A stretch of DNA of 64,000 nt from assembly GCA_964036045.1 (NCBI GenBank), contig OZ038378.1, positions 74,090,001-74,154,000 of the forward strand, given 5' to 3'. The position numbers were made by a program, and so were the translations under genes. Positions 1-64,000 of this stretch are shown piece after piece. The DNA comes from Eutreptiella sp. 'Long Island Sound 2002'. Taxonomy: Eukaryota; Protista; Euglenida. The notes under the pieces were generated by a model that made no database searches, had not been told where the DNA came from, and saw nothing but the letters and a program-made list of their open reading frames with translations. Each line of letters opens with the position of its first letter. Positions within the stretch are counted from its first letter, which is position 1.

Positions 1-639
1 TGATCTAGAGGAAGCAAATAATGACCCTACAACAAGCCATACCACCACCAAAGAAGGTTGTGCGAATGAGAGTGAGGATGAAGTTGACAAATTTAATACT
101 GGTGAAGTCGCGGACACTGACACCCTGGCAGCAAAGCGAGACGTGGAAACTCTCGATACGCATGATGCTCTTGCATCGGCCCCATGTGAGGCACTTATTG
201 AATCATGGAATAGCCCGGCACTGGACGCCGATGACGACCACGATGGTGTAATTCGAGAATGTGTTGCCAAGGGGCCTCAAAGGTGCCCCAAACAAGCTGC
301 CGATAGACATCATGCTCGATTGAGATCTGCAGGCATAGCATGGGTAGTGTCGATTGAAGAAGATTGATCCGGACCACGTCAATGACCTCACGCTTGCCAT
401 GTGTAATGGACAAGACCTTGGACAGTTGTATGTTCCCTAAAGGACCGTGGAAGTATGTCTTGCACCTGGTGTTTGTGTCACACATTTCACCTACATTAGT
501 CATGATAAATTTGTGTCACACATCCAATGAAAATTATTGTCACTGCCTCTTCTTCTAGGTAGACGGTACTGGGTATTGGGAGGCCCGCATCCTTCGACTA
601 GTTGTCTACGAATTCGTAAACCCCTCATCAATGAGCAAC

Positions 640-1099
640 CCCTAGAAACCCACGTTAAAGTCAATATGGTTTGACCTTGGAAAATATTTATACGTTAGAC
701 CGAAGTTTGCCAATTTTCGGGATGGTTTTTGCGGTGTTTGGGGCAAAAACTCACCCCCACAGGGTGCGTTGCTCGTCAACCTACCATTTTGCGTCGGGGG
801 GGGGGGGGGCTTTTGTCCGTTAATATATACAAAAATCTTAGACCGGTGCTGGGTCATTAATATTTGCCTTTCATATTTGCATTAGTTTTTCAAAAATGAA
901 ATATTAAGGGGTCACCAGCATTAATATTAAACGAAGAGATGTTACGGGGATTCCCCCTAAAATTCAATCCTCCCTATACATGCACAAAAACGCGCTTCAC
1001 CTACCCATGGGCTCTCAGGGCGCATGTCCATGCCCATGCAGGCCACCTTAGTAAGTTATATACCCATTTCCCCTCTCCCCTTCTATGTGCGCAAACACA

Positions 1100-1100
<1 letters not shown>
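640..1100 (+). repeat. Left end of a TIR-element family (homologous to 46740-47210)
   Basis: 640-672 ccctagaaacccacgttaaagtcaatatggttt matches the terminus at 46740-46772. The following ~450 bp is colinear with 46770-47210 (shared ggtcattaatatt.gcctttcat, aaaatgaaatatta, gcattaatattaaa, cccatggg..ctca, gtaagttata). Confidence 0.8.
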
Positions 1101-1645
<545 letters not shown>

Positions 1646-2717
1646 ATCAATGCCACCTCTCACAGATACCGCGCCCACGCTGGAGGAACTTCGGTGGCAA
1701 TTGACACAAGCAGTCACCACCGCTGAGCGCACATGGGTTTTGGAGGCCATGGCCCGGCACCACCATATAGCACCGCCGCGCAAACGGCCCAGAGAACCAC
1801 CGCCGCCACCGGCACACGCTGCGGCCTCACCGGCGCGCGAGTCTTGTGAAATCCATGCCGGACCTGTTTTGGAACAGGCCAAGCGGGTTTTGCTACACGC
1901 CCAAATGCAAGCCGCACGGCTATGCCTGGAAGAGGTGGCACATGCACTCGCCCGGCGTGCCATCACACAAAAGACCCTCTTCTCGGCACACCACCACGAG
2001 CACTTGTGCCGGCAAGCATATTTCCTGTACAAGGAACACACGCCTCGGTGGTACGTAGAAGCGCAACAGGCGGTCTACCATTTGTCCGGGATGGCGCATT
2101 CCCGCCGACTACGCTTCCGCTAGTGGCGTACGGCTGTCCTCCCCGAGGCGCAGTCCACGGTATCGTACCCAAGCTCGCCACGGCATCCTCGTGTTGGGAG
2201 CAGGCACATGTTTCGTTGTTCACCAGCATCCAAGCGGAAGAAGCATCCGAATGGCGGCATATGTCCCAAGTGCACGCAGTAACTCTTACCGCCTTACGGC
2301 ATACGACTTTGTCGGACCCCCGATGGGACATCCAAGGGGCCACCGCACCGCGCATGAAGCGCTTGCGGGACGAGTACCCACCCGAGACACACAAGAAACG
2401 GAGGACAGCGACGCTGGAGGTTCCTAGTGATCTCACACATATGGAAATCCCGCTGGAGGGCATGGGCGACGTCATTGTCTTCACTGGATTCCAGCACCCC
2501 GAGAGGTCCGGGAGGACGCGCATACCCGTGCAAACGGGGCAACAGGGGTGGGGCAAGGCGTAGGACTCGTTCCTCCCGCCACCCCGCTGCAGCCGTCTTG
2601 GTGAGGGTAGGTCATACCGAATCCATGCCCCAAGTTGGCCCTGTCCCTGACCCATGACCTGCTATGTGTACACTCAATGCACACTTGGTGGAACTTAGGT
2701 CACGAGTTAAAAAAAAA
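1646..2717 (+). mobile_element. Probable 5'-truncated 3' fragment of a different non-LTR retroelement
   Basis: Coding-like C/A-rich segment ending in A9 (2709-2717). It interrupts the GT-rich repeat and is flanked by imperfect direct repeats ggctgttgtggttgggg / ggcgatgatggttgggg. No diagnostic catalytic motif seen. Confidence 0.4.
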
Positions 2718-2835
2718 GGCGATGATGGTTGGGGTTGTCGTGTGTGGGGCTATCTGGTGTGGGGGTGTGGTTTCTAGAGCTTTGGTGTGTGAGATTATAG
2801 TTTTTGGCGCTACGATGTGTGGGGGTGTGCTCTGC

Positions 2836-3031
2836 GGTTTGCCTCCCGGCAACCGGGTCAGTCATGGGTATCAAACATGCCCTCCATCACCTCACGCCAC
2901 ACCTACCCCCACCACATCACCAGCTACGGTTCCACCAAGGGCAGCCGCTCGGAGACAACGACGCGACCCCGACCTCGACCACACACGGACCCATCCCCAT
3001 GACGTTGCGACTGGTGGGGCTGAAGGGAGGA
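2836..3031 (+). CDS. Ubiquitin-like domain ending in Gly-Gly (copy A)
   Basis: SVMGIKHALHHLTPHLPPPHHQLRFHQGQPLGDND...PMTLRLVGLKGG in ORF 2804..3631 aligns by eye to ubiquitin TIENVKAKI...IPPDQQRLIFAGKQLED...LHLVLRLRGG. Confidence 0.75.
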
Positions 3032-4399
3032 GGCAGCAGGTCACGCAGGGATACCGATGCTGACAGCACCAGCGACCGTGACAGTGACAGCCACAGCCGC
3101 CGGCAAAAGTCTCGGAAGCGCGGCTCCAAGGGCGAACTCACCCAGGCCCTGCGGGCAATGAGGTCCCTTGCGGACTTTGCAGCGGGAATGCGCCGATCCA
3201 TTCAGCAACCACCACAAACTGTGACACCCGAAGCCTCGGCACCACAAAGCATCAGCACAGACAGACACGGAGGCCAGAACCGCGATCCGGCTGAGTCGCA
3301 GCAGGGCGTACGTGAGCCACCGCAAACGCGTACGCGTTATTGCGTGAACATGGACACGCGCCAAGGTGAACGGCAGTTCCTCCTGCACGACCCCGGATAC
3401 CACCCCCAGCCCCGACCCCCCCCTCCAACCCCTATTGCAGAACCTCTGCGGTTTTACCGCAACCCCCAAAGCCCGGAAGTACCTTGCGCAGTCCCGGCCC
3501 TTAAACACGGCCACAGGGACATGACCCGACAGCCCCCCCCACTGCAGGCGGCACCACACATGGAGCCGATGGCGGCACAGCCGGCGCCTTACCACAGTGA
3601 AGCACCCCCCCCCACACCACAGACACAGTAAGGACCACAGACGCTGTACCCAGCAGTGGTAAACAGGCATGGTGGGCACGTAGTTCCAGGGGACAGGCCA
3701 GCGACATGGGCACATTTCAAGGAACAAAACGCCGCCGCCCTGGAAGTCCTCCGCACCGAGACCCGCGCGGACCCGGCCGGGGGCTACTTGTCGACGTGGC
3801 TCTCGTTGGAGAGGGCCCAACCACTGTCGGAGTACCCGCAAGACCCCCGTCACCAACAACCGTACTAGGGTAACTACGCGGCCTACGAAACGGAACCAGA
3901 AATGGGACACCCACAACAGCACCAACAGTTGTACTACGCACCAGACACATCGGCCTTCCATCCCCCCGCACACCCACCCGGCCCCGCCCAGTCCCATGGG
4001 GAAAGGGCGCAACAACACCAAGTGCACGCGGAACAGGCACCGGAGGACAAACTTGAGTTCTCCCGTTCACCGGAGGCTGGGACGTTGTGGCCGCACAACA
4101 AGGGCAGCAAGCACGACCAGGACAGCAGCGATGGAGGAGGCGCCGACCCAAGACCCACAAAGGGGAACCAGGGACGGTCGTCCCCAACATCCCCAGCATC
4201 GCACACAGACCAGCGCGACTCCGCGTCCCCTGACGTGCTCAGGGGGGTATGCGCATGCATGCGCATGAACGGGACAACTGTGCATGAAGGGGAACTTGCG
4301 ACCCTCACCAACCCTTGCCCCACGTGCTTCTCCACAGTGAGCAGCCGATACTGGCGTGAGGCCGGAGCGGACGACCGCGTTGACGATCCACGCCGCATG

Positions 4400-5150
4400 G
4401 ACGACCCGACGGCCGCGAGGGTTAAGAGTGGCCGACCGTAAGGACACGCCCACCGTGGCCTGCCCCAGACCACAATCATGCGCACGAGTGGCACGGGCAG
4501 CACAGGCCTAGACAGACTGGCACAGTGTCTGTGACGCATCATATGCATATGGCCCCGTAACGCGGCCATGCTGTGTGACAAGGACGACTCACATGGACGA
4601 CCCAACGGCCGGGTCACGAACGGCCGGTCGTATGGGCGCGCCCACCGCGGCTTGCACCAGACTGTAGCCACGCCTACGAACGACACAGGCAACACAGGCC
4701 CAGACAGACAGGCACAGCGTCCGGGACACATCATATACATATGGTGCCGAACTGCAGCCATGCGGTGAAGGAAGGACGGCATGCATGGATGACCCGACAG
4801 CCGCGGGGTCACGAACAACCGGTCGCATGGACACGCCCACCGTGGCTTGTACCAGACCGCAGCCACTCCTCCAAATGACATAGGCAGCACACGTCTAGAC
4901 AGACAGACACATCATATAAATATGGCTCCAAACTGCGGAGGCCATGCTGGGAGGCATGGACGGCAAGCACCGACGGCCCGACAGCCGCGGGGCTACAAGC
5001 TGCCGGTCATATGGACATGCCTACCGCGGCCTGCCCCAGACCACAGCCATGCCTACAAGTAACACAGGCAGCGCAGGCCCATATACACAGGCACAACTCC
5101 TCGGACGCACCATATACATATGGCCCCAAGCTGCGCAGGCCATGCTGTGA
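4400..5150 (+). repeat. Four ~190-bp degenerate tandem repeats inside copy A
   Basis: Units start gacgacccgacggcc (~4400), gacgacccaacggcc (~4596), gatgacccgacagcc (~4789) and gacggcccgacagcc (~4971). Each contains (c/t)accg(t/c)ggc(c/t)tg and cat(c)ata(t)...atatgg. Confidence 0.9.
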
Positions 5151-6725
5151 CGCACGAACGGAACACGCCACCACGCCTGCGACTGTGACCAACGAACATG
5201 CAGCTTGTGCACCATCTCTGCCCGTGTGGCGTTCTCAGAAACAGGCAGCCCCCCCCCCCCCGGGACAGCACGTCCCCCCTACGGGAGGGGAACTGCTCTG
5301 GAATCACCCACCACCCCGGCGACGGACACCCTACCCCTCCAACAAACAGCCGATCCACCCTTCCCAAACCAGGGTAACATGTGACCACACCACCGATGGG
5401 GATATCAAAAAAACCCGGGCCCCATTGACACACAGGCTGCAGAGGACGAAATCCCCCCCCACCACAAGGAGATGGTCACGCGACTGGCGAGCGAAATCGA
5501 AACGGCCTGCAACCCCCACTACCCCGTTAAACTATACAAATACGCGACCCAGGCACTCACAAAGGCACTCAACAGCAAGCGACGGGCACCCCCCCCCCCT
5601 AGACCACAACACGCACACACCACGCACGGAATCGGTGTCTACACATGGCACCTCAGAAGTACCATCACCAGAGGAAACCTCACCTCGCGGGATACATCTC
5701 CCAGGCACGCCACGCCCACCCACCCCAGACACATCCGAGCTTACCGTGCAAACACAAAACCACCACTCACGGATAGGACTGAACATGACCCCTGCCATCG
5801 ACGCGGAATGCCCCCGGTGCCACATGGCCGACTTCGTGTACTTCCGCTGCACTACGTCCAAGTACATCGCCATACACCAACCGGAAACCCCGGACATGGT
5901 ACCACGGTGCTTGTACAGCGTAATGTCCCCAAACACCCTGTACCCAAGACAAGGATCCTGGCAAGGAGCCGTGCCTGCAACCACTACACACACCTGCAGG
6001 GCGCCACACCCGCAGATGACGAGCCCACAGCCGACAACGATAGGCACCTCGAACGGGTGGATACACGACGTCACCAGCGATGGGGATGTTGAACCAAATC
6101 CCGGCCCCACCCCATTAGGCCCCTCGGCAAAACGCACACGTTACAACCAAGACACCCCACCCACGTACCGTACACCCAGGATGCTACGCAAACGTACCAC
6201 GGACAACCCGCCGCCTGCAACGTAAACACGGTATACCAAGAACACCGACCAGCAACACAGGTGGGCAACCACCACAAACGAAAAGCGGAAGGCGCACCTG
6301 CCCACCAACCTGCAGCAAAACGACACATGAGCACGACCCACTGGGACTGGGAGCAACACACCCCCGGAACTCAGGAAAACGTACGCCCGAAACGGCCCTA
6401 TGAGGACATCACGGAACATGTCGCGGCCGGTCCACCGCACAAAAAAATCCGCAAAACATAACGTCTACGTACCCGGCCCTACCCCAGACCAACGTGCTGG
6501 GTCCACGACCCGACGCACGATGGAGACACGGCTCCCAACCCGGGACCAACCTCGCCCGCACGAGTAGACCAAGCAACGCAAACCACAGCACTAGGCGACA
6601 CGGGGATAGAGGCTCACGACGCTTCTTCGCCGCCCCTGCGGGGGACACCACTCCCCCAACAGCCCGGCGACAACACTGCCACAAAAACGGGGAACGTCGA
6701 TGCAAGTGAGCAATTCGAAGAGGAC

Positions 6726-6836
6726 TGCCCCATATGCCTGGACCGCCCCGCAAACACAAGCCTAAGTTGTGACCCCGGGCACAGGCTGTGCCAGACCTGC
6801 GCCAACGACCGGAGACTACCGAGATCCCCAGTGTGC
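6726..6836 (+). pseudogene. C3HC4 RING finger (copy A; 7th ligand Cys replaced by Ser)
   Basis: Manual translation: CPICLDRPANTSLSCDPGHRLCQTCANDRRLPRSPVC. Confidence 0.8.
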
Positions 6837-7337
6837 CGCAGCATGCTGGAACCGAGGGTACCCCCCCCACCCCTGGGTGACCCAACATATGCGTACTTTT
6901 ACATACAAATATACAACAACCGGCTACTCACGTACAACTATAGTTTGCCCCCCGATCCGCCAATGCCGCTGGCATACAACATATGTAGCCAAATAACCAG
7001 CACAACAGGCCAACTGTGGGAGGTACACCCGAGGAATGATCTCCCCTACTGCCATATCGCAAGACACAGACTGCATAGCCTCACACACACAAGAGATGGT
7101 TTCCAGATGGCCATATCCATACGGTATGGGCTGTTTTTGGCCCACCCCTTACAGCATGACCTACTCCTAGAGTACGACATCACCGACTTGGTACCACCGG
7201 TCACGGACGTAGACCACCCACGGCATACACACCACAGTATAAACCCACACGCTACCCCAGACGTCACCTATCCACAGCACACCCAATGCGTCCTAGATGC
7301 CACACAGGACGGTGATGTGGAACCGAACCCAGGCCCA

Positions 7338-9960
7338 GACAACAACACCCCACCCCACGGCATGGTACACACCCGGGCGGAAAACTATGAAAGGAATACA
7401 TCCGGACTACATACCGACCATCGCGACCCAAAGGACGTAGAGGAAAGCCCCTTGGGCGTCGAGACCAACCCACACACCCCATTAGAGGACAACACGACAC
7501 GGGAACCCCCCTAGAACGGGGAATCTAACACACACCCCGACCACCACGCAGACGGATTTAGCTACTCCCCCCCACCCCCCCACGAGGACACATAGGCATA
7601 CACGTTCCACGAAGACGGCAATAACCCCCTAGATAACTCACCCATACACACACCAACGGAATACCACTTGATAGAGGAACTAGTAAAACTCAATACGGGA
7701 ACGCCACAGCAACCAATGACAACAATAGAACAGGAAACACTAAAAGCCTCATCGTATATGACGCACAGACCAAACTGAAAGCGTACTTAACAAAACACCC
7801 CGACCGTGCGGTGACCACAGAACACACTCGGCGGCAGACGCAAGAAGGGGTATGGTATGACAAGAAAACCTACCAACTCCCCCTGTTTACGCAACACACG
7901 CTGCGCAACGTCATGAGGGTCATACATGAGGCAGACTCTGACGGTATACACACCGTATCATAGATGGCCGAGGCACAACGGTTCACAGTCTACACAGAAG
8001 CCGACCATCAAGGGAACCCAGACATCCGGAACAAGACATACCTACTCCTACCAGACGCAACCGGGACCCGCCGCAACCATGACCGACCGATGCAACGTGC
8101 AGCCATACAAACGGAATGGGGCGGAAGTGAGGACGAACGAGTCCACCAAATCCTGCCTGCTCTCAGCGACCGAGGGGCCAAGGAACAGATTCTGGCATAC
8201 GAAGCTGACCGACAGGATTCCACAGCACTGCAGACCTACCGCATGGATTGCCTCCATCGTGCTCCACTATGGAAGCTAGCCCGCTACGTCAGAGGAGTAT
8301 ACCAATTCGACGAATTCCCCGCACGCAAGTGGTCCCCGGAACGAAACACCTTAGTCTACCACCTGCAGCCCACACCCATCATGGTCCTTCACCCGGACAA
8401 CACCAACAAGATGGGACACGAGCCCGCACACCAAACTTACACACTCACGAAGGGCACACCCATACAGGTGGGACTGGAGGACCGCAAAGATACACTACAA
8501 CCAGACTCGCCCAAGACTACGGTAGTGGTTGAGTGCCCACCAGAATTGGGCATTAGGACACGAGACGCATTTAGGAAACACATAAACGGACACCAGTCTG
8601 ACGTCGCCTCCACCATAGCAAGCAAGGACCCACACAACACCTTCTGGTGGAAGTGTGCCTCAGAACACACGGCGGGACAAAGTGGGTCGCACGCCTGGAG
8701 ACTACACCTGCCCATGCAACTACTGCCCAGACTGACGCAGGCACTGTAAACAATAAAAAAGGAAGAGGAAAACGGCGGAAACCCCGGACCCTAGTGGCTC
8801 ACTGAAACCGACTACGAAAGCCTATACATCCTGAGACAACAATGCACTGAACATAAAGAAGACAAAATCACATCGGTACAGGAAATCTTAGGCGACATAG
8901 ACAGGGAGTAGCTGGAGCTAGGAAGGAGCATCGCATCATTCCTCAAGGGCTTCCGATCAGTAGACTCCTACCGCCTCCTAATACAGTTTCAGCCAGACGC
9001 AGACCGACGCTTGATTGCCCAACTATTGAAGGGCATGAAAAGCTATGAACTGTTCCACGTAATGACCAACGTCATACTCAACCGCAACAACTGGACACAG
9101 TCTACAAGCCGCTCCAGGAACATCAAGCGGCCGCCCAAACCAACCAGAAGTGACGCCACGACGGTGTTCGTAGGGTGGACACAGCGCGCAGGAGACGACA
9201 CGGCGAAAGTCGTGGCATCCTTCTTTGGATGTTGGAGTAGTTGGAAGCCCGAACCCAACATGTGGAGCGAAGCAGGGTACACCTACGCCTCACTCCAATA
9301 CCAACATGCCACAGCAGTGGCCCTTAGCGCCGGACAGTACATCGGAGTGGCACCCGGTGAATACGTACACATAACACTATGAGACGACAAAACGGACACA
9401 CATGTTACCGAACGCATCGACCAGATGCTCTCGCACAAATTGCCGCACGAGATGGGCGACAACGTAGCATTCCGGAGAGGCATGAAGGCAGGGAAACAAT
9501 TGGGCGCGGACATGATGACAGAACGAGTCATCAGGGAAATCAACAGGGAAAAACAGCTCCTCGCGGAACCCGAACCCATCAACGTGGCGGGCTGGGACGA
9601 GGCCATCATGACAGAACTCGGTCATACTAACGACGACGTGCCACCAACGGACCTCCACCGGCACGTGACCACCATGGACACGGACGGACCCCACGACCAA
9701 CAATCCAACAACACAGACAAACCCGCACCCACACACCCACGACCGCCAAACCAGGCACAGAAAACGAAAGCCCACAACGAAACGCCGCAAAAAACACCCA
9801 CAAAGACGACACCGCCACCCAAAAAAAAAGAAGGCAACACGAACATCCCCACAAACCAACCAGCAAACGGATGGAACGGCTGCCTTCACCGCCAACACCA
9901 AATACAAAGGGAAAAGTAAGGGGCCGCCAAAAAACCCACAGGGCGAAGGAAAGAAGGGAG
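7338..9960 (+). pseudogene. ORF1-like core of copy A with RRM-like domain (~9161-9330) and basic C-terminal tail
   Basis: ORFs 7964..8749, 9011..9382 and 9425..9919 are pieces of one frame conserved in B and C. TVFVGWTQ...VVASFFG...AGYTYASLQY resembles RNP2/RNP1. Confidence 0.65.
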
Positions 9961-10479
9961 GTGCCTTTTCCTCATGCCCTTCATCGCCATAATGGCCCTC
10001 CACCTACTCATGGTGCCCACCACACATACAGAGGGACCAGTGCTCCTGCTCCCTATGATACAGAGAGCACGCAGGAGGGACACCCCACCCCTACGACACC
10101 GGCACGGCAATAAGCGGGACCCAACCCCTCGCAGCTACCGTATGTGGCGGCCCTGCTTGTTACTACTCTATATCGCCTGCTTCTTCCACACCCCGACCGC
10201 CCCTAACACAAGGGTGCCAAGCCGCTACTACCGCACACCGGTATCCACCACTACGGTAACCAGCCCCCACAACACACGATACGACAACAATTGGGTCCTC
10301 CAATGCGGGGACGTTCACCCCAACCCCGGACACCAAAGGATATACCAGCTCCGGCGCGATTGCCGCAACGTGCCGGGACCCCCCGTCCCGCTTCTTGACA
10401 TAGAGGAATACTAACAGCACCTGGTGGTCAACACAAACCGACGGTAAGACACTCGAGATGACACGACCAACGCAGAGGA

Positions 10480-11160
10480 CCAGGACAGGAAACTGGCCGG
10501 CTCGAACATACAAGGCGCACAGGGCTCTGTCACCCTACAGCGCTGGGCCAGTGTCCTCCACCTAATGAGCCAGTGTCGTATCGACTTTTGCGGCATTCAA
10601 GAATAGAACCCGTGCTTCCCTATGCCGGAGGCAGCCACAACAGCATTCAACATTAACTATAAGTGCTAGGCTGCGAACGAGCCACGAGTAGCATTCATCG
10701 TCCGCAACACTGTGGTCTCCCACGTCCTCGAAACGTTATACTCACCTAACGGATCAGCGGGGGCCAGCAGGCTGCAGCTCCCCAATAGCCCCCGCCGGAC
10801 CATAGCGTGCGTGTACTGCAAATTCAGCCGCCAGGACAAACAAGAGGTAGACCTCTTCCTGTAGTCCCTCCAACCATATGACATTATTATGGGGGATTAC
10901 AATGATTACATCTCGTCGTCAAACCCGACACAGCCGTGGCAGGAAGACCTAGCCAACAGCGTGTTCCTCGACCCATTACACGCCAGTAGCTAGCCGCCCG
11001 ACCCCCGGCAATACTACACCCGCATACCAAGGCATGGACGACCACGTCGCCAGGACGCCATATTGGTTAGGCAACAAATACCCAACATACCCTGGACCTA
11101 TTATGACACAACACAAATGCCCATACCAGATCATAGTCTGGTCCCCCTTGGCATCCGCTG
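10480..11160 (+). pseudogene. Apurinic-like endonuclease (EEP) domain, copy A
   Basis: KLAxxNIQG...GIQE, MGDYND, R.DAILVRQ and PDHSLV motifs, interrupted by stops. Confidence 0.85.
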
Positions 11161-11833
11161 GAGGATAGGGGCACCCGACCCACTCCGCAGAAAACCGCAG
11201 CCCACGGTCTCGAAGTTTTGCACCACACACTTCCAACGCTTTGCCAACTCCATATCCACCCTACCCGTAAAGGACACCGACCCACCCCCACACACAGCAC
11301 GGCACATCCTGTCGGCAATCGCACACACGGCACGACCACGGCACTATACACGCACTAGGACGCCAACCACGGCAATCTGCTCGGAAACCTCGGATCCCAG
11401 GGCACGGTTACGCGAATACGGGGAAGCACAGGAGCACCACATACGGAAACAAATCGGCAAACTCCGCCGGGCAGCAGTGCACAGATCCGGATACCTCTAT
11501 AAAATGGTCAAGAGGTGGCGCACCGGACTCATAGCACAAGACACGCCGCGGCCTTCCATAGGAGGAACACAACACATCCTGAACCACTTTGCGGGCGACC
11601 CAACATACGACGATGACACGTGCCAACGACTGATACGAAAACATGTACGCCACCACACATGGAACACCACGACCCCAACATACGAGGAGAACCTGAGGTG
11701 CCTGCTGGCACCAAAGAACAAATCAGCCGGACCCGATGGTGTACCTCCGCACCTGCTCCGGCACCTACCTAACCACATACAGCAACAACTGTACCAGGCA
11801 ATCATCGCAGTCTGAAACGGACAAAACATCCCA

Positions 11834-12973
11834 GTGGCCTGGCTGCAGTCAAGGGTAGTGCTCATTTACAAAAAGAAAGACCCCCAGGACCCACGAAACT
11901 ACAGGCCGATCTACGTTTCCAGAGCCATATATAGCATACTCACACGTCTCCTCCTGACGCGCATATCTAGAGCCATGACCCCGGGACTACTAGACATGCA
12001 ACACGGTGCCATACAGGGCCAAAACACCACGACCCTAGCCACAAGACTACTCAACGACTTACACACACAAGACGGGTACGTGGCCCTCCTCGACGTAGCC
12101 AAAGCTTTCCCCTCGGTCCCTCAACTAATGCTAACTGGGATCGTCAAGGAGGCAGGGGCACCAGAAAACATCATACGGATGCTTGGAGAGATATACCAGC
12201 ACACACCGGCCGTATTGACCGTCCACAGACGGGACCTCCCCATACGTCCCACGAGGGCCATGAATGAGGGGTGCCCCCTCTCCCCAACATTATTTCTCTT
12301 ATACTACGACATAATACTTAGGGAAACCAAAGAGCGTTGCCCGGGAGCCCACCTATACATGTTCGTCGATGACATCGCGGTGCGCGCACCCACGAAGAAA
12401 TCGCTACTTCACACCCTAGACACACTCCACGAAGTGGCATACACAATGGGGCTACGCTTCAATAAGGCCAAAACCGAAGTATACCACTGTGCTAAGGACT
12501 ATAGCCTAGAACCTATCACATGGCAGCACCAATTGATCCCCGTGCGGCCACCTATATTGAGGTACCTGGGTCACGTTCTAGCCCATCCCACACAAGAAGA
12601 CATAGTGTGGGACATGGTGACCGCACAATTGCACCACGTTATAGCGGCTTACAGGACCCTACCGCTTAACACCTACGAAAAGGTTGCCATCATAAACGCC
12701 GTCCTCATCCCTCGATGGACCTACAGGGGGCTATTCTTCGGGAACAGAGCACGGATAGCTCTATGGGACGACATACTCCTACAGTACAACAGGCACACAC
12801 CCGGGATAGAACAACAAATGAACAAGCACCGACTGACTACCAACCTCAGCCACGGGGGACTAGGTCTACGTCAGTTATGGTGGTCCTACATCACCCGGTG
12901 GGTTACACTTGGGCAGCAAGAGGTGCAAAACAAGGGCCCCACACAACATCTCACCGCCACCGAGTATAAATAG
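11834..12973 (+). pseudogene. Non-LTR reverse transcriptase, copy A (largest intact block)
   Basis: VVLIYKKKDPQDPRNYRPI, LLDVAKAFPSV, EGCPLSPTLF, LYMFVDD, GLRFNKAKT, YLGH, HGGLGL. Confidence 0.95.
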
Positions 12974-13254
12974 GTTGATGTTGTCCGAGCCCTAGGGGGC
13001 ACGGTGGGTCAGCGCATATCCCAACCCAGGCAACACCAGCCCCTCTCGGCGGGCCTATACGACTCAGAGAGCTCGGAGGAGGACCAGGAGACACACGCCG
13101 GGAAAACGCGGCCGGCTACCAGCCGTCTGGACTATGGCTGGATAAACCCACCGGACGAGCCAGCCACAGAGGAAACCCACGAGGTCTACTAGACACTACC
13201 GCACCAACAGAAGATCCATGGGATCACTGTACACTACACGGGAGAACCCACCAC

Positions 13255-13680
13255 CACGAGGTGGTATACTGATGGGTCGAGACGACACGGACGAGCGGGA
13301 GGGGGCATATACAACGGAAACTACTGCGCAGCATTTCGGGTGCACGGCCCCCAGCAAGTGTATCGGGCCGAGACAATCGCATGCGCGTTGGCTTCTGAAC
13401 TGGCCAGACCAGGGGACGACATCATACTTGACAACCAAAGTGTGGTTAACGCCACACCTCTAAAACGAAAAGGGGTAGTCAAAGACTAGGACTACCGCGA
13501 CATAGGCTACCACAACACCTCTTCGAAGCAATTGACGATACGCTGGACTCCAGGGCACTGTGACGATACGCTGGACTCCAGGGCACTGTACCGTTGCGCA
13601 AGCCACCACGTATAACGACTACCGGGACATTCAGGGGAACAACCACTCCGATGTCCTAGCCAATATCGGCGACAACCTGC
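13255..13680 (+). pseudogene. RNase H domain, copy A
   Basis: WYTDGSRRHGRAGGGIY, YRAETIA, IILDNQ, IRWTPGH, GNNHSDVLA. Frameshifted by a 28-bp duplication. Confidence 0.85.
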
Positions 13681-16339
13681 CCATGGACTGCCAACAACCA
13701 CAACCCCGAGATATTGTCACCATTGGACAAATCATGCCCACGCCTGCCAAGGCATGGATTATGCAAGTGCGTAAACAAAAACATACACCAGAAGTGCACT
13801 GCATGAGCTGGCTCCCCATGAAACAGTACAGACGAAACGCGTGGACCCCATGGCTCTGGGGACAGGTAAGGTGGTGGGTACCAGGTTCCCCTTGGGAGAG
13901 GACACCCACCCTACGCTCCAAATGTGGCGAACGACACGGAGCATGAGTGCAGTCAAGATTGGCGTATTGTCCCGCCGGGGGCGAGTTCTGGGACCTGTGG
14001 CGTAAGAGCTGAACTGATTGGGCCCAACACACCTACCAATGGCAGCAAACGGCCACCAGCCACGAGCTCTGGCTCTGTGCCAGGCTGCTCGTTCCAATGT
14101 CCCTCGTTGACGCCATACCCACCACGGAACGACATAAGCTACGGACAGAGGTAGGCCTATTTCAGTTTCGCATGATACAGGCTGTCCAAACCCTAAGGCA
14201 GAAACTCGCAGACCCTACACCTCACCAGCTACCGTCACCCCTATGGCTGACAAAGTATGGTGCACAAGCACTGCCGCCGCGGGAAACGCCACACACCCTA
14301 CGCAACCACCGCGGAGCGCCCATGCGGAGCGGCACGAAACGAAAATGTAGGACCGAGGTCGAAACGGCGGAGCCCATAGACCCCGACCAATTGATTTGTG
14401 ATGCACGCGCTGAAAACGACAACGATGCGGTGGCATGGCTAACAAGAGTGCAAGCAAGTGACACAGCCCAGGAACAAACCCAGAAGCGTCGGCGGATCAG
14501 TGTTGCCGCAGAGCGGTGGGAGCAGTACAAAAAGACCGCCAACAGATGTGCACAAGAGCACGGACAGCAATCACACGACACATACCTCAGCAAACACGCC
14601 GCAGAGGTAACACGACGGCACACTGCACGCGTACTACACCAACACACTAACCGCCAAAACAGACTATCACATGCTGGTGACCAAATTGATCACAGAGCAG
14701 ACGGCAGCACAACGACTGCACAACACACATACCCACATGTGCCAGGTACGAAAACAATGGTACGAGCAGGCGAAATACGACACAGTGACGTGTTATGTGG
14801 ACACGAAAACGTTGCTGCTAATCTGCAAGCGATACGAGAGGATGTGCGTTGAAACCAACAAACTGCCGGACCATCACCTGCGGCAGGCACAATACATGTG
14901 GTGCCAACAAGAGCACATGGCGAACATGACACAATGGTACAACAACGACTGCAACCAAAAGGCAACAGAATACAGGCACGCAACCCGACAAGCACGACAG
15001 ATAATATACCTCATACGGAAACGATCACGAGAACATTGGGATCCCACTTTGTGGGAAATCGCATTGCAACCTCTACCCAAACAACACAAAACACACTGGG
15101 ATCCAAACAAGTGGGAAATACCACTGACACGACCACAACGATCCCAACGGGAAACCATGGGGGCGCAGTCATGAGCTCCAGCCCGTATGCACACCCTGGC
15201 TCTTCCGAAATCCGGACTCTGCAGTGAACTTGGCCCACAGTGGCCCATGGCACTTTATGAACTGGCCTATTTCATAAAAAAAAAGTCTTTGCGGCTGTGG
15301 TTTGTGGGGTTGTGGTATGTTCGGCTATGTTGTGTGGGCACATGGTCTGCTGCATCCTGGTGTGTGGCGTTGTGTCACATCTAGTCGTATGTGAAGATGT
15401 GTTGTGGGGCTGCACTGTAGCCTTGGTGGGTTGTGGTGGGTTTTCGACGTAGGAAAAAATTTGCAAGGGCATCGAATTCTTCTTGCATTTTTTTTTGCCA
15501 TCTCGTTTTTTTTTCCGTTTTATGTTTGCAGTTAATATTTCATAATTGGAGTGCCAGCACTTTTTTTTAATCTTAAACGAGAACAAGACCAAATTAACAT
15601 TCAACGAGACGCTACAAACGTTCTTGCAGGGTATGCAGGCATAGTTCACGGAAAATCTGGTAGCCTTGGGCTTTGCGGTGTGGAGCTGTCACAAGTGGCG
15701 TTGTGGGGTGTGGGGCTGTTTGGTTTGCGGCTGCTGGGTGTCGGGCTGCTAGTGTAGGGCTGTGGTTTGTAGGGTTGTCGTTTGTTGAGCCACAGGCTGT
15801 GGGGCTGTGGGGTGCCAAGCTATTTGCGTCTGGGGCTATGGTGTGTGTGGCCGTGGTGTGTGCGGCTGTGGTGTATGGGGTTGTGGTGCGTGTGGTTGCG
15901 GGGGGTAGGGTTGTCGGCCGGGGAGCTACAGGATGGAGGGCTGTGGCAATGAACGTGGATAAACAAATGAAAAAGAGGGTGTTAATGTGGGTCTTCATGG
16001 CACAAGTGCAGATGGTCGGCCCCATGAAAGACGCCACGAGACGCCTAGGTGATTTTGGGGTGATGGACGATGCCTTGTTGTTGCCACTTGGTCCCAAAAA
16101 GGAGGCTCCGGCAGTCTTTGGTTTGCCACCGTTGGGGAAGCCCTCAAACAACGACACAACCCAATCATGCAGACCATGCTGAATTTGTTCACCCAGATGG
16201 GACAAGCAATGTACATAATGAATTTGTAGTGTTGTTGCTATGTGCCTTGTCAACCGCCGGCAACAAAGGTTCTAATACCCCCACCGATGGTTGAGTGGAT
16301 AAGAGGCACCCCGGCTCTGTACCCACACCATGCCCGGAC

Positions 16340-16460
16340 GCTGGGGACCAGTTGCACCCCCATTTCCTCCCATCTCCCCCCATTTCTCCCCATTTTGCCC
16401 CATTTCCCCCATTTTCCCCCAACCCCCCCCCCTTTTTTCATTTCGACCATTTTTCCTCCG
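16340..16460. repeat. Degenerate CCCCATTTT(C) tandem repeats
   Basis: ccccatttcctccc/ccccattttgcccc/ccccattttccccc. The same unit forms the array at 43590-43720. Confidence 0.7.
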
Positions 16461-16755
16461 TGCACATCATGGCACATCACCAGACACACCATCATAAATC
16501 TAGCTGGCTGGATCCCCGCATTGTATAATTGCAAGGGTGGGGTGGGAATGATTGCCCCCCCCCCCCCCGTCCCACACCCATGCTGTTGGTTTTTGGTGCT
16601 TTTGGCACCCACCCACTTACCCCCCCCTTCCCCGCTTGGTTTGAAATGGGACATTTGATGAGTGTCTATTGTTTGTTGTATTTTGACAACCCATGTTTGA
16701 TGGTGGGGGGTCTAAGTTGAGTTGATATCATGCGAACCATAGTGCACAATGGCTG

Positions 16756-16800
16756 AGTGAGTGTTGAGTGTTGAGTGTGGAGTGTGGAGTGTGGAGTGTG
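16756..16800. repeat. GAGTGT(T/G) 7-mer minisatellite, ~6 units
   Basis: gagtgttgagtgttgagtgtggagtgtggagtgtggagtgtg. Confidence 0.85.
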
Positions 16801-17129
16801 GTTCTACCGGGTGTGCGCCTGTGGAGTATTGGGTTGCTGGTTGTGGGGGTGTGGCATGCTAGGCTAGGGCATTTGGGGCTCTGTCGATGGTTGTGTGGGT
16901 TGTCGGGCTGTAGGGTGTGGGGAGGCGGCGCGTGGGCCTGTGGGGTGTGGGACAATGGGTCGTGGATCTTTGCAAACCAGAATATGAACTTACCTCGTTT
17001 AATACTTAATTGCGTGTATTTCCTGAATATATTGAGTGTTAATGGATGCGGCTGTTAATATTAAACAAAAAAATTTAAAGGAGGCGGCACAAAATTATAA
17101 AACATTTTTCCGTCCTTGGACCGTTGATT

Positions 17130-17600
17130 TGTGCACCAAAAACGCACCCGAACCCACACCACAGCCCCACAAACCATATTATCATACACCAAAGCCCTAG
17201 AAACCACGCCCCCACACAAGACAGCCCCACACAACCACAACCCTAGAAACCACACCCCACGCACCACGCCCCCACACACCACACTTGCACCCTCCGGGAT
17301 TCAAAGTGTTTGGGGTGGCGGCGGCGGGGGGGGGGGGGGGGTAGGGGGGACCCGTAGCCCAAATCAGCGGAGACACACACACACGAACACTAGAGACACA
17401 CAAACATACCGTAAACCATTTGTGATAGCCGTTAGCTTATTGTTGTTGTTCTTTTTGTTGTTGTTGTTCACAATTTGCATAACGCCTCGAGAACAAAAGG
17501 GGGATACCCTCCCAAACCCTACTTTAAGGGGAGGGCATCGCAAGGAGCAAGAATGTGTGAGAGAGAGGTTGTTTGTGTGGATGTGGGTGTGGGTGTTCAC
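17130..17600 (-). repeat. Inverted, uninterrupted paralogue of the composite repeat at 1100-1645/2718-2834
   Basis: The reverse complement contains gtggtttctagggctttggtgt, ggtatgtttgtgtgt, a short AAC run and ccctcccctt...gggagggtatcccccttttgttctcg. Confidence 0.75.
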
Positions 17601-17899
17601 ATGCCCCATTGATTTGATATACTTTGTATATGTACTGTATATATAGTCCGGTAATGTAGGGACAGAAATGAGGCGTCACATAACGGGGCGCTTAACCCCA
17701 ATAGCTAGTTCACTAGACAAAGAATACGTTGCCGAATAGAACTGCCTACAGTCATGAATTGACTGCCAAACCTACAAAAACGGAGGTTGAATTATTTTCT
17801 TCGTCCAATTTTTTAGTTTCATATTATGTTATTTTCCTCCGGTCTTAATGTTAACGAAATATGAGATTAAGACGAAATCCGAAAAATTATTGCACCATA

Positions 17900-18700
17900 A
17901 AACAGGTGAATACCTGAAGATTATCAACCCATATAGTGGCCAAAGCGGCCATGTCATTTTCCCCGCACACGGCTATCCCGATCACCGGGTGTGCAGGCCC
18001 GTTTGCCATGGTTGAGGAGCCCAATAGATAGTTAGGTCCAACTCCCACCAGCGCACGAGTATGGATCCCCACGTAGAATAAACGTGAGGGGCCGCGACCA
18101 ATTGATGGTGTCCACTTGTGGTGGATGCGATTTCAGGTATTGCACCCATGACTGCAACGGCCAACTGCTGCCGCTGTCAGCTGGCTCACAAACGGACACG
18201 GCTGGGCCCAACTCGAGGGGCTTGGCCAATTCCTTCCACCTGTCCAAGTACTCACCACGCGAAGGTTTTGGGCCGCGGGAGCTTGAGGCCGGTAGCGGCC
18301 GTGTACGCCGCCCCTCTCCGGGTCATGAATGCGCAGATGTGGCCGATTCGTGTCTTCGGGATGTTGAGCTCCACGAGAAGCCCGATGAAATTTCACACAA
18401 CAAAGAGGAGGGAGGCATATTCCTTTAGCACCGCTATTTGCTTGTCGCGAATGAGGGAGGGTTAAGCACCCATTGTGGCCTCCGCCCAACAAGCCTTGGC
18501 CAAGGGGGGTTCAGCCACCCACACACTGAGGAGTTGAGAAACCAAAGGGTTTCGCAAACTCTTGGCACCACTCACACACACAAGCGTCATGCTAAGCTGG
18601 AGAAGAGTATCACGAGAAAAAGACATAACAAGAGTTTCAGAGGAGAAAATAGGTGGGGAATGGGGTGGAAGGCGGACCCTAGGGAAGGGGGTGGGGGGCC
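17900..18700 (-). pseudogene. Unclassified transposase-like coding remnant; second copy split as 47288-47458 plus 50284-50900
   Basis: High DNA similarity to the two segments of the TIR element. The minus strand translates to YASLLF...NFIGLLV.LNIPKTR...YLD.WKELAKPLE...SWVQYL...DTINWSRPL.FILRGD.YPCAGGSW. Confidence 0.55.
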
Positions 18701-19319
18701 GAGGTTTGGAGAGGATCACGCTGACGTGCCGATAGCTGCGGAATTAAGATCGACCGGCGATAAGCCGGACGGCAACGCCGGGGAAACCAGCCCATGAGTT
18801 ACTGACACATCATATAACTAAGGCCACCCTGAGGTGAGCCCGCGCCTTAAGGACACGTCCACTGCGGCCTGCCACAAACCAAGGATGCCGTGCCTGCGAG
18901 AGGTACGGCCAGAGATGGGCCAGGCTACCACGCCAGTCGGTGTGGAAACGGCCGACGGCCCCCAACAATTACCACGACACGCCGAGGTAGGAGAGGCCCA
19001 GACAGGCAGACACAACCACCATGGGGTGTGCTATCGCCCTAAGGCCGCAGTGCCCTGGTGTTTGCAGGGCACCGCACACTGCGACGACCGTGAACAGACC
19101 GCAATGCGACTGTGATCAGCGTATATGTGACTCGTGCACCACCTATACACGTTTGTGATTGTCAGCAACAGGCATAGGCCCCCCTCCCAGGGCAAACCCC
19201 CCCCTCCCCCAGGGGGGCTCACGCTGGAGTGGCCCACTACCCGCCGAAGGGCACCCTACCCCCTTAACAAGCAGCAGATCCACCCCACCCAAGGTAGGAA
19301 GACACGCGACCACACCGAC

Positions 19320-22300
19320 GACGGCGACATCGACAAAAATCCTGGCCCCAATGACCCACAGGAGGGAGAGAGTGAAATCGGCTCCCAACACAGGGTGACA
19401 GTGACGCGACTAGCAAGTGAGACAGAGACGGCCTCCAACCCCCACTACCCCGTTAAACTATACAAATATGCGATCCAGGCACTCTCGGAGGCACTCAAAA
19501 GCAGACATCGGGCCTTCACCCCCCCCACCACCACCAGAAAACACCACACACACACCACGCACGGAATCGGCATCAACATACGGCACCTCAGAAATACCAT
19601 CAGCAGAGGCCACCCCATCACATAGGATACAATACCCAGACACACAGCACCCGCCCACCCCAGAGACATCGGACACAACTGTGCGAACACAAAAGCATAG
19701 CTCGCCGACGGGGTTAAACATGACCACCGCCATCGGCGTGGTATGTCCCCGAGGCCACATGGCTGATTTTGTCTACTTTAGCTACACCACGTGTAAAGAC
19801 TTCGCCATACACCAGCCAGACACCCCAGATATGGTGCCGCGCCGCCTGTACGGAGTAATGTCCCAAGACACCGTGCACCCAAGGCAAGGATCCTGGCAAG
19901 CTGACGAGCCTTCACCCACCACGCACACCTGCACGGCATCACAGCCGCAAGCAGCGACCCCCCAACCAACAACACTAAACACCACGAACGGATGGGTACA
20001 CGACGTCACCAAAGACCGAGACGTGGAGCTCAATCCTGGCCCCACTTCACCAGGACCCTCGGCAAAACGCACATCCACAACCTGGACACCCCGCCCACAT
20101 ATAACACGCCCCCGATGTTACACAAGCGTACCGCGGACAACCCAATGATGGCAGAACACAAACGACGACGCTCAGGGGACGTGGAGATAGCATACGAAGA
20201 GCACCAGATACAAGCACAGGAGTGCACCCTCCGCAAACGCAACTCAGAGGACACACTAGACCACCAACCTCCGACAAAACGGCAACCCAGCGCGACCCAC
20301 CGGGGGTGAACAACACGCCCCCGAGATACAGGGCAACATACGCCAAAAAAGTCCCTTTGAGGACACCATGCAAAATGCCGTGATCGAACCACCAAACAAA
20401 AAGATACTCAAAACACCACGGCTTCGTAACCACCCCTACCCAAGGCCGCCGAGATGGCTTCACGACCCAACACAGGATGGGGAAACGGATCCAAACCCTG
20501 GACCAACTCCACCCACACCAGTGGACCAAGCGACACAAACCACATCACTGGGAGATTCAGGGATAGAGACACACGACATCCCACCCCCACCACCCCCGCA
20601 GGCGGCACCTCCCCCCCAACAACCGGACAACCACACTACCTCCAAAACGGGAAAAACGGACACAAGGGAACAGCCCCGGGAGCTCTGCCCCATATGTATG
20701 GACCGACCTGCAGACACAAGCCTAAGCTGCGACCCCAGGCACAGGGTGTGCCGGACATGTGCCAACGATCCCCAATTGCTTAGGTGCCCATTGTGCTACC
20801 GCATGCTGGAACCGAGCGTACCTCCCCCCACCCCTGGACGACCCAATGTATGAGTACTGCTACATACAAATATACAACAACCAACTACTCCCGTACACGG
20901 GCTAGTACCCATAGCCAGTACCGTAGTGATATGGCCATATGGTAGCCATCTATTGTGCCCGTCAAGGCGTTTTTAGTTTGTGTTGCGCAGCTGCGTAGCA
21001 GGGGAGTCATTCCTCACGTGTACCTCCCACAGCTGTCATGTCGTGTTGGGGGCTTGCATCCATACGTTGTATGCCGGCGGCAGTGGGGGGCCGGGGGACG
21101 TACTATAGTTCACCCCTTACAGCATGACCTACTCCTGGAGTACGACATCACCGACAGGGTGCCTCCACCTGCGGACGGAGACAACTACGACACATCACGC
21201 AGCACACTGCTGACCGACACGTTGTACCGAACGAAACCTACCCATAGCACACCGAATCGGTCCTAGGTGCCACACAGGATGGTGATGTGGAACCAAACTT
21301 GGGCCCAGACAACAACACACCACCTCACGGAGTGGTACGAACCTTGGCTCAAAACTACGAACGAAACTCATCCGGGCAGAACCCTAAAATACACTGCCCG
21401 GGAGAATTAGACGAAACGCCCCTGGTAACCCAAAAGACAAACCCACATCCCCCACTAGAGGACAACACGGCACAGGAACTCCTACAGAACGAGGAGCATA
21501 GGCGCCCCTCCGACCACCGCGCAGAGGGGTTTAGCTACCCCCCCCCCCCCAAGAGGAGACACAGGCAAACACCTTCCACGAAGACGACAGCAACCCACTA
21601 GATAAGCTCCCCATACACACACCAACGGAGTATCATCTAATAGAAGTATTGGTGAAACTCAATACGGGAAAACCACACCAACCGATGACCACGACAGAAC
21701 AAGAAACACTAAAAACAGTGGTGATATGCGACACACAAACTAGATTGACTGCATACCTTACTAAATCCCCAAACCGCGCGGTAACAACGGAACACATCAG
21801 GCGGTAGACGCAAGACGGGACATGGTATGATTGGAATACCTACCAGCTACGCCTGTTTGCGCAGCATACGCTGCGCAACGTCATGACGGTAGTGCACGAA
21901 GGAGACTCCGACGGCATACACACAATACATGAACTGCCCGAAGCAGAAGGCACACAGTCCACACAGAAGCCGAACATCAGGGGAACCCACACATCGCAAA
22001 CAAAACATACCTACTCCTACCACAAGCAACCGGAACCCGTCGCAACCAGGACCGACGGATGCAACGCGCGGCCATACAGACGGAACGGCGCGGAAGTGAG
22101 GACGAACACGTCGACCAAATCCTTTGCCCTCACCGACCCAGGGGCCGAGGAACTGCTCATGGTGTACGAAGCAGACGGACAGGATGCCACAACCCTACAG
22201 ACTTACCGCATGGACTGCCTGCATGGGGCTCCGCTACGGAAGCTAGCCCGCTATGTCAGAGGAGTTTATCAATTTGATAAATTCCCTGTACCCAGGTGGT

Positions 22301-24285
22301 CTCCGGAACCGGACAGCCTGGTCGACCATCTACAGCCCAAACCCATCATGGTCCAGCACCTGGACAACACCATCAAGATGGGCCATGAACCCGCACACAA
22401 AAGCTACGCCCTCACAAAGGGCACGCCAATACAGGTAGGACTGGAGGATCGCAGAGATACTCTGCAACCAGAACCAGCCAAAACTACGGTCGTGGTTGAG
22501 TGCCCACCGGAAACCGGCATTAGAACACGAGACGCCTTTATGAAACGGATCAATGGACACGAGTCTCATGTCGCTTCCACCATAGCAGGCAAGGACCCAC
22601 ACAACACCTTCCGGTGGAAGTGTGCCTCCGAATACACCGCGGGCCAAAGTGTGCCACTCGCCCGGAGGCTACACCTGCCCATGCAGCTACTACCCAAATT
22701 TACGCAAGCACTACAAACAATCAAACAAGAAGAAGAAAACGCCAGAAACCGCGGACCCTACTGGCTCACTGAAACCGACTACGAGAGCCTGTACATCCCA
22801 CAACAACAATACACGGAACACAAGCAAGACAAAATAACGTCCGTCTGCAAATCCTGGACGACATAGACAGGGAACAATTGGATCTAGGAAGGAGCATCGC
22901 CTCCTTCCTTAAAGGCTTCCGACCAGCCGACTTCTACCGCTTACTAACAAAGTTTCACCCTGACGCAGACCGACGCTTGATTGCCCAACTACTGAAGAGC
23001 ATGAAAGGCTACGATTGGTTCACGTGATGACGAACGTCATACTGAACCGAAACAGCTGGACACATTCGACAAGCTGTTCCAAGGACATCAAACGGCCACC
23101 CAAACCAGCCAGATACGATGCCACGACGGTGTTCGTTGGGTGGACACAGGGCGCGGGCGACGACACAGCAAAGGTCGTAGCATCCTTCTTTGGATGCTGG
23201 AGCAGTTGGAAGCCCGAACCCAACATGTGGAGCGACGCGGGCTGCACCTATGCCCCGCTCTAGTACCAACATGCCACAACAGTGGCCCTCAGCGCCGGAC
23301 AATACATAGGAGTAGCGCCCGGAGAATACATACACCTAACACTAGGAGACCATAAAACGGACACACAGGTAACATAACGCATCGACCAGATGCTCTTACA
23401 AAGGATGCCGCAAGAAGCGGGCGACGACGCGGCATTCCGGAGACGCATGAAGGCAGGAAAACAGCTGGGCGCAGACATGATGACATAGCGAGTCATCCGG
23501 AAAGTCAACCAAGAAAAGCAGCTGCTCGCAAACCCCGAACCCATCAACGTGGCAAATTGAGGCGAAGCCATCATGACTGAACTGGGCCATTCTAATGACG
23601 ACATGCCCCCAACAGACCTCCAACGGCAACTGGACACGATGGACATGGATAGACACCTCGACAAACAACACAATGACACGGGCCTACCCACACCGGCACA
23701 CCCACGAACGACACACCAGGCGCAGAGAACAAAGGCACACAATAAAACCCCACAAAGACGACACCGCCACCAAAAAAAGAAGAAGAGGACGCCGGCATCC
23801 CCAAAGCCCAACCAGAGAACGGACGCCACCTCCGCATTCACAGCAGAAACCACACTCAAAGGAAAAGGGAAGGGACCGTCAAAGAACCCACGGGGCAAAG
23901 GAAAAAAGTGAGGCCCCTTTTCTTTTTGCCCTTCATAGCCGTAATACCCCTCCTCCTCCTCTTGGTCCCCACCACACATATGGAGGGGCCCGTACACCTG
24001 CTCCCTATGATACGGAGAATGCGCAGGCGGTATACCCTACCACCCCGCTACCGGCGCAACAACAAGCAGGATCTTGCCCCCCACAACTACCGGATGTGGC
24101 GCCCCTGCTTGTTACTACTCTATTTTGCCTGTTTATTCCACACACCGACCGCTCCCAGCACAGGGGTGCCAACCTACTACTATAACGCACTAGTCCCAAG
24201 CACTTCGGGGATCAGCCCAGATAACACACGCGACAACAACAAGTGGGTCCTCCAATGCGGAGACGTACATCCCAACCCAGGACAC
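19320..24285 (+). other. Five 2A/StopGo-like motifs in copy B
   Basis: 19320-19349 DGDIDKNPGP; 20014-20043 DRDVELNPGP; 20476-20505 DGETDPNPGP; 21278-21307 DGDVEPNLGP; 24256-24285 CGDVHPNPGH. Confidence 0.85.
20686..20796 (+). CDS. Intact C3HC4 RING finger (copy B)
   Basis: CPICMDRPADTSLSCDPRHRVCRTCANDPQLLRCPLC in ORF 20368..20853; all 8 ligands present. Confidence 0.9.
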
Positions 24286-27200
24286 CGGAGGATATACCAG
24301 CTCCGGCGCGAGTGCCGCCCTGTGCGAGGACCCCCCGTCCCTCGCCACGACATAGAGGAACACGCTAAGCACCTGTTGGTTAACACGAACCGACAGTACG
24401 ACAGCCTGGACAACGTGACCAACGACCAAGACCGAGACATGAAACTGGCCACCTGGAAGATACAAGGCGCGCACGGCTCCCTTACTCTACAACGCAGGGC
24501 CAGTGTTCTCCACCTTGTCAAACAATGTCGTATCCACCTCTGCGGCATTCAAGAGTATAACCCGTGTTTCCCGCTGCCGGAGCAGCCACCACCGCAATCA
24601 ACAACGTCTACAAGCGCTACGCTGCACCAAGGAACGAACCACGCGTCGCATTCCTCATCCGCGACACTGTGGTCTCCCATGTCCTCGAAACGTTATACTC
24701 ACCTAACGGACTAGCGGGGGCCATCAGACTGCAGCTCCCCAATAGCCCCCAGCGGACTATAGCCTGCGTCTACTCCACATTCAGCCGACAAGACAAAAAA
24801 GAGGGAGACCTCTTCGCACAATCCCTCCAGCCATACGACATCATAATGGGGGACTGCAATGACGACATATGGTCGTCCGACCCGACAAGCCCTTGGCAAC
24901 AAGACCTAGCCAACAGCGTGCTTCTCGACCCGTTACACGCAAGTAGTCAACCGCCCGAGCCCCGACACTACTACACACACATTCCAAGGCATGGACGACC
25001 ACTTCGCCTGGACGCCATATTGATTAGGCAACAAATAACCAACATACCCTGGACTTACTACGACACTATCCAAATGCCCATATCGGACCACGCCCTTGTT
25101 TTACTCGGCATTCGCTTGGAGGATAGGAGCCCCTAACCAACCCCATAGAAAACCGTAGCCATCGGTCTCGAGGTGGTACACCACACACTTCCAGCGCTTT
25201 ACCAACTCAATCAGCATCCTGTTGGCTATCGCCCACGCGGTACGGCCACGACACCCTAAATGGACCAAGACGCCAGGCCACAGCAACGTGGTCGGAAAAC
25301 CCAGGTCTCAAGGCGCGGCTACGGGAGTTTGGAGAGGCTCAAGAGCACCACTTTCGGAAGCACATTGGCAAGCTACGCAGAGCGGCGGCAACTAGATCGG
25401 GTTACTTCTACAAAAAGGTCAAGAGGTGGCGCACCGGACTCATTGCGCACGACACGCCACAACCTCCGATTGGAGGAACACAACACGTCTTGAACCACTT
25501 TGCCGGTGACCCAACATACGACGAGGACACGTGCCAGCGACTGATTCGGAAGCATGTACGACACCAGACATGGAACACATCCACTCCAACATACAATGAA
25601 TACGTGAAGTGCCTGCGGGCGCCAAAGAAAAAAACAGGCAGACCCGATGGGGTACCACCCCACCTGCTCCAGCACTTACCCAAACACATGCTGAAACAGT
25701 TATACCAGGCAATAATTGAAGTCTGGAACGGGCAAAACATCCCAGTCGCCTGGCTGCGGTCAAGGGTAGTGCTCATATGTAAAAAGAAGGACCCACAGGA
25801 CCCACCAAATTAGAAGCCGATATACGTATCCACCGCCATATATAGCATCCTCACACGCCTCCTCGTGATGCGTATATCTAGGGCCATGACCCCAGGACTA
25901 CTTGACATACAACACGGGGCCCTACAAGGCCGCAACACCACGACCCTAGCCACAAAGCTACTAAACGACCTACACACTCAAGACGGGTAAGTGGCCCTCC
26001 TAGACGTAGCCAAGGCATTCCCCTCGGTCCCCCCACCAATGCTGACCGGGATCGTCAAGGAGGCAGGGGCACCGGAAAACATGATACGAATGCTCGGGGA
26101 AATGTACCAGCACACGCCGGCCGTACTGTCCCTGCATGGACCGGACCTCCCCATACGCCCCACTAGGGGCATGAAAGAGGGGTGCCCCCTCTCCCCAACA
26201 TTATTCCTCCTGTACAATGACATACTACTTAGGGAAACCAAGGAACGATGCCCCGGAGCCCACCTTTACGTGTTCGTCGATGACATCGTGGTACGCGCAC
26301 CCACGAGGGACTCACTCTTGCACACCCTAGATACACTCCACGAAGTGGCACATACAATAGGGCTACGCTTCAACAAGGACAAAACCGAAGTGTACCACTC
26401 GACCGAGGACTATAACGTGGAGCCAATCACATGGCATCACCAGCTGATCCCCTTGCGGCCACCCATAATGACTTACTTGGGCCACGTACTAGCCCACCCC
26501 ACACGGGAAGATACCGCGTCGGACATGGTTACCACAAAAGTGCAGCACGACACAGCGGCGTATAGAACCCTGCCGCTTAACGTAGGTAGCCATCATCAAC
26601 GCCGTCCTCATCCCACGATGGACGTACAGGGGGCCGTTCTTCGGGAACAGATCCCGGATGGCGCCATGGTACGACATGCTCCTACATTACATTAGGGACA
26701 CAGCCGGGATAGAACAACAAATGAACAAACACCGACTCACAACAAATCTAAGCCACGGGGAACTAGGCCTACGACAACTGGGGTGGTCCTACATCACCCG
26801 GTCGATCACACTGGGGTAGCAAGAACTACAAAACAACGGCCCCACACAACAACTCACCGCATCCCAATACAAATATATCGACGCCGTCTGAGCTCTAGGG
26901 GGCACGGTGGGCCAACGCATATCCCCACCTAGGCAGCACCGCCACCTATCGGCGGGCCTATACGACTCGGAGAGCTCGGAAGAAGACCAGGAAACAAACG
27001 CGGGGAAAACACGGCCGGCCACAAGTTGCCTAAACTATGGCTGGATGAATCCCCCCGACGAACCAACCTCAGAAGAGACCCTTGAAGTGTCCCAGGCACT
27101 ACCACACCAACGGAAGTTCCACGGGATCACCATACATTACACAGGAGTACCCACCACCACAAAGTGGGATACAGACGGGTCAAAATGACAAGGAAGAGCG

Positions 27201-29100
27201 GGAGGGGGCATATACAATGGAAACTACCGCGTAGCGTCCCACGTGCATGGACCTCAACAGGTTTACCGGGCTGAAACAATCGCCTTCGCGCTTGCCTCCG
27301 AACTGGCCAGCAAAGGGGACGAAATCGTACTTGACAACCAAGGTGTGGTGAAAGCCACCCCTACAAAACATAAAGGGGTAGTCAAAGACCAGGACTACCG
27401 CGACATAGGCTACCACAACGCCTCCTCGAAACGACTCACCATACGATGGACTCCTGGGCACCGCACCCTCGTAAAAACAACCACGTACAACGACTATAAG
27501 GACATAGGGGGGAACAACCACTCCGATGTGCTTGCGAATATGGGCGACAACCTGCCCATGGATTCCCAACAACCACAACCCCATGATATTGTCATCATCG
27601 GACAAATCATGCCCACGACTGCAAAGGCATGGATTATGCAAGTGCGTAGACAAAAACATACCCCGGAAGTATACTCGGTGAGCTAGCTCCCCATGAAACA
27701 TTACAGACGAAACGCGTGGACGCCATGGCTCTGGGGACAGTAAGGTGGTGGGGAACAGGTGCCCCGTGGGAGCGGTCCCCCACCCTATGCTCCAAATGTG
27801 GCCAACAACACGGGGCGTCGGTGCAGTCAAGAGTAGCGTACTGCCCCGCCTGGGGTGCATTCTCGGACCTGTGGCGCAGGAGGTGGACTGACTGGGCCCA
27901 GCACGCCTGCCAATGGCGAAAAACGGCCACCAGCCTTGAACTCTGGGTATGTGCCAGACCACTCATCCCGCTGGCCCTCATCAATGCCATCCCCACCACA
28001 GAAAGACACAAGCTACGGGCAGAGGTAGGCCTCTTTCAGTTCCGCATGATCCAAGCCGTCCAAACCCTAAGGCAGAAATTCACCGACCCCACACCGCAAC
28101 AGCTGCCATCACCCCTATGGCTGACTAAGTTTGTTGCGCAAACACTACCACCACGAGAAACGGCACAAAACCTACGCAACCACGTCGGAGCGCCAATGCG
28201 GTGCGATAGGAAACGTAAATGCAAGGCCTAGCTCGCGACAACGGAACCCATAGACCCCAAGCTGTGGCTCCGGGAGGCGCACGCTGCAAACGACGACAAG
28301 GCGGTGGCATGGGTTTTGAGCAATCACGAGGCAAACACGTTGAATCAGGAAGATCAAACTCAGAAGCGTCGACGCCTCGATGGTGATGCTAGCGTTGGAA
28401 CATTACCTAACGGCTTAGACAAGTTGGCAAAGGAGCACGCGCAACGCGCCCACAACGCGTACTGCAGCGCACACACATCAGAGGTAACACGGCGGCACCT
28501 ACGCGAACTACGCACAATATACGCCAACCCACGAACAGCCAAAACAGAATACCACCCCCTCGTGTCAAACGTGATCAAAGAATATGTAGCGGCACAACGA
28601 CTACACAACACATATACAACAATGTGCCAGGAACGCCGACAATGCTACGAACAGGCAAATCGCGACACAATGAAATGGTACGCGGACGTGAAAACATCAC
28701 TCCTTCCATACAAAAGATATGAGAGAATGTGCACAGACACCAACTTGCTGCTGGCCCACCACATGCGACAGGCACATTACACGTGGCGTCAATAGGAACA
28801 CATCATGAACTTGACGCAGGGGTTCAATAACAACTGCCTGCACAAAACAACACTATACTGGGACGCATCCACACAAGATCACCAGACAATATACCTCATA
28901 CGGAAACAACCATAGGAGCAATGGGACCCCATCTTGTGGGAAGTCTCATTACAACCCTTACCAAAACGACACAAAGCGCACTGGGATCCAAACGAGTGGG
29001 AAATCCCGCTAACACGACCACACCCACCTCAACGGGAAACCATGGGGGCCCAGCCACGAGCTGAAGCCCGTATGCACACCCTGGCACTGCCGAAATCTGT
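23908..29100 (+). pseudogene. ORF2 of copy B: hydrophobic leader - 2A-like - APE (24440-25115) - RT (25745-26800) - RNase H (27165-27560) - Cys/His knuckle (27788-27844) - C-terminal domain
   Basis: KLATWKIQG...CGIQE, MGDCNDD, LRLDAIL, PISDH; ALLDVAKAFPSV, GMKEGCPLSP, LYVFVDD; WDTDGS, RWTPGH; CSKCGQQHGASVQSRVAYC. Confidence 0.92.
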
Positions 29101-30739
29101 ACTTAGCTTTGAACGTGGCCCACAGCGGCTCCTGGCTCATTCTGAACCGTCCTATTTAATGAGAAAAAAAAACAAGTCATCTCTCGTAGTTAATGGCCAT
29201 GGCGAAAACGGTGCAACACGATATAAAAACAGGTAATCTGCAAGAGACGCGATGTCACTCGCAAGAAGAGGTGAAGTGTCAAAGGTTTTGGGCATCGTGC
29301 TAGGGGAACGGCACGATTGCATCCGTGGCGGAGGGCGATTCTTCTCGTGTTGTCTTTCGGAAGATCGTAGGGTGGACTTTGAAGTGGCCGTTCATTTGAT
29401 CAACGCGTGTTGTGGTGGCGATCTTATGCCATACAACAGGCCAAGTGCTGCAAGTGATCTCAAGTCATGTGCATCAGCAACACCAGCTGGGACGGGATCG
29501 GAGGCACTAAGTAAACACGTCCCTGCGCAGCGGAGAGCTCACTTTCTGAGTGTCTTTTTTTTGTCGTTTGACCCTCCATGCCCGTTTTGCCCGGGGAACG
29601 TGCCCCAATCGCCAATAAGAGGTCGTGCTCTCACATCTGACATGAAGTCCAAGCATCGTGCTATGGCAGGGCCTTGGGCCTTTTTCTTGACGATAGCCCT
29701 TTGGGAAATTAGGGGACACGGCGTACCGGGACCACTCCGGCAGGAGCCGGATATTGCCTACCCCCCAGGGGAACCCGTACTACCCGCCCTGTCGCACACC
29801 TTTCGCTTTATAAGCATGGGGAATATGACATCGTCCCCCGGGGCTGCAAACCGGGGTCGCAGCAGGGCGTCACCATGCAGCTCTGCCGACATCGACTTCA
29901 AACCACCAGCCCCAAACCTATAAGCAGGCCGAGATCAAATTTCCCATGGGCTCGATGGCACACTCCTGGCTGCGTCACCCACAGGCTACTCGGAGGACGA
30001 CGACGACCGACCCGCGAGGACAGCTGCATCACCAGCTGCTGGCCGAGGGAGTTCTCTGGATTGGCACAACACTAAGACCAACGCCCGCCGGACAACCTAC
30101 GAGGACCCAGTACCCCACGGATCTGATGGGCTGCCCCTGGAGGCATTAGCTAAGGACCATGCAGGAGATGACACCGTGAAATCCGCCAGGGCCGCCGCCC
30201 ACAAGTTTGCCAACCAAGGGGAATCACTAGAGCGAAATGGGACCGAAATCGCTGATCGCCGAGCAACCTCCAAAGACGCAGTAACCCAGAGACTCGATGA
30301 GATGACGCTGGGCTCGCCTACCAACGACCAGTCGGAGATCAACTTTGTCCAGTCAACGCGGAGCCCCGAGACTGAGGTCAACGATCACTGGGTGATCTAT
30401 GAGAGTATGGACAAGATGACGTTATCAAGGACCCCATCATTCCGGGCGCACAGCCGATTGCAATCAAAGATGGGATACGATCCAGCATTCCGAGGACCAA
30501 CTGGTCAACCGCAGAACGCCCTGCACAACGACGGCGCCCATCAAGCACCTGGAGGCCCTACGCAAGCAGCCGCCAACGTGGGTGACCTTCTGGACCGCTG
30601 CGAGCTTGAGAATGACAGCCGCGTCACCAGGTATGTGCACCCTCTAAACGTAGGCCGTGACCCGACGTGTGTACGTCAGAGAGTCACGACACCCGCACTG
30701 ATGGTGACGCTACGTCCTCCGAACTATAACTCAAAAGAT

Positions 30740-31091
30740 AACAGCGGAGCGGAGCCCTGCTCCCCACCATCAACCCACACAGAACCAATATCACATGAAG
30801 ACGCAACGGACGACCACAAGATAACACATGGTGGGGTGGAGCGGTGGTCCCCGCCGGAAAACCGGACTATGACCACGGTGCGGAGCCCTGCTCCCCGTCC
30901 AACACGACGCCGGAACCTCATACGCAATTGCGACGGCGGTGCGGAGCCGTGCTTCCCGTCAATTTCACACACAACACTAACAACATACAAAAACAACATA
31001 TCAAACCATGGACAAGTGAACGGTGGAGCGGAGCGCCGCTCCCCGCCAAGAACGTGCACCCTGACGACGGTGCGGAGCCCTGCTCCCCGTC
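30740..31091 (+). repeat. Two ~190-bp tandem units, each with three gcggagcc(c/g)tgct(c/t)ccc-type motifs
   Basis: Motifs at ~30745, 30835, 30880, 30940, 31025 and 31070; cggtgcggagccctgctccccgtcc occurs identically twice. Confidence 0.8.
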
Positions 31092-31307
31092 CATGGCACT
31101 ACCCAAACCACACCGTGGACGTCACGTATGACCCCACGAAGGGGCCAGACCAACAACTGGGCCTACACCCCGTGTTGATCGTGACACCGCGGCTCTTGCA
31201 ACTCTCGCAACGCTTACAATCTAGGAATTGTCGTAACACGGCCTTCTCACATCGCATCCACCCCTTCTTGCCAACCCACCTTGCGTGGCACTGTAGGTGG
31301 GCTGATC

Positions 31308-31520
31308 GTGAGCGGCGCCGGACCCCCGGTTTGCCTCCCAGCAACTGGGTCAGTCAAGGGCATCAAAAATGCCCTCCATCACCTCACGCCTCACCTACCC
31401 CCACCGCAACACCAGCGGCTGTTCTACCACGGGCAGCCGCTCGGAGACAAAGACCCAACCGCAACGACAGCACACGGACCCGTCCACTTGACGTTGCGTT
31501 TGGTGGGACTGAAGGGAGGA
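31308..31520 (+). CDS. Ubiquitin-like domain ending in Gly-Gly (copy C)
   Basis: LIVSGAGPPVCLPATGSVKGIKNALHHLTPHLPPPQHQRLFYHGQPLGDKD...PVHLTLRLVGLKGG in ORF 31281..31835. Confidence 0.8.
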
Positions 31521-33649
31521 GGGAGACGGTCAAGCAGGGACACGGATACCGAAAGCACCAGTGACAACGGCAGTGACAGCCACGGCCGCCGGAAAAAGTC
31601 CCGGAAACGCTGCTCCAAGGGCGAACTCACCCAGGCCTTGCGGGCAATGACGTCCCTTGCAAACTCTGTAGCAGAAATTTGCCGATCAATCCGGCAACCA
31701 CCGCAAACCGGGACACCCGAAGCCCCGCCACCACATGAACCAACGCAAACAGACACGGAGACCAACCCCGCGACCCAGCCCAGCTGCCACATGGCGAGCC
31801 CGAGCCACCACAAGCGCGTAGGCGCTATTGCCTGAACATCGGCACGCGCCACGGTGACCGGCAGGTCATTCTGCATGACCCCGGATATCAACCCCAACCC
31901 CCACCCCCTCCCCCGACACCGGTGGCAGAACTACTGTGGTTCTACCGCAACCGCTATCTCCTGGAAGTCCCCTGCGCGGTACTAGTCCTCCAACACGGCC
32001 ACAGGGGCATGACCCAACAACCCCACCGGACCCCCAGAAGGCGGAACCACACATGGGGCGGACGGCGGCACAGCCGGCACCCTACCACAGTGATGCACCC
32101 CTCCCACCACAGGCATAGTGCAGGCCACAGGCACAGTACAGAGCAGTGGTGGACAGACATGGCCGTCACGTGGTACCAGAGGACAGACCGGGGACATGGG
32201 CACAGTTCAGCGAACGAAATGCCGCCGCACTAGAAATGCTCCGCACTGACACCGGCGCAGACCCGCATGGAGGCTACATGTCGACCTGGCTTTCACGGGA
32301 CACGCCCCTGCCACCGGCAGAGTGCCCTCAGGACCATCGACACCAGCAAACGCACCAAGGTGGCTACCCGGCCTACGACACGCCACCGCTGCCGGGACAC
32401 CCGCGACAGCAACAACAGGTGCACTACACACCTGACGCACCGGGTCTCCGGCCCCCCATCTACCAAACCAACCCCCCCCCCCCCCCCAGCCACGTGCGGA
32501 AAGGGCGCCACCGCACGGAGTCCACGCGGAACAGGAACCGGAACAATCCAACTCGGGACAGATTGGAGTGTTCCCTTTCACCGGAGGTTGGGACGGTGTG
32601 GCCACACAGCCCGGTCAACAGGCACGACCGCCGCGACAGCAGCGATGGAAAAGGCGCCGGTCCAAGACACACAAAGGGGAACTGGGAACGGCCGTCCCCA
32701 ACATCCCCACCGTCGCACCCCCGGGCCAGCGCGCCTCCAACGTGTCCCCTGACGTGCTGAGGGAGGTTTGCGCATGCATGTGCATGAACGGGAGAACACG
32801 TGGACCGGTGCCTCTCTCCACCCACAACCTCACGCCCTCCTCCATAGTGATCATCACCACGGAGAGCCGATACCGGCGTGAGAAACCAAGGTCTGGAGCT
32901 GCCGACCGCGCTCACGACCCGCGACGCACGGACGACACGACATCCGCGCAATTAAGAGCGGCTGGAAACGGGACACATCATATAATCATGGTCTTAAGGA
33001 CACACCTACCGCGGCTTGCCCAGACCGCAGAGGCCATGTCTGCGAGGGACACGCACAGCGATGGGGCAGGCTACCACGCCAGCCGTTGTTCCCACGGCCG
33101 ACAGCCCCCGGCATTCACCCCGACACGCCGAGGCAGAACAGGCCGAGACAGGCAGGTACAGCGTCTGGGACGCATCATATAACTATGGCCTCAAGGACAC
33201 ACCCCTTGCGGTTGGCCACCAACCGTGGAAGCCATGCCCGCGTGAGGTACGGGCGGAGACGGGGCACGCCACCACGCCAGCCGGTGTGGAAACGGCCGAC
33301 GGCACCGCAGCAAGACAGGACCAGACAAGCAGACACAACCACCATGGGGTGTGCTGTCGCCCTAAGGCCACAGCGGCCTGGTGTTCGCAGGGCACTGCAC
33401 ATTGCAACGAACGCAAACCAGACGGCACTGTGACTGTGATCCACGGACCTGTGATTTGTGCACCACCTGCACACGTATGGGATTGTCAGCAACAGGCCGA
33501 GCCCCCCACCCCCCCCAAGGACAACACGCCCCCCTATGGGAGGGGGACCGCGCTGGAATAACCCACTGCCCCGCCGAAGGACACCGTACCCCCCCAACAA
33601 ACAGCAAATCAACCCTGCACGAGATGGGACGACACGCGACCACACCACC

Positions 33650-35615
33650 GATGGAGACATCGAGAAAAATCCGGGGCCCCATGACACAGGGTTGACACAG
33701 AATGAAATCCCGCCTCACCACAAGGCGATGGTCACGCGAGTGGCGAGTGAAATAGAGATGGCCTCCAACCCCCACTATCCCGTTAAACTATACAAATATG
33801 TGACCCAGGCACTCACGGAGGCACTCAAAAGCAGGCAACGGGCTTCCACCCCCCCTCCAGAAAACAACACACGCACACCACGCGCAAAATCGGCGTCCAC
33901 ATATGGCACCTCAGAAATTCCATCACCAGAGGTCACTTCATCACGCGGGATGCAACTCCCAGGCACACTACACTCACCCACCCCAGACACATCGGACTCC
34001 ACTGTGAGAACACAAAAGCATAGGTCACCGATGGGACTAAACATGACCACCGCCCTCGACCTGTTATGCCCCTGATGCCACATGGCTGATTTTGTCTACT
34101 CCCGCTGCACCACTTGTAAATACTTCGCCATACACCAACCGTACACCTCAAACATGGTGGCCCGCCGCTTGTACAAAGTAATGCCCCCGGTCACCTTGTA
34201 CCCAAGACAAGGATCCTGGCAAGGTGCCGATCCTACAACCACCACACACGCCTGCACGGCGTCACGGCCGCAAGCATCAATTACACCACCGACATCGCGA
34301 GACAACACGAACGGATGGGTACACAACGTCACCAACGACGGAGGCGTCGAGTCCAATCCTGGGCCCATTCCGCCGGGACCCTCGGCAAAACGCACACGCT
34401 ACAACCAAGACACCCCACCCACGTACAACACGCCCAGGATGTTACACAAGCGTACCATGGACAACCCAATGCTGCCTGAACAAAAACCACGACGCACACA
34501 AGTTGTGGACATAGTATACCAAGAGCACCACACACCAGCCCGGGTGTATAACCACCGCAAACGCAAAGCAGACGGCGTACCGGACTACCCACCTACGACA
34601 AAACGTCACATTAACGCGACCCACTGGGGTGCGCAACACACCCCCGGAGCACCGGTAAACATACGCCCGAAAAGGCCCTATGAGGACACCTTGGAACCCG
34701 CCACGACGGAACCACCACACAAAAAGATCCGCAAAACACAACGGCTTCGTAACCGCCCCTATCCAAGGCCGACAAGCTGGGACCACGACCCGAAACAGGA
34801 CGGGGACACAAAACCAAACCTCGGACTAACCCCACCCACACGAGTGGACCAAGCGACACAAACAACACCACTAAGAGATACGGGGATCCAGACACACAAC
34901 GTCCCACCTCCACCACCCCTACGGGCGGCACCTCCCCCCCAACAACCGAACAACCACACTGCCTCAAAAACGGGAAACGTGGACACAAGGGAGCAGCCCC
35001 GAGAGGACTGCCCCATATGTATCGACCACCCTGCAGACACAAGCCTAAGTTGCGGCCCAGGCAAGTCCCAACGACACCCGAATGGTGAGGTGCCCATTGT
35101 GCCGCCGCATGCTGGAACCAAGAGTACCCCCCCCCCCCCCGCCCCTGGACGACCCAACATACGAATACTGCTACGTACAAATATACAACAACCAACTACT
35201 TACGTACACGGACTATAGTTCGTCCCCCATCCCTCCCCTGCCGCCGGCATACAACGTATGGATGCAAGTCCCCAGCACGACCGGTCAACTGTGGGAGATA
35301 CACCTGAGCAATCACCCCCCCTACTACGCTGTTGCACGACACAAGCTGCATGGCCTTACGGACACAATATATGGTTTCCATATGGCCATATCACTACGGT
35401 ACCGGGTGAGAGTTTTAGCCCACCCCTTACAGCATGACCTACTCGTGGAATACGACATCACCGACTGGGTACCTGCACCTACGGGCTGAGACAACCTACG
35501 ACACACGCACCACACCGTTGATCTGCACGCCATACCGGACAAAAACCACCCACAACACACCGAATGGGTCCCAAATGCCACACACGATGGTGATTCGGAA
35601 CCAAATCCGGGCCCA
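33650..35615 (+). other. Four 2A/StopGo-like motifs in copy C (fifth removed by a deletion)
   Basis: 33650-33679 DGDIEKNPGP; 34337-34366 DGGVESNPGP; 34799-34828 DGDTKPNLGL; 35586-35615 DGDSEPNPGP. Confidence 0.85.
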
Positions 35616-38600
35616 GACAACAACACACCACCCCACGGAATGGTACGAACCCTGGTAGAAAACTATGAACGACATACGTCCGGACTGCACACCTACAATC
35701 ACCGGCCAGTGGATTTAGAGGAAACCCCCCCCCGGGCACCCACGAGGCAAACCCACACCCCCCACTAGAGGACAACATGGCACAAGAACCTCCTCAGAAC
35801 GGGGAGCCTAACACTCCCTCCGACCACCACGCATAGGGGTTTAACTACTCCCTCCCGACCCCCAAGGAGGACACACAGGCATGCACATTCCACGAAGACG
35901 ACAACGACCCCCTGGATAAACTCCCGATACATACACCAACGGAGCACCGGCTAATAGAAGAACTGGTGAAACTCAATACGGGAACACCACAGCAACTAAT
36001 GACAACGACATAACAGGAAACATTGAAAGCATCGCACATATACGACACACAAACCATGCTAAAAGTGCACTTAACCCAAAACCCAAACCGCGCGGTAACA
36101 ACGGAACACATCCGGCGGCAGACGCAAGACGGGGCATGGTATGACAGGAACACCTACCAACTACCCCTGTTTGCGCAACGCACGTTGCGCAACCTCATGA
36201 CGGTGATACACGAGGCAGACTGTGACAGCATACACACGGTACCGGAGATGGCCCAGGCAGAACGGTACACAATCCACACACAAGCCGACCATCAGGGGAA
36301 CCCAGACATCCGGAACAAAACATACCTACTCCCACCGGAACCCGCCGCAACCACGACCAACAGATGCACCGCGCGGCCATACAGACGGAATGGGGCGGAA
36401 GTGAGGACAAACACGTCGACCAAATCCCGCATGTCCTCAGCGACCCAGAGGCAAAGAAGCTGCTTTTGGCGTACGAAGCAGATCGACAAGATACCACAGC
36501 CCTGCAGACTTACCGCATTGATTGCCTGCATCGTGCAGCGCTACTGAAGCTAGCCGGCTACGTAAGGGGAGTTTATCAATTCGATAAATTGCCCATACGC
36601 AAGTGGTCCCCAGAACAAGAAAACTTAGTCGATCACCTACAGCCCAAACCCATCATGGTCCTGCACTTGGACAACACCATCAAGATGGGCCATGAGCCCG
36701 CACACAAAACCTACGCACTCACGAAGGGCACGCCAATACAAGTGGGACTGGAAGACCGCACGGATGCACTAAACCAGAAACGTTCAAAACTACGGTAATG
36801 GTTGAGTGCCCACCGGTCACGGGCATTAGGACACGAGACGCTTTTCTGAAACGGATAAATGGACACCAGTCTGACGTCGCTTCCACCCTAGCAAGGAAGG
36901 ACCCACACAACACTTTCCGGTGGAAGTGTGCATCCGAACACACCGCGGGACAAAGTGGATCACACGCCTGGAGACTACACCTTCCCATGTAGCTACTGCC
37001 CAAGCTGACGCAAGCACTACGAACAATCAAACAAGAGGAGGAAAACGCCGGAAACCCCGGACCCTACTTGCTCACTGAAACCGACTACGAAAGCCTGTAC
37101 ATCCTACGGCAACAGTACCCTGAACATAAGGAAGACGAAATCACGTTGGTACAGGAAATCCTGGACGACATAGACAGGGAACAACTGGAGCTACGAAGGA
37201 GCATCGCCTCCTTTCTAAAAGGCTCCCGACCAGCCGACTCCTACCGCTTACTAATACAGTTTCACCCAGACGCAGACTGACGCTTGATTGCCCAACTACT
37301 GAAGGGCATGAAAAGCTACGAACCGGTTCACGTGACAACAAACGTCATATTGAACCGAAACAACCGAACACAGTCAACAAGTCGCTTCCGGGTCATCCAA
37401 CGGCCACCCAAACCAACCAGATACGACGCCACGACGGTGTTCTTAGGGTGCACACAGGGCGCAGGAGACAATACGGCGAAGGTCGTAGCATCCTTCTTTG
37501 GATGCTGTAGCAGCTGGAAACCCGAACCCAACATGTGGAGCGACGCGGGCTGCACCCATGCCTCGCTCCAGTACCAACATGCCACAACGGTGGCCCTCAG
37601 CACCGGGCAATACATAGGAGTAGCACCCGCGAATACATACACCTAACACTAGGAGACAATAAGACGGACACACAGTTAACCGAACGCATCGACCAGATGC
37701 TCTCACAAAATATGCCGCAAGAAACGGGCAACGACGCGGCATTCCGGAGACGCATGAAGGCAGGAAAACAGCTGGGCGCTGGCATGATGACAGAGCGGGT
37801 CATCCGGGAAATCAACAAAGAAAAGTAGTTGCTCGCAGAACCCGAACCCATCAAGGTGGCAAACTGGGACAAGTCCATCATGAACGAACTCGGCCATACC
37901 AATGACGACATGACGCCAACAGACCTCCAACCGCAACTGGACACGATGGACACGGATGCAAACGTCGACAAACAAACCAACGACAAAGGCCTTCCCATAT
38001 CTGCACACCCACGAACGACACCCCAGGCGCAGAAAACAAAGGCACACAACAAAACACCACAAAAAAGCCCCACAAGGACGACACCACCACCAAAAAAGAC
38101 GAAGGCAACACCGGCATCACCACAGCCCAACCAGAAAACGGACGGGATGGGCGCTTTCACCGCCGACACCAAACACAAAGGGAAAGGGAAGGGGCTGTCA
38201 AAAAACCCACAAGGCAAAGGGAAAAAGTGAGGTGCCTTTTCCTCATGCCCTTCATAGCCGTAATGGCCCTCCTCCTCCTCTTGGTCCCCACCACACATAT
38301 AGAAGGACCAGTACTCCTTCTCCTTATGATTCGGAGAGTGCGCAGGCGTTATGCCTTGCCACCCCGATACGGGCACAAGAACAAGCAGGACCCTGCCCCG
38401 CACAAGGCTCCGTTACCCTACAGCGCCGGGCCAGTGTGCTCCACCTGATCAGCCAATGTCGTATCGAGCTCTGCGGCATTCAAGAATACAACCTGTATTT
38501 CCCGTTGCCGGAGGCAGCCACTACCGCACTCAACGACGACTACAAGTGCTACGCTGCACCAGGGAACGAACCACGGGTAGCATTCATCATCTGCAACACT

Positions 38601-41600
38601 GTGGTCCCTCATGTCATCGAAACGTTATACTCGCCTAAGGGTTTATCGGGGGCCATCAGGTTGCAGCTCCCCAATAGCCCCCGCCGGACCATGTGTTTAC
38701 TCCTAATTCAGCCGTCAGGACAAGAGGTAGATCTCTTTCTGCAATCCCTCCAGTCATACGACGACATAATGGGGGATTACAATGACGACGTATGGTCGTC
38801 AAACCCGACACGCCCTTGGCAACACGACCTAGCCAGCAGCGTGTTTCTCGATCTGTTACATGCAAGTAGTCAACCGCCGACCCCCGGCACTACGACACAC
38901 GCATACCAAGGCATGGACGACCACGTGGCTTGGACGCCATATTGATGAGGCAACAGATACCCAACATACATTGGACCTACTGTGCCACTATACAAATGCC
39001 CATATCGGACCACACGTTGGTTTTACTTGGCATCCGCTGGAGGATAGGAGCCCCCGACCCACGCCGTAGGAAACCGCGGCCGTGAGCCTCGAGGTGGTAC
39101 ACCACGCACTTCTAGCGCTTCACCAACTCAATGTCCACCCTGCCGGTGAAGGATACCGACCCACCCTTACACACGGCACGGCGCATCCTGTCGGCTATCG
39201 CCCACCGGCACGGCCGCGTCAACCCACACGCACCAAGACGCCAGCCACAGCAACCCGGACGGAAACCCTGGACCCCACGGCACGGTTACGGGAGTTTGGG
39301 GAAACACAAGAACACCACATACGGAAATCGGAAAACTCCGCCGAGCGGCGGTGCACAGATCCGGTTACTTCTACAAAATGGTCAAGAGATGGCGCACCGG
39401 ACTCATTGCGCAAGACACACCGCAAGCCCCGATAGGAGGGACACCACACGTCCTGAACCACTTTGCTAGCGACCCAACATACGACGAAGATGCGAGCCAA
39501 CAACTGATACGCAAACATGTACGACACCACACATGGAACACATCAACCCCAACATATGAGGAATACCTAAAGTGCCTGCGGGCACCGAAGAAAAAATCAG
39601 CCGGACCCGATGGGATACCAACGCACCTGCTCCGGCACTTACCGAACCACATACAAAAACAACTGTACCAAGCAATCATTGCGGTCTGCAACGGACAGAA
39701 CATTCCCGTCGCCTGGCTGCGGTCAAGGGTAGTGCTCATATGTAAAAAGAAGGACCCACAGGACCCACGAAACCACATGCCACTTTGTGTATCCACCGCC
39801 GTATATAGCATCCTCACACGCCTCCTCTTGATGCGTATATCTAGGGCCATGACCCCAGGACTACTTGACATACAACACGAACACCACGACCCCAACCACA
39901 AAGCTACTCAACGACCTACACACACAAGACGGGTACGTGGTCCTCCTAGACGTAGCCAAGGCATTCCCCTCGGTCCCCCGACCAATGCTGACTGGGATCG
40001 TCAGAGAAGCAGAGAAGCAGGGGCACCACAAAACATGATACGAATGCTGGGTGAAATATACCAGCACACACCGGCTGTAATGTCCCTCCATGGACGGGAC
40101 CTCCACATACCTCCCACCATGGGCATGAAAGAATGGTGCCCCCTCTCTCCAACACTATTCCTCTTATACTACGACATACTCCTTAGGCAAACCAAAGAAC
40201 CAAGCCCGGGAGCCCACCTTTACGTGTTCGTCGATGACATCGCGGTACGCGCACCCACGAGGGAATCACTATTACACACCCTAGACGCAATCCACGAAGT
40301 GGCATACACAATGGGGCTTTGCTTCAACAAGGACAAAACCGAAGTATACCACTGGGCCAAGGACTATAACCTGGAGCCCATCACATGGCAGCACCAGCTT
40401 ATCCCGGTGCGGCCACACATATTGACGTACTTGGGCCACATACCAGCCCACCCCACACAAGAAGATACACCGTGGGACATGGGAACCACATAGTTGCAAC
40501 ACGACATAGCGGCGTACAGAACCCTACCGCTCAACGCCTACGAGAAAGTAGCCATCATCAATGCTGTCCTCATCCCGCAATGGACTTACAGGGGCCTGTT
40601 CCTCGCAAACAGATCCCGGATGGCGTTATGGGACGACATACTCCTTCATTATATCAGGGACAAATGAACAAACATAGACTGACAACCAACCGAAGTCACG
40701 GGGGGTTGGGCCTACGACAGCTATGGTGGTCCTACATCAACCGGTGGGTCACGCTAGGGCAGCAAGAACTACAGAACAACGGCCCCACACGACATCTCAC
40801 CGCGACCCAATATAAATATATCGACGCCGTCCGCGCCCTAGGGGGCACGGTGGGCCAGCACAAATCCCAACCTAGACAGCACTGCCCTTTGTCGGCGGGC
40901 CTATACGACTCGGAGAGCTCGGAGGAAGACCAGGAAACAAATGGGGGGAAACATGGCCGGGCACCAACCGTCTAGATTATGGTTAGATGAACCCGCCGGA
41001 CGAACCAACCCCAGAGGAAACTCTTGAGGTTTCCCAGGCACTACCGCACCAACGGACGGTCCACGGGATCACCATACATTACACAAGAGAACCGGCTACC
41101 AAAAGGTGGTATACAGACGGATTGACACGACACGGAAGAGGAGGAGGGGGCATATACAATGGAAACTACCGCGCAGCATTCCGTGTGCACGGGCTCCAAC
41201 AGGTGTACCGTGCCGAGACAATCGCCTGCGCGCTGGCCTCTGAACTGGCCAGCCCAGGGGATGAAATCATGCTCGACCACCAAGGCGTGGTGAAAGCCAC
41301 TCCTATAAAACGTAAAGGGGTAGTCAAAGACCCGGACAACCATGACATAGGTTACCACAACGCCTCCTGGAAACGACTCACAATACGATGGACTCCGGGA
41401 TACCGTACCCTAGAACAAGCCACCAGGTATGGCGACTACAAGGATATATAGGGGAACAACCACTCCGATGTCCTTGCCAATATGGGCGACAACCTGCCAT
41501 TGGACAAATAATGCCCACGCCTGCAAAGGCATGGATTATGCAAGTACGTAGACAAAAACATACCCCGGAAGTATACTCGGTGAGCTAGCTCCCCATGAAA

Positions 41601-42699
41601 CATTACAGACGAAACGCGTGGACCCCATGGCTCTGGGGACAGGTAAGGTGGTGGGAAACAGGTGCCCCTTGGGAGAGGTCCCCAACCTTATGCTCCAAAT
41701 GTGGCCAACATCACGGAGCGTCAGTGCACTCAGGACCGGCGTAGTGCCCCGCCTGGGGCGAATTCTGGGATCTGTGGCGCAGGAGCTTGACTGACTGGAC
41801 CCAACACGCCTGCCAATGGCAGAAAACGGCCACCAGCCTTGACCTCTGGCTCTGTGCCAGACTACTCATCCCGCTGTCCCTCGTCAACGCCATACCCACC
41901 ACGGAGCGACATAAACTACGAGCACAGGTAGGGCTCTTTCAGGTGCGCCTGATTCAGGCTGTCCAAACCCTAAGACAGAAACTCGCCGACCCCACACCAC
42001 ATCAGCCGCCATCACCCCTATGGTTGACTAAGTTTGTTGCGCATACACCGCCCCCACGGGAAACGGCGCAAAACTTATGCAACCACGTCGGAGCGCCAAT
42101 GCGGAGCGGCATGAAACGAAAACGTAGGAATGAGCCTGCGACAGCGGCACCCGTAGACCCCGACCTATGGATTCAGGATGCACACACTGCAAACGACGAC
42201 GAGGCGGTGGTATGGGTGGTGAGAATGCAGGCCACCAACACGACCGGTGAAGAACAAGCCCAGAAGCGCCGACGCCTCGATGTTGACACACAGCAGTAGG
42301 AACATTACCAAACCGCCTTAGACAGGTTCGCGCAGGAGCACGCGCAGCGCGCCTACGACACATACCACATCGCACACGCATCAGAGGTAACACAGCGGCA
42401 CCTACGGAAACTGCACGCATTATACTCCAACACACTAACAACCCTATGAAGTCTCCAATTTTCCGGAGACCCCCGGAGACCTCAATTTCCCCCCATTTTT
42501 CCACTCCGGAGACCGGAGACTGAATTTTTGTAAAGAAAAGTGCCGTTTTTCTTTAATTTTTCCGACCATTTTTCCATCATTTTTCTCCGAACGTCCCGTT
42601 TTTCATCCATTTTTCCATCCTCTTTTCCAGCCATTTTGATAATGTTGTCCTTTGGTTTTGCTTTTGGTTCTTTTGTACCATTCCACCTCTGCTTCAGAT

Positions 42700-43442
42700 T
42701 TTTCACACACGCAGCATATTGGCGGTTGCTGTTGCTCTTTGTTGTGGAGCATGCCCATGAAGTGTTTGACCTGCTTGACAAGGTTCAGGTATCTGTGGCG
42801 TCCACTTTCTGTGGAAATGGGGACTTGCGCCGCCCAAAGCCAACTATGCATCGTGTGTTTAATAGGTTCCATAAATTGCATTGCACCCTGCAACAGATTC
42901 TCGACAGTAAACAGCTTCGTCCCTTGACGGAGAAACGTTTGCAGCGCAAGAAGCAGAATGGTAGTGCATTGTACCATGCTGACACAATGCGTGCACGCCT
43001 CCTTGAGGTCTTGGCCGCTGCCCGGGACAAGCTATGGAAATATGTCGGCAAGCACATGGAGCTTGCCAAGCAGGCCAGAATTTTGGACGCAACACAAATG
43101 GCCGCTCTGCCTGGTGAAATTGCAGCGTTCCCTCTCATCTTCTCTACCCAGGTTCAACACACATTGCTTGGAAATGGGGAATGGAAAGTGTATCGTGATT
43201 CCGTTACACCCTCCACCCCACAATTTGACGTGCTACAGTGGTGGGAAGGCGTGGCTGTGCGCCTACCCACAATGTACCGCATTGCACGGTCCATCCTAGC
43301 CATTCCCCACACTTCTTGTGATGTAGAACGCTCGTTTTCAGTTTGGAAGCGTGTTCGTTCCGACAAGCAACAGAGTATGGCGGAGGGAACACACAAGGCC
43401 TATGTCTCCTTTTGTTTCATTGGTGTAGTTCCACCACCATGA
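42700..43442 (+). pseudogene. hAT transposase C-terminal fragment with dimerisation domain
   Basis: FDVLQWWEGVAVRLPTMYRIARSILAIPHTSCDVERSFS in ORF 42540..43442 matches the WW...P.L...A...L.IP.TS...ER.FS signature. Confidence 0.9.
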
Positions 43443-43589
43443 GCAAGTACAAATTGTGAGTGGTACACGAGATGGCAAAACGATTCTTCGCTTTGAATGC
43501 ACCGCCTACTGAATGCTTGTGTTGCAATCATGTGTGTCGTCAAAGAAGTAACAGTGGCGAGCAAGCGTGCTCTGGCATGCCATACCCCC

Positions 43590-43720
43590 GCATTTCCCCC
43601 CATTTCCCCCCCGTTTTTCCCCGTTTTCCCCCGTTTTTCCCCGTTTTCCCCCATTTTCCCCCATTTTCCCCCATTTTCCCCCATTTTTCCCATTTTTCTC
43701 ATTTTTCTCATTTTTCCGTG
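43590..43720. repeat. CCCC(A/G)TTTT(C) tandem array in the hAT right subterminal region
   Basis: About 12 units of a 10-11-mer, directly visible. Confidence 0.9.
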
Positions 43721-44519
43721 GCCCAAAAAAGACTTGGAGACTCCGGGGTGGGAGACTTCCAAGGCCTGCACTAACTGCCAAAACAGAATATCACCTGCTC
43801 GTGACAAAACTGATGGAAGAGCAAATGGCAGCGCAGCGACTGCACAACACACATACAAACATGTGCCTGCTACGCCGCCAATGGTATGAACAAGCAAAAC
43901 GCGACACAGCGACGTGGTACGTGGACGCAAAGACCTCACTGCTGTCCTACACAAGATACGAGGAGATGTGCACAGAAACCAACAAGCTGCTGGCCCACCA
44001 CTTAGGGCAGGCACACTACATGTGGCGTCAACAGGAACACATCGTTAACTTGACACAAGGGTTCAAGGACAACTGCAAACAGAAAACAACACAATACTGG
44101 GATGCGTCCAGACAAGCACGGCAGACAATATACCTGATACGGAAACGACCACGGGAACAATGGGACCCCACCTTGTGGGAAGTCCCATTGCAACCCCTAC
44201 CAAAACGACACAAAACGCACTGGGATCCAAATGAGTGGGAAATCCCGTTGACATGACCACAACCACGTCAACAGGAAACCATGGGGGCCCAGCCGTGAGC
44301 TGAAGCCCGTATGCGCACCTTGGCCCTGCCGAAATCTGTACTTCCTCTACACTTGGCCCACAGCGGCCCATGGCACATTACGAACTAGCCTATTTGATAA
44401 AGAAAAAACCCTGCGCAGCGGAGAGTTGCAACAATGCTGCTGATGGGCCATAACACCGTTAGTGTCGAAGAGGAAGCATCCCTGCACATGCGGGGGGGGG
44501 GGGGGGGGGGCAACAAATG

Positions 44520-46260
44520 TGCGTCGTTTGGGCAATGAAGAATTGTTGAGCCTGAAGAGGCTTGACTCTGTGGATACCTTGCGGCTTGTGGATGAGGGTT
44601 TGGATCATGAGCCACCTCAATGCACATATGGGTGGAAAGTGCACGAGGAGCACCGCAATCGCAAGAGGCGTGTTAGATTTCATTCGCCGCGGTCGATGGT
44701 GGCGAATGCGTTGCCGACCCACACAGTGCTAAAGGGGGCACATCATATAGGGGTAGTCATACAGCTTGAAGCACTGGCTGAGATAATGGGCAAGCCTCGG
44801 CCACGCTTTCCCAATGAGATGCTCAAGGACACGCTGGCATGAGCATCGATGAGGGATAGCTTGCGGTCATTGGACACAGGGTCTCATGCGGGCTCGTGGC
44901 GTGATCATGGTGCAAGGGAACCATCTGCGCTCCGTGAATAATTCCACGGGCTTTACAACACCGGACACATCAATATGCGGCAGCGCGACAATGCGCGTGG
45001 TCCCATGGGGGTCGGGTTTGCTAGAGCAGTTAGGCTATTCATCGACAACGACGCTCCACGCATATGAGGTGCTACTTGCCATGATACAACATGAAAGACA
45101 CGAAGGATTGATGAATTAGGAAGTACTCCGCGTCTGAATGGCGGACTAAACACAGGAAGATCATGACGTTAATGTAGGCAGCAGGTGCAAAACGTCATGA
45201 TAGAGCTCCCGAGAGGGCTAGCGGTGCGCATGGGGGAAGGGGGGAACTATGTGCAGTCCCGGCGACGCATGGTTATTAAAACAATATTGCAAAAGGGTTG
45301 TGCGACCGAAAGGGATGATTAACAACGGCCACCAACGCTATTTTCAGTCTTTGCCCATACCGACGGAGTGAAGACGGCGGAGCCATTGGTATTTAAGGCA
45401 TTGTTCATAGACTTAGTGGACCAGGGGCTGCGGCTCATGAAAGCGCATTCGAGCCAAGGACTAGTTAGGCTCCTGGGGTTGGTGTCCGTGGCATTCCTTG
45501 ACTTCTTCGCCCCCCACATGTATTGGCTTTTACAGACTTACAAGACAGATGGGGGTGAGGGGTTCCTAGTGAGTCGCTTCAGCCAATCCTAAAGTGCATT
45601 TGCAAATCCATCGCGGCAAAAAGATTGGTGGAGCAATGCCCTTTGGCCCTCCAAAATTGTTCCGTAAATTGGATGACTACCGTGCTGTTGTTGCAGTTGT
45701 TGCACCTTTTTAAGCTGGTGACCCCACCTTCACAAAAGGGTTTGCCACGTAGTTAGATGGTGGACCATGTTGCTGAGGGTGCAAACCATTAGGAGCAGGC
45801 GAGACCTTGCATCGTTGTGGCAATCATTGTCGTAAGGCGTACGACTCGGTTCAGAATGTTTTTGTCAAAGTACTATAGATATGTGTACAATTGCCTCGTC
45901 CCCACATGCCGTTATTAATGACGTTGATGAGTGTGGAGTTCCTGATCGAATGATGCAAAGAAATGAAGTTGCATGTGCCTCCTCGCCCTAGATCGGGCGT
46001 GCAGCAAGGAGACCCTATGTCTCCTTCGCTCTCTTTGGTGCTCACGTCAGTTCTAGTTTATGACTTGAACCAACTATATAGCAGGGTGCGTGTGTTGTTG
46101 CATGCTAACAGCTTGTTGCTCATGTCCAAGGGTTCGGGACCGCGAGCACCGGCGGATGTGGACGTGGTGTTGCATGTGTTGGCTATGTTTGGCCGACACT
46201 CTTTCCTGACCCTTAATCGAGAGAGATTATATGTCCTTTTTAAAGGCTTGCGGGTGCAAA
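44520..46260 (+). pseudogene. Old, heavily degraded non-LTR element of a different family (APE C-terminus plus RT)
   Basis: KAYDSV (~45833-45850), SGVQQGDPMSPSL and LLHANSLLL (YADD-equivalent) in ORF 45963..46265; upstream KTDGGEGF resembles the PGPDG block. Confidence 0.65.
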
Positions 46261-46739
46261 GCTAAGGGTGGGGTATCGAAAATAAAATATGAAATCTGAA
46301 ATGGCAAAATTTTTTTGTCTTGCACCAATGCTTGTTTTCACTTCCAAATATGGCGTCCAAATTTGTTGGTTTTCATCGCACAAAAATTTGTCACGACTCA
46401 AATTGTGTGTCCTCGACCATTGTGTAGACACACACTACCATGCAGCCAATCATCTTAGACGCCTGTTATGAACATTATATGCAAGGCGGATGGCATGTTG
46501 TATGCTCTCCATGTTCTCTGTAGGCTCCCTCTTTCATGAGCAGTGAAGGACCCTAATACTGCAGCAAAGCACATGCCGCAGAGGGACAAGTGCCACACAT
46601 GAATTTGTACAAGTGCGGGTGCACTTGGAGAATAACAAATCAAAATTGCAATGATTTGTTGTGAATACCAATACCTCTTATGCTAGACATCAGGACATTA
46701 CAACACAAAAACCATCTCAGCATTGTTAGCACAGAACAA

Positions 46740-49700
46740 CCCTCCAAACCCACGTTAAAGTCAATATGCTTTGATATGTGGGTAAATATCAATACGTTAA
46801 ACCCAAATTTGCCTATTTTGGGAGATAGTTTTTGCGGTGTTTCAGGCAAAATTTGGCCCTTTAGAGGTGCCTTGCGTGTTTCCATACCATTTTGTGTTGG
46901 GTGCGGGCGGGCCGTTTACCCGTTTGGATGTACAACAAAAATTAAAACGGTTCTTGGTCATTAATATTCGCCTTTCATCTTTTCATGAATTTTTCCAAAA
47001 TGAAATATTATGGGTTCGGCAGCATTAATATTAAAACGAAGTGATATTAAAGGATTTCTTCCAACAAATGGATCCTCCCGAAACATGCACGAAAGCACCC
47101 TTCACATACCCATGGGCCCTCACGCCCCATGTCCATGCCAATGCCGGCCACCTTCGTAAGTTATAACCCCATCCCGGCTCCCCCCTTCAATGCCTGCGCG
47201 CGCACACACACACACAAACATGCCGCGGTTTCAACATGATTTCAAAGAATTGGGTGTCACACACACAGACACTGATATTAGAACCCCCATATAGTGGCCA
47301 AACTGGCCATGTCCTTGTCCCTGCACATGGCCATCCCGACCACCCACAAAAAAGCGGGTGTGGAGGCCCGTTTACCATGGTTGAGGAGCCCAATACATAG
47401 TTAGATTCAACTCCCACCAACGCACGGGTATGCATCCCCACGTAGGATAAACGCGAGGCTCACGTGGATGGTATAATCCAGGTGCATTGTCCTTTGGCTC
47501 CCCCCTCTTTCTGGCGCCGGGATGCTCCAATCCCTTGCGCCTTGCTCTCCACCCCGGATGCTCCAATCGGGCGTCTTCGTGCTGCTCCTTCTCCTGTTTT
47601 GGCCCCCCGTCCCTGGATGATCCATTCCTTGGGGTGACGGCGTCTCCTTCTTTCCACGAGATGCTCCAGTCCCGGGCGTGCAGCTCTCCACCCCGGAAGA
47701 TCCTGTCCGGACTGGCGCTGGTTCTCCCTGGATGATCCGGTCCAGAGGCATCTTGTGTGCGTTCGGGGTCCCCTAGGATGATCCCGTCCCGGACCCCTGG
47801 CATCGCCTGGATGGTCCAATCCAGGTGCATCCTCCTTCCGCTCCTCCTTCTTTTGCGCTCCCTAGCCCGCCAGCTCCACTCCGCCTTCTTCGTGCTGCTC
47901 CTGTTTCTCTTTTGGCCACCCTTCCCCGGATGATCAAAGACTGAGGGTGACGGCGTCTCCTTCTTTCCCCGGAATTCTCTCGTCCCTGGCGTGGTGCGCT
48001 CCACCCAGACGATCCTGTCCGGGTGTCGCTACTTCTCCCTAGACAATCCAGTCCAGGTTCATCCCCCCTCGGCTCCTCCTTCCTGTTGGGGCCGGGATGA
48101 ACCAATCCCATGCGCCTCCACCCCGAATGCTCCAATCCGGGGTGTTTTTGGATGCGGATGCTCCGGTCCTTGGCCCGGCTTGTTGTGCCTACCCCCGGGC
48201 GTTCATTCACCGGGGGCGGCTCCTTTGTTCTTGTGCTTCTCGCTCCGCGCGCTCTTTGTTGTCCCTCGTTTGCCGTTCCGTTGCGCGCCCGCCGCTCACA
48301 TGGCGCGTTTTTGTTTCTTTTAGGGGGGTGGGGGGGGGGGCGGGGGCTGGGGTGCGCTGTCTTGGCGGTTGTTTCCCCTTGGCACACTTCTTTGGGGTCT
48401 GTCCCTTCTTTCTGCCCCTCACTTTCCTTCCCTCGTTGGTGGTGTGTGGCGGGTGCCCGTCGGGCTTGGCTGTTCGATTTGCTTGTGTGATGGTGGCCCT
48501 TGTGCCCCTCCCTTACTGGCATGGGGCGTGTGTTTCCCCGCCCCTCTCTTTCTTCCGGTTTTGCATTGTTTTTACGTTGCCTTCCCCGCTGGGTGTGTTC
48601 CTTTGTTCCCTCTCTGTTGTCTTTTCGTGTGACTTGTGTCCCCCCTGACCCTGTCTCTGCTTTGCGTGTGGGGTGTGCCCCTTGGCCCCGCATTTGTTTT
48701 TCTCCACCCCCTCCTGATCCCTCTTTTTGTTTTTTTTCGGGGGGGGGGGGACCTTGTTGCTGCTTTGTTTGTTTTCTCTTGGTTGGGGGGTGCTCTGGCA
48801 TCGACTGTTTTCTTTTTTCTTTCGTGCGTTCATCTTGTGTGCCCCCCCCCCCCACGGCCTTTGCGTGTGTTTCCACCCCCCTGCCCTTGCCCCTTCCTTG
48901 TGTATTGTGTGCCCCCGCGGCCCCGTGTTTCCCCCCCTTACCCCCCTTTTTTGGGGGGGAGGTGGGGGGGCGGGGTGTGGTGGTGGGGGGGGTTGTACCG
49001 TCCCGGTCTTCGCGGCGTCGCCTTGGGCTGTTCTTTGCGCGCCTTAGCTTGGTCTCTCGCGCCCTGCATGTTGCTCTTTGTGTCGTGCATGGTCTTTGGG
49101 TTTGTCGCCAGGCAACTGGTGTTGTGCAGTTGTTGTGGCCGGGGGCGCGCCTCTCTGGCGCGCCCGTTGGCTTCGCATCTGTGCGCCGCGCCCCATCACG
49201 TCCGGTCGCTCTCGGTGCGCTGGTTGGCTGTCCTGTTGCCGTGGTCGCGTCTCCGCCTCGTTCATCGCCACGTACTTCGTACACCACTCCCCCGGTCCTC
49301 GTGTCCGTGGCTGCGCGGGGCACTTGGCGACCGGCCGGGAACCGGCCTCTTGGTGCCTGCCTGCGGGCTCTTCTGGACCTGGACTTGCTCCGCGTTGTGC
49401 CCCTTCGGGGGCCCGGTGTGGGCTAGTCCCTGGGGGATTCTCCGGCGTCGGTCTTGGGCTGTGTGCGCTGCGGTGCTTTGGCGTGAGTGGACCCAGTCAC
49501 TCACACGTTCGGTCTCTCGTACACTCCGCCTTGCGGCGGGGTTCTCGGCCAGTGCACGGGGGCTGTTTCGTGTGCATGCCGGCACCTCCCCTTGCAGTCT
49601 TAGGTTTGAGGTTTGATGTTTCGGGTACTAGACGCCTTTCGGCACCGGGGGGCTACCTGGTCGGGCCAAGTAATATGCTCCCCACCGGGGCCTAGTGGGC

Positions 49701-51121
49701 GGGCCCTCAAAGCACACCTTCTGCCTGGTGGCGGAGTCCCCCGGGTTCACGGGGCTCGAAGCCTTGTCCCTCCCTGGGTTCCCCATTTCACCACTCCTGG
49801 GTCAGCGTGCCTCTGAGTAACTGCGTTGCAGGTGCTTACCCACTAACTCGCCCCCCTAATGCATGGTCGCCCGGGGTGCCGGCATTGCCGGGTCCGTGCT
49901 ACTGGCTTGTCGCTAGTGGCATCTCTAGGGATGGCGCGGAGGCTGCCCAGCCGCGGGGCTGGTGCGTGGCGCCGTGCACCACTACTGCCTTGGCGGGTGC
50001 AGTGCCTTGCTGGTGTTTTCGCAGCGCTCGCGGCAGGTCGGCGGGGCGGGGCGGGTGCCGGTACTCGTCCCCCCCCATCCCCCGCTTGTTGTCCCTCCCT
50101 CGCGTCCCTCGCGGTGCGTGTGGCGGGTTTTCCCGTCCGGGTGTCCCTTGCCCTTGCCTGCTGGTACGTCATTCCATGTGGTCTGTGTGTTCCGCGAGCT
50201 CGGTCCGGTTGCCCTTCAGGTGCGCACCGCGTGCCCGTTGTGTGTTTGTGCGCTCGCGCTCCCGCGGTGTCCGCGTCTCCCCCGGTCCGCGACCAATTGA
50301 TGGTGTCCACTAGTGGTACGCGGCACCGGAGGTATTGCACCCATGACCGTAACGGCCAAGTGCCGCCGCTGCCAGCTGGCTCACAAAGGAACACGGGTGG
50401 GCCCTACTCGAGGGGCTTGGCCAATTCCTTCCACGTGTCCAAGTACCTACTGCGCGAAGGTATAGGCCGCGGGAACTTGACGCCGATTGCGGCCGTGTAC
50501 GCAGCCCCTCTCCGGGTCATGAACTCGGAGATGTGGCAAAATCGTGTCTTCGGGATGTTAAGCCCCACGAGAAGCCCGATGAAATTTCGCGGTAGAAAGA
50601 GGAGGGAGGCATATTGCTTCACTGCCGCTATTTACCGGTGGCGAATAAGGGAGGGGTAACCACCCAGCGTGGCCTCTGCCCAGCGGGTGTGGGCTAGGCG
50701 GGACTGAGCCGCCCACTCACGGGGGAGTTGAGACACCGAAGTGTCCCATAAACTCTTGGCGCCACTCAAAGGCACAAGCGTCATACTAATCTGGAGAAGA
50801 GTATGCCAAGAGAAAGACATCACTAGAGCTACACTGGAGGAAACAGGGTGGGGAGTGGGGAGGAAGGCGCACCCGGGGGACGGGGCTGGGGGGTGAAGAC
50901 TCAAACCAAAAGCCACACACCCCTCTACAACCCCATTGAGGAACATTGCATCACACAAAACCACACTACAACCTTAGTACAGACGTGCAACAAACTGCGC
51001 AAACATGCAAAAATGCCGTGAATGTCGTTTAACACATTAAAGCTTGTTCGTTTAACATTTAAACTCGTACCATTCAATTTGTAATATTAAACCATATTGA
51101 CTTTAGGGTGGGTTCCCAGGG
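46740..51121. mobile_element. ~4.4-kb TIR DNA element with minus-strand transposase-like remnant and a nested 2.8-kb insertion
   Basis: Inverted repeats 46740-46772 ccctccaaacccacgttaaagtcaatatgcttt and 51089-51121 (reverse complement ccctgggaacccaccctaaagtcaatatggttt), 27/33 identical. No TSD recognised. Confidence 0.7.
47459..50283. mobile_element. Unidentified 2.8-kb insertion with internal repeats and a low-complexity core
   Basis: Interrupts sequence that is contiguous at 18081-18100 (aacgtgaggggccgcgacc). 47460-48170 carries repeated ggatg(c/a)tcc motifs and a duplication (47570-47740 vs 47895-48040). Confidence 0.6.
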
Positions 51122-52869
51122 AACTCCTGAAGGGCCATTGGCGTCATATTGTGCTTTCTATTTGAATTGTCTGCACAGTAATTAAAATTTGACCACTTAA
51201 AGTCCAATTGGCTCCTGGGTTAAGGAGCACATCAAGGTCATTTCAGCTGACGGACACACAAGTTTGTCCTAAGGTAGCAGCCCCCAAAAAAAGAATGCTA
51301 GTGCACACCACACACGAGCATTCACACAGCTAGGGAGTATATCATTTTCATGTCGGTCGTCTAACACAACAGTGCCTTGAGGCAGCAGGCACAAAAAAAA
51401 CCAATGCACGCTACACACAGGCATGCAGCCCGGCACGTCCAGCGCGCACACGAACTCAGAACATTTTTGTCAAGTCAGACAACGGACACAAGACATCACA
51501 ATAAAGGGGTGAGAAAGGGGAGCAGACCTCATTAGGTCACAAGCATTCTCAAGTGTCCACCATCTTGGCAACATACTCAACCACTTCTGCGGGGCCCTGC
51601 ATCCTCAAGTACACATGTTACTCGGTGTCTCCTTGTTCTTCACTCAAGGATATAAAAAATATATTTTTTAGGCTGTTGTGGTACCGGGCAGTGGTGTCCG
51701 CTCGCAAGTGACACCATGGTTTTGGCTCAGCTCGTTCTAAATCTCCCCCCCGGGATCGGGGTGCAAGTCACGATTGCATGAGAGGGTGCCACAGGTCGTT
51801 TGCAGCTGTTGCCAGAAATGCACCTTCCTCGGCCCTCCCCATTGTGATCTTCATTCTCATCCCTAACCCCCCTCCGCACAGCTCCTTGTTGACATCTTGG
51901 TGAGCCAAACACCCTCCGAGTCTCTTCGCGAAATACTCTTCCTCGCGCTTGATCCACTTCACATCACGCTTGGCTTGCCCCTCTGCAGTGCGGGTGTATG
52001 TCTTGTTTCGCTTCTGCTGTTGTTGATGCTGCCCATGGCTGCTACTCTTGGGCTAGTCTTGGCAAAGGAAAGGCACGCAGGGCAAAAGGGTCCGTTCATG
52101 AGTCTCGGCTGTGGGTGACACCACTGGGATGAGAAAGGACGTAGTAGAACCAGAGGCCATCGCAACACCACTAGGCGATGCTGGACGGAGGAGATGTGCA
52201 TTTTGCACGTGCAACTTGCTCGTGCACGCCGAGGCACACACATCATATATAGGCACATGTGGCACACACATGCAACATATTCGATGTCAGAGATGTGACA
52301 GGCATTCAACTATCTTTGAATCACACAGCTGACATGAACACCCATCGGTCGTATCAGACAGCTGGCATGGCAGCACTGGAGGACAAAGGCACTCAAGGGA
52401 AGTCGTCCAAGGTGTTCATGCGTAATGATGTTGCCACCCCATTGGTGGGTACGGCACTCTTCTTGGGCTTAGGTTTGGAGATGCCCAAAGCCCGTCCGCT
52501 TTGCCCCCCCCCCCCCCCCCCGGCTTCAACATTCAGTTTCACCATCCGCGTCTCGAACAAGCGCCCGCCACCTTAAGGGCCTAGCATGCTACGGATAAGC
52601 TATGCCAATGGTATCAAGTATGCCCCCCCCCACAGCATAGGTTACCCGCAGCCCGCGCGAAGGACAATGCAAAGCGCCCCCAACGGGGCTCAACCCCCCC
52701 CCCCCCCTGGGGGGGGTTGACGTGCCTTGCACCACCCACTACACTAATCCGGAGTCCGAGCCCTTACCCAGGCATAACACGCATGGTACTACACCACCTC
52801 ACGCCTACGCAACAACTGCTCATAACTGACCCAGGCCATTCCCTCAGCCTTAAATCTATCGCCCCTAAA

Positions 52870-53130
52870 GTCACCCTACACACCAGGCATGGGATCCGCG
52901 CGCCGGAAACGGGAAGGCACCAAGAGGACCCTTAGCACCAAGCCACAACATGCCAGGCGCCTGGCCGGCCCCCTCAGGATTGACTGTTGCGCACTCAACA
53001 CACTCTTGGCACGCACCTTCAAAAGCTGGGCAAATGCCACCTCCGAGTCACTCACCAGAGTGGTTGCGGTATAACCCAGGCGCGCCGCCAAAAGCACTCC
53101 TAGACAAGGGACTTCAACTCTAAAAGCTAC
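52870..53130 (-). pseudogene. DIRS-type RNase H remnant
   Basis: TLVSDSEVAFAQLLKVRAKS...LVLRVLLVPSRFRRADPM resembles DxxxAxAxxxK...xxHVPxxxNxxADxLSR. Confidence 0.65.
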
Positions 53131-53479
53131 TGGCCCTGGCTACACAATCGACAAGCCACCGTAGAACGAATGCCCAAGAAGTCCAAAACACCTGCCATTC
53201 TCCAACATTGACTGTCATGGGCCCCATGGACGAAAAGCACCAGCCCATGCCCTTCCCACAATCGCCCCAACAGGACGGGTTCAGATCCGTGCAACCCTAG
53301 CTCAAGACATACGGTATGAACACTTGCCACAGGCGCATGTCAGGGCTCAGCAGCCGCGGTCTATAGAACAACAAGGGATTCCAGGACTGCTACAGGAGTA
53401 TGCCGCCTGCTCCCCGTTGATCTAACAATAGGCCCCTGCACGAAAGGGTCATGCCATGCCGCGTGGCTGCACCTGCCAG

Positions 53480-54200
53480 TGAAGGAAGCCCAAAAAAGAC
53501 CGCATAAGCCGCGTTTGTGACCGCCAGGCCGCCAAGCTGAGCCAGGCCACCAACATTTGCAAGTAGTCCACCTCATGCGACCACACCATCCTTTGCAAAG
53601 GGTCCAGCCATTTACCCAGAAAAACTTACTGGGTGGCAGGCTCAAGGACGCTCTTGGGACTCACAATGAAGCCCTCCCTCCTCAAGGCAACGATGGTATT
53701 CCATGTACTACTCCTCACCTACCCCTTGTCATCATGAATTTGAAGAAAATCATCCAAGTAATGCACCAACAAAATGTCGGGCGGCAATACGTGCTCGACC
53801 ATCTGCGCCAGCGTGTGCTAGCAGATAAGGGGACTATACTTCCACCCGAATGGCAACCTTCCCAATCCAACCACCCGCCCACTGGATCCCGGACGCATGC
53901 GAAAAACGGTGTGTGGCGACTCAGGGGGCACAAAGCGCCAAAAGGCATTCTTTAAGTCTACGTGCGTGCCATACAATGGCACCCCCGGGTAGAAGGTAAT
54001 AAGCAGCTTACTTAACTGTTGCAATGACCGAAGCGAGAATGTCAGGGGAGTACACCCGTCCAAACCGTTTGGTTTAATGCAACTGAGTATTAAAGGAACC
54101 TTCTCGGACGTTTTCGGGATGATGAAGGGCCAGCACGTGGGGGGCTGTTCCCTAGACAAGTCGTAAATGAGCCATTGTCGCTTAAGCACGCTAACGAACT
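53480..54200 (-). pseudogene. DIRS/VIPER-type reverse transcriptase remnant
   Basis: WPFIIPK, HVDLKNAFW, RLPFGWKYSPLIC, then LVHYLDDFL (YLDD at plus 53749-53760) and VFLGKW. Confidence 0.9.
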
Positions 54201-55519
54201 TAGAAACCTCATCGGAAACCCATGGAGGGGCTCTTGGCCTGCCGTTGCCCCGCGCATCGACTCAGGGGGTTTCCACATCAAAGTCCCTTCACCCCTGGCC
54301 ATAGAAATCACGCGGGACCGTAAGGTCCGAAATATCCTGAGGTATGACGTGGCTACCCTATGAACGACCCTATGAACCAAACCTGTTAAGCAGGATGTTG
54401 GGGTTCACCTTACCTGCCCGTGGGGTGGGGGAAGTGGTAACATGCAGCAGTCCTCTCCAGTCTTCATGCTTCAAGCCTTGAATTGCCTTGACGAGCGTCG
54501 CGGCCCGCGTACACGGCCGGAAATCCTCAACAGTATCGAAGACTCGGTCCACGAACCACGTAAGCTGTTTAACCAGGGCCCAAGGGGTACAGTGTAGCTC
54601 CGCTGACAGCCAACCCAGGTGGGGGGTGCATGCTCTAAGGAATTCAAGGAATAGGGGGTCGTCGGACCCCTCACACCCCCCCTCTTGGCACATCTTGGGC
54701 TGCGATACGGGATCAGGGGGGGGGGGGTGGAATAAGTCCTTCGGACCTTGCAACCCGCCTTGCAGGGTCAGCGAAGCTCGGGGCCGACAAGCTCGCCGTC
54801 TGCGCGATCTTCGGGCCTAGCCTCCGGCGATTCACTGTCGGGCCAATCGCGGCGACGGCTCGGGCAACTCCAATGCCCCCGGCCACACTCACCCTCAGGG
54901 CATCAGCCCCGCTCCCCTTCGCTGAAACACACCCCACCAGTGGCGCGTGACCCTTGCGCGCCACTTACCGCCCACCACTCTAGCGAACCGGTCTCTGGCC
55001 TAAAGCACCGGGTGTTTAGCCGAGCGTGACCCCGTGGGCCCTCCCTCGCGACGGAGTCCCCGGAACTAAGACCTGGGTACCGGAGGTCGAACGTGGGCCT
55101 CGAGGGTGAAGGCCCGTCGCAGTCCACCGGGGCAATCGTGACCCCCCCCCCCTCCATTGGACCCGGAGCTGTCACCGGAGTCGACAGTAACGAAGCCATG
55201 CTCGCCTCCCTGGGGTCCGGGGTTGCCGGACAACGGGGGAAGGTTCGTGGGAGGGGGGCGAAAGAGCTTGTGACTCGTCACTTTCCGGAGGAACCCCCCC
55301 CCCCCCGCCAGTGGTCTTAGGTCGGGGGGGGGGGGGGGGGGCTCCAACAAGTCCTCATGCCCGGTGGGGCTGTGGAACGCGGCTAGAGGCGGGGGCTCCG
55401 CCTCAGCAAGGTACATATTGGGAGCCCAAACCTCCAAGTGTGTAAGCACCTTGTTCGGCCCGCCCGCCCCGTCTTCCCGAGGCAATCGAAGAGGGCCCAC
55501 GGCGGCAGCGTCGTGGAAC

Positions 55520-56050
55520 CCTGTCGCATACCACAGGGCAGTGCCGACACTGCGCATTGTCCCCACCAAAGGAAGAACTGCATTTGGGGTGGCGAGCGTA
55601 ACGCGCAGCGCCGCTATCCGTGCGCAGAGAATGCCACCAACAACGTCTCCAAGGCGTCAAACCCAGGACCTCCAGGAACTTGTGTTCAAGCCAAGCATAG
55701 CCCCTAGGGAACAAATGGTCGCTTGTTCGCAGATCTTAGGACTCCGCCCATCGAAGCAGGGTCTCCCGGAAGCGATTCGCCCATGGTGAGAGTGGCCGAG
55801 ACTGCCACCCTTCCTCTCTAGTTGTGGAAGTCCAACAAAGGAGCAACAAAGACAATGATACATCCCCCAGACCAGAAACTTCGCCAACGCTGAGCCAAAG
55901 AACCGAAAAGAGAACTGCCACGCAAGCTATAGGCAGCGCACCAGGTTGGAGCTCCGCTCTCTCCACTAGGACGCACAAACCCTGAAGGGGCAAATAGGGT
56001 TGGAGGCCTACCTTAGACGCACCCTGCAGGGTGTACAATGCGCTTGTGCA
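55520..56050 (-). pseudogene. Tyrosine recombinase remnant
   Basis: SVLWLSVGEV (R..E box, degraded), WHSLR.., then across a frameshift LVGTMRSVGTALWYA (G.W.S...Y box). Confidence 0.7.
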
Positions 56051-56800
56051 ACTATTGGACGAGGGGCCCCATGGATCCAAGATCCGCAGCGGCTCGCACC
56101 GTTGCATTGTATCCACGCAACGGGCACTGTAACTCTCCCGCCTCCGCTGTGGCTGCCAGGAACTCCGTCCGTACCCCCGCGAACGACGTCCCTCCAGAGG
56201 CCTCTTGGAATTCCGCGATCTTGGCCAAAATCTGCGCATACGCTCTACACGTCCCGGCCCTCCATGATCGGGCGGCCCAAGCATCAGGACCGCTAAACTC
56301 GTCCTCGTTAGCCAACTTGCACCAGCGCGACCAGATTCAGCGAAAGGAGCAGTCACACTCCTCCACGGTCTCGATCTGGTTTGCACCACGGGCTCTCGTG
56401 GTTGCGCGGCTCAAATACCTGGTACCCCTCCCCCCCCCACTCCGATGTTCAGCTTCAATGGGGACATTGGAAATGCCATTGTTTGGCTGGCAGTGCGGCC
56501 GCCATCGGAACACATCTCCTGCAATCCGAAGAGGGCTGGGATTGAACGGGGATAGTTTCTCCTACTCAGGTTTGCCAGCTCAAAACCCCACCAACGTCCG
56601 TGAAGTGCACGTTCTTCTAATGAAAGTCACTACGCACGGCACCCCTGGCTTCCTCCTACGAACTATATGGCGGGTGTCCTTTAGGCTCCTGGCTTGCCCT
56701 TGCTATATACCGTGTCATGTATGCCGTGTGCGATTTGCAGAGCACCTCCTAGATGCGGTATGCCACCACATGATCACGGGGGGGGGGGGGGGGGTGGGGG

Positions 56801-57079
56801 CTAGTCATTGGCCCGTGCATGATCCAGCGGTCGATGCGGCGGCCCTCCCGCCCTGTCCAGGAACTCCTTCGGGGCGTCCTCCCACTGTATCCACTGGGTG
56901 ACTCTCTCTTCTTGGACAAACTCCTCTAGGGTACCCGACGTAAGCTCCGGGATGTCCTCCTTTTCCTTGATGCAGGTTCGCAGCAACTCCATGCGCAACC
57001 TCTCGATCTCCTGGGGTTGTGCCTTCATGGCCGCAGCCATGCTCTGAACGTCCGCTGCCCAAGTATCTCTGTCTCCCAT
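56801..57079 (-). pseudogene. Putative gag-like ORF remnant of the YR element
   Basis: Helical acidic ORF upstream of YR; assignment is positional only. Confidence 0.35.
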
Positions 57080-57599
57080 CCTTATTGGTGCTCACACGCA
57101 GTACACAGCAACAAAAAACAAAAAACAGACAAAAAACTGCCTGAGAAAGAGAAGGCAAACAATTGTTTGAGTACAAACAAGGTTGAAAGTGGTAGGTCAC
57201 TGTTGCACTACCTGCTGCTGAAGCCTCACCTTGCAATCCTCCCTGCCCTGCCGTTCACGTAGAGTTGCACTAATATAACTCACATCATTGGCGAATACTG
57301 TCGGGTAGGCTTGGTGGCTGGCTCGCATGCCCTGCCGACCGTCTAACCCAAAAGCTGAGTGAAAGAGAGAAGACCAGCATGTGGTGTAAACTGTGGTTTA
57401 AATGTGTTCAAAACTGGGGTTTGCTATCTAAGACACGCATAATTGGCAGGCACGGTTGGATCAAAGAAATATTAGTGCGCGAGTTTGTGCTTTCGCCTAC
57501 CACGGCAACGCGATGACCAAATAATTTTGGGGTAATGACCGCAAGATTGCTATCCTTTGCAGCCAAATTAACTTTGAAAAAATGATGCGTGCGCTGCGG

Positions 57600-58800
57600 C
57601 ACGTGACGGCAGGGAAATGCACTATCATTGATGCCACGCTTATGTGTCTAGGTCATGCACACGCCATTGATGAGACGAATTTCAATTCAAGTGCTTTGGC
57701 AATACGGGAGGTGTCCTCCGTCAAAGGAGCACGGATATGAACAGCCGAAAAAATCGTCACTAGCCGATAGCGTGCAACACAATGGTTGCTGTGGATGCTA
57801 CACATTACCAATTTATCTCGCAACACCACGAGAAGCCCACAGCTCACGAATTCTGCAACACGATGCTACGTAAGTATCTAGCAGTGGACTCGTTCTCAGC
57901 GCCAACCAAACGCTTAACCATGCTTGCGATTTGGTTTCACGAGAGCTAGGAAAAGCGGCGCGGACCAAACAAAAGTGGATCAAGAAAGTCAAATTTGCGA
58001 AATACCAAGGGATGCAACGGAAGATCCACGGTCCCTACTTCCTAAAGTATGCCTGTGCAAGTTCCGTATGCGTGGTTCCATCTCGTGTCGCACGGGTGAC
58101 ACAAATCATTCATGAGTAAATATCAAATGTTTCACATCTCCAGTTCTTTGTCTCAAAGACCCTGGATACTTGTGCTGCCTTGGCCCCGAGGCATGACATG
58201 AAGACTCACTCTACCTATTGGACGCATTGGCGCCTATATTGGCGCTTATAATTAAATGAGGCGCAACGGTTTCTTGCCAATGATAATTAAAGTGTTGTTG
58301 TCCAACTTTTGGAAGTTATCAGGCGTCAAGCGCGTTCGTGAAGAACTCATGGAAAGCACTACAAGGAGGCTTGCGGTGGCTGCATCCAGGAACGGGTCTC
58401 AGCATTTAGCTTTGAATGTGGTCGCGGACTCAGCAAGCAGATCCTCGTTGACACGCACCTCAAGAGCCTGGTTGACAACCGGGATACATGGCATGCCCTT
58501 GTGGTGGAGATGGATGCCCCGGAGCTAGCAGAGTGGCTAGAGGCCTTTATCTATGAGAGGAACGTCCCCGTGGTGATGTTCGTACTTCATGAATATGTTT
58601 AGAAAGCTGCCGAGCAATTGCAAGACTTCTCTAATGATGTTGTGGTAGCCTATGGCATGTATTTCCCCTTGAAAAAAGAGATGAAAGCCGTGCAAACCGT
58701 GAAGTCAACACTCATGACGATCCCTTCAGTGGATCAGTGGCATATGGCGTGATGTCTCGCACGTTGAAGACCATTGAGGTACCATACTACATTTCACAAA
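57600..58800 (+). pseudogene. Possible very old hAT-like (DUF659-type) transposase remnant
   Basis: Scattered, frameshifted motif-like pieces: GYEQPKKSSL, IYLATPRE...HDAT, TCAA, P.V..F.TS. Confidence 0.35.
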
Positions 58801-59639
58801 GGGCTGTTAGCTTCTGCATTTCTGTGGTGACGTTTGTTTGTGACAAGCTGCGTACTCATCCATTGGGTGAGGTGACTCTTCATGGTGGACTAAAGACCAT
58901 CCTCTACAATGCGCATGGAGATTGTTGTGTCACCGACGTTGGGTACCGTGTGGCTTCAATGCTCCACTACATGCCGTGTTTCCAAGTGGCTATGTTTGCT
59001 TCTGGGGTCTTGGTGCACTAAGAAGGTTGCAGGAGGCCGTGTCTTCCGCAAGGTCCATGGATTAGAGGCCAAAGAATCGGGCCACAAAGAGGCAGCAAAT
59101 GCTGCACACACAGGTGCCGTGGCAAGGCAACGAGGTGCACAAGTTGCTACTGAGGCCGAAACGCAGGCTACAACACCCCAGCAACAAGATGCAGCAGGTG
59201 CCGTTGGTGGCGTTGTCAGCCACTCATGTGGTGCAAGTTCCGCACCCTCCAAGGACAAGGGAAGGGGAACACATGTGAAGTTTGCCCCCCCCGCTGTGGC
59301 CGTGCTGTGCTAGCCCATCTCGCGTTGGTACTCCTTGCATGTGGAAGCGCCACGAAGGAGGGTGAAACTGGCCAAGTTGTGGGCTCGGTCCATAGTCTCC
59401 CCTACATATGCTAGGTATGCCCGCACACCTGCCAAGTCGATTTCTGATTGCCTATCTTTTTTTCGTTGTATTCTTTGCCATGTTTGCCCGGTCTGTGGAG
59501 TCCCAGCTAACGTCACATTGCAAATCGATAGTGTGATCGCGCTCAATGAGCGTGCAACGAATCAGTGTGATGCACGCCATCACGCCCACACACCCACTGT
59601 TGATTGCCACTAACTCGCTGCAGTGTGTCCGCAATAGTC

Positions 59640-60250
59640 TAGCTAGTTTCCCAAGGGGGGAAGGAACACACTGCACCAATTGAGGACAGTTCATGTAACT
59701 CAGACTGGTTGTGCCAGACACCAAACAGTGTCAGAAGGGCAGGACTGCCCATAGTGTCGCACTCACCAAGGCCCGTAGGCGATAGTTGCAGACGTCTCCC
59801 CCCTGATCGCGTGGAGATAACATCACACAAGCTGACATACCCCTATCCCCCCCGTGGGTGGGGGCGTGGGCACACAAACAGGGGCAGAAACTGTCTACAA
59901 TCGCCTGCCATGATCAAGTTGGGGGGGGGGGGGGGGTTGGCACACTCCCGCATGGTCTCCGGAACCCCCGGGACCCGCCCGACACAAGCTCGTGGGAGCA
60001 ACACAACCAGCCACATGACCCACATGATGCAGCACCGACCATGCAGTCCTCCCTGGACCCCCCCCCCCGTACCGCATCCAAACCCGGCAAATCCCCCCGT
60101 GGGTGGGTGCGTGGGCGGACAAAAAGTTACCTGAAAAAGAGGAGGCAAACAATAGATTGAGTACAAACAAGGGTTTCCCAAGCGGGGTCAGGGACACACT
60201 GCACAAATTTATGACAATTCATGTAGCTCAGACTGGATGTACTACGCTCT
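59640..60250 (-). repeat. Diverged partial copy of the YR-element 5' end, with internal duplication
   Basis: 60119-60173 matches 57130-57183 (cctga.aaaga.ga.ggcaaacaat...ttgagtacaaacaagg). 59641-59720 is repeated at 60171-60245, and catgatca-G-run matches 56769. Confidence 0.6.
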
Positions 60251-60511
60251 AGGCAGGGCAAACTAAAACTGTTGCCGCACAAAGGAGTAGTCAAAAGAAA
60301 AAAACATACAGCATATGGCTCACTTGATCTCGTGAGGAAGGCGCCAAGCGAAGCGCGGCAAAAGAATGAAGGGCCAAAACACACGCCAACCCCCCATCGA
60401 ACGCCTCCCACACAAACCGGCTAGCCAGAGCACAGGACCAAAGCGACTGCCCAGCTGCGCCAACGGCCATGTCCCCGGGACTCGAAAGAAGAGAGCCGCC
60501 GGCGCCGTTGT

Positions 60512-60583
60512 CTCCACGCCGGGCATTGAACCTACGCCCTCCGGGACGAAGCCCCCGTGCACTTCCACTATGCTACGCTACCG
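60512..60583 (-). pseudogene. tRNA-derived sequence (tRNA pseudogene or SINE head, Glu/Asp-like)
   Basis: Minus strand ggtagcg-TAGCATAGTGG-aagtgc-a-cggggGCTTCGTcccgg-agggc-gtaGGTTCAATGCCcgg-cgtggag. A and B boxes and D stem are good; acceptor and T stems are poorly paired. Confidence 0.55.
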
Positions 60584-62639
60584 ATGTGGTAGAATAACCG
60601 AGATCCACACCCCCACCGCACAATGGAAAAACCCATCGCTCGCATTTGTGGTCGCTCTCCCTCGGTATAGGATGAACATGAGCTCTTCATGAGCTAGCCG
60701 GCGCCGTCGCCTCCGCGGCTCGCGACGGGCTACAAAGACGGTGCGCACTGCGGGGCCGGGTCCCCGTGCCTTTTTAGGTATGCTTGCACCTCTCACGCAC
60801 GTGTGACACGGCAAACTGCCCGGTGTAACAAAATATATCCTAGATGATACCGAATTAGTCAATGACCATAACACAAGTACAACGCATGTCGTGCCGCCTC
60901 ATATCAGGCCGCCCTGTTGCCCTTTGGTGCGGCACCGAGGGCATGGTCCTTGGTTTTTGGTGCTTCCTTCAAACTGACAACTTGCACCTCTAATGGCATG
61001 TCCCGCCGCAAGCTGTGGGCAAACTTCCCCCCCCCCTTGAATCCCCACTCACCTAATGTAGTTGTGGTTCACAACGCGACCACAGCAGGCCGGGGATGGT
61101 GTTCAATAACGTTCTAGATGGGCTGCCTACACGCATTTGCACTTGCACACTCGGTAGGGCTCTCTTTTAAAATAGCCTAATCCGCCGAACCGGTTCTAGC
61201 GGGGGGTTGCAACGCTGGAATTCCGCAATTTAGAGTTTTCAGCGGATGTTCCAGCGGAGGTTCCAGTGCTCCATCTTGGTTTCCCTTCATGCCTCAGCTC
61301 TCCTTTTTCTAATGTCGAGCTGCCCGCACGCCTTTCCCCCTGTGCCCGAGTGGCACATGGCTGCCATCCGGGGTGCTAGGACCACCGGGTACGCCGGACC
61401 CCGCAATTGCCCTATGCTAGGTGGATCGCCCAGACCCCGCGGCTCCCATTAACCTGCCTGCTAGCATTGTCACGGCCCGCGTCCGCATCCGCCGGCCTGT
61501 GCTGACCAGCCGGGCTCCCGCGGGGCTCACTGCATTCCTACAGGCCTTCAGCGACTGGAACCCCCCGGTGTCCGTCATCCAAGTTTATTTGGCGGCGCAG
61601 GACAGTGAGGCGTTGGAGAAGGTTGCGCGGGCCACGGCAAACCGAGAGCCCAACGCCACCTCCACATGGGCAAGGCCCTTGGTGGGGGACCCCTGTTCTC
61701 CACCTACAACCCCACCACGAAGAAGCTGGGCAAGAACCTCTACACCCTCCCCCACCCCCACAAACACACCCACCGCCACCTCACACCCCACGTCCCCTCA
61801 ACAATGCCCAACTATTCCCTCTCCTCGGACTCCCCCTTTTGCTGGCAACCCAACAAACTGGGTCTCACCACCCCTGTTTGATGGAGGCCCCCATGAACTT
61901 CATTCCACTCCCTGTGACCCATCCTGTCCCCCTCATTCGCCCGAACGAAGGCAACGTCAACCATGACCCCCATGACGTACCCGTAGTGGCCACCCACTTG
62001 GTGGATGTTGGCGCCTCCCGCACATCCACCTCATCCAACCCTTTGACGACCCTGATGACACCCCCCTCCTTGTTAACCTCCGCACGGAGGCCAAATGCCT
62101 GCGCGGCCGAGTGTGGGAGATCATTTTTAATGCCGATTTTCGTGACTCCCATAGGGAGCAGGTCGTTGGGGAGAGGGCCGCGGTTTATGCCACCCTAGCC
62201 CAGCAGCACCTGCTGCTTCGGACATGAGAATTGTGCTTGCAACTGCTATTTGCATGGGTTATGAGGCCCTCCGGAACATGCTGAAATTTATGTACACATT
62301 TTATTCCGTTACCCTGTCGACCAGCATCTTGGGGTGTCCTTCCATGTGAGCTTGCAAGTGCGTCGAAGGGCTGCCGGACGCAGCGCCAAAACCGGTTCCG
62401 GCGGGGATTCCAGCGTTGAAAGGGTTTCTGGCGGGGAGGTTGCAGCTAGGGGATCCAGCACTAGAACCGGTTCCAGTGGAGGTTCTAGCGCAGTTCTATA
62501 GGGTGTCTAGCAGGCCTTCATCGCCACATTATGCCCCACGGTTTTGTCAACAGCCAGCATGTCAGCTGCCAATACACAAGTTCATCCATTCGTGGCATCA
62601 TTACCACCCTTGAAGGGGTATGGGACACTCGTAGGGCGA

Positions 62640-63900
62640 TAGGCACAAGACCGCAGGCCCCTTATCCAAAGGATATGTGCCGCCCTACTAGTGGACAACA
62701 GAATCAAGGTGCTGGACACCCCTGGAGGGATTTTTCTAAGGGTGGCGAGCAGTTCGGGGGACCCCGCTCTACGACGCGCCATTGGGGTGTGGAAGTGCGT
62801 GAGGCGGCTATGGTCATCCATCCGCCAAATGTACAAGCTGCCGTGGATTGCACAAAGGAACACCTAGACCGTGCGCGGGCAGCCTTGACGCCGTATTCGG
62901 CAACAACATGGATGCTGAGCGGTGGAACTTGCATGAACGGAGTGCGGCGACACATACACTTGACGATGTGGTGTACACGCAGCTTCGTCTAGCCCGGGAG
63001 GCAGAAGATTTAAGGGCGGCCACCCAAAGAAAAATTGGTCGTGTGTTGCCCGGATGCCACACCCCTGTGGCGGACATGAGTCACGAAGTGGGACTTGTTT
63101 GTCCATTTTTGGGGTGATGGGATTTGGGCTGCTAATAGTATCCACCGTTGGGCCATGTGGTTTTGCCTACATGGCCCAGATGACGGGGCTTGCCTTGTCA
63201 CTATTGACTTGGAGGCCAAACTCAGTCACCAAGTGCATCACCTTCAAGGTTGATGCACATATTATATAGAGGGTGCACGGAAGGAGTTTGAGTGCATACT
63301 TACGGATGATGGCCAGCTCTTGAGTGTTACAAACGGGGGAGGCAAATATTGGGACGGATGTAGGGACTGCAAGGGACTTCACCTTGTAGACGAACGACCC
63401 ACGGAGGTACAATGGGGCGCTCTTTTAAGGGACATCGAGGGTAGAGTGGGGGGCGTGGAGCACGGCATGTGCGGTTTTGTGAACATGTTCAAGACACGGC
63501 TCACAAGCAGCCTTGTGGACTGGGTGTAAGGTGTTCCAAGTATTAGCAATTTTATGGCCAGCTTGGTAGATATTTGGGATGATTTGCAAGATGACGCAAA
63601 AAGCATCCCGGTTGCAGTGCGCTTGTTCCAAAAGTGAACAAAGGGAGGCTAGTTTGATATATGTACCAGCAAGCCTCTCTTGCAGAAGCATGCATATGCG
63701 ACCCGCCTAGTGGCTGCTTTATTGCAGCATTTGCCGAAGCGGCAGGGCGGAGGGGGGGTCGTTGTGGATATGTGGCTGCGCAATTTCACAAGTGGTTTGT
63801 GGAAGGAGTGTGTGCCACTAACGGCTGCACAAAGCAGTGCTGCTCGGGCACACACTGCCAAGATTGGGGAGTGTTTGGTTAAGATGGGGTGGGAGTCCTC
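62640..63900 (+). pseudogene. Possible highly degraded non-LTR RT remnant
   Basis: Ordered motif-like pieces: MCRPTS, CLVTIDLEAK..H, GLQG.SP, GFVN, LPKRQGGGGV; all degenerate and in different frames. Confidence 0.4.
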
Positions 63901-64000
63901 CCCTTGGGTTCATTTGGTGTCACTCTGCTGCCCTGCTCAAGGTGTATGGGGCATTGTACATTGTTAGTAGCATACCTTTTGAGCACCGCAACAAACCCTT

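Follow-up and report, generated by a model that had tools for sequence, protein, structure and literature searches.

A high-copy LINE of Eutreptiella with a giant ORF1 carrying four predicted in-frame 2A-type signals

The stretch of Eutreptiella sp. 'Long Island Sound 2002' DNA analyzed here (64,000 nucleotides of contig OZ038378.1; hereafter the window) contains three decayed copies (A, B, and C) of one element encoding an APE endonuclease, a reverse transcriptase (RT), and an RNase H (Table 1). The main blocks of these copies are 73-83% identical, each copy has its own poly(A) tail, and the flanks differ, which bears out the original prediction that they were inserted separately. Copies A and B are 5'-truncated, the former at a ubiquitin-like (Ubl) domain and hence missing the ~1.8 kb that lie between the element start and the Ubl; the latter also carries an internal 210-bp inversion (20899-21110). 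Copy C spans 14.9 kb between its target-site duplications, a length to which a hAT insertion adds 1.33 kb and from which a deletion takes 0.39 kb; once the insertion is removed and the deletion allowed for, it measures ~13.9 kb, in agreement with the ~14 kb first proposed. A target-site duplication was also looked for at the 5'-truncated copies A and B and none was found, leaving copy C as the only one that has it. Poly(A) tails (in three of three copies), a target-site duplication, and 5' truncation, all of them LINE criteria, are found among the window copies, and with its APE domain upstream of the RT the element is an APE-type non-LTR retrotransposon, or LINE, of a family that is high-copy in the genome.

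Table 1. Positions in the window of the three element copies and of their features; for 2A-type sites the coordinates are those of the octamer
Feature	Copy	Position	Strand	Remarks
Element	A	2835..15284	+	5'-truncated at Ubl; poly(A) tail
Element	B	18844..29169	+	5'-truncated; poly(A) tail
Element	C	29538..44408	+	full-length LINE; frameshifted and decayed
Left target-site duplication, 17 bp	C	29521..29537	.	identical to 44409-44425
Right target-site duplication, 17 bp	C	44409..44425	.	adjoins poly(A) tail
Euglenid spliced leader	C	29539..29566	+	5' end, inside duplications
ORF1	C	29642..38230	+	first in-frame ATG to TGA, ~2,860 codons; broken
Ubl domain	C	31302..31520	+	Pfam PF00240, weak; ends LRLVGLKGG
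Site 1	A	5400..5423	+	broken by 1-nt deletion, motif over two frames
Site 1	B	19326..19349	+	DIDKNPGP
Site 1	C	33656..33679	+	DIEKNPGP
Site 2	A	6085..6108	+	GWIHDVTSDG-DVEPNPGP
Site 2	B	20020..20043	+	DVELNPGP
Site 2	C	34343..34366	+	GVESNPGP
Site 3	A	6525..6548	+	DTAPNPGP
Site 3	B	20482..20505	+	ETDPNPGP
Site 3	C	34805..34828	+	DTKPNLGL, decayed
RING finger	A	6720..6842	+	start of module 4; Pfam zf-C3HC4_3, E 1.6e-4
Site 4	A	7314..7337	+	DVEPNPGP
Site 4	B	21284..21307	+	DVEPNLGP
Site 4	C	35592..35615	+	DSEPNPGP
Three predicted RRM/ferredoxin-like domains	A	8520..9382	+	last ORF1 product; approximate limits
ORF1/ORF2 junction	A	9957..9976	+	stop position, 14-nt spacer, ORF2 ATG at 9974
ORF2	A	9974..15174	+	broken by stops and frameshifts
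Site 5	A	10310..10333	+	WVLQCG-DVHPNPGH, in ORF2
Site 5	B	24262..24285	+	DVHPNPGH
APE endonuclease, matched part	B	24618..25091	+	PF03372, E 7.5e-7
RT domain	A	11870..12577	+	PF00078, E 4e-24
hAT DNA-transposon fragment	C	42440..43768	+	within ORF2; PF05699, E 5.5e-13

The spliced leader at the start of copy C, the only leader match in the window, agrees with the published 28-nt leader at 25 of 28 letters without gaps, and the leader is translated at the protein start in 3 of 27 homologues of the upstream region. Because leader (25/28), target-site duplication (17/17), and poly(A) tail occur together in copy C, they point to a single RNA, and the unit from leader to poly(A) was inserted as one piece. 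Its template would be a 14-kb mRNA that was capped and trans-spliced (or leader-bearing). CRE/SLACS-type elements insert into spliced-leader RNA genes and use a restriction-like endonuclease; assignment to that type was rejected, as the leader lies inside the duplications, the right flank is non-leader, and the endonuclease is an APE. The Ingi/L1Tc clade (single ORF, unspliced) was likewise rejected, as a separate long ORF1 and the 5' spliced leader speak against it. Both L1Tc/ingi and the present family are euglenozoan LINEs with a 2A; however, L1Tc/ingi RNAs are unspliced and lack a leader (Heras et al. 2007, PMC1874656), whereas full-length copy C starts with one.

ORF1 is about 2,850 aa long, its likely start being taken as the first in-frame ATG of copy C, and database proteins P0112, P0110, P0322, and P0315 supply intact stretches of it. 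The modules named in the original prediction were recovered, namely Ubl, RING, RRM-like folds, APE, RT, and RNase H, although the RNase H match is weak (E 0.024). The Ubl, at about 2835-3050 in copy A, gives weak matches that recur across homologues (18 of 27, Pfam E 0.002-0.09) and differs between copies A and C by 13/5/23 changes at codon positions 1/2/3 over 78 codons; the predicted model of the RING resembles domains of this type, the rmsd to cIAP2 being 1.8 A. A profile search found no Pfam RRM in ORF1, and an AlphaFold2 model of P0117 has RRM-like folds (Foldseek Prp24 E 2.9e-5, U2AF65 1.5e-4; VIA Z 6-7); this multi-RRM match (E 3e-5) suggests an RRM-containing, putatively RNA-binding ORF1. 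The closest relatives of ORF1 are fragments without names, apparently from the same element lineage.

Five 2A-like motifs had been reported at equivalent places in all three copies, which holds for sites 1-4, situated at borders of folded modules, while site 5 is present in two of three, having been deleted in copy C (junction near 38399). In none of the three window copies do sites 1-4 share one frame. Among 330 database proteins, most of which cover other regions, all four lie in one open frame in P0095, P0099, P0107, P0110, and P0112 (the last of 2,194 aa), and three do so in five others. ORF1 ends at a TGA in copies B (23909) and C (38228), replaced by GGA in A, and the ORF2 ATG follows 14 nt past this TGA in another frame. 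Of eight database proteins with a junction anchor, six end at GKGKK, and variation in the ORF1 tail falls on ORF1 third positions (20/41) as against 10/40 and 10/41 in the other phases. These comparisons establish, at the level of sequence, that ORF2 is a separate frame ahead of which ORF1 stops, so that site 5 belongs to ORF2 and lies outside the ORF1 polyprotein. The notion of a single polyprotein with five 2A-like sites running into the APE-RT region is thus not upheld; that of serial sites dividing one open frame survives for sites 1-4 and fails for site 5, giving a 4+1 layout. ORF2 would probably be made by reinitiation at its ATG. Additionally, since the -1 frame is open from an A-rich run up to this ATG in copies B and C, P0174, and P0202, a minor ORF1-ORF2 frameshift fusion may be produced. 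In copy A, ORF2 comprises a hydrophobic leader (~120 aa), site 5, some 55 codons ahead of the APE domain, then APE, RT, RNase H, and a C-terminal region.

The motifs greatly exceed chance: the strict pattern (D/G/C/N)(V/I)ExNPGP has five matches in six frames and a relaxed pattern, drawn up after the sites had been seen, has 11, against a mean of 0.0 for each in 60 Markov simulations. Exact cores occur in 11/12, 14/20, and 13/17 database copies of sites 1, 2, and 4, with orthology assigned by eye. Relative to a younger subfamily (BLAST identity 57-60% in the site region), the last 10 residues per site are identical at 97/110 positions versus 208/440 in ungapped flanks (Fisher p 5e-16). The 17-codon windows of sites 1-4 show 19/28/59 differences at codon positions 1/2/3 (p 2e-6, the pairs being non-independent). 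Values of dN/dS for the A-B and A-C comparisons are 0.34 and 0.43 for M2, 0.42 and 0.31 for M3, 0.36 and 0.33 for M4, 0.20 and 0.22 for the M5 core, and 0.18 and 0.16 for RT; selection on module 1 is weak (about 0.72). Judged by these substitution patterns, sites 1-4 and the modules have been under purifying selection. A site-4-like motif is kept in relatives of only 32-48% ORF1 identity (P0212, with two such motifs 29 aa apart, P0272, P0285, and P0297) and in P0298 (59%). Third-position letters common to sites 1 and 2 (14/17 in C, 12/17 in B) hint that these two sites may be related by duplication or conversion.

The sites resemble StopGo motif 4 ('chimeric class A/B'), WV(R/K)DLTx[D/E]G followed by D(V/I)ExNPGP; the member of this class that was assayed showed almost 100% skipping (Li et al. 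2026, PMC12846837). Motif 4, common to many virus groups, is a better description than the original 'iflavirus-like' label. As in motif 4, D-x-T-x-D-G lies upstream, with W, D, T, and DG in register at sites 2-4 (Trp 17 residues from the final Pro), and the canonical (D/G/C/N)(V/I)ExNPGP core occurs in the coding frame at sites 1, 2, and 4, all with D(V/I)ExNPGP. In contrast to motif 4, none of the four sites keeps the Leu of DLT (R, V, P, and A instead), site 1 lacks the Trp, with a Leu-rich stretch there in the young subfamily, and site 3 has Thr instead of V/I at p13. Changes at characteristic upstream residues mostly abolish 2A activity (PMC12846837). Site 3 reads DTEPNPGP in most database copies, a sequence without occurrence in the Li and Rao supplements searched, and its Thr in 13/13 database and 3/3 window copies excludes a canonical V/I core. 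Similarly, His at both p14 (core E) and p19 (core P) in copies A and B, P0048, and further contigs rules out a canonical core for site 5, CGDVHPNPGH, conserved across the whole family. Activity was very low in 2A elements with H in place of E (Odon et al. 2013, PMC3708506), although Li et al. (PMC12846837) observed activity in p14=H variants and found p19 to be tolerant. In one screen, 7.4% of retroelement 2As and no more were highly active. A near-identical layout is seen in natural viral 2As, among them CWQKDPTQDGDVEQNPGP and GWVPDLTQCGDVESNPGP (PMC11512398 Table 1), and a close viral look-alike, WVHDLTTDGDVESNPGP, causes termination without restart (PMC11512398). Site 2 is predicted with high confidence to be active as a 2A, site 4 is likely to be, and site 1 is a reasonably good candidate; activity at site 3 is doubtful, and site 5 is a more tentative candidate still.

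We consider it probable that this high-copy LINE has a giant ORF1 in which four in-frame 2A-type signals release up to five proteins, with ORF2 separate and bearing the non-canonical site 5. Ribosomes would release successive proteins at sites 1-4 by StopGo: P1 of about 1,340 aa (variable region, Ubl, and repeats), P2 of 229 aa (CxxC-x9-CxxC), P3 of 153 aa (basic, NLS-like), P4 of 259 aa (RING and a small alpha/beta domain), and P5 of 874 aa (triple RRM-like), the last as an RNA-binding ORF1p. P1-P4 would be free accessory factors, possibly acting on host ubiquitin pathways.

The motifs might instead serve mainly as translational brakes through stalling, drop-off, or termination without restart, creating a falling gradient of products and limiting ORF1 and ORF2 output. 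Such a role accords with several W-x-x-DLT-x-DG viral 2As that gave the upstream product only (PMC11512398), with a preprint in which 70% of ORF1p and 59% of ORF2p 2A-like peptides tested reduced protein, most of the ORF1p peptides doing so rather than skipping (bioRxiv 2026.06.17.732966), and with sites 3 and 5 being non-canonical yet conserved. However, the RRM-like product and ORF2 come last, so that four strong brakes would be expected to starve the proteins of retrotransposition, and both the high copy number and the module-border location also count against a braking role, which we regard as unlikely. Somewhat less probable again is that only sites 2, 4, and perhaps 1 skip, with sites 3 and 5 as conserved linear motifs or as places of post-translational cleavage, and with a host deubiquitinase perhaps cutting at the Ubl diglycine, for two or three ORF1 products. 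In Euglena, proteases are known to cut nuclear-encoded polyproteins, and the non-canonical cores of sites 3 and 5 and the LRLVGLKGG end of the Ubl would suit this scheme, but site 3 retains W, D, T, DGD, E, and NPGP in 2A register, needless for a protease site. It is very improbable that ORF1 makes one long protein in which the motifs survive as inactive remnants of a 2A that was duplicated or captured from a virus: inactivity is common among retroelement 2A-like sequences and sites 1 and 2 share third-position letters, but motif residues are conserved well above their flanks, with synonymous variation, and the motif persists in the distant relatives.

The APE-type L1Tc, Ingi, CR1, L2, Crack, and Rex1 elements carry one 2A near the ORF2 N-terminus (Odon et al. 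2013, PMC3708506) and the euglenid family likewise places such a motif ahead of the APE, within the first ~120 aa of ORF2; those elements, however, have a single site and mostly no ORF1, the sole ORF1 case having one inactive site, in contrast to a long ORF1 with four in-frame sites and a His-ending site 5. Multiple 2A-NPGPs occur in the picornaviruses aalivirus, DERSV, and WCP (Luke et al. 2024, PMC11512398) and in iflavirus- or totivirus-like polyproteins (bioRxiv 2026.09.24.754024), likewise as serial W-x-x-D-x-T-x-D-G-D-V-E-x-NPGP signals between modules of 50-250 aa in one frame; unlike these viruses, the euglenid element is a cellular retrotransposon whose Ubl, RING, and RRM-like modules are non-viral. 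In the passages considered from the preprint cited above, ORF1p-like proteins of ticks and a limpet have one 2A and Cordylochernes has a 2A between ORF1p and ORF2p (bioRxiv 2026.06.17.732966), similarly upstream of an RRM-containing ORF1p but with one site each and no run of accessory modules. In the literature consulted, eukaryotic genes have at most three 2As (Rao 2025), and a literature search found no LINE with four; to date, descriptions of a serial-2A layout come from RNA viruses and not from jumping genes. For placement among the named LINE clades (L1, Ingi/I, Proto1, Dualen, CR1), L1 ORF2p and R2 are the top matches in the PDB, RT profile scores are 99.8 bits for L1 versus 97.5 for R2Bm, and a quick tree of 46 unnamed RTs puts the family on a separate branch (SH-aLRT 100), for which no sister group has support.

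The usual view is that a LINE makes one or two proteins, and the four-site ORF1 bears on the open question of how such elements obtain extra functions from one capped mRNA. If the four StopGo sites work, a retrotransposon carries accessory genes by the expression strategy of RNA viruses, and its ubiquitin-system modules are candidates for anti-silencing factors. In a bolder reading, which we hold possible rather than likely, this is a new euglenid LINE lineage in which 2A sites serve as plug-in joints, a leader-capped 14-kb mRNA giving five ORF1 proteins that include Ubl/RING factors and captured host sequence, with DTEPNPGP and DVHPNPG-H as two new functional 2A variants; if true, it would be the first case of a picornavirus-style accessory polyprotein in a retrotransposon. 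Variants retained by natural selection, with Thr at p13, with His at p14 and p19, or with residues other than Leu upstream, offer tests for StopGo models. A LINE copy that begins with a spliced leader, in contrast to trypanosome L1Tc/ingi, also raises the question of how such a copy would retain a promoter.

Four 2A/StopGo-like motifs (sites 1-4) lie in a single open frame, ORF1, of this euglenid LINE, and the layout is both real and new among 2A-bearing APE LINEs. Within the window, six-frame translation places the motifs where the original prediction had put them, and strict (D/G/C/N)(V/I)ExNPGP octamers occur five times vs 0.0 expected from 60 Markov simulations. All three copies (A, B and C) are decayed, such that sites 1-4 share one open frame in none of the three, and a 1-nt deletion interrupts site 1 of copy A. 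The predicted common frame is intact in five database proteins homologous to the element: P0095, of a younger subfamily, P0099, P0107, P0110 and P0112, the last a natural open frame of 2,194 aa running from a ubiquitin-like (Ubl) domain through sites 1-4 to the RRM region. All four sites are present in five of 330 predicted proteins and three sites in five more; searches of predicted proteins, which together with contigs supply the evidence for copies beyond the window, gave many other copies, the main ORF1 cluster having 36 members, 15 among the matches listed. Contigs of two labelled organisms cover the family. In four homologues (P0315, P0321, P0322, P0323) the frame also extends without interruption 400-540 residues ahead of the Ubl, so that ORF1 would comprise ~2,850 aa, in agreement with ~2,860 codons in copy C, and its predicted products would measure about 1,340, 229, 153, 259 and 874 aa. 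A sixth NPGP was rejected as a 2A because it is without the D-x-E core, lies inside a folded core, and is replaced in relatives by GSGPW, VGPF, TPGP or SPGP.

The three copies share a strand and, by self-comparison, are 73-83% identical in their main blocks; each terminates in poly(A), and the flank differs every time. Copy C is bracketed by a 17-bp direct repeat, and the element is thus ~13.9 kb long, starting ~1.8 kb upstream of the Ubl. The copies stand head to tail within at most 42 kb (2835-44408). Other interspersed repeats also populate the window, one of them with an AAC/AAT microsatellite and none with notable Pfam matches. Pfam revealed no convincing host gene in 103 ORFs outside the elements, and Rfam gave no match, either across the window or near the leader described below.

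Coordinates of the LINE copies and other features in the window
Feature	Position	Strand	Remarks
Copy A	2835-15284	(+)	self-comparison
Copy B	about 18844-29169	(+)	self-comparison; carries 210-bp inversion
Copy C	29538-44408	(+)	full length
17-bp direct repeat	29521-29537 and 44409-44425		brackets copy C
Spliced-leader match	29539-29566		copy C
210-bp internal inversion	20899-21110		copy B, within module 4
hAT transposon fragment, 1.33 kb	42440-43768		inside copy C; terminal inverted repeats
A-rich run	9820-9835 (copy A)		near ORF1 end; equivalents in B and C
Sixth NPGP	8780 (A), 22735 (B), 37053 (C)		rejected as 2A
Interspersed repeat	1163-2819 vs 17155-17550		
Interspersed repeat	640-1113 vs 46740-47220		
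Interspersed repeat	17928-18698 vs 47286-47458 and 50284-50893		

One base inside the left 17-bp repeat of copy C, the sequence matches the euglenid spliced leader, which is reported to be identical between Eutreptiella and Euglena gracilis (PMC3621762, accessible part), at 25 of 28 positions. Since it lies inside the target-site duplications, the leader belongs to the copied RNA and not to the target. It is translated at the start of three of 27 upstream homologues (P0306, P0319, P0329), each with a different sequence thereafter. Full-length copies start with the spliced leader followed by copy-specific sequence, in contrast to the unspliced trypanosome L1Tc/ingi RNAs, described as without a spliced leader in the accessible part of PMC1874656. 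The leader may stem from trans-splicing of element RNA, from template switching to host mRNAs, or from inheritance. Chlorophyll a/b-binding fragments score above the Pfam cut-off in P0318 and P0327 and match weakly in P0321 and P0322; these in-frame, degenerate fragments are apparently captured host mRNA, and together with the leader they mark the host as a photosynthetic euglenid. The N-terminal region of ORF1 (equivalent to window 29642-30900) is a variable mosaic between copies. Ahead of the Ubl (~30700-31100; P0306-P0329), many copies share a conserved segment that reads IILLLLHNGDGGVEPCSPP; Leu-rich and with DGGVEP, it is without NPGP, sits amid TAVRSPAPRP repeats, and is possibly a dead 2A.

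The original prediction had placed a fifth motif, CGDVHPNPGH (site 5), and the APE-RT region in the same polyprotein as sites 1-4, a view contradicted by the TGA at the end of ORF1. This stop follows GKGKK in copies B and C, six of eight database proteins with an upstream anchor end exactly there, and an ATG (TTG in B) lies 14 nt beyond the stop position in the -1 frame in A and C. Variation in the tail is concentrated in ORF1 third positions (20/41, vs 10/40 and 10/41 in the other phases). The stop and the frame of this variation together are grounds for rejecting a single ORF1-ORF2 polyprotein, and they assign site 5 to ORF2, where it follows a ~120-aa leader with two hydrophobic stretches. 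Apparent ORF1 run-ons in A, B, P0174 and P0202 come after indels at or close to an A-rich run; because several copies have no stop in the -1 (ORF2) frame between this run and the ORF2 ATG, it is a candidate site for a minor, low-level -1 frameshift. Site 5 had been reported in all three copies; it is present in A and B, and in C it was lost with a 0.39-kb deletion evident from self-comparison. In contigs read at 80% likeness, which lose rare variants, its codons for WVLQCGDVHPNPGH vary at eight places (seven synonymous third positions and one low-share Val-to-Ala), and the final His codon has no variants at a 4% threshold. Judged from these codons, site 5 is a maintained variant and not decay.

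The five modules delimited by sites 1-4 differ in character. The Ubl of module 1, weakly matched by Pfam in 18 of 27 homologues, ends in diglycine; module 2 carries CxxC-x9-CxxC, whereas basic residues, among them KR clusters, characterize module 3, the predicted structures of both having pLDDT mostly <50. Module 4 is a RING by Pfam and by fold, RING matches filling its structure-match lists, followed by a small alpha/beta domain, and module 5 contains three predicted RRM/ferredoxin-like domains. ORF2 encodes APE, RT and RNase H domains. In a quick tree of 46 unnamed sequences, from which P0088 was left out as too short, the RT forms a long branch by itself, and it scores equally with L1 and R2Bm; its clade is therefore left unplaced. 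Other RT families from this lineage (P0022, P0063, P0067, P0073), at 32-66% identity, occur in the same collection. An RT scan of viral contigs gave no matches, the best 80 of 467 metagenome matches are at most 33% identical and carry no 2A core on either strand (0/80), and the ESM Atlas yielded only leads, all <0.9.

Between copies, and with post-insertion neutral decay included in every value, the RT and RNase H regions have dN/dS of 0.16-0.26, the ORF1 core of 0.2-0.33 and the ORF2 leader of 0.31-0.34; modules 2-4 stand at 0.3-0.45 (A-B and A-C pairs) and 0.6-0.7 (B-C), and module 1, where selection is weak, at ~0.72. Differences by codon position number 16/13/37 in 144 APE codons and 19/28/59 in the 2A windows. 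Compared with the younger subfamily, the last ten residues of the 2A sites are identical at 97 of 110 positions, vs 208 of 440 in the ungapped flanks, a figure lowered by indels (BLAST identity there is 57-60%). A site-4-like motif is kept in relatives at 32-48% identity, and the diverged relative P0212 has two 2As spaced 29 residues apart. Another diverged relative, P0285, has a canonical WLRNLCGDGDIESNPGP upstream of ORF1-like sequence. Sites 1 and 2 agree at third positions in 12 of 17 codons in B and 14 of 17 in C, where ~5 are expected; there is a hint here that 2A units 1 and 2 may have undergone duplication or gene conversion.

The accessible part of Li et al. (PMC12846837) defines the core (D/G/C/N)(V/I)ExNPGP and an upstream motif 4, WV(R/K)DLTx[D/E]G, and reports that changing characteristic upstream residues usually abolishes activity. 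Sites 2 (WLRDVTSDG-DVEPNPGP) and 4 (WVPDATQDG-DVEPNPGP) lie in register with motif 4, the Leu of its DLT being replaced, and carry the core; the core of site 1 (LLRDRTVDG-DIEKNPGP) fits, whereas that of site 3 (WVHDPTQDG-DTEPNPGP) does not. In the same source, variants with His at motif position p14 are active and p19 is partly tolerant; Odon et al. describe E-to-H as very weak and a single 2A per element (PMC3708506, accessible part). Rao et al. list eukaryotic genes with up to three 2As each, and the accessible part of their table yielded no Euglenida rows (PMC12338488). A LINE with four in-frame 2As was not found in a literature search that lay outside Repbase, Dfam and most subscription journals: the accessible portions of PMC8623073 and bioRxiv 2026.05.21.726589 contain no such layout, and the accessible text of bioRxiv 2026.06.17.732966 and 2026.09.24.754024 mentions no multi-2A element, although their supplements could contain one.

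Braking or termination at the 2A sites is an unlikely reading that draws on two precedents, each as given in accessible parts of the sources: viral 2As near-identical to the element's sites include some that terminate and some that are active (Luke et al., PMC11512398), and the many retroelement 2As are mostly weak, mid-range or protein-reducing in activity (bioRxiv 2026.06.17.732966; 2026.09.24.754024). Partial skipping combined with other processing we regard as slightly less plausible again, and that motifs preserved to this degree are relics seems very improbable. The common frame, the conservation of the sites, their boundaries and the ends of the RNA are directly seen in the sequences, whereas skipping itself, what the products do and how ORF2 starts are inferred. 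We favor serial StopGo as the probable mechanism: a single leader-capped mRNA would undergo successive skipping at the ORF1 sites, detaching the presumed RNA-binding ORF1p from a string of accessory proteins, with ORF2 translated separately.

Follow-up and report, generated by a model that had tools for sequence, protein, structure and literature searches.

The window, a 64,000-nucleotide stretch of Eutreptiella contig OZ038378.1, contains three copies (A, B and C) of a giant LINE that encodes a ubiquitin-like domain ending in Gly-Gly within its single long reading frame (Table 1). The element has an AP endonuclease followed by a reverse transcriptase, a poly(A) end, a target duplication and 5'-truncated copies, and is thus a non-LTR retrotransposon of the APE type. 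Copy C measures 14,871 bp (~14.9 kb, including a 1.3-kb hAT insert) and is decayed by frameshifts and stops; the 18-base pattern of its target duplication matches twice in the window, against 0.01 matches expected. Its head agrees with the spliced leader printed in PMC3621762 at 25 of 28 bases, counted by hand. No target duplication was found for copy B, the best word in the corresponding search for copy A falls in flanking GT-rich repeats, and an Rfam scan of the window gave no match. The common start point of copies A and C (2835/31327) was rejected as the 5' end of the element, since copy C and the family extend further 5'. An earlier note on this DNA had treated 2836-31520 as one feature; that span joins two separate copies, and copy B, which lies between them, lacks the ubiquitin-like domain.

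Table 1. Features of the LINE copies in the window
Feature	Position	Strand	Basis or remark
Copy A	2835..15284	+	5' cut falls within ubiquitin-like domain; 3' poly(A)
Ubiquitin-like domain of copy A, without strand 1, LKGG end	2835..3031	+	
2A-like motif 2 (DGDVEPNPG-P), copy A	6079..6108	+	
2A-like motif 3, non-canonical (DGDTAPNPG-P), copy A	6519..6548	+	
RING-finger-like domain	6720..6842	+	PF21362 E 7e-5, PF13920 E 1.6e-4; under Pfam cut-offs in A and B
2A-like motif 4 (DGDVEPNPG-P), copy A	7308..7337	+	
2A-like motif 5 before endonuclease, family ending NPG-H	10307..10333	+	Deleted in C
Reverse transcriptase, copy A	11870..12577	+	PF00078 E 4e-24
Copy B	18844..29169	+	5'-truncated, short inversion 20899-21109
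AP endonuclease domain, copy B	24618..25091	+	PF03372 E 7.5e-7, passes cut-off
RNase H-like region, copy B	27189..27683	+	Pfam matches in P0102 and P0040
Left 17-bp target-site duplication of copy C	29521..29537	+	18-base pattern search
Copy C, full-length non-LTR retrotransposon	29538..44408	+	Target duplication both sides, poly(A) end
Euglenid spliced-leader copy at head of copy C	29539..29566	+	Comparison with leader in PMC3621762
Leader part of long frame, ~553 codons, internal stop at 29921	29642..31301	+	Stop counts
Palindrome of 5 bp with 3-base spacer, present five times (four exact)	30751..31086	+	Two different reading frames
Ubiquitin-like domain of copy C, LKGG end	31305..31520	+	
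LKGG-G tail of copy C, proposed cleavage site after second Gly	31509..31523	+	
Post-tail region of copy C: Ser/Asp linker, basic patch (31587-31610), predicted helix	31524..31691	+	
2A-like motif 1 (DGDIEKNPG-P), copy C	33650..33679	+	Also B 19323 region; frameshifted in A
Right 17-bp target-site duplication of copy C	44409..44425	+	After poly(A)

The long frame runs to ~4,550 codons, is supported piecewise as a single frame, and encodes five 2A-like motifs, a RING finger, and endonuclease, reverse transcriptase (RT) and RNase H-like domains. Sites 1 (in C), 2 and 4 (in A) match D(V/I)ExNPG-P exactly; sites 3 and 5 are non-canonical, and the motif before the endonuclease ends in NPG-H in this family and in NPG-P in the distant relatives P0039 and P0041. 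Among solved structures the RT is closest to that of R2 (E 5e-22), with L1 next (E 2e-11). Pfam scans of the window copies gave no match for the RNase H-like region, which does match in P0102, a member of the family, under the cut-off (E 0.0016), and in the distant relative P0040, above it (E 4e-7). Neither Josephin nor a restriction-like endonuclease is among the Pfam matches of the window frames, further proteins and long family members.

The motif that the earlier note reported in A and C is encoded in both, at 31305-31520 in C (ending HQRLFYHGQPLGD...HLTLRLVGLKGG, with GG codons at 31515-31520) and at 2834/2835-3031 in A (ending HQLRFHQGQPLGD...PMTLRLVGLKGG, with GG codons at 3026-3031). 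Both also carry the Ser/Asp linker and the basic patch after the domain, RRKKSRKR in C and RRQKSRKR in A. Both are real copies of the domain, but A, whose first base is 2835, opens within strand 2 and is missing strand 1, and in C a frameshift of one base lies near 31302, directly before the domain. The domain is internal to the frame, with ~553 codons upstream in copy C. It is ~22-25% identical to ubiquitin, a Thr/Pro run replaces ubiquitin's short helix region, and a typical member has three lysines only, none of which falls at ubiquitin 48 or 63 in our alignment. The Pfam ubiquitin match of copy C (E 3.4e-4, 20.8 bits) lies under the curated PF00240 cut-off of 25.4, as do the matches at E<=1 in 22 of 27 aligned family members; a Pfam scan of the copy A domain gave no ubiquitin match.

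Structure prediction places the copy C domain in the beta-grasp class, with ubiquitin as the matching fold, as the earlier note had anticipated. The AlphaFold2 model has strands at residues 17-21, 27-30, 55-59, 62-64 and 78-84 and a helix at 35-45, with a block pLDDT of 70-86 over residues 21-90 and ~70 in the tail. Ubiquitin supplies the best Foldseek rows (target TM 0.74-0.78 for single-domain chains). In VIA comparisons, ubiquitin-fold rows reach Z 10-11 at rmsd 1.4-2.0 over 67-73 aligned residues, including FAT10 (Z 11.3, rmsd 2.0, 73 aligned) and ubiquitin itself (Z 10.1-10.3), and every named ESM Atlas match belongs to the ubiquitin clan. The domain was probably captured long ago from a host ubiquitin-family gene. 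An origin from SDE2 was rejected, the SDE2 family being absent from the Pfam scans.

The frame that carries the domain is under purifying selection. Between A and C, dN/dS over the domain is 0.39 (two copies, 63 codons, p=0.02); domain and linker together give 0.32 with zero stops, against 1.15 and 2.08 in the other plus-strand frames. A minus-strand frame with a dN/dS of 0.34 was rejected as coding because it shares third positions with the plus frame and contains 4 stops. Among the 11 full-cover members, identity is 0.915 in the domain, 0.914 in the linker, 0.875 in the following helix and 0.78-0.82 upstream. It is very improbable that the domain is a passenger, a captured scrap retained just because the frame must stay open. 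Decayed host scraps do occur in leaders and the dN/dS is based on few codons, but neighbouring low-complexity stretches evolve at a dN/dS of 1.05-1.06, and the fold is preserved despite the low identity to ubiquitin.

The Gly-Gly end is conserved across further copies. The tail is covered in 46 of 53 domain-bearing proteins, all of them 'ena' gene predictions that may stem from one assembly. Of these 46, 44 retain both glycines and all retain the second, counts that are not independent because the copies are related, in a region whose apparent conservation is inflated because homologues were found with it as query. L-x-G-G, with Leu four residues before the proposed cut, occurs in 40 of 44 distinct sequences. 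The distance from the QRL motif to the second Gly is 37 residues in 37 of 44 and 36 in 4 of 44; it is 36 in ubiquitin. The diverged P0007 and P0008 carry a two-residue insertion and then an intact GLKGG. In the tail of copy C, a synonymous change at 31508 is the sole change among 6-8 contigs per run from one study, which are too few and too filtered for counting.

The glycines proposed in the earlier note as a ubiquitin-like end are present, in fact as a run of three (GGG), but they probably lie outside the ubiquitin register. Sequence alignment pairs HLTLRLVG with ubiquitin HLVLRLRG; Leu then occupies position 76, and the Gly-Gly falls three residues beyond. When the model is superposed, the first Gly falls on ubiquitin Gly76 in three rows, an offset of about one residue in a tail with pLDDT ~70; two rows, both retracted ubiquitin mutants, give the same +3 register as the sequence. 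Counted from the Gly-Gly, the position equivalent to Arg72 is Gly in 45 of 46 proteins, not Arg. A Gly-Gly one to three residues past the register, with the Arg72 equivalent missing, speaks against a cut site.

These properties bear on a reading that we regard as possible though rather unlikely, in which the domain is integral and uncut. It would dock the proteasome, p97 cofactors, a USP or an E2, and determine how fast the first polyprotein piece is turned over or where it is located, and the glycines would serve as a flexible linker. Both the tail's place outside the ubiquitin register by sequence and the missing Arg72 equivalent fit such a domain, as do the preserved QRLF/Y-G strand pair and the near-equal identity of domain, linker and helix. 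The Gly-Gly cells vary less than the body (2/92 versus 294/3491, p=0.015), in counts that are likewise not independent; that they do not differ significantly from other glycines (24/391, p=0.097) also fits. Against an uncut domain, L-x-G-G persists despite the two-residue insertion in the diverged subfamily, and the QRL-to-tail length is within one residue of that of ubiquitin in 41 of 44 sequences. Integral ubiquitin-like domains, moreover, usually have no Gly-Gly end.

E1 reads ubiquitin Arg72, and the domain offers it no equivalent. This weighs against the earlier suggestion of a modifier or decoy delivered by the element. After cutting, such a domain would be conjugated by host E1/E2 and perhaps the element's own RING, or would occupy host deubiquitinases. 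The Gly-Gly end and the RING-like domain in the same frame would suit that role, as would the Josephin or OTU deubiquitinase domains described in other LINEs (bioRxiv 10.64898/2026.06.17.732966). We nevertheless consider it improbable, because ~550 N-terminal residues would stay in front of the domain and its three lysines include none at the 48 or 63 equivalents; the RING scores, moreover, are under cut-off.

The sequence in front of the domain is variable. Over 29170-31300 the leader frame of copy C has 2 stops, against 29 in each of the other two frames. The first ~1 kb of this leader is not common to other copies' leaders, and none of the 24 homologue leaders compared matches the window leader. 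A light-harvesting-protein domain (PF00504) lies upstream of the ubiquitin-like domain in 4 of 14 scanned homologues above cut-off and in 2 more below it, counts in which predicted splicing in the gene models could have joined some leaders. The family also shares ~210 residues upstream of the domain, so the variable part does not end precisely where the domain begins.

Our preferred reading, which we hold to be about as likely as not, is that a host deubiquitinase cuts after LKGG, freeing the conserved polyprotein body from the variable leader. The protease-based processing point of the earlier note gains support from the position of the domain between leader and body, for a cut at LKGG would give the body a fixed N-terminus whatever leader precedes; the register, the missing Arg72 equivalent and the comparison with other glycines count against it. 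The five 2A-like sites already in the element also lessen the need for an additional split. In this reading the RNA would undergo trans-splicing, with translation starting at its first suitable AUG, and its 5' end would have been renewed through capture of host mRNA pieces, some of them light-harvesting-like. A USP-type enzyme would then cut between LKGG and the following Gly. The freed fragment would start with GRRS, carry the basic patch as a possible nuclear signal and reach the first 2A-like site after ~700-760 residues, with further pieces arising through ribosome skipping at the 2A-like sites. More tentatively, we propose a promoter-independent euglenid LINE whose 5' end is renewed from host trans-spliced mRNAs. 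Its captured ubiquitin-like domain, whose last strand would have slipped and whose LKGG tail would have been rebuilt, may act as a host-cut adaptor that discards leaders, so that, together with the five 2A sites, a 4,500-residue polyprotein would be processed much as in RNA viruses.

Coronavirus papain-like proteases cut LxGG sites, and by analogy a protease encoded by the element might cut LKGG. The odd tail would fit a private enzyme, LINEs bearing proteases have been described, and ~270 residues at A 7600-8400 are without domain assignment. We give this reading very little weight, as Pfam scans of 30 window frames, 14 further proteins and 15 long family members found no protease family. AlphaFold2 modelled A 7964-8746 at a pLDDT of 32, and the ESM Atlas returned no usable match in the protease search.

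We found no second LINE lineage with a ubiquitin-like domain among 1.84 billion representatives. The 23 matches comprise 10 family members, 12 multi-ubiquitin proteins, which score through their repeats, and 1 unrelated repeat protein. Metagenome contigs (303 pattern matches) and viral contigs (44) yielded zero confirmed related loci. In P0039 and P0041 just 93 and 165 residues precede the 2A motif, so these proteins cannot show the domain. Our literature search, which covered non-subscription titles and abstracts, returned no LINE with such a domain; the supplements of the bioRxiv 2A screen might name one.

Among described elements, L1Tc, Ingi and 2A-bearing members of CR1/L2/Rex1/Crack (PMC3708506) have, as this element appears to, one frame in which a 2A-like motif precedes AP endonuclease and RT. 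Those elements have one 2A ~40-80 residues from the N-terminus, whereas the LINE described here has five motifs in ~4,550 codons together with a ubiquitin-like domain and a RING; the word ubiquitin is absent from the main text of PMC3708506. Dualen/RandI and other Josephin/OTU LINEs (bioRxiv 10.64898/2026.06.17.732966; PMC8557442) also combine ubiquitin-system modules with 2A-like motifs. As described there, Dualen/RandI-type LINEs carry the protease; ours encodes a RING and what may be a substrate, with no protease in Pfam scans. SymbioLINE-Dnmt (PMC5890265), also a LINE of a protist, likewise contains a domain taken from its host that evolves under purifying selection, but there the captured domain is a methyltransferase with an ORF to itself, unlike the in-frame domain here.

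A pestivirus polyprotein contains a truncated internal ubiquitin that is cut by cellular hydrolases (PMC8310069). In the cytopathogenic pestiviruses described, which have ubiquitin and ubiquitin-like insertions (PMC8310069; PMC13517609), an internal ubiquitin-type unit follows captured host sequence and gives a defined N-terminus to what lies downstream, as proposed for this LINE. The viral insertions are near-intact host sequence, recently and sporadically gained, with cleavage demonstrated, whereas the LINE domain is fixed, ~22-25% identical to ubiquitin, altered in its tail and lodged in a retrotransposon, and its cleavage is only predicted. SDE2 and Fubi-S30 (PMC13572447; PMC10611586) offer divergent ubiquitin-like domains with Gly-Gly that a few host USPs cut from a fusion, and the LINE text RL-x-G-x-KGG resembles the GGKGG site of SDE2 (PMC13572447). 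The SDE2 and Fubi domains are N-terminal and in the ubiquitin register, and SDE2 keeps an Arg72 equivalent, which its cleavage requires (PMC13572447); the LINE domain is internal, has no such equivalent when counted from its Gly-Gly and appears to be shifted in register.

LINEs were known to split their products through 2A motifs, and some to carry deubiquitinases; none among the LINEs returned by our literature search carries a ubiquitin-like cleavage substrate. If cleavage occurs, it would explain how the element tolerates arbitrary captured in-frame 5' sequence, connect a retrotransposon with RNA-virus polyprotein strategies, and provide a natural test of deubiquitinase tolerance for a shifted tail.

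The leader of copy C also holds a set of short palindromes. They appear to be a nucleic-acid signal. The GxEPCSPP text upstream of the domain, considered as a decayed 2A and rejected, is this DNA palindrome read in two frames.

The Gly-Gly-ended ubiquitin-like (Ubl) text that the earlier note described in copies A and C of this LINE is encoded by both, where the note placed it. Three decayed copies of the one element lie in the window (see table), and B falls short of the domain; the aligned block of the other two, A and C, in which similarity begins at 2835/31327, is 82% alike. The observation holds with corrections: copy A is cut inside the second strand, and C is frameshifted by one base near 31302, family proteins fitting one frame to 31297 and another beyond. 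The base at 31302 is absent from the other copies. At 31297-31303, the first codon of the domain, pyrimidine-AG/G text resembles a splice acceptor; upstream of this AG, loose contig ends from three runs diverge, and the AG itself is kept.

Features of the element and its surroundings in the window
Feature	Position	Remark
Copy A	2835-15284	Starts inside second strand of Ubl domain
Copy B	18844-29169	Domain not reached
Copy C	end 44407	Carries hAT fragment
hAT-type DNA transposon fragment	42440-43768	Copy C; short inverted ends; PF05699 E 5.5e-13
Short inversion	20899-21109	Copy B, versus A and C
Tandem units of ~190-200 bases	4395-5161; 32970-33306	Pro/Gln-rich part; copy number differs, A versus C
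Repeat, twice in window	640-1113; 46740-47220	Unrelated to element
Further repeats	17928-18698; 47286-47458, 50284-50893	Unrelated to element

Across 63 codons of the domain, A and C differ 8/4/14 times at the three codon positions (dN/dS 0.39, p=0.02). For the same pair, two decayed copies only, dN/dS is 0.20 in the linker, 0.17-0.19 in the reverse transcriptase (RT), 1.05-1.06 in two nearby low-complexity stretches, and 1.15 and 2.08 in the other forward frames. Beside these figures, we consider it very improbable that the domain is a passenger.

The Pfam profile PF00240 matches the copy C domain at E 3.4e-4 and 20.8 bits, under the curated cut-off of 25.4, which leaves it outside the ubiquitin family by Pfam score. 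The same scan of the copy A domain gave no match, and 22 of 27 aligned members match, all below cut-off. Solved-structure matches are of ubiquitin or NEDD8 type in 30 of 31 cases. An AlphaFold2 model from the 27-row alignment has a helix with two strands before it and three after it (block pLDDT 70-86, residues 21-90), and with it Foldseek ranked ubiquitin first. VIA, a re-scoring of Foldseek's list and no independent search, gave Z 11.3 for FAT10 and 10.1-10.3 for ubiquitin chains, at an rmsd of about 1.5-2; every named ESM Atlas match is in the ubiquitin clan. That the domain adopts the ubiquitin fold is, for a prediction from models, firm.

Homologue searches yielded 7 and 21 proteins, all of source 'ena', and cluster look-ups gave more; in the family set of 95 proteins, 53 have the domain and 46 cover its tail. 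This tail reads GLKGGG in 39 and GLKEGG, GLKRGG, GLLGGG, GLKGGD, GLKGGS, GPKGGG and FPKGGG once each; both glycines are retained in 44/46, the second in 46/46. Among these copies, which are kin, the pair is better kept than the domain body (p=0.015) and not significantly better than the domain's other glycines (p=0.097). Glycine counts tell less than two diverged members whose identity across the query region is 62% and 56%: both keep an intact GLKGG behind a two-residue insertion.

Alignment by sequence sets HLTLRLVG opposite ubiquitin HLVLRLRG, placing Leu at 76 and the Gly-Gly three residues further out. In the model, the last strand is seated two residues further on, which brings the first Gly of the tail onto Gly76 in three VIA rows; two C-terminally retracted ubiquitin mutants show the sequence register instead. 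From QRL to the second Gly there are 37 residues in 37/44 and 36 in 4/44 (ubiquitin, 36). The last strand appears to have slipped, and the tail to have been rebuilt to near ubiquitin length. In either register the residue five before the proposed cut is Gly, not Arg, and the domain fails the Arg72 feature of ubiquitin; SDE2 cleavage depends on Arg at that position (PMC13572447). Alternatively, the domain could serve for docking and stay uncut, a possible but distinctly less favored reading of a tail that is kept and lacks this Arg.

A 17-bp target duplication (29521-29537 and 44409-44425) flanks copy C, which is complete. One base after it, 25 of 28 bases (29539-29566) equal the euglenid spliced leader as printed in PMC3621762, which indicates that the copied RNA was trans-spliced and bore that leader, and points to a photosynthetic euglenid as the probable host. 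Over 29170-31300, one frame has 2 stops and each other frame 29; when 29924-31302 was shuffled, an open frame arose in 0/2000 trials. The first in-frame ATG, at 29642, opens 553 codons ahead of the domain, and the domain is thus internal. A modifier or decoy, the other role the earlier note offered for the domain, is unlikely for a domain so placed.

In five homologous predictions, leader-like translation leads into differing starts, of which there are at least three. Of 24 N-terminal parts from homologues, not one matched the window, and 23 interlink as a mosaic. Upstream of the domain, 4 of 14 homologues scanned pass the chlorophyll a/b-binding cut-off. Decayed fragments of this kind lie in the leaders (variable N-terminal parts) of P0012, P0030, P0075 and P0076, more weakly P0011 and P0016, on different contigs; judged by sequence, they represent captured host mRNA. 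Since the homologues are gene predictions, some leader joins may be the predictor's splicing. The ~210 residues before the domain are common to the family, with query-biased identities of 0.78-0.82 (domain, 0.915), and most homologues have a hydrophobic stretch ~130 residues before it. Within the window, the palindrome GGAGC-NNN-GCTCC occurs only at 30751-31086, in four exact copies and one with a single change (0.07 expected). Among family proteins it is translated in two different frames, with variation mainly in the spacer; it probably serves, within coding sequence, as an RNA hairpin or a site of protein binding.

We give roughly an even chance that a host deubiquitinase cuts LKGG/G, freeing the conserved body from the lineage's acquired leader. 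Such cleavage, in which we infer every step after translation, would release the body whatever leader had been gained. The processing point proposed by the earlier note is partly supported, by the internal domain and kept tail, with the failed Arg72 feature against it. The domain would work like pestivirus ubiquitin insertions if LKGG is cut: in one pestivirus, a truncated internal ubiquitin releases downstream polyprotein by host cleavage (PMC8310069; such insertions are also covered in PMC13517609). The divergent Ubls SDE2 and Fubi are cut by a few tolerant USPs (PMC13572447, PMC10611586). The carrier is an APE-type LINE. LINEs with 2A motifs (PMC3708506) and with Josephin or OTU domains (bioRxiv 10.64898/2026.06.17.732966, PMC8557442) are in print, and PMC12338488 and PMC5890265 were drawn on for comparison; the literature searched, with most subscription papers outside its scope, yielded no LINE with a ubiquitin-like domain.

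Each of P0017, P0060 and P0076 is a single predicted protein that extends from the domain as far as the first 2A-like motif. Between that motif and a point beyond RNase H, the frame changes seen are mostly indels confined to one copy; in 7,494 majority columns, 1 stop, common to two copies, interrupts one frame, against 97 and 48 in the others. A single frame accounts for 5177-6936, apart from an ambiguous indel near 6347. The whole frame, ~4,557 codons, runs through leader, Ubl-GG, acidic linker, basic patch, helix and Pro/Gln-rich repeats; then 2A, Cys-rich piece, 2A, 2A, RING, 2A and unassigned domains; and finally 2A-like NPG-H, endonuclease, RT and RNase H-like domain. A protease encoded by the element itself could also cut the tail; Pfam scans of window frames and family proteins found no protease family, and we hold this reading to be highly doubtful.

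Five 2A-like motifs lie in one frame, at 5394-10333 in copy A and at corresponding positions in B and C. In this family the motif ahead of the endonuclease closes with NPG-H, where the distant RT relatives P0039 and P0041 have NPG-P, so it may no longer skip. By eye, and without Pfam support, a four-cysteine zinc-ribbon-like piece lies between 2A sites 1 and 2 (5700-5850), and two pieces resembling RRMs precede the endonuclease (8500-8750 and 9150-9380). Two hydrophobic stretches (9920-10200) just before the last 2A-like motif are present in distant relatives too.

What the first reader, a model, noticed from the sequence alone, without database searches (positions are those of the whole stretch)
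6726..35103. RING-HC finger set off as its own 2A-delimited module: Ubl plus RING in one LINE
Seen: C-x2-C-x11-C-x3-H-x2-C-x2-C-x8-C-x2-C is intact in B (20686-20796), has one ligand change in A (6726-6836) and is internally deleted in C (~35009-35103). It lies between 2A sites 3 and 4, followed by a Pro run and a conserved ~110-aa unknown domain (YEYCYVQIYNNQLL...QLWE.H...HPLQHDLL.EYDITD). Established: RING-HC fingers are typically E3 ubiquitin ligases. Inference: with the Ubl, the element may carry a small ubiquitin-pathway toolkit, for example to degrade a host silencing factor.
Basis: partly seen in the sequence, partly recalled or inferred. Interest (0 to 1): 0.8.

Follow-up and report, generated by a model that had tools for sequence, protein, structure and literature searches.

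The report
RING ligase module in algal LINE
A family of jumping genes (LINE retrotransposons) in an uncultured green-pigmented alga carries, between two ribosome-skipping '2A' sites, a small conserved RING-finger protein of the type that usually tags other proteins with ubiquitin, an accessory I found in no paper on LINEs.

Summary
The window has three diverged, broken copies (about 80% identical, + strand) of a 12-13 kb APE-type LINE. In each, a C3HC4 RING motif lies between 2A sites 3 and 4. It is followed by a proline run and an orphan domain of about 105 aa.

- **Copy state:** all eight ligands are present in copy B. Copy A has one Cys-to-Ser change. Copy C has a 17-nt deletion.
- **Correction:** the first loop is x10, not x11. 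Copy B also has a ~205-nt inversion (20906-21110) inside the downstream domain.

Six more copies from the same metagenome assembly show that the module is selected. dN/dS is 0.26 for the RING, 0.24 for the domain and 0.16 for the 2A sites, against 0.9-1.9 in shifted frames. E2-contact-type residues are conserved and the module is almost free of lysine.

An exhaustive profile search found the orphan domain only next to this RING, in this one genome. No fold match was found.

A clear Ubl with a C-terminal GG occurs in a distant relative that has no RING. The two were therefore not shown to have been acquired together.

E3 ligase activity and any target are inferred, not shown. Verdict: a real, selected accessory module; a new variant of 2A-bearing LINEs.

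The parts
2801..15284 (+). LINE copy A. Its 5' end is at or near the Ubl and it is broken by frameshifts. It holds an uninterrupted 350-codon stretch, 6462-7511, that spans 2A site 3 to beyond site 4.
   Evidence: Self-BLAST of the window, frame maps, short A run at the 3' end.
18844..29171 (+). LINE copy B. It is 5'-truncated and has no Ubl. It has many frameshifts.
31185..44408 (+). LINE copy C. It extends upstream of the Ubl. It carries a hAT-type insertion at about 42440-43769 and a deletion that removes 2A site 5.
2801..3034 (+). Ubl of copy A, ending LRLVGLKGGG. Its N-terminal part is degraded.
   Evidence: Translation and tblastn with the copy C Ubl.
31302..31523 (+). Ubl of copy C, ending LRLVGLKGGG.
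   Evidence: Pfam ubiquitin E 0.0036, below the cut-off. PDB NEDD8 E 0.01. The homologous Ubl in L007 matches ubiquitin over its full length at E about 2e-6.
4394..5127 (+). Tandem repeats of about 192 nt, 3.8 copies, in the low-complexity region between the Ubl and 2A site 1 of copy A.
   Evidence: TRF.
5809..5859 (+). Zinc-ribbon-like CPRC-x10-CxxC motif in the module between 2A sites 1 and 2. The last Cys is Ser in copy A; the motif is intact in P0007.
6085..6108 (+). 2A site 2 of copy A (DVEPNPGP). Counterparts: B 20020-20043, C 34343-34366.
6109..6524 (+). Basic module between sites 2 and 3, with KRTR, KRRR and KKIRK-type motifs that look like nuclear localisation signals.
   Evidence: Translation. 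5.2% K and 13.7% R.
6525..6548 (+). 2A site 3 of copy A (DTAPNPGP; DTEPNPGP in most copies, with Thr at the V/I position). Counterparts: B 20482-20505, C 34805-34828 (degenerate NLGL).
   Evidence: dN/dS 0.15.
6726..6836 (+). RING-HC finger of copy A, with the seventh ligand changed from Cys to Ser.
20686..20796 (+). RING-HC finger of copy B, with all eight ligands present.
   Evidence: Pfam zf-C3HC4_3 E 3.4e-5 and zf-C3HC4 20.8 bits against a cut-off of 21.
35009..35103 (+). RING remnant of copy C, with a 17-nt deletion and frameshift. C7 and C8 are read in the next frame from 35049.
6876..7187 (+). Orphan downstream domain of copy A, from the Pro run to ...EYDITD. The model shows four strands and two helices.
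20906..21110 (.). Inverted segment inside the downstream domain of copy B.
   Evidence: Minus-strand matches in self-BLAST and tblastn.
35151..35465 (+). Orphan downstream domain of copy C, uninterrupted.
7314..7337 (+). 2A site 4 of copy A (DVEPNPGP). Counterparts: B 21284-21307 (NLGP), C 35592-35615.
   Evidence: dN/dS 0.14.
10310..10333 (+). 2A-like site 5 of copy A (DVHPNPGH) at the N-terminus of ORF2, just before the APE domain. B has it at 24262-24285; it is deleted in C.
   Evidence: L007 has DVHPNPGP at the same place.
11816..12970 (+). Reverse transcriptase segment of copy A.
   Evidence: Pfam RVT_1 E 4.2e-24. The L004 homologue matches R2 RT at 2e-16 and L1 ORF2p at 2e-10 in the PDB.

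Best explanation
**What it is (shown).** The window carries three dead copies of an APE-type LINE from an uncultured alga that has chlorophyll a/b antenna genes. ORF1 of this family is a polyprotein. It runs: Ubl with a GG end, a repeat-rich region, 2A site 1, a zinc-ribbon module, site 2, a basic module, site 3, the RING module, site 4, then a module of about 900 aa with no known relatives that ends in ...GKGKK-stop. ORF2 is in another frame. It starts with a hydrophobic leader and a 2A-like site, followed by APE, RT and RNase H.

The RING module is about 260 aa. It has a variable acidic linker, a 37-aa C3HC4 finger, a proline hinge, an orphan domain of about 105 aa, and a tail that ends in site 4.

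**How it most likely works (inferred).**
1. StopGo at sites 3 and 4 releases the module during translation as a separate small protein.
2. Its RING recruits a host E2 charged with ubiquitin.
3. The orphan domain binds a partner. That partner is ubiquitinated to the element's benefit: either a host factor that restrains the element, or a chromatin or repair protein at the insertion site.
4. The near absence of lysine protects the module from tagging itself.
5. The Ubl is probably a separate device: a junction cut after GG by host deubiquitinases.
For: **Layout**
- Frame maps and 2A sites.

**It is a RING**
- All eight ligands at canonical spacing in copy B and in L001-L005, six of nine copies.
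- Synonymous TGC/TGT changes occur at three of the ligand codons.
- Only RING families hit in Pfam, E 3e-5 to 2e-4.
- The PDB hits that fall on the RING part of the profile are all RING E3s: RNF141, EHV-1 ICP0, RING1B, MIB1, Arkadia, cIAP, SIAH1.
- The RING part of the model overlays MEX-3C, TRIM21, TRAF6 and a mimivirus RING at 2.4-3.2 A over 45-51 residues.

**It is selected**
- dN/dS is 0.26 for the RING, 0.24 for the domain and 0.16 for the 2A sites. The linkers give 0.47 and shifted frames give 0.9-1.9.

**E2-contact-type positions (roles known from c-Cbl, BRCA1 and RNF4; my knowledge)**
- An aliphatic residue two after C1 in 9 of 9 copies.
- Pro after C7 in 9 of 9.
- Arg after C8 in 8 of 9.

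**Lysine desert**
- The module has 0.4-1.4% K and 6-10% R. The other modules have 3.7-6.2% K, except the short zinc-ribbon module at 0.9%.
- Lysine deserts are described for components of the ubiquitin system (PMC10169902, PMC10665810).

**RING and orphan domain stay together**
- They are coupled in diverged subfamilies: P0058 (40% identical) and P0054. P0055 keeps the finger and the start of the domain; P0056 keeps only the domain.
- L008 and L009 keep site 4 right after the domain.
Against: - No activity data exist, and there is no evidence of transcription or of the protein.
- All Pfam RING scores are below the curated cut-offs.
- The structure models have low to moderate confidence, pLDDT 50 and 63.
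- The orphan domain has no relative and no fold match, so 'substrate receptor' is a guess.
- Site 3 has Thr at a position where only Ile replaced Val in mutational scans of two viral 2A peptides (bioRxiv 10.64898/2026.09.24.754024). Release at the N-terminal side may be partial.
- Every copy examined is broken somewhere, so no fully intact element was seen.
- The pooled pairwise dN/dS counts are not independent.
Confidence: 0.55

Rival explanations
1. The finger is a non-catalytic zinc module. It would serve as a scaffold for protein or nucleic-acid binding within the element's ribonucleoprotein, as proposed for PHD and zinc-knuckle domains of other LINE ORF1 proteins. It would have no ligase activity.
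For: - Pfam scores are below threshold.
- Other LINE ORF1 or ORF2 N-termini carry PHD or CCHC fingers (PMC3708506).
- The two loops are short, x10 and x8.
- The neighbouring module also carries a small zinc ribbon.
Against: - The ligand order is C3HC4, not the C4HC3 of PHD.
- The three E2-contact-type positions are conserved, including the Arg after the last Cys.
- The lysine desert has no obvious reason in a plain scaffold.
Confidence: 0.25
2. The module is seldom free. Because site 3 is a weak StopGo site, the main product would be a fusion of the basic, NLS-like module with the RING module, and 2A site 4 alone would define its end.
For: - Thr at position 13 of site 3 in eight of the nine aligned copies (copy B has Glu-Thr-Asp there) and in L009.
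- V13 tolerated only Ile in scans of P2A and F2A (bioRxiv 10.64898/2026.09.24.754024).
- A basic module fused upstream would give the RING a nuclear address.
Against: - Site 3 is under strong purifying selection, dN/dS 0.15.
- It shares the W-x-x-D-x-T-x-DGD-x-E-P-NPGP context of sites 2 and 4. This suggests it is kept as a working 2A.
- Tolerance at position 13 was measured in other peptide backgrounds and other ribosomes.
Confidence: 0.3
3. It is a captured fragment of a host RING gene carried along by the element and decaying, with no function for the element.
For: LINEs do transduce host sequence. All three window copies are damaged in or near the module.
Against: - Purifying selection holds across copies that differ at dS 0.5-1.0.
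- The module is kept in several diverged subfamilies.
- No host-gene relative of the orphan domain was found among 1.84 billion representative proteins.
Confidence: 0.03

Closest known systems
APE-type LINEs with a 2A-like site (L1Tc/Ingi, CR1, Crack, Rex1, L2; Odon et al. 2013, PMC3708506)
   Same: There is a 2A-like site in the N-terminal region of ORF2p just before the APE domain. This is site 5 here, and it is canonical NPGP in relative L007. The domain order APE, RT, RNase H is shared with Ingi-type elements.
   Different: The known elements have one site per element. Some have a PHD finger between the 2A and APE. Most lack ORF1. Here four further sites cut a long ORF1 into modules, one of which is a RING protein. 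Clade membership was not tested.
Algal LINEs with deubiquitinase domains (Josephin in Dualen and Haematococcus ORF2p, OTU in a Symbiodinium ORF2p; PMC8557442, bioRxiv 10.64898/2026.06.17.732966)
   Same: They are LINEs of photosynthetic protists that carry a domain of the ubiquitin system, in some cases together with 2A-like peptides.
   Different: Those domains remove ubiquitin and are fused to ORF2p. Here the domain is a ligase-type RING, plus a Ubl, and it sits in ORF1 as a separate 2A-flanked product.
Viral RING E3 ligases (herpesvirus ICP0 family, IAPs, arenavirus Z)
   Same: They are small RING-HC proteins encoded by a genetic parasite. The EHV-1 ICP0 RING is among the best PDB sequence hits. 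ICP0 counters host silencing by degrading host proteins (my knowledge).
   Different: There is no homology outside the finger. The partner domain here is an orphan. The carrier is a retrotransposon, not a virus.
Picornavirus polyproteins with multiple 2A NPGP sites (PMC11512398)
   Same: Several StopGo sites in one reading frame release separate proteins. The sites look like duplicates of one cassette.
   Different: The carrier here is a cellular retrotransposon ORF1, not an RNA virus polyprotein.
Natural ubiquitin fusion proteins (ribosomal protein fusions, polyubiquitin)
   Same: A Ubl that ends in GG is followed directly by more protein. This is the arrangement that host deubiquitinases cut.
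   Different: The Ubl in the window family is highly diverged. Cleavage is not shown.

Membership tests
RING-HC (C3HC4) finger | Eight zinc ligands in the order C-C-C-H-C-C-C-C, with spacing C-x2-C-x(9-39)-C-x(1-3)-H-x(2-3)-C-x2-C-x(4-48)-C-x2-C. | tested here: met
   Copy B and L001-L005 have C-x2-C-x10-C-x3-H-x2-C-x2-C-x8-C-x2-C.
RING-HC (C3HC4) finger | A profile match at the curated threshold. | tested here: inconclusive
   zf-C3HC4 scores 20.8 bits against 21. zf-C3HC4_3 scores 24.0 against 27. Sina_RING scores 23.3 against 29.3. Only RING families are hit. PDB profile hits are RING E3s at E 0.01-0.9.
RING-HC (C3HC4) finger | The cross-brace fold. | tested here: inconclusive
   The RING part of the model overlays solved RINGs at 2.4-3.2 A. 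However, pLDDT is about 60 and the Foldseek E-values are about 1 or higher (0.9-3.6).
RING E3 ubiquitin ligase | An E2-binding surface: an aliphatic residue two after C1, Pro after C7, and a basic linchpin after C8. | tested here: met
   I, V or L in 9 of 9 copies. Pro in 9 of 9. Arg in 8 of 9. This is sequence evidence only.
RING E3 ubiquitin ligase | E2-dependent ubiquitin transfer. | not testable with these tools
   Needs a biochemical assay.
2A / StopGo site | The C-terminal motif D(V/I)ExNPG followed by P. | tested here: met
   - Sites 1, 2 and 4 are canonical in most copies.
- Site 3 has Thr for V/I.
- Site 5 has His for Glu and His, Gln or Asp for the final Pro. Both are variants of uncertain activity.
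2A / StopGo site | Co-translational separation. | not testable with these tools
   Needs a reporter assay. Selection on the sites is strong, dN/dS 0.14-0.16.
APE-type non-LTR retrotransposon | A LINE-type RT with an APE endonuclease upstream of it. | tested here: met
   RVT_1 E 4e-24. Exo_endo_phos and RVT_1 occur on one L004 product. PDB hits are R2 RT and L1 ORF2p. RNase H is found in L007 at 5e-8.
APE-type non-LTR retrotransposon | An A-rich 3' end and 5' truncation of copies. | tested here: met
   Short A runs at 15284, 29171 and 44408. Copy B is 5'-truncated. Target-site duplications were not examined.
Ingi / L1Tc clade | RT phylogeny placing the element within the clade. | not tested
   No reference RT sequences were at hand. 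Only the layout (2A, APE, RT, RNase H) is alike.
Ubiquitin-like (beta-grasp) domain | Full-length similarity to ubiquitin and a C-terminal GG. | tested here: inconclusive
   - Window copies: Pfam ubiquitin E 0.004, below the cut-off. NEDD8 E 0.01. The GG end is present.
- Relative L007: ubiquitin at E about 2e-6 over residues 3-76, ending RLLGG.
PHD finger of CR1 / Crack LINEs | Ligand order C4HC3. | tested here: not met
   The order here is C3HC4. No PHD family was hit.

The most novel reading that the evidence does not exclude
The element encodes both halves of a private tagging system. Its own Ubl would be freed with a GG end by host deubiquitinases. It would then be attached to a chosen host or element protein by the element's own RING ligase, with the orphan domain selecting the target. 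This would be a retrotransposon-encoded modifier-ligase pair.
Probability: 0.1. Interest if true: 0.85.

Novelty: new variant of a known kind. Interest (0 to 1): 0.6.

Why it matters
LINEs are usually thought to carry only what they need for copying: an RNA-binding ORF1 protein, plus an endonuclease and a reverse transcriptase.

This family has turned ORF1 into a virus-like polyprotein cut by at least four StopGo sites. It has also kept, under selection, a ligase-type RING protein with a private partner domain.

If the RING is active, this would be a retrotransposon that writes ubiquitin marks. Only algal LINEs that carry deubiquitinases, which erase such marks, have been described so far. It would give a direct handle on how a LINE manipulates its host cell. 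The orphan domain should point to the host factor or chromatin target.

The sites also add natural examples of multi-2A use outside RNA viruses. They include conserved non-canonical variants, Thr13 and His19.

Tried and rejected
- **First structure prediction.** The RING plus domain with 13 family sequences gave pLDDT 50 and was unusable.
- **Second structure prediction.** With 18 sequences, including diverged subfamilies, it gave pLDDT 63. One row of that alignment was partly in the wrong frame.
- **Fold searches.** Foldseek against the PDB and viral models gave nothing significant for the orphan domain. The top hits (MglB, Ragulator, AP-2 sigma) had rmsd above 10 A and were rejected as noise.
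- **Pfam on the other modules.** There were no hits for the large post-site-4 module, the zinc-ribbon module, or the L007 ORF1 as a whole.
- **PDB on the other modules.** There were no hits for the large post-site-4 module or the zinc-ribbon module.
- **Rfam on the window.** No matches.
- **L007 ORF1 against the large module.** Only a marginal 78-residue match, E 9e-4, so homology is left open.
- **Bacterial hit.** P0061, a repeat protein found in the exhaustive search at E 7e-4, was rejected as spurious.
- **PHD finger.** Rejected on ligand order.
- **Human origin.** Rejected. The copies sit in Mb-size contigs of a metagenome assembly beside chlorophyll a/b antenna genes.
Full report
**1. What is in the window.** A self-comparison shows three copies of one long element, all on the + strand and about 74-84% identical to each other. 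Copy A spans about 2801-15284, copy B 18844-29171 and copy C about 31185-44408. Each ends in a short A run. Copy B lacks the first ~5 kb, as expected for a 5'-truncated LINE. All three are broken by frameshifts and stops.

The 3' half encodes an endonuclease of the Exo_endo_phos type, a reverse transcriptase and an RNase H-like region.
- RVT_1 scores E 4e-24.
- A better preserved copy (L004) matches the R2 and L1 ORF2p reverse transcriptases in the PDB.

This is an APE-type non-LTR retrotransposon.

**2. The observation.**
- Copy A has Ser at the seventh ligand.
- Copy C has a 17-nt deletion that removes the His and the following Cys and shifts the frame.
- 2A motifs occur only on the + strand and only inside the copies.
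- The finger lies between site 3 (DGDTEPNPGP in most copies) and site 4 (DGDVEPNPGP).
- It is followed by a run of four to six Pro and a domain that runs to ...EYDITD.
- Copy A keeps an uninterrupted 350-codon stretch across the whole module (6462-7511).
- In copy B, 20906-21110 of the downstream domain is inverted.
- The canonical RING expression matches once in the six frames and never in 200 shuffles.

**3. Related copies.** A word-based protein search with the copy A module found 17 proteins. All sit on contigs of 0.36-7.8 Mb. Every one whose source I looked up belongs to ENA assembly ERZ25074135 at 33-48x coverage. I fetched DNA for six further copies of the module (L001-L006) and aligned all nine.
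- All eight ligands are present in six copies.
- The other three carry one point change each (A, L006) or the deletion (C).
- Three Cys ligand codons vary between TGC and TGT, so the residue was kept through synonymous change.

**4. Selection.** I used Nei-Gojobori counts in the frame of copy A, pooled over all pairs.

| Region | dN/dS |
|---|---|
| Finger | 0.26 |
| Downstream domain | 0.24 |
| The two 2A sites | 0.16 |
| Linkers | 0.47 |
| Same columns in the two shifted frames | 0.9-1.9 |

Deep pairs give the same picture: for L003 against L004, dS is about 0.9-1.0 and dN 0.12-0.16. The pairs are not independent and no tree model was fitted. Even so, the contrast with the shifted frames is clear. 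The module was under purifying selection while the family diversified, and the window copies decayed later.

**5. Is it a ligase-type RING?**
- Pfam hits are RING families only, just under their cut-offs.
- A profile of the module hits RING E3s in the PDB; one weak non-RING hit falls on the domain.
- The residue two after C1 is aliphatic in all nine copies. A Pro follows C7 in all nine. An Arg follows C8 in eight.
- In c-Cbl, BRCA1, RNF4 and others, these positions contact the E2 or prime the E2-ubiquitin conjugate. That statement rests on my knowledge, not on a test here.
- The module is almost free of lysine, with one to three K in 160-263 residues and 6-10% Arg. The other modules of the same element have 3.7-6.2% K, except the short zinc-ribbon module at 0.9%.
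- Lysine deserts are described for ubiquitin-system components that must avoid tagging themselves (PMC10169902, PMC10665810).

Together this makes an active E3 the best reading. It remains an inference.

**6. The downstream domain.**
- Pfam and PDB sequence searches find nothing.
- An exhaustive HMM search of 1.84 billion representative proteins with a profile of the domain found 15 proteins.
- One of these, a bacterial repeat protein, is spurious. All the others are fragments of this element family.
- Where enough sequence is present, the diverged subfamilies P0054, P0055 and P0058 again have the finger directly upstream.
- Every locus I looked up is from the same assembly.
- With the diverged sequences added, AlphaFold gave a moderate model with pLDDT 68-78 over the domain. 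It shows two beta hairpins followed by two helices.
- Foldseek found no significant match in the PDB or in viral models. Only the finger overlaid known RINGs.

The domain is an orphan that travels with this RING. 'Substrate receptor' is plausible, but so are dimerisation and other roles.

**7. The whole element.** Overlapping intact stretches in different copies show one frame running from the zinc-ribbon module through sites 2, 3 and 4 into a large module (P0007, P0003, L004, P0008, P0015). That frame ends at a conserved ...GKGKK-stop, at B 23911 and C 38230.

ORF2 starts in another frame with a hydrophobic leader and a 2A-like site, DVHPNPG followed by His. The APE domain comes next. This is the position where single 2A-like sites are known in L1Tc, Ingi, CR1 and other LINEs (PMC3708506).

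Sites 1-4 share the context D-x-T-x-DGD-x-E-x-NPGP, so they look like duplicates of one cassette.

Two variants bear on how well the sites work:
- Site 3 has Thr where Val or Ile is usual. In mutational scans of two viral peptides, only Ile was tolerated there.
- In the same study, His after the Gly kept more than 80% activity in cell-free systems and less in cells (bioRxiv 10.64898/2026.09.24.754024).

Site 3 may therefore be leaky, and site 5 may still work.

**8. The Ubl.** Copies A and C, and loci L002, L003 and L006, have a ubiquitin-like stretch ending LRLVGLKGGG, 3.4-4.2 kb upstream of the finger. Its similarity to ubiquitin or NEDD8 is weak.

A distant relative from another sample (L007, RT 31% identical) settles its nature. 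Its ORF1 has a full-length Ubl ending RLLGG that matches ubiquitin at E about 2e-6. A canonical DVHPNPGP lies just before APE. L007 has no RING and no internal 2A sites in the 6.9 kb available.

The Ubl and the pre-APE 2A are therefore shared by both lineages. The RING module and the extra sites are seen only in the window's family. They were either added there or lost in L007. This weakens the idea of a paired toolkit. A GG end followed by more protein is what host deubiquitinases cut, so the Ubl may simply be one more processing junction. That is an inference.

I could not show that the Ubl and the RING share one frame. The 2.3 kb between them is repeat-rich and broken in every copy.

**9. 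Host.** One copy (L009) lies next to tandem chlorophyll a/b-binding protein genes. Their best named relatives are from Acetabularia, Dunaliella and Euglena, at about 40-43% identity. The host is an unidentified alga with chlorophyll a/b antennae. The contig is not human.

**10. Comparison with what is known.**
- Single 2A-like sites before APE, sometimes with a PHD finger, are known in LINEs (PMC3708506).
- 2A peptides are now reported widely in reverse-transcribing elements (bioRxiv 10.64898/2026.09.24.754024).
- Algal LINEs with Josephin or OTU deubiquitinase domains are known (PMC8557442, bioRxiv 10.64898/2026.06.17.732966).
- Six full-text searches and the six papers read turned up no LINE with a RING ligase domain or a Ubl. 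Absence from this library is not proof.

I rate this a new variant of a known kind. It is a 2A-bearing LINE whose ORF1 has become a multi-2A polyprotein with a selected RING module.

**11. Limits.**
- No activity, expression or intact full-length copy was shown.
- The selection estimates are pairwise.
- The structure model is of moderate confidence.
- The LINE clade was not assigned.

Noticed in passing
window 20906-21110: A ~205-nt segment inside the downstream domain of copy B is inverted relative to copies A and C.
   Followed up: partly
window 42440-43769: Copy C carries an insertion that encodes a hAT-family C-terminal dimerisation domain (Pfam E 5.5e-13). It is a DNA transposon fragment nested in the LINE.
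   Followed up: partly
window 10310-10333 and 24262-24285; L007:2887-2910: The 2A-like site before APE reads DVHPNPG followed by His in nearly all copies. L008 has Gln, L001 has Asp and the distant relative L007 has Pro. A hydrophobic, signal-like leader precedes it. Whether it still causes skipping is open.
   Followed up: partly
window 5809-5859; P0007 residues about 10-30: The module between 2A sites 1 and 2 has a CPRC-x10-CxxC zinc-ribbon-like motif. It has no Pfam or PDB match.
   Followed up: partly
window 6109-6524: The module between 2A sites 2 and 3 is strongly basic, with several NLS-like KR clusters. It directly precedes the possibly leaky site 3.
   Followed up: no
window 6546-7334 and homologues: The RING module is a lysine desert (0.4-1.4% K, 6-10% R). 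The other modules have 3.7-6.2% K, except the short zinc-ribbon module at 0.9%.
   Followed up: yes
window 4394-5127: There are tandem repeats of about 192 nt (3.8 copies, 71% matches) in the region between the Ubl and 2A site 1 of copy A.
   Followed up: no
window 2728-2830 and 15285-15400: G/T-rich sequence follows the A run of copy A. Similar sequence lies just before its 5' end, after another A run at about 2713-2727. This may reflect a preferred target or a tandem head-to-tail arrangement.
   Followed up: no
window 633-1105 / 46734-47212; 17928-18698 / 47286-47458 and 50284-50893: Other repeated sequences in the window are unrelated to the LINE. They are presumably other transposon families.
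   Followed up: no
L007:2656-2658: In the distant relative, ORF1 and ORF2 are in the same frame and separated by a single stop codon. This could mean readthrough, reinitiation or a recent mutation.
   Followed up: no
L006:13898, 17289, 20676: The pre-APE 2A-like site recurs three times at a spacing of 3.39 kb, so part of the element is tandemly repeated at this locus.
   Followed up: no
L009:6563-7958 (minus strand): Two adjacent chlorophyll a/b-binding protein ORFs lie next to a LINE copy. Relatives of 480 aa suggest antenna polyproteins. This is the only clue to the host's identity.
   Followed up: partly
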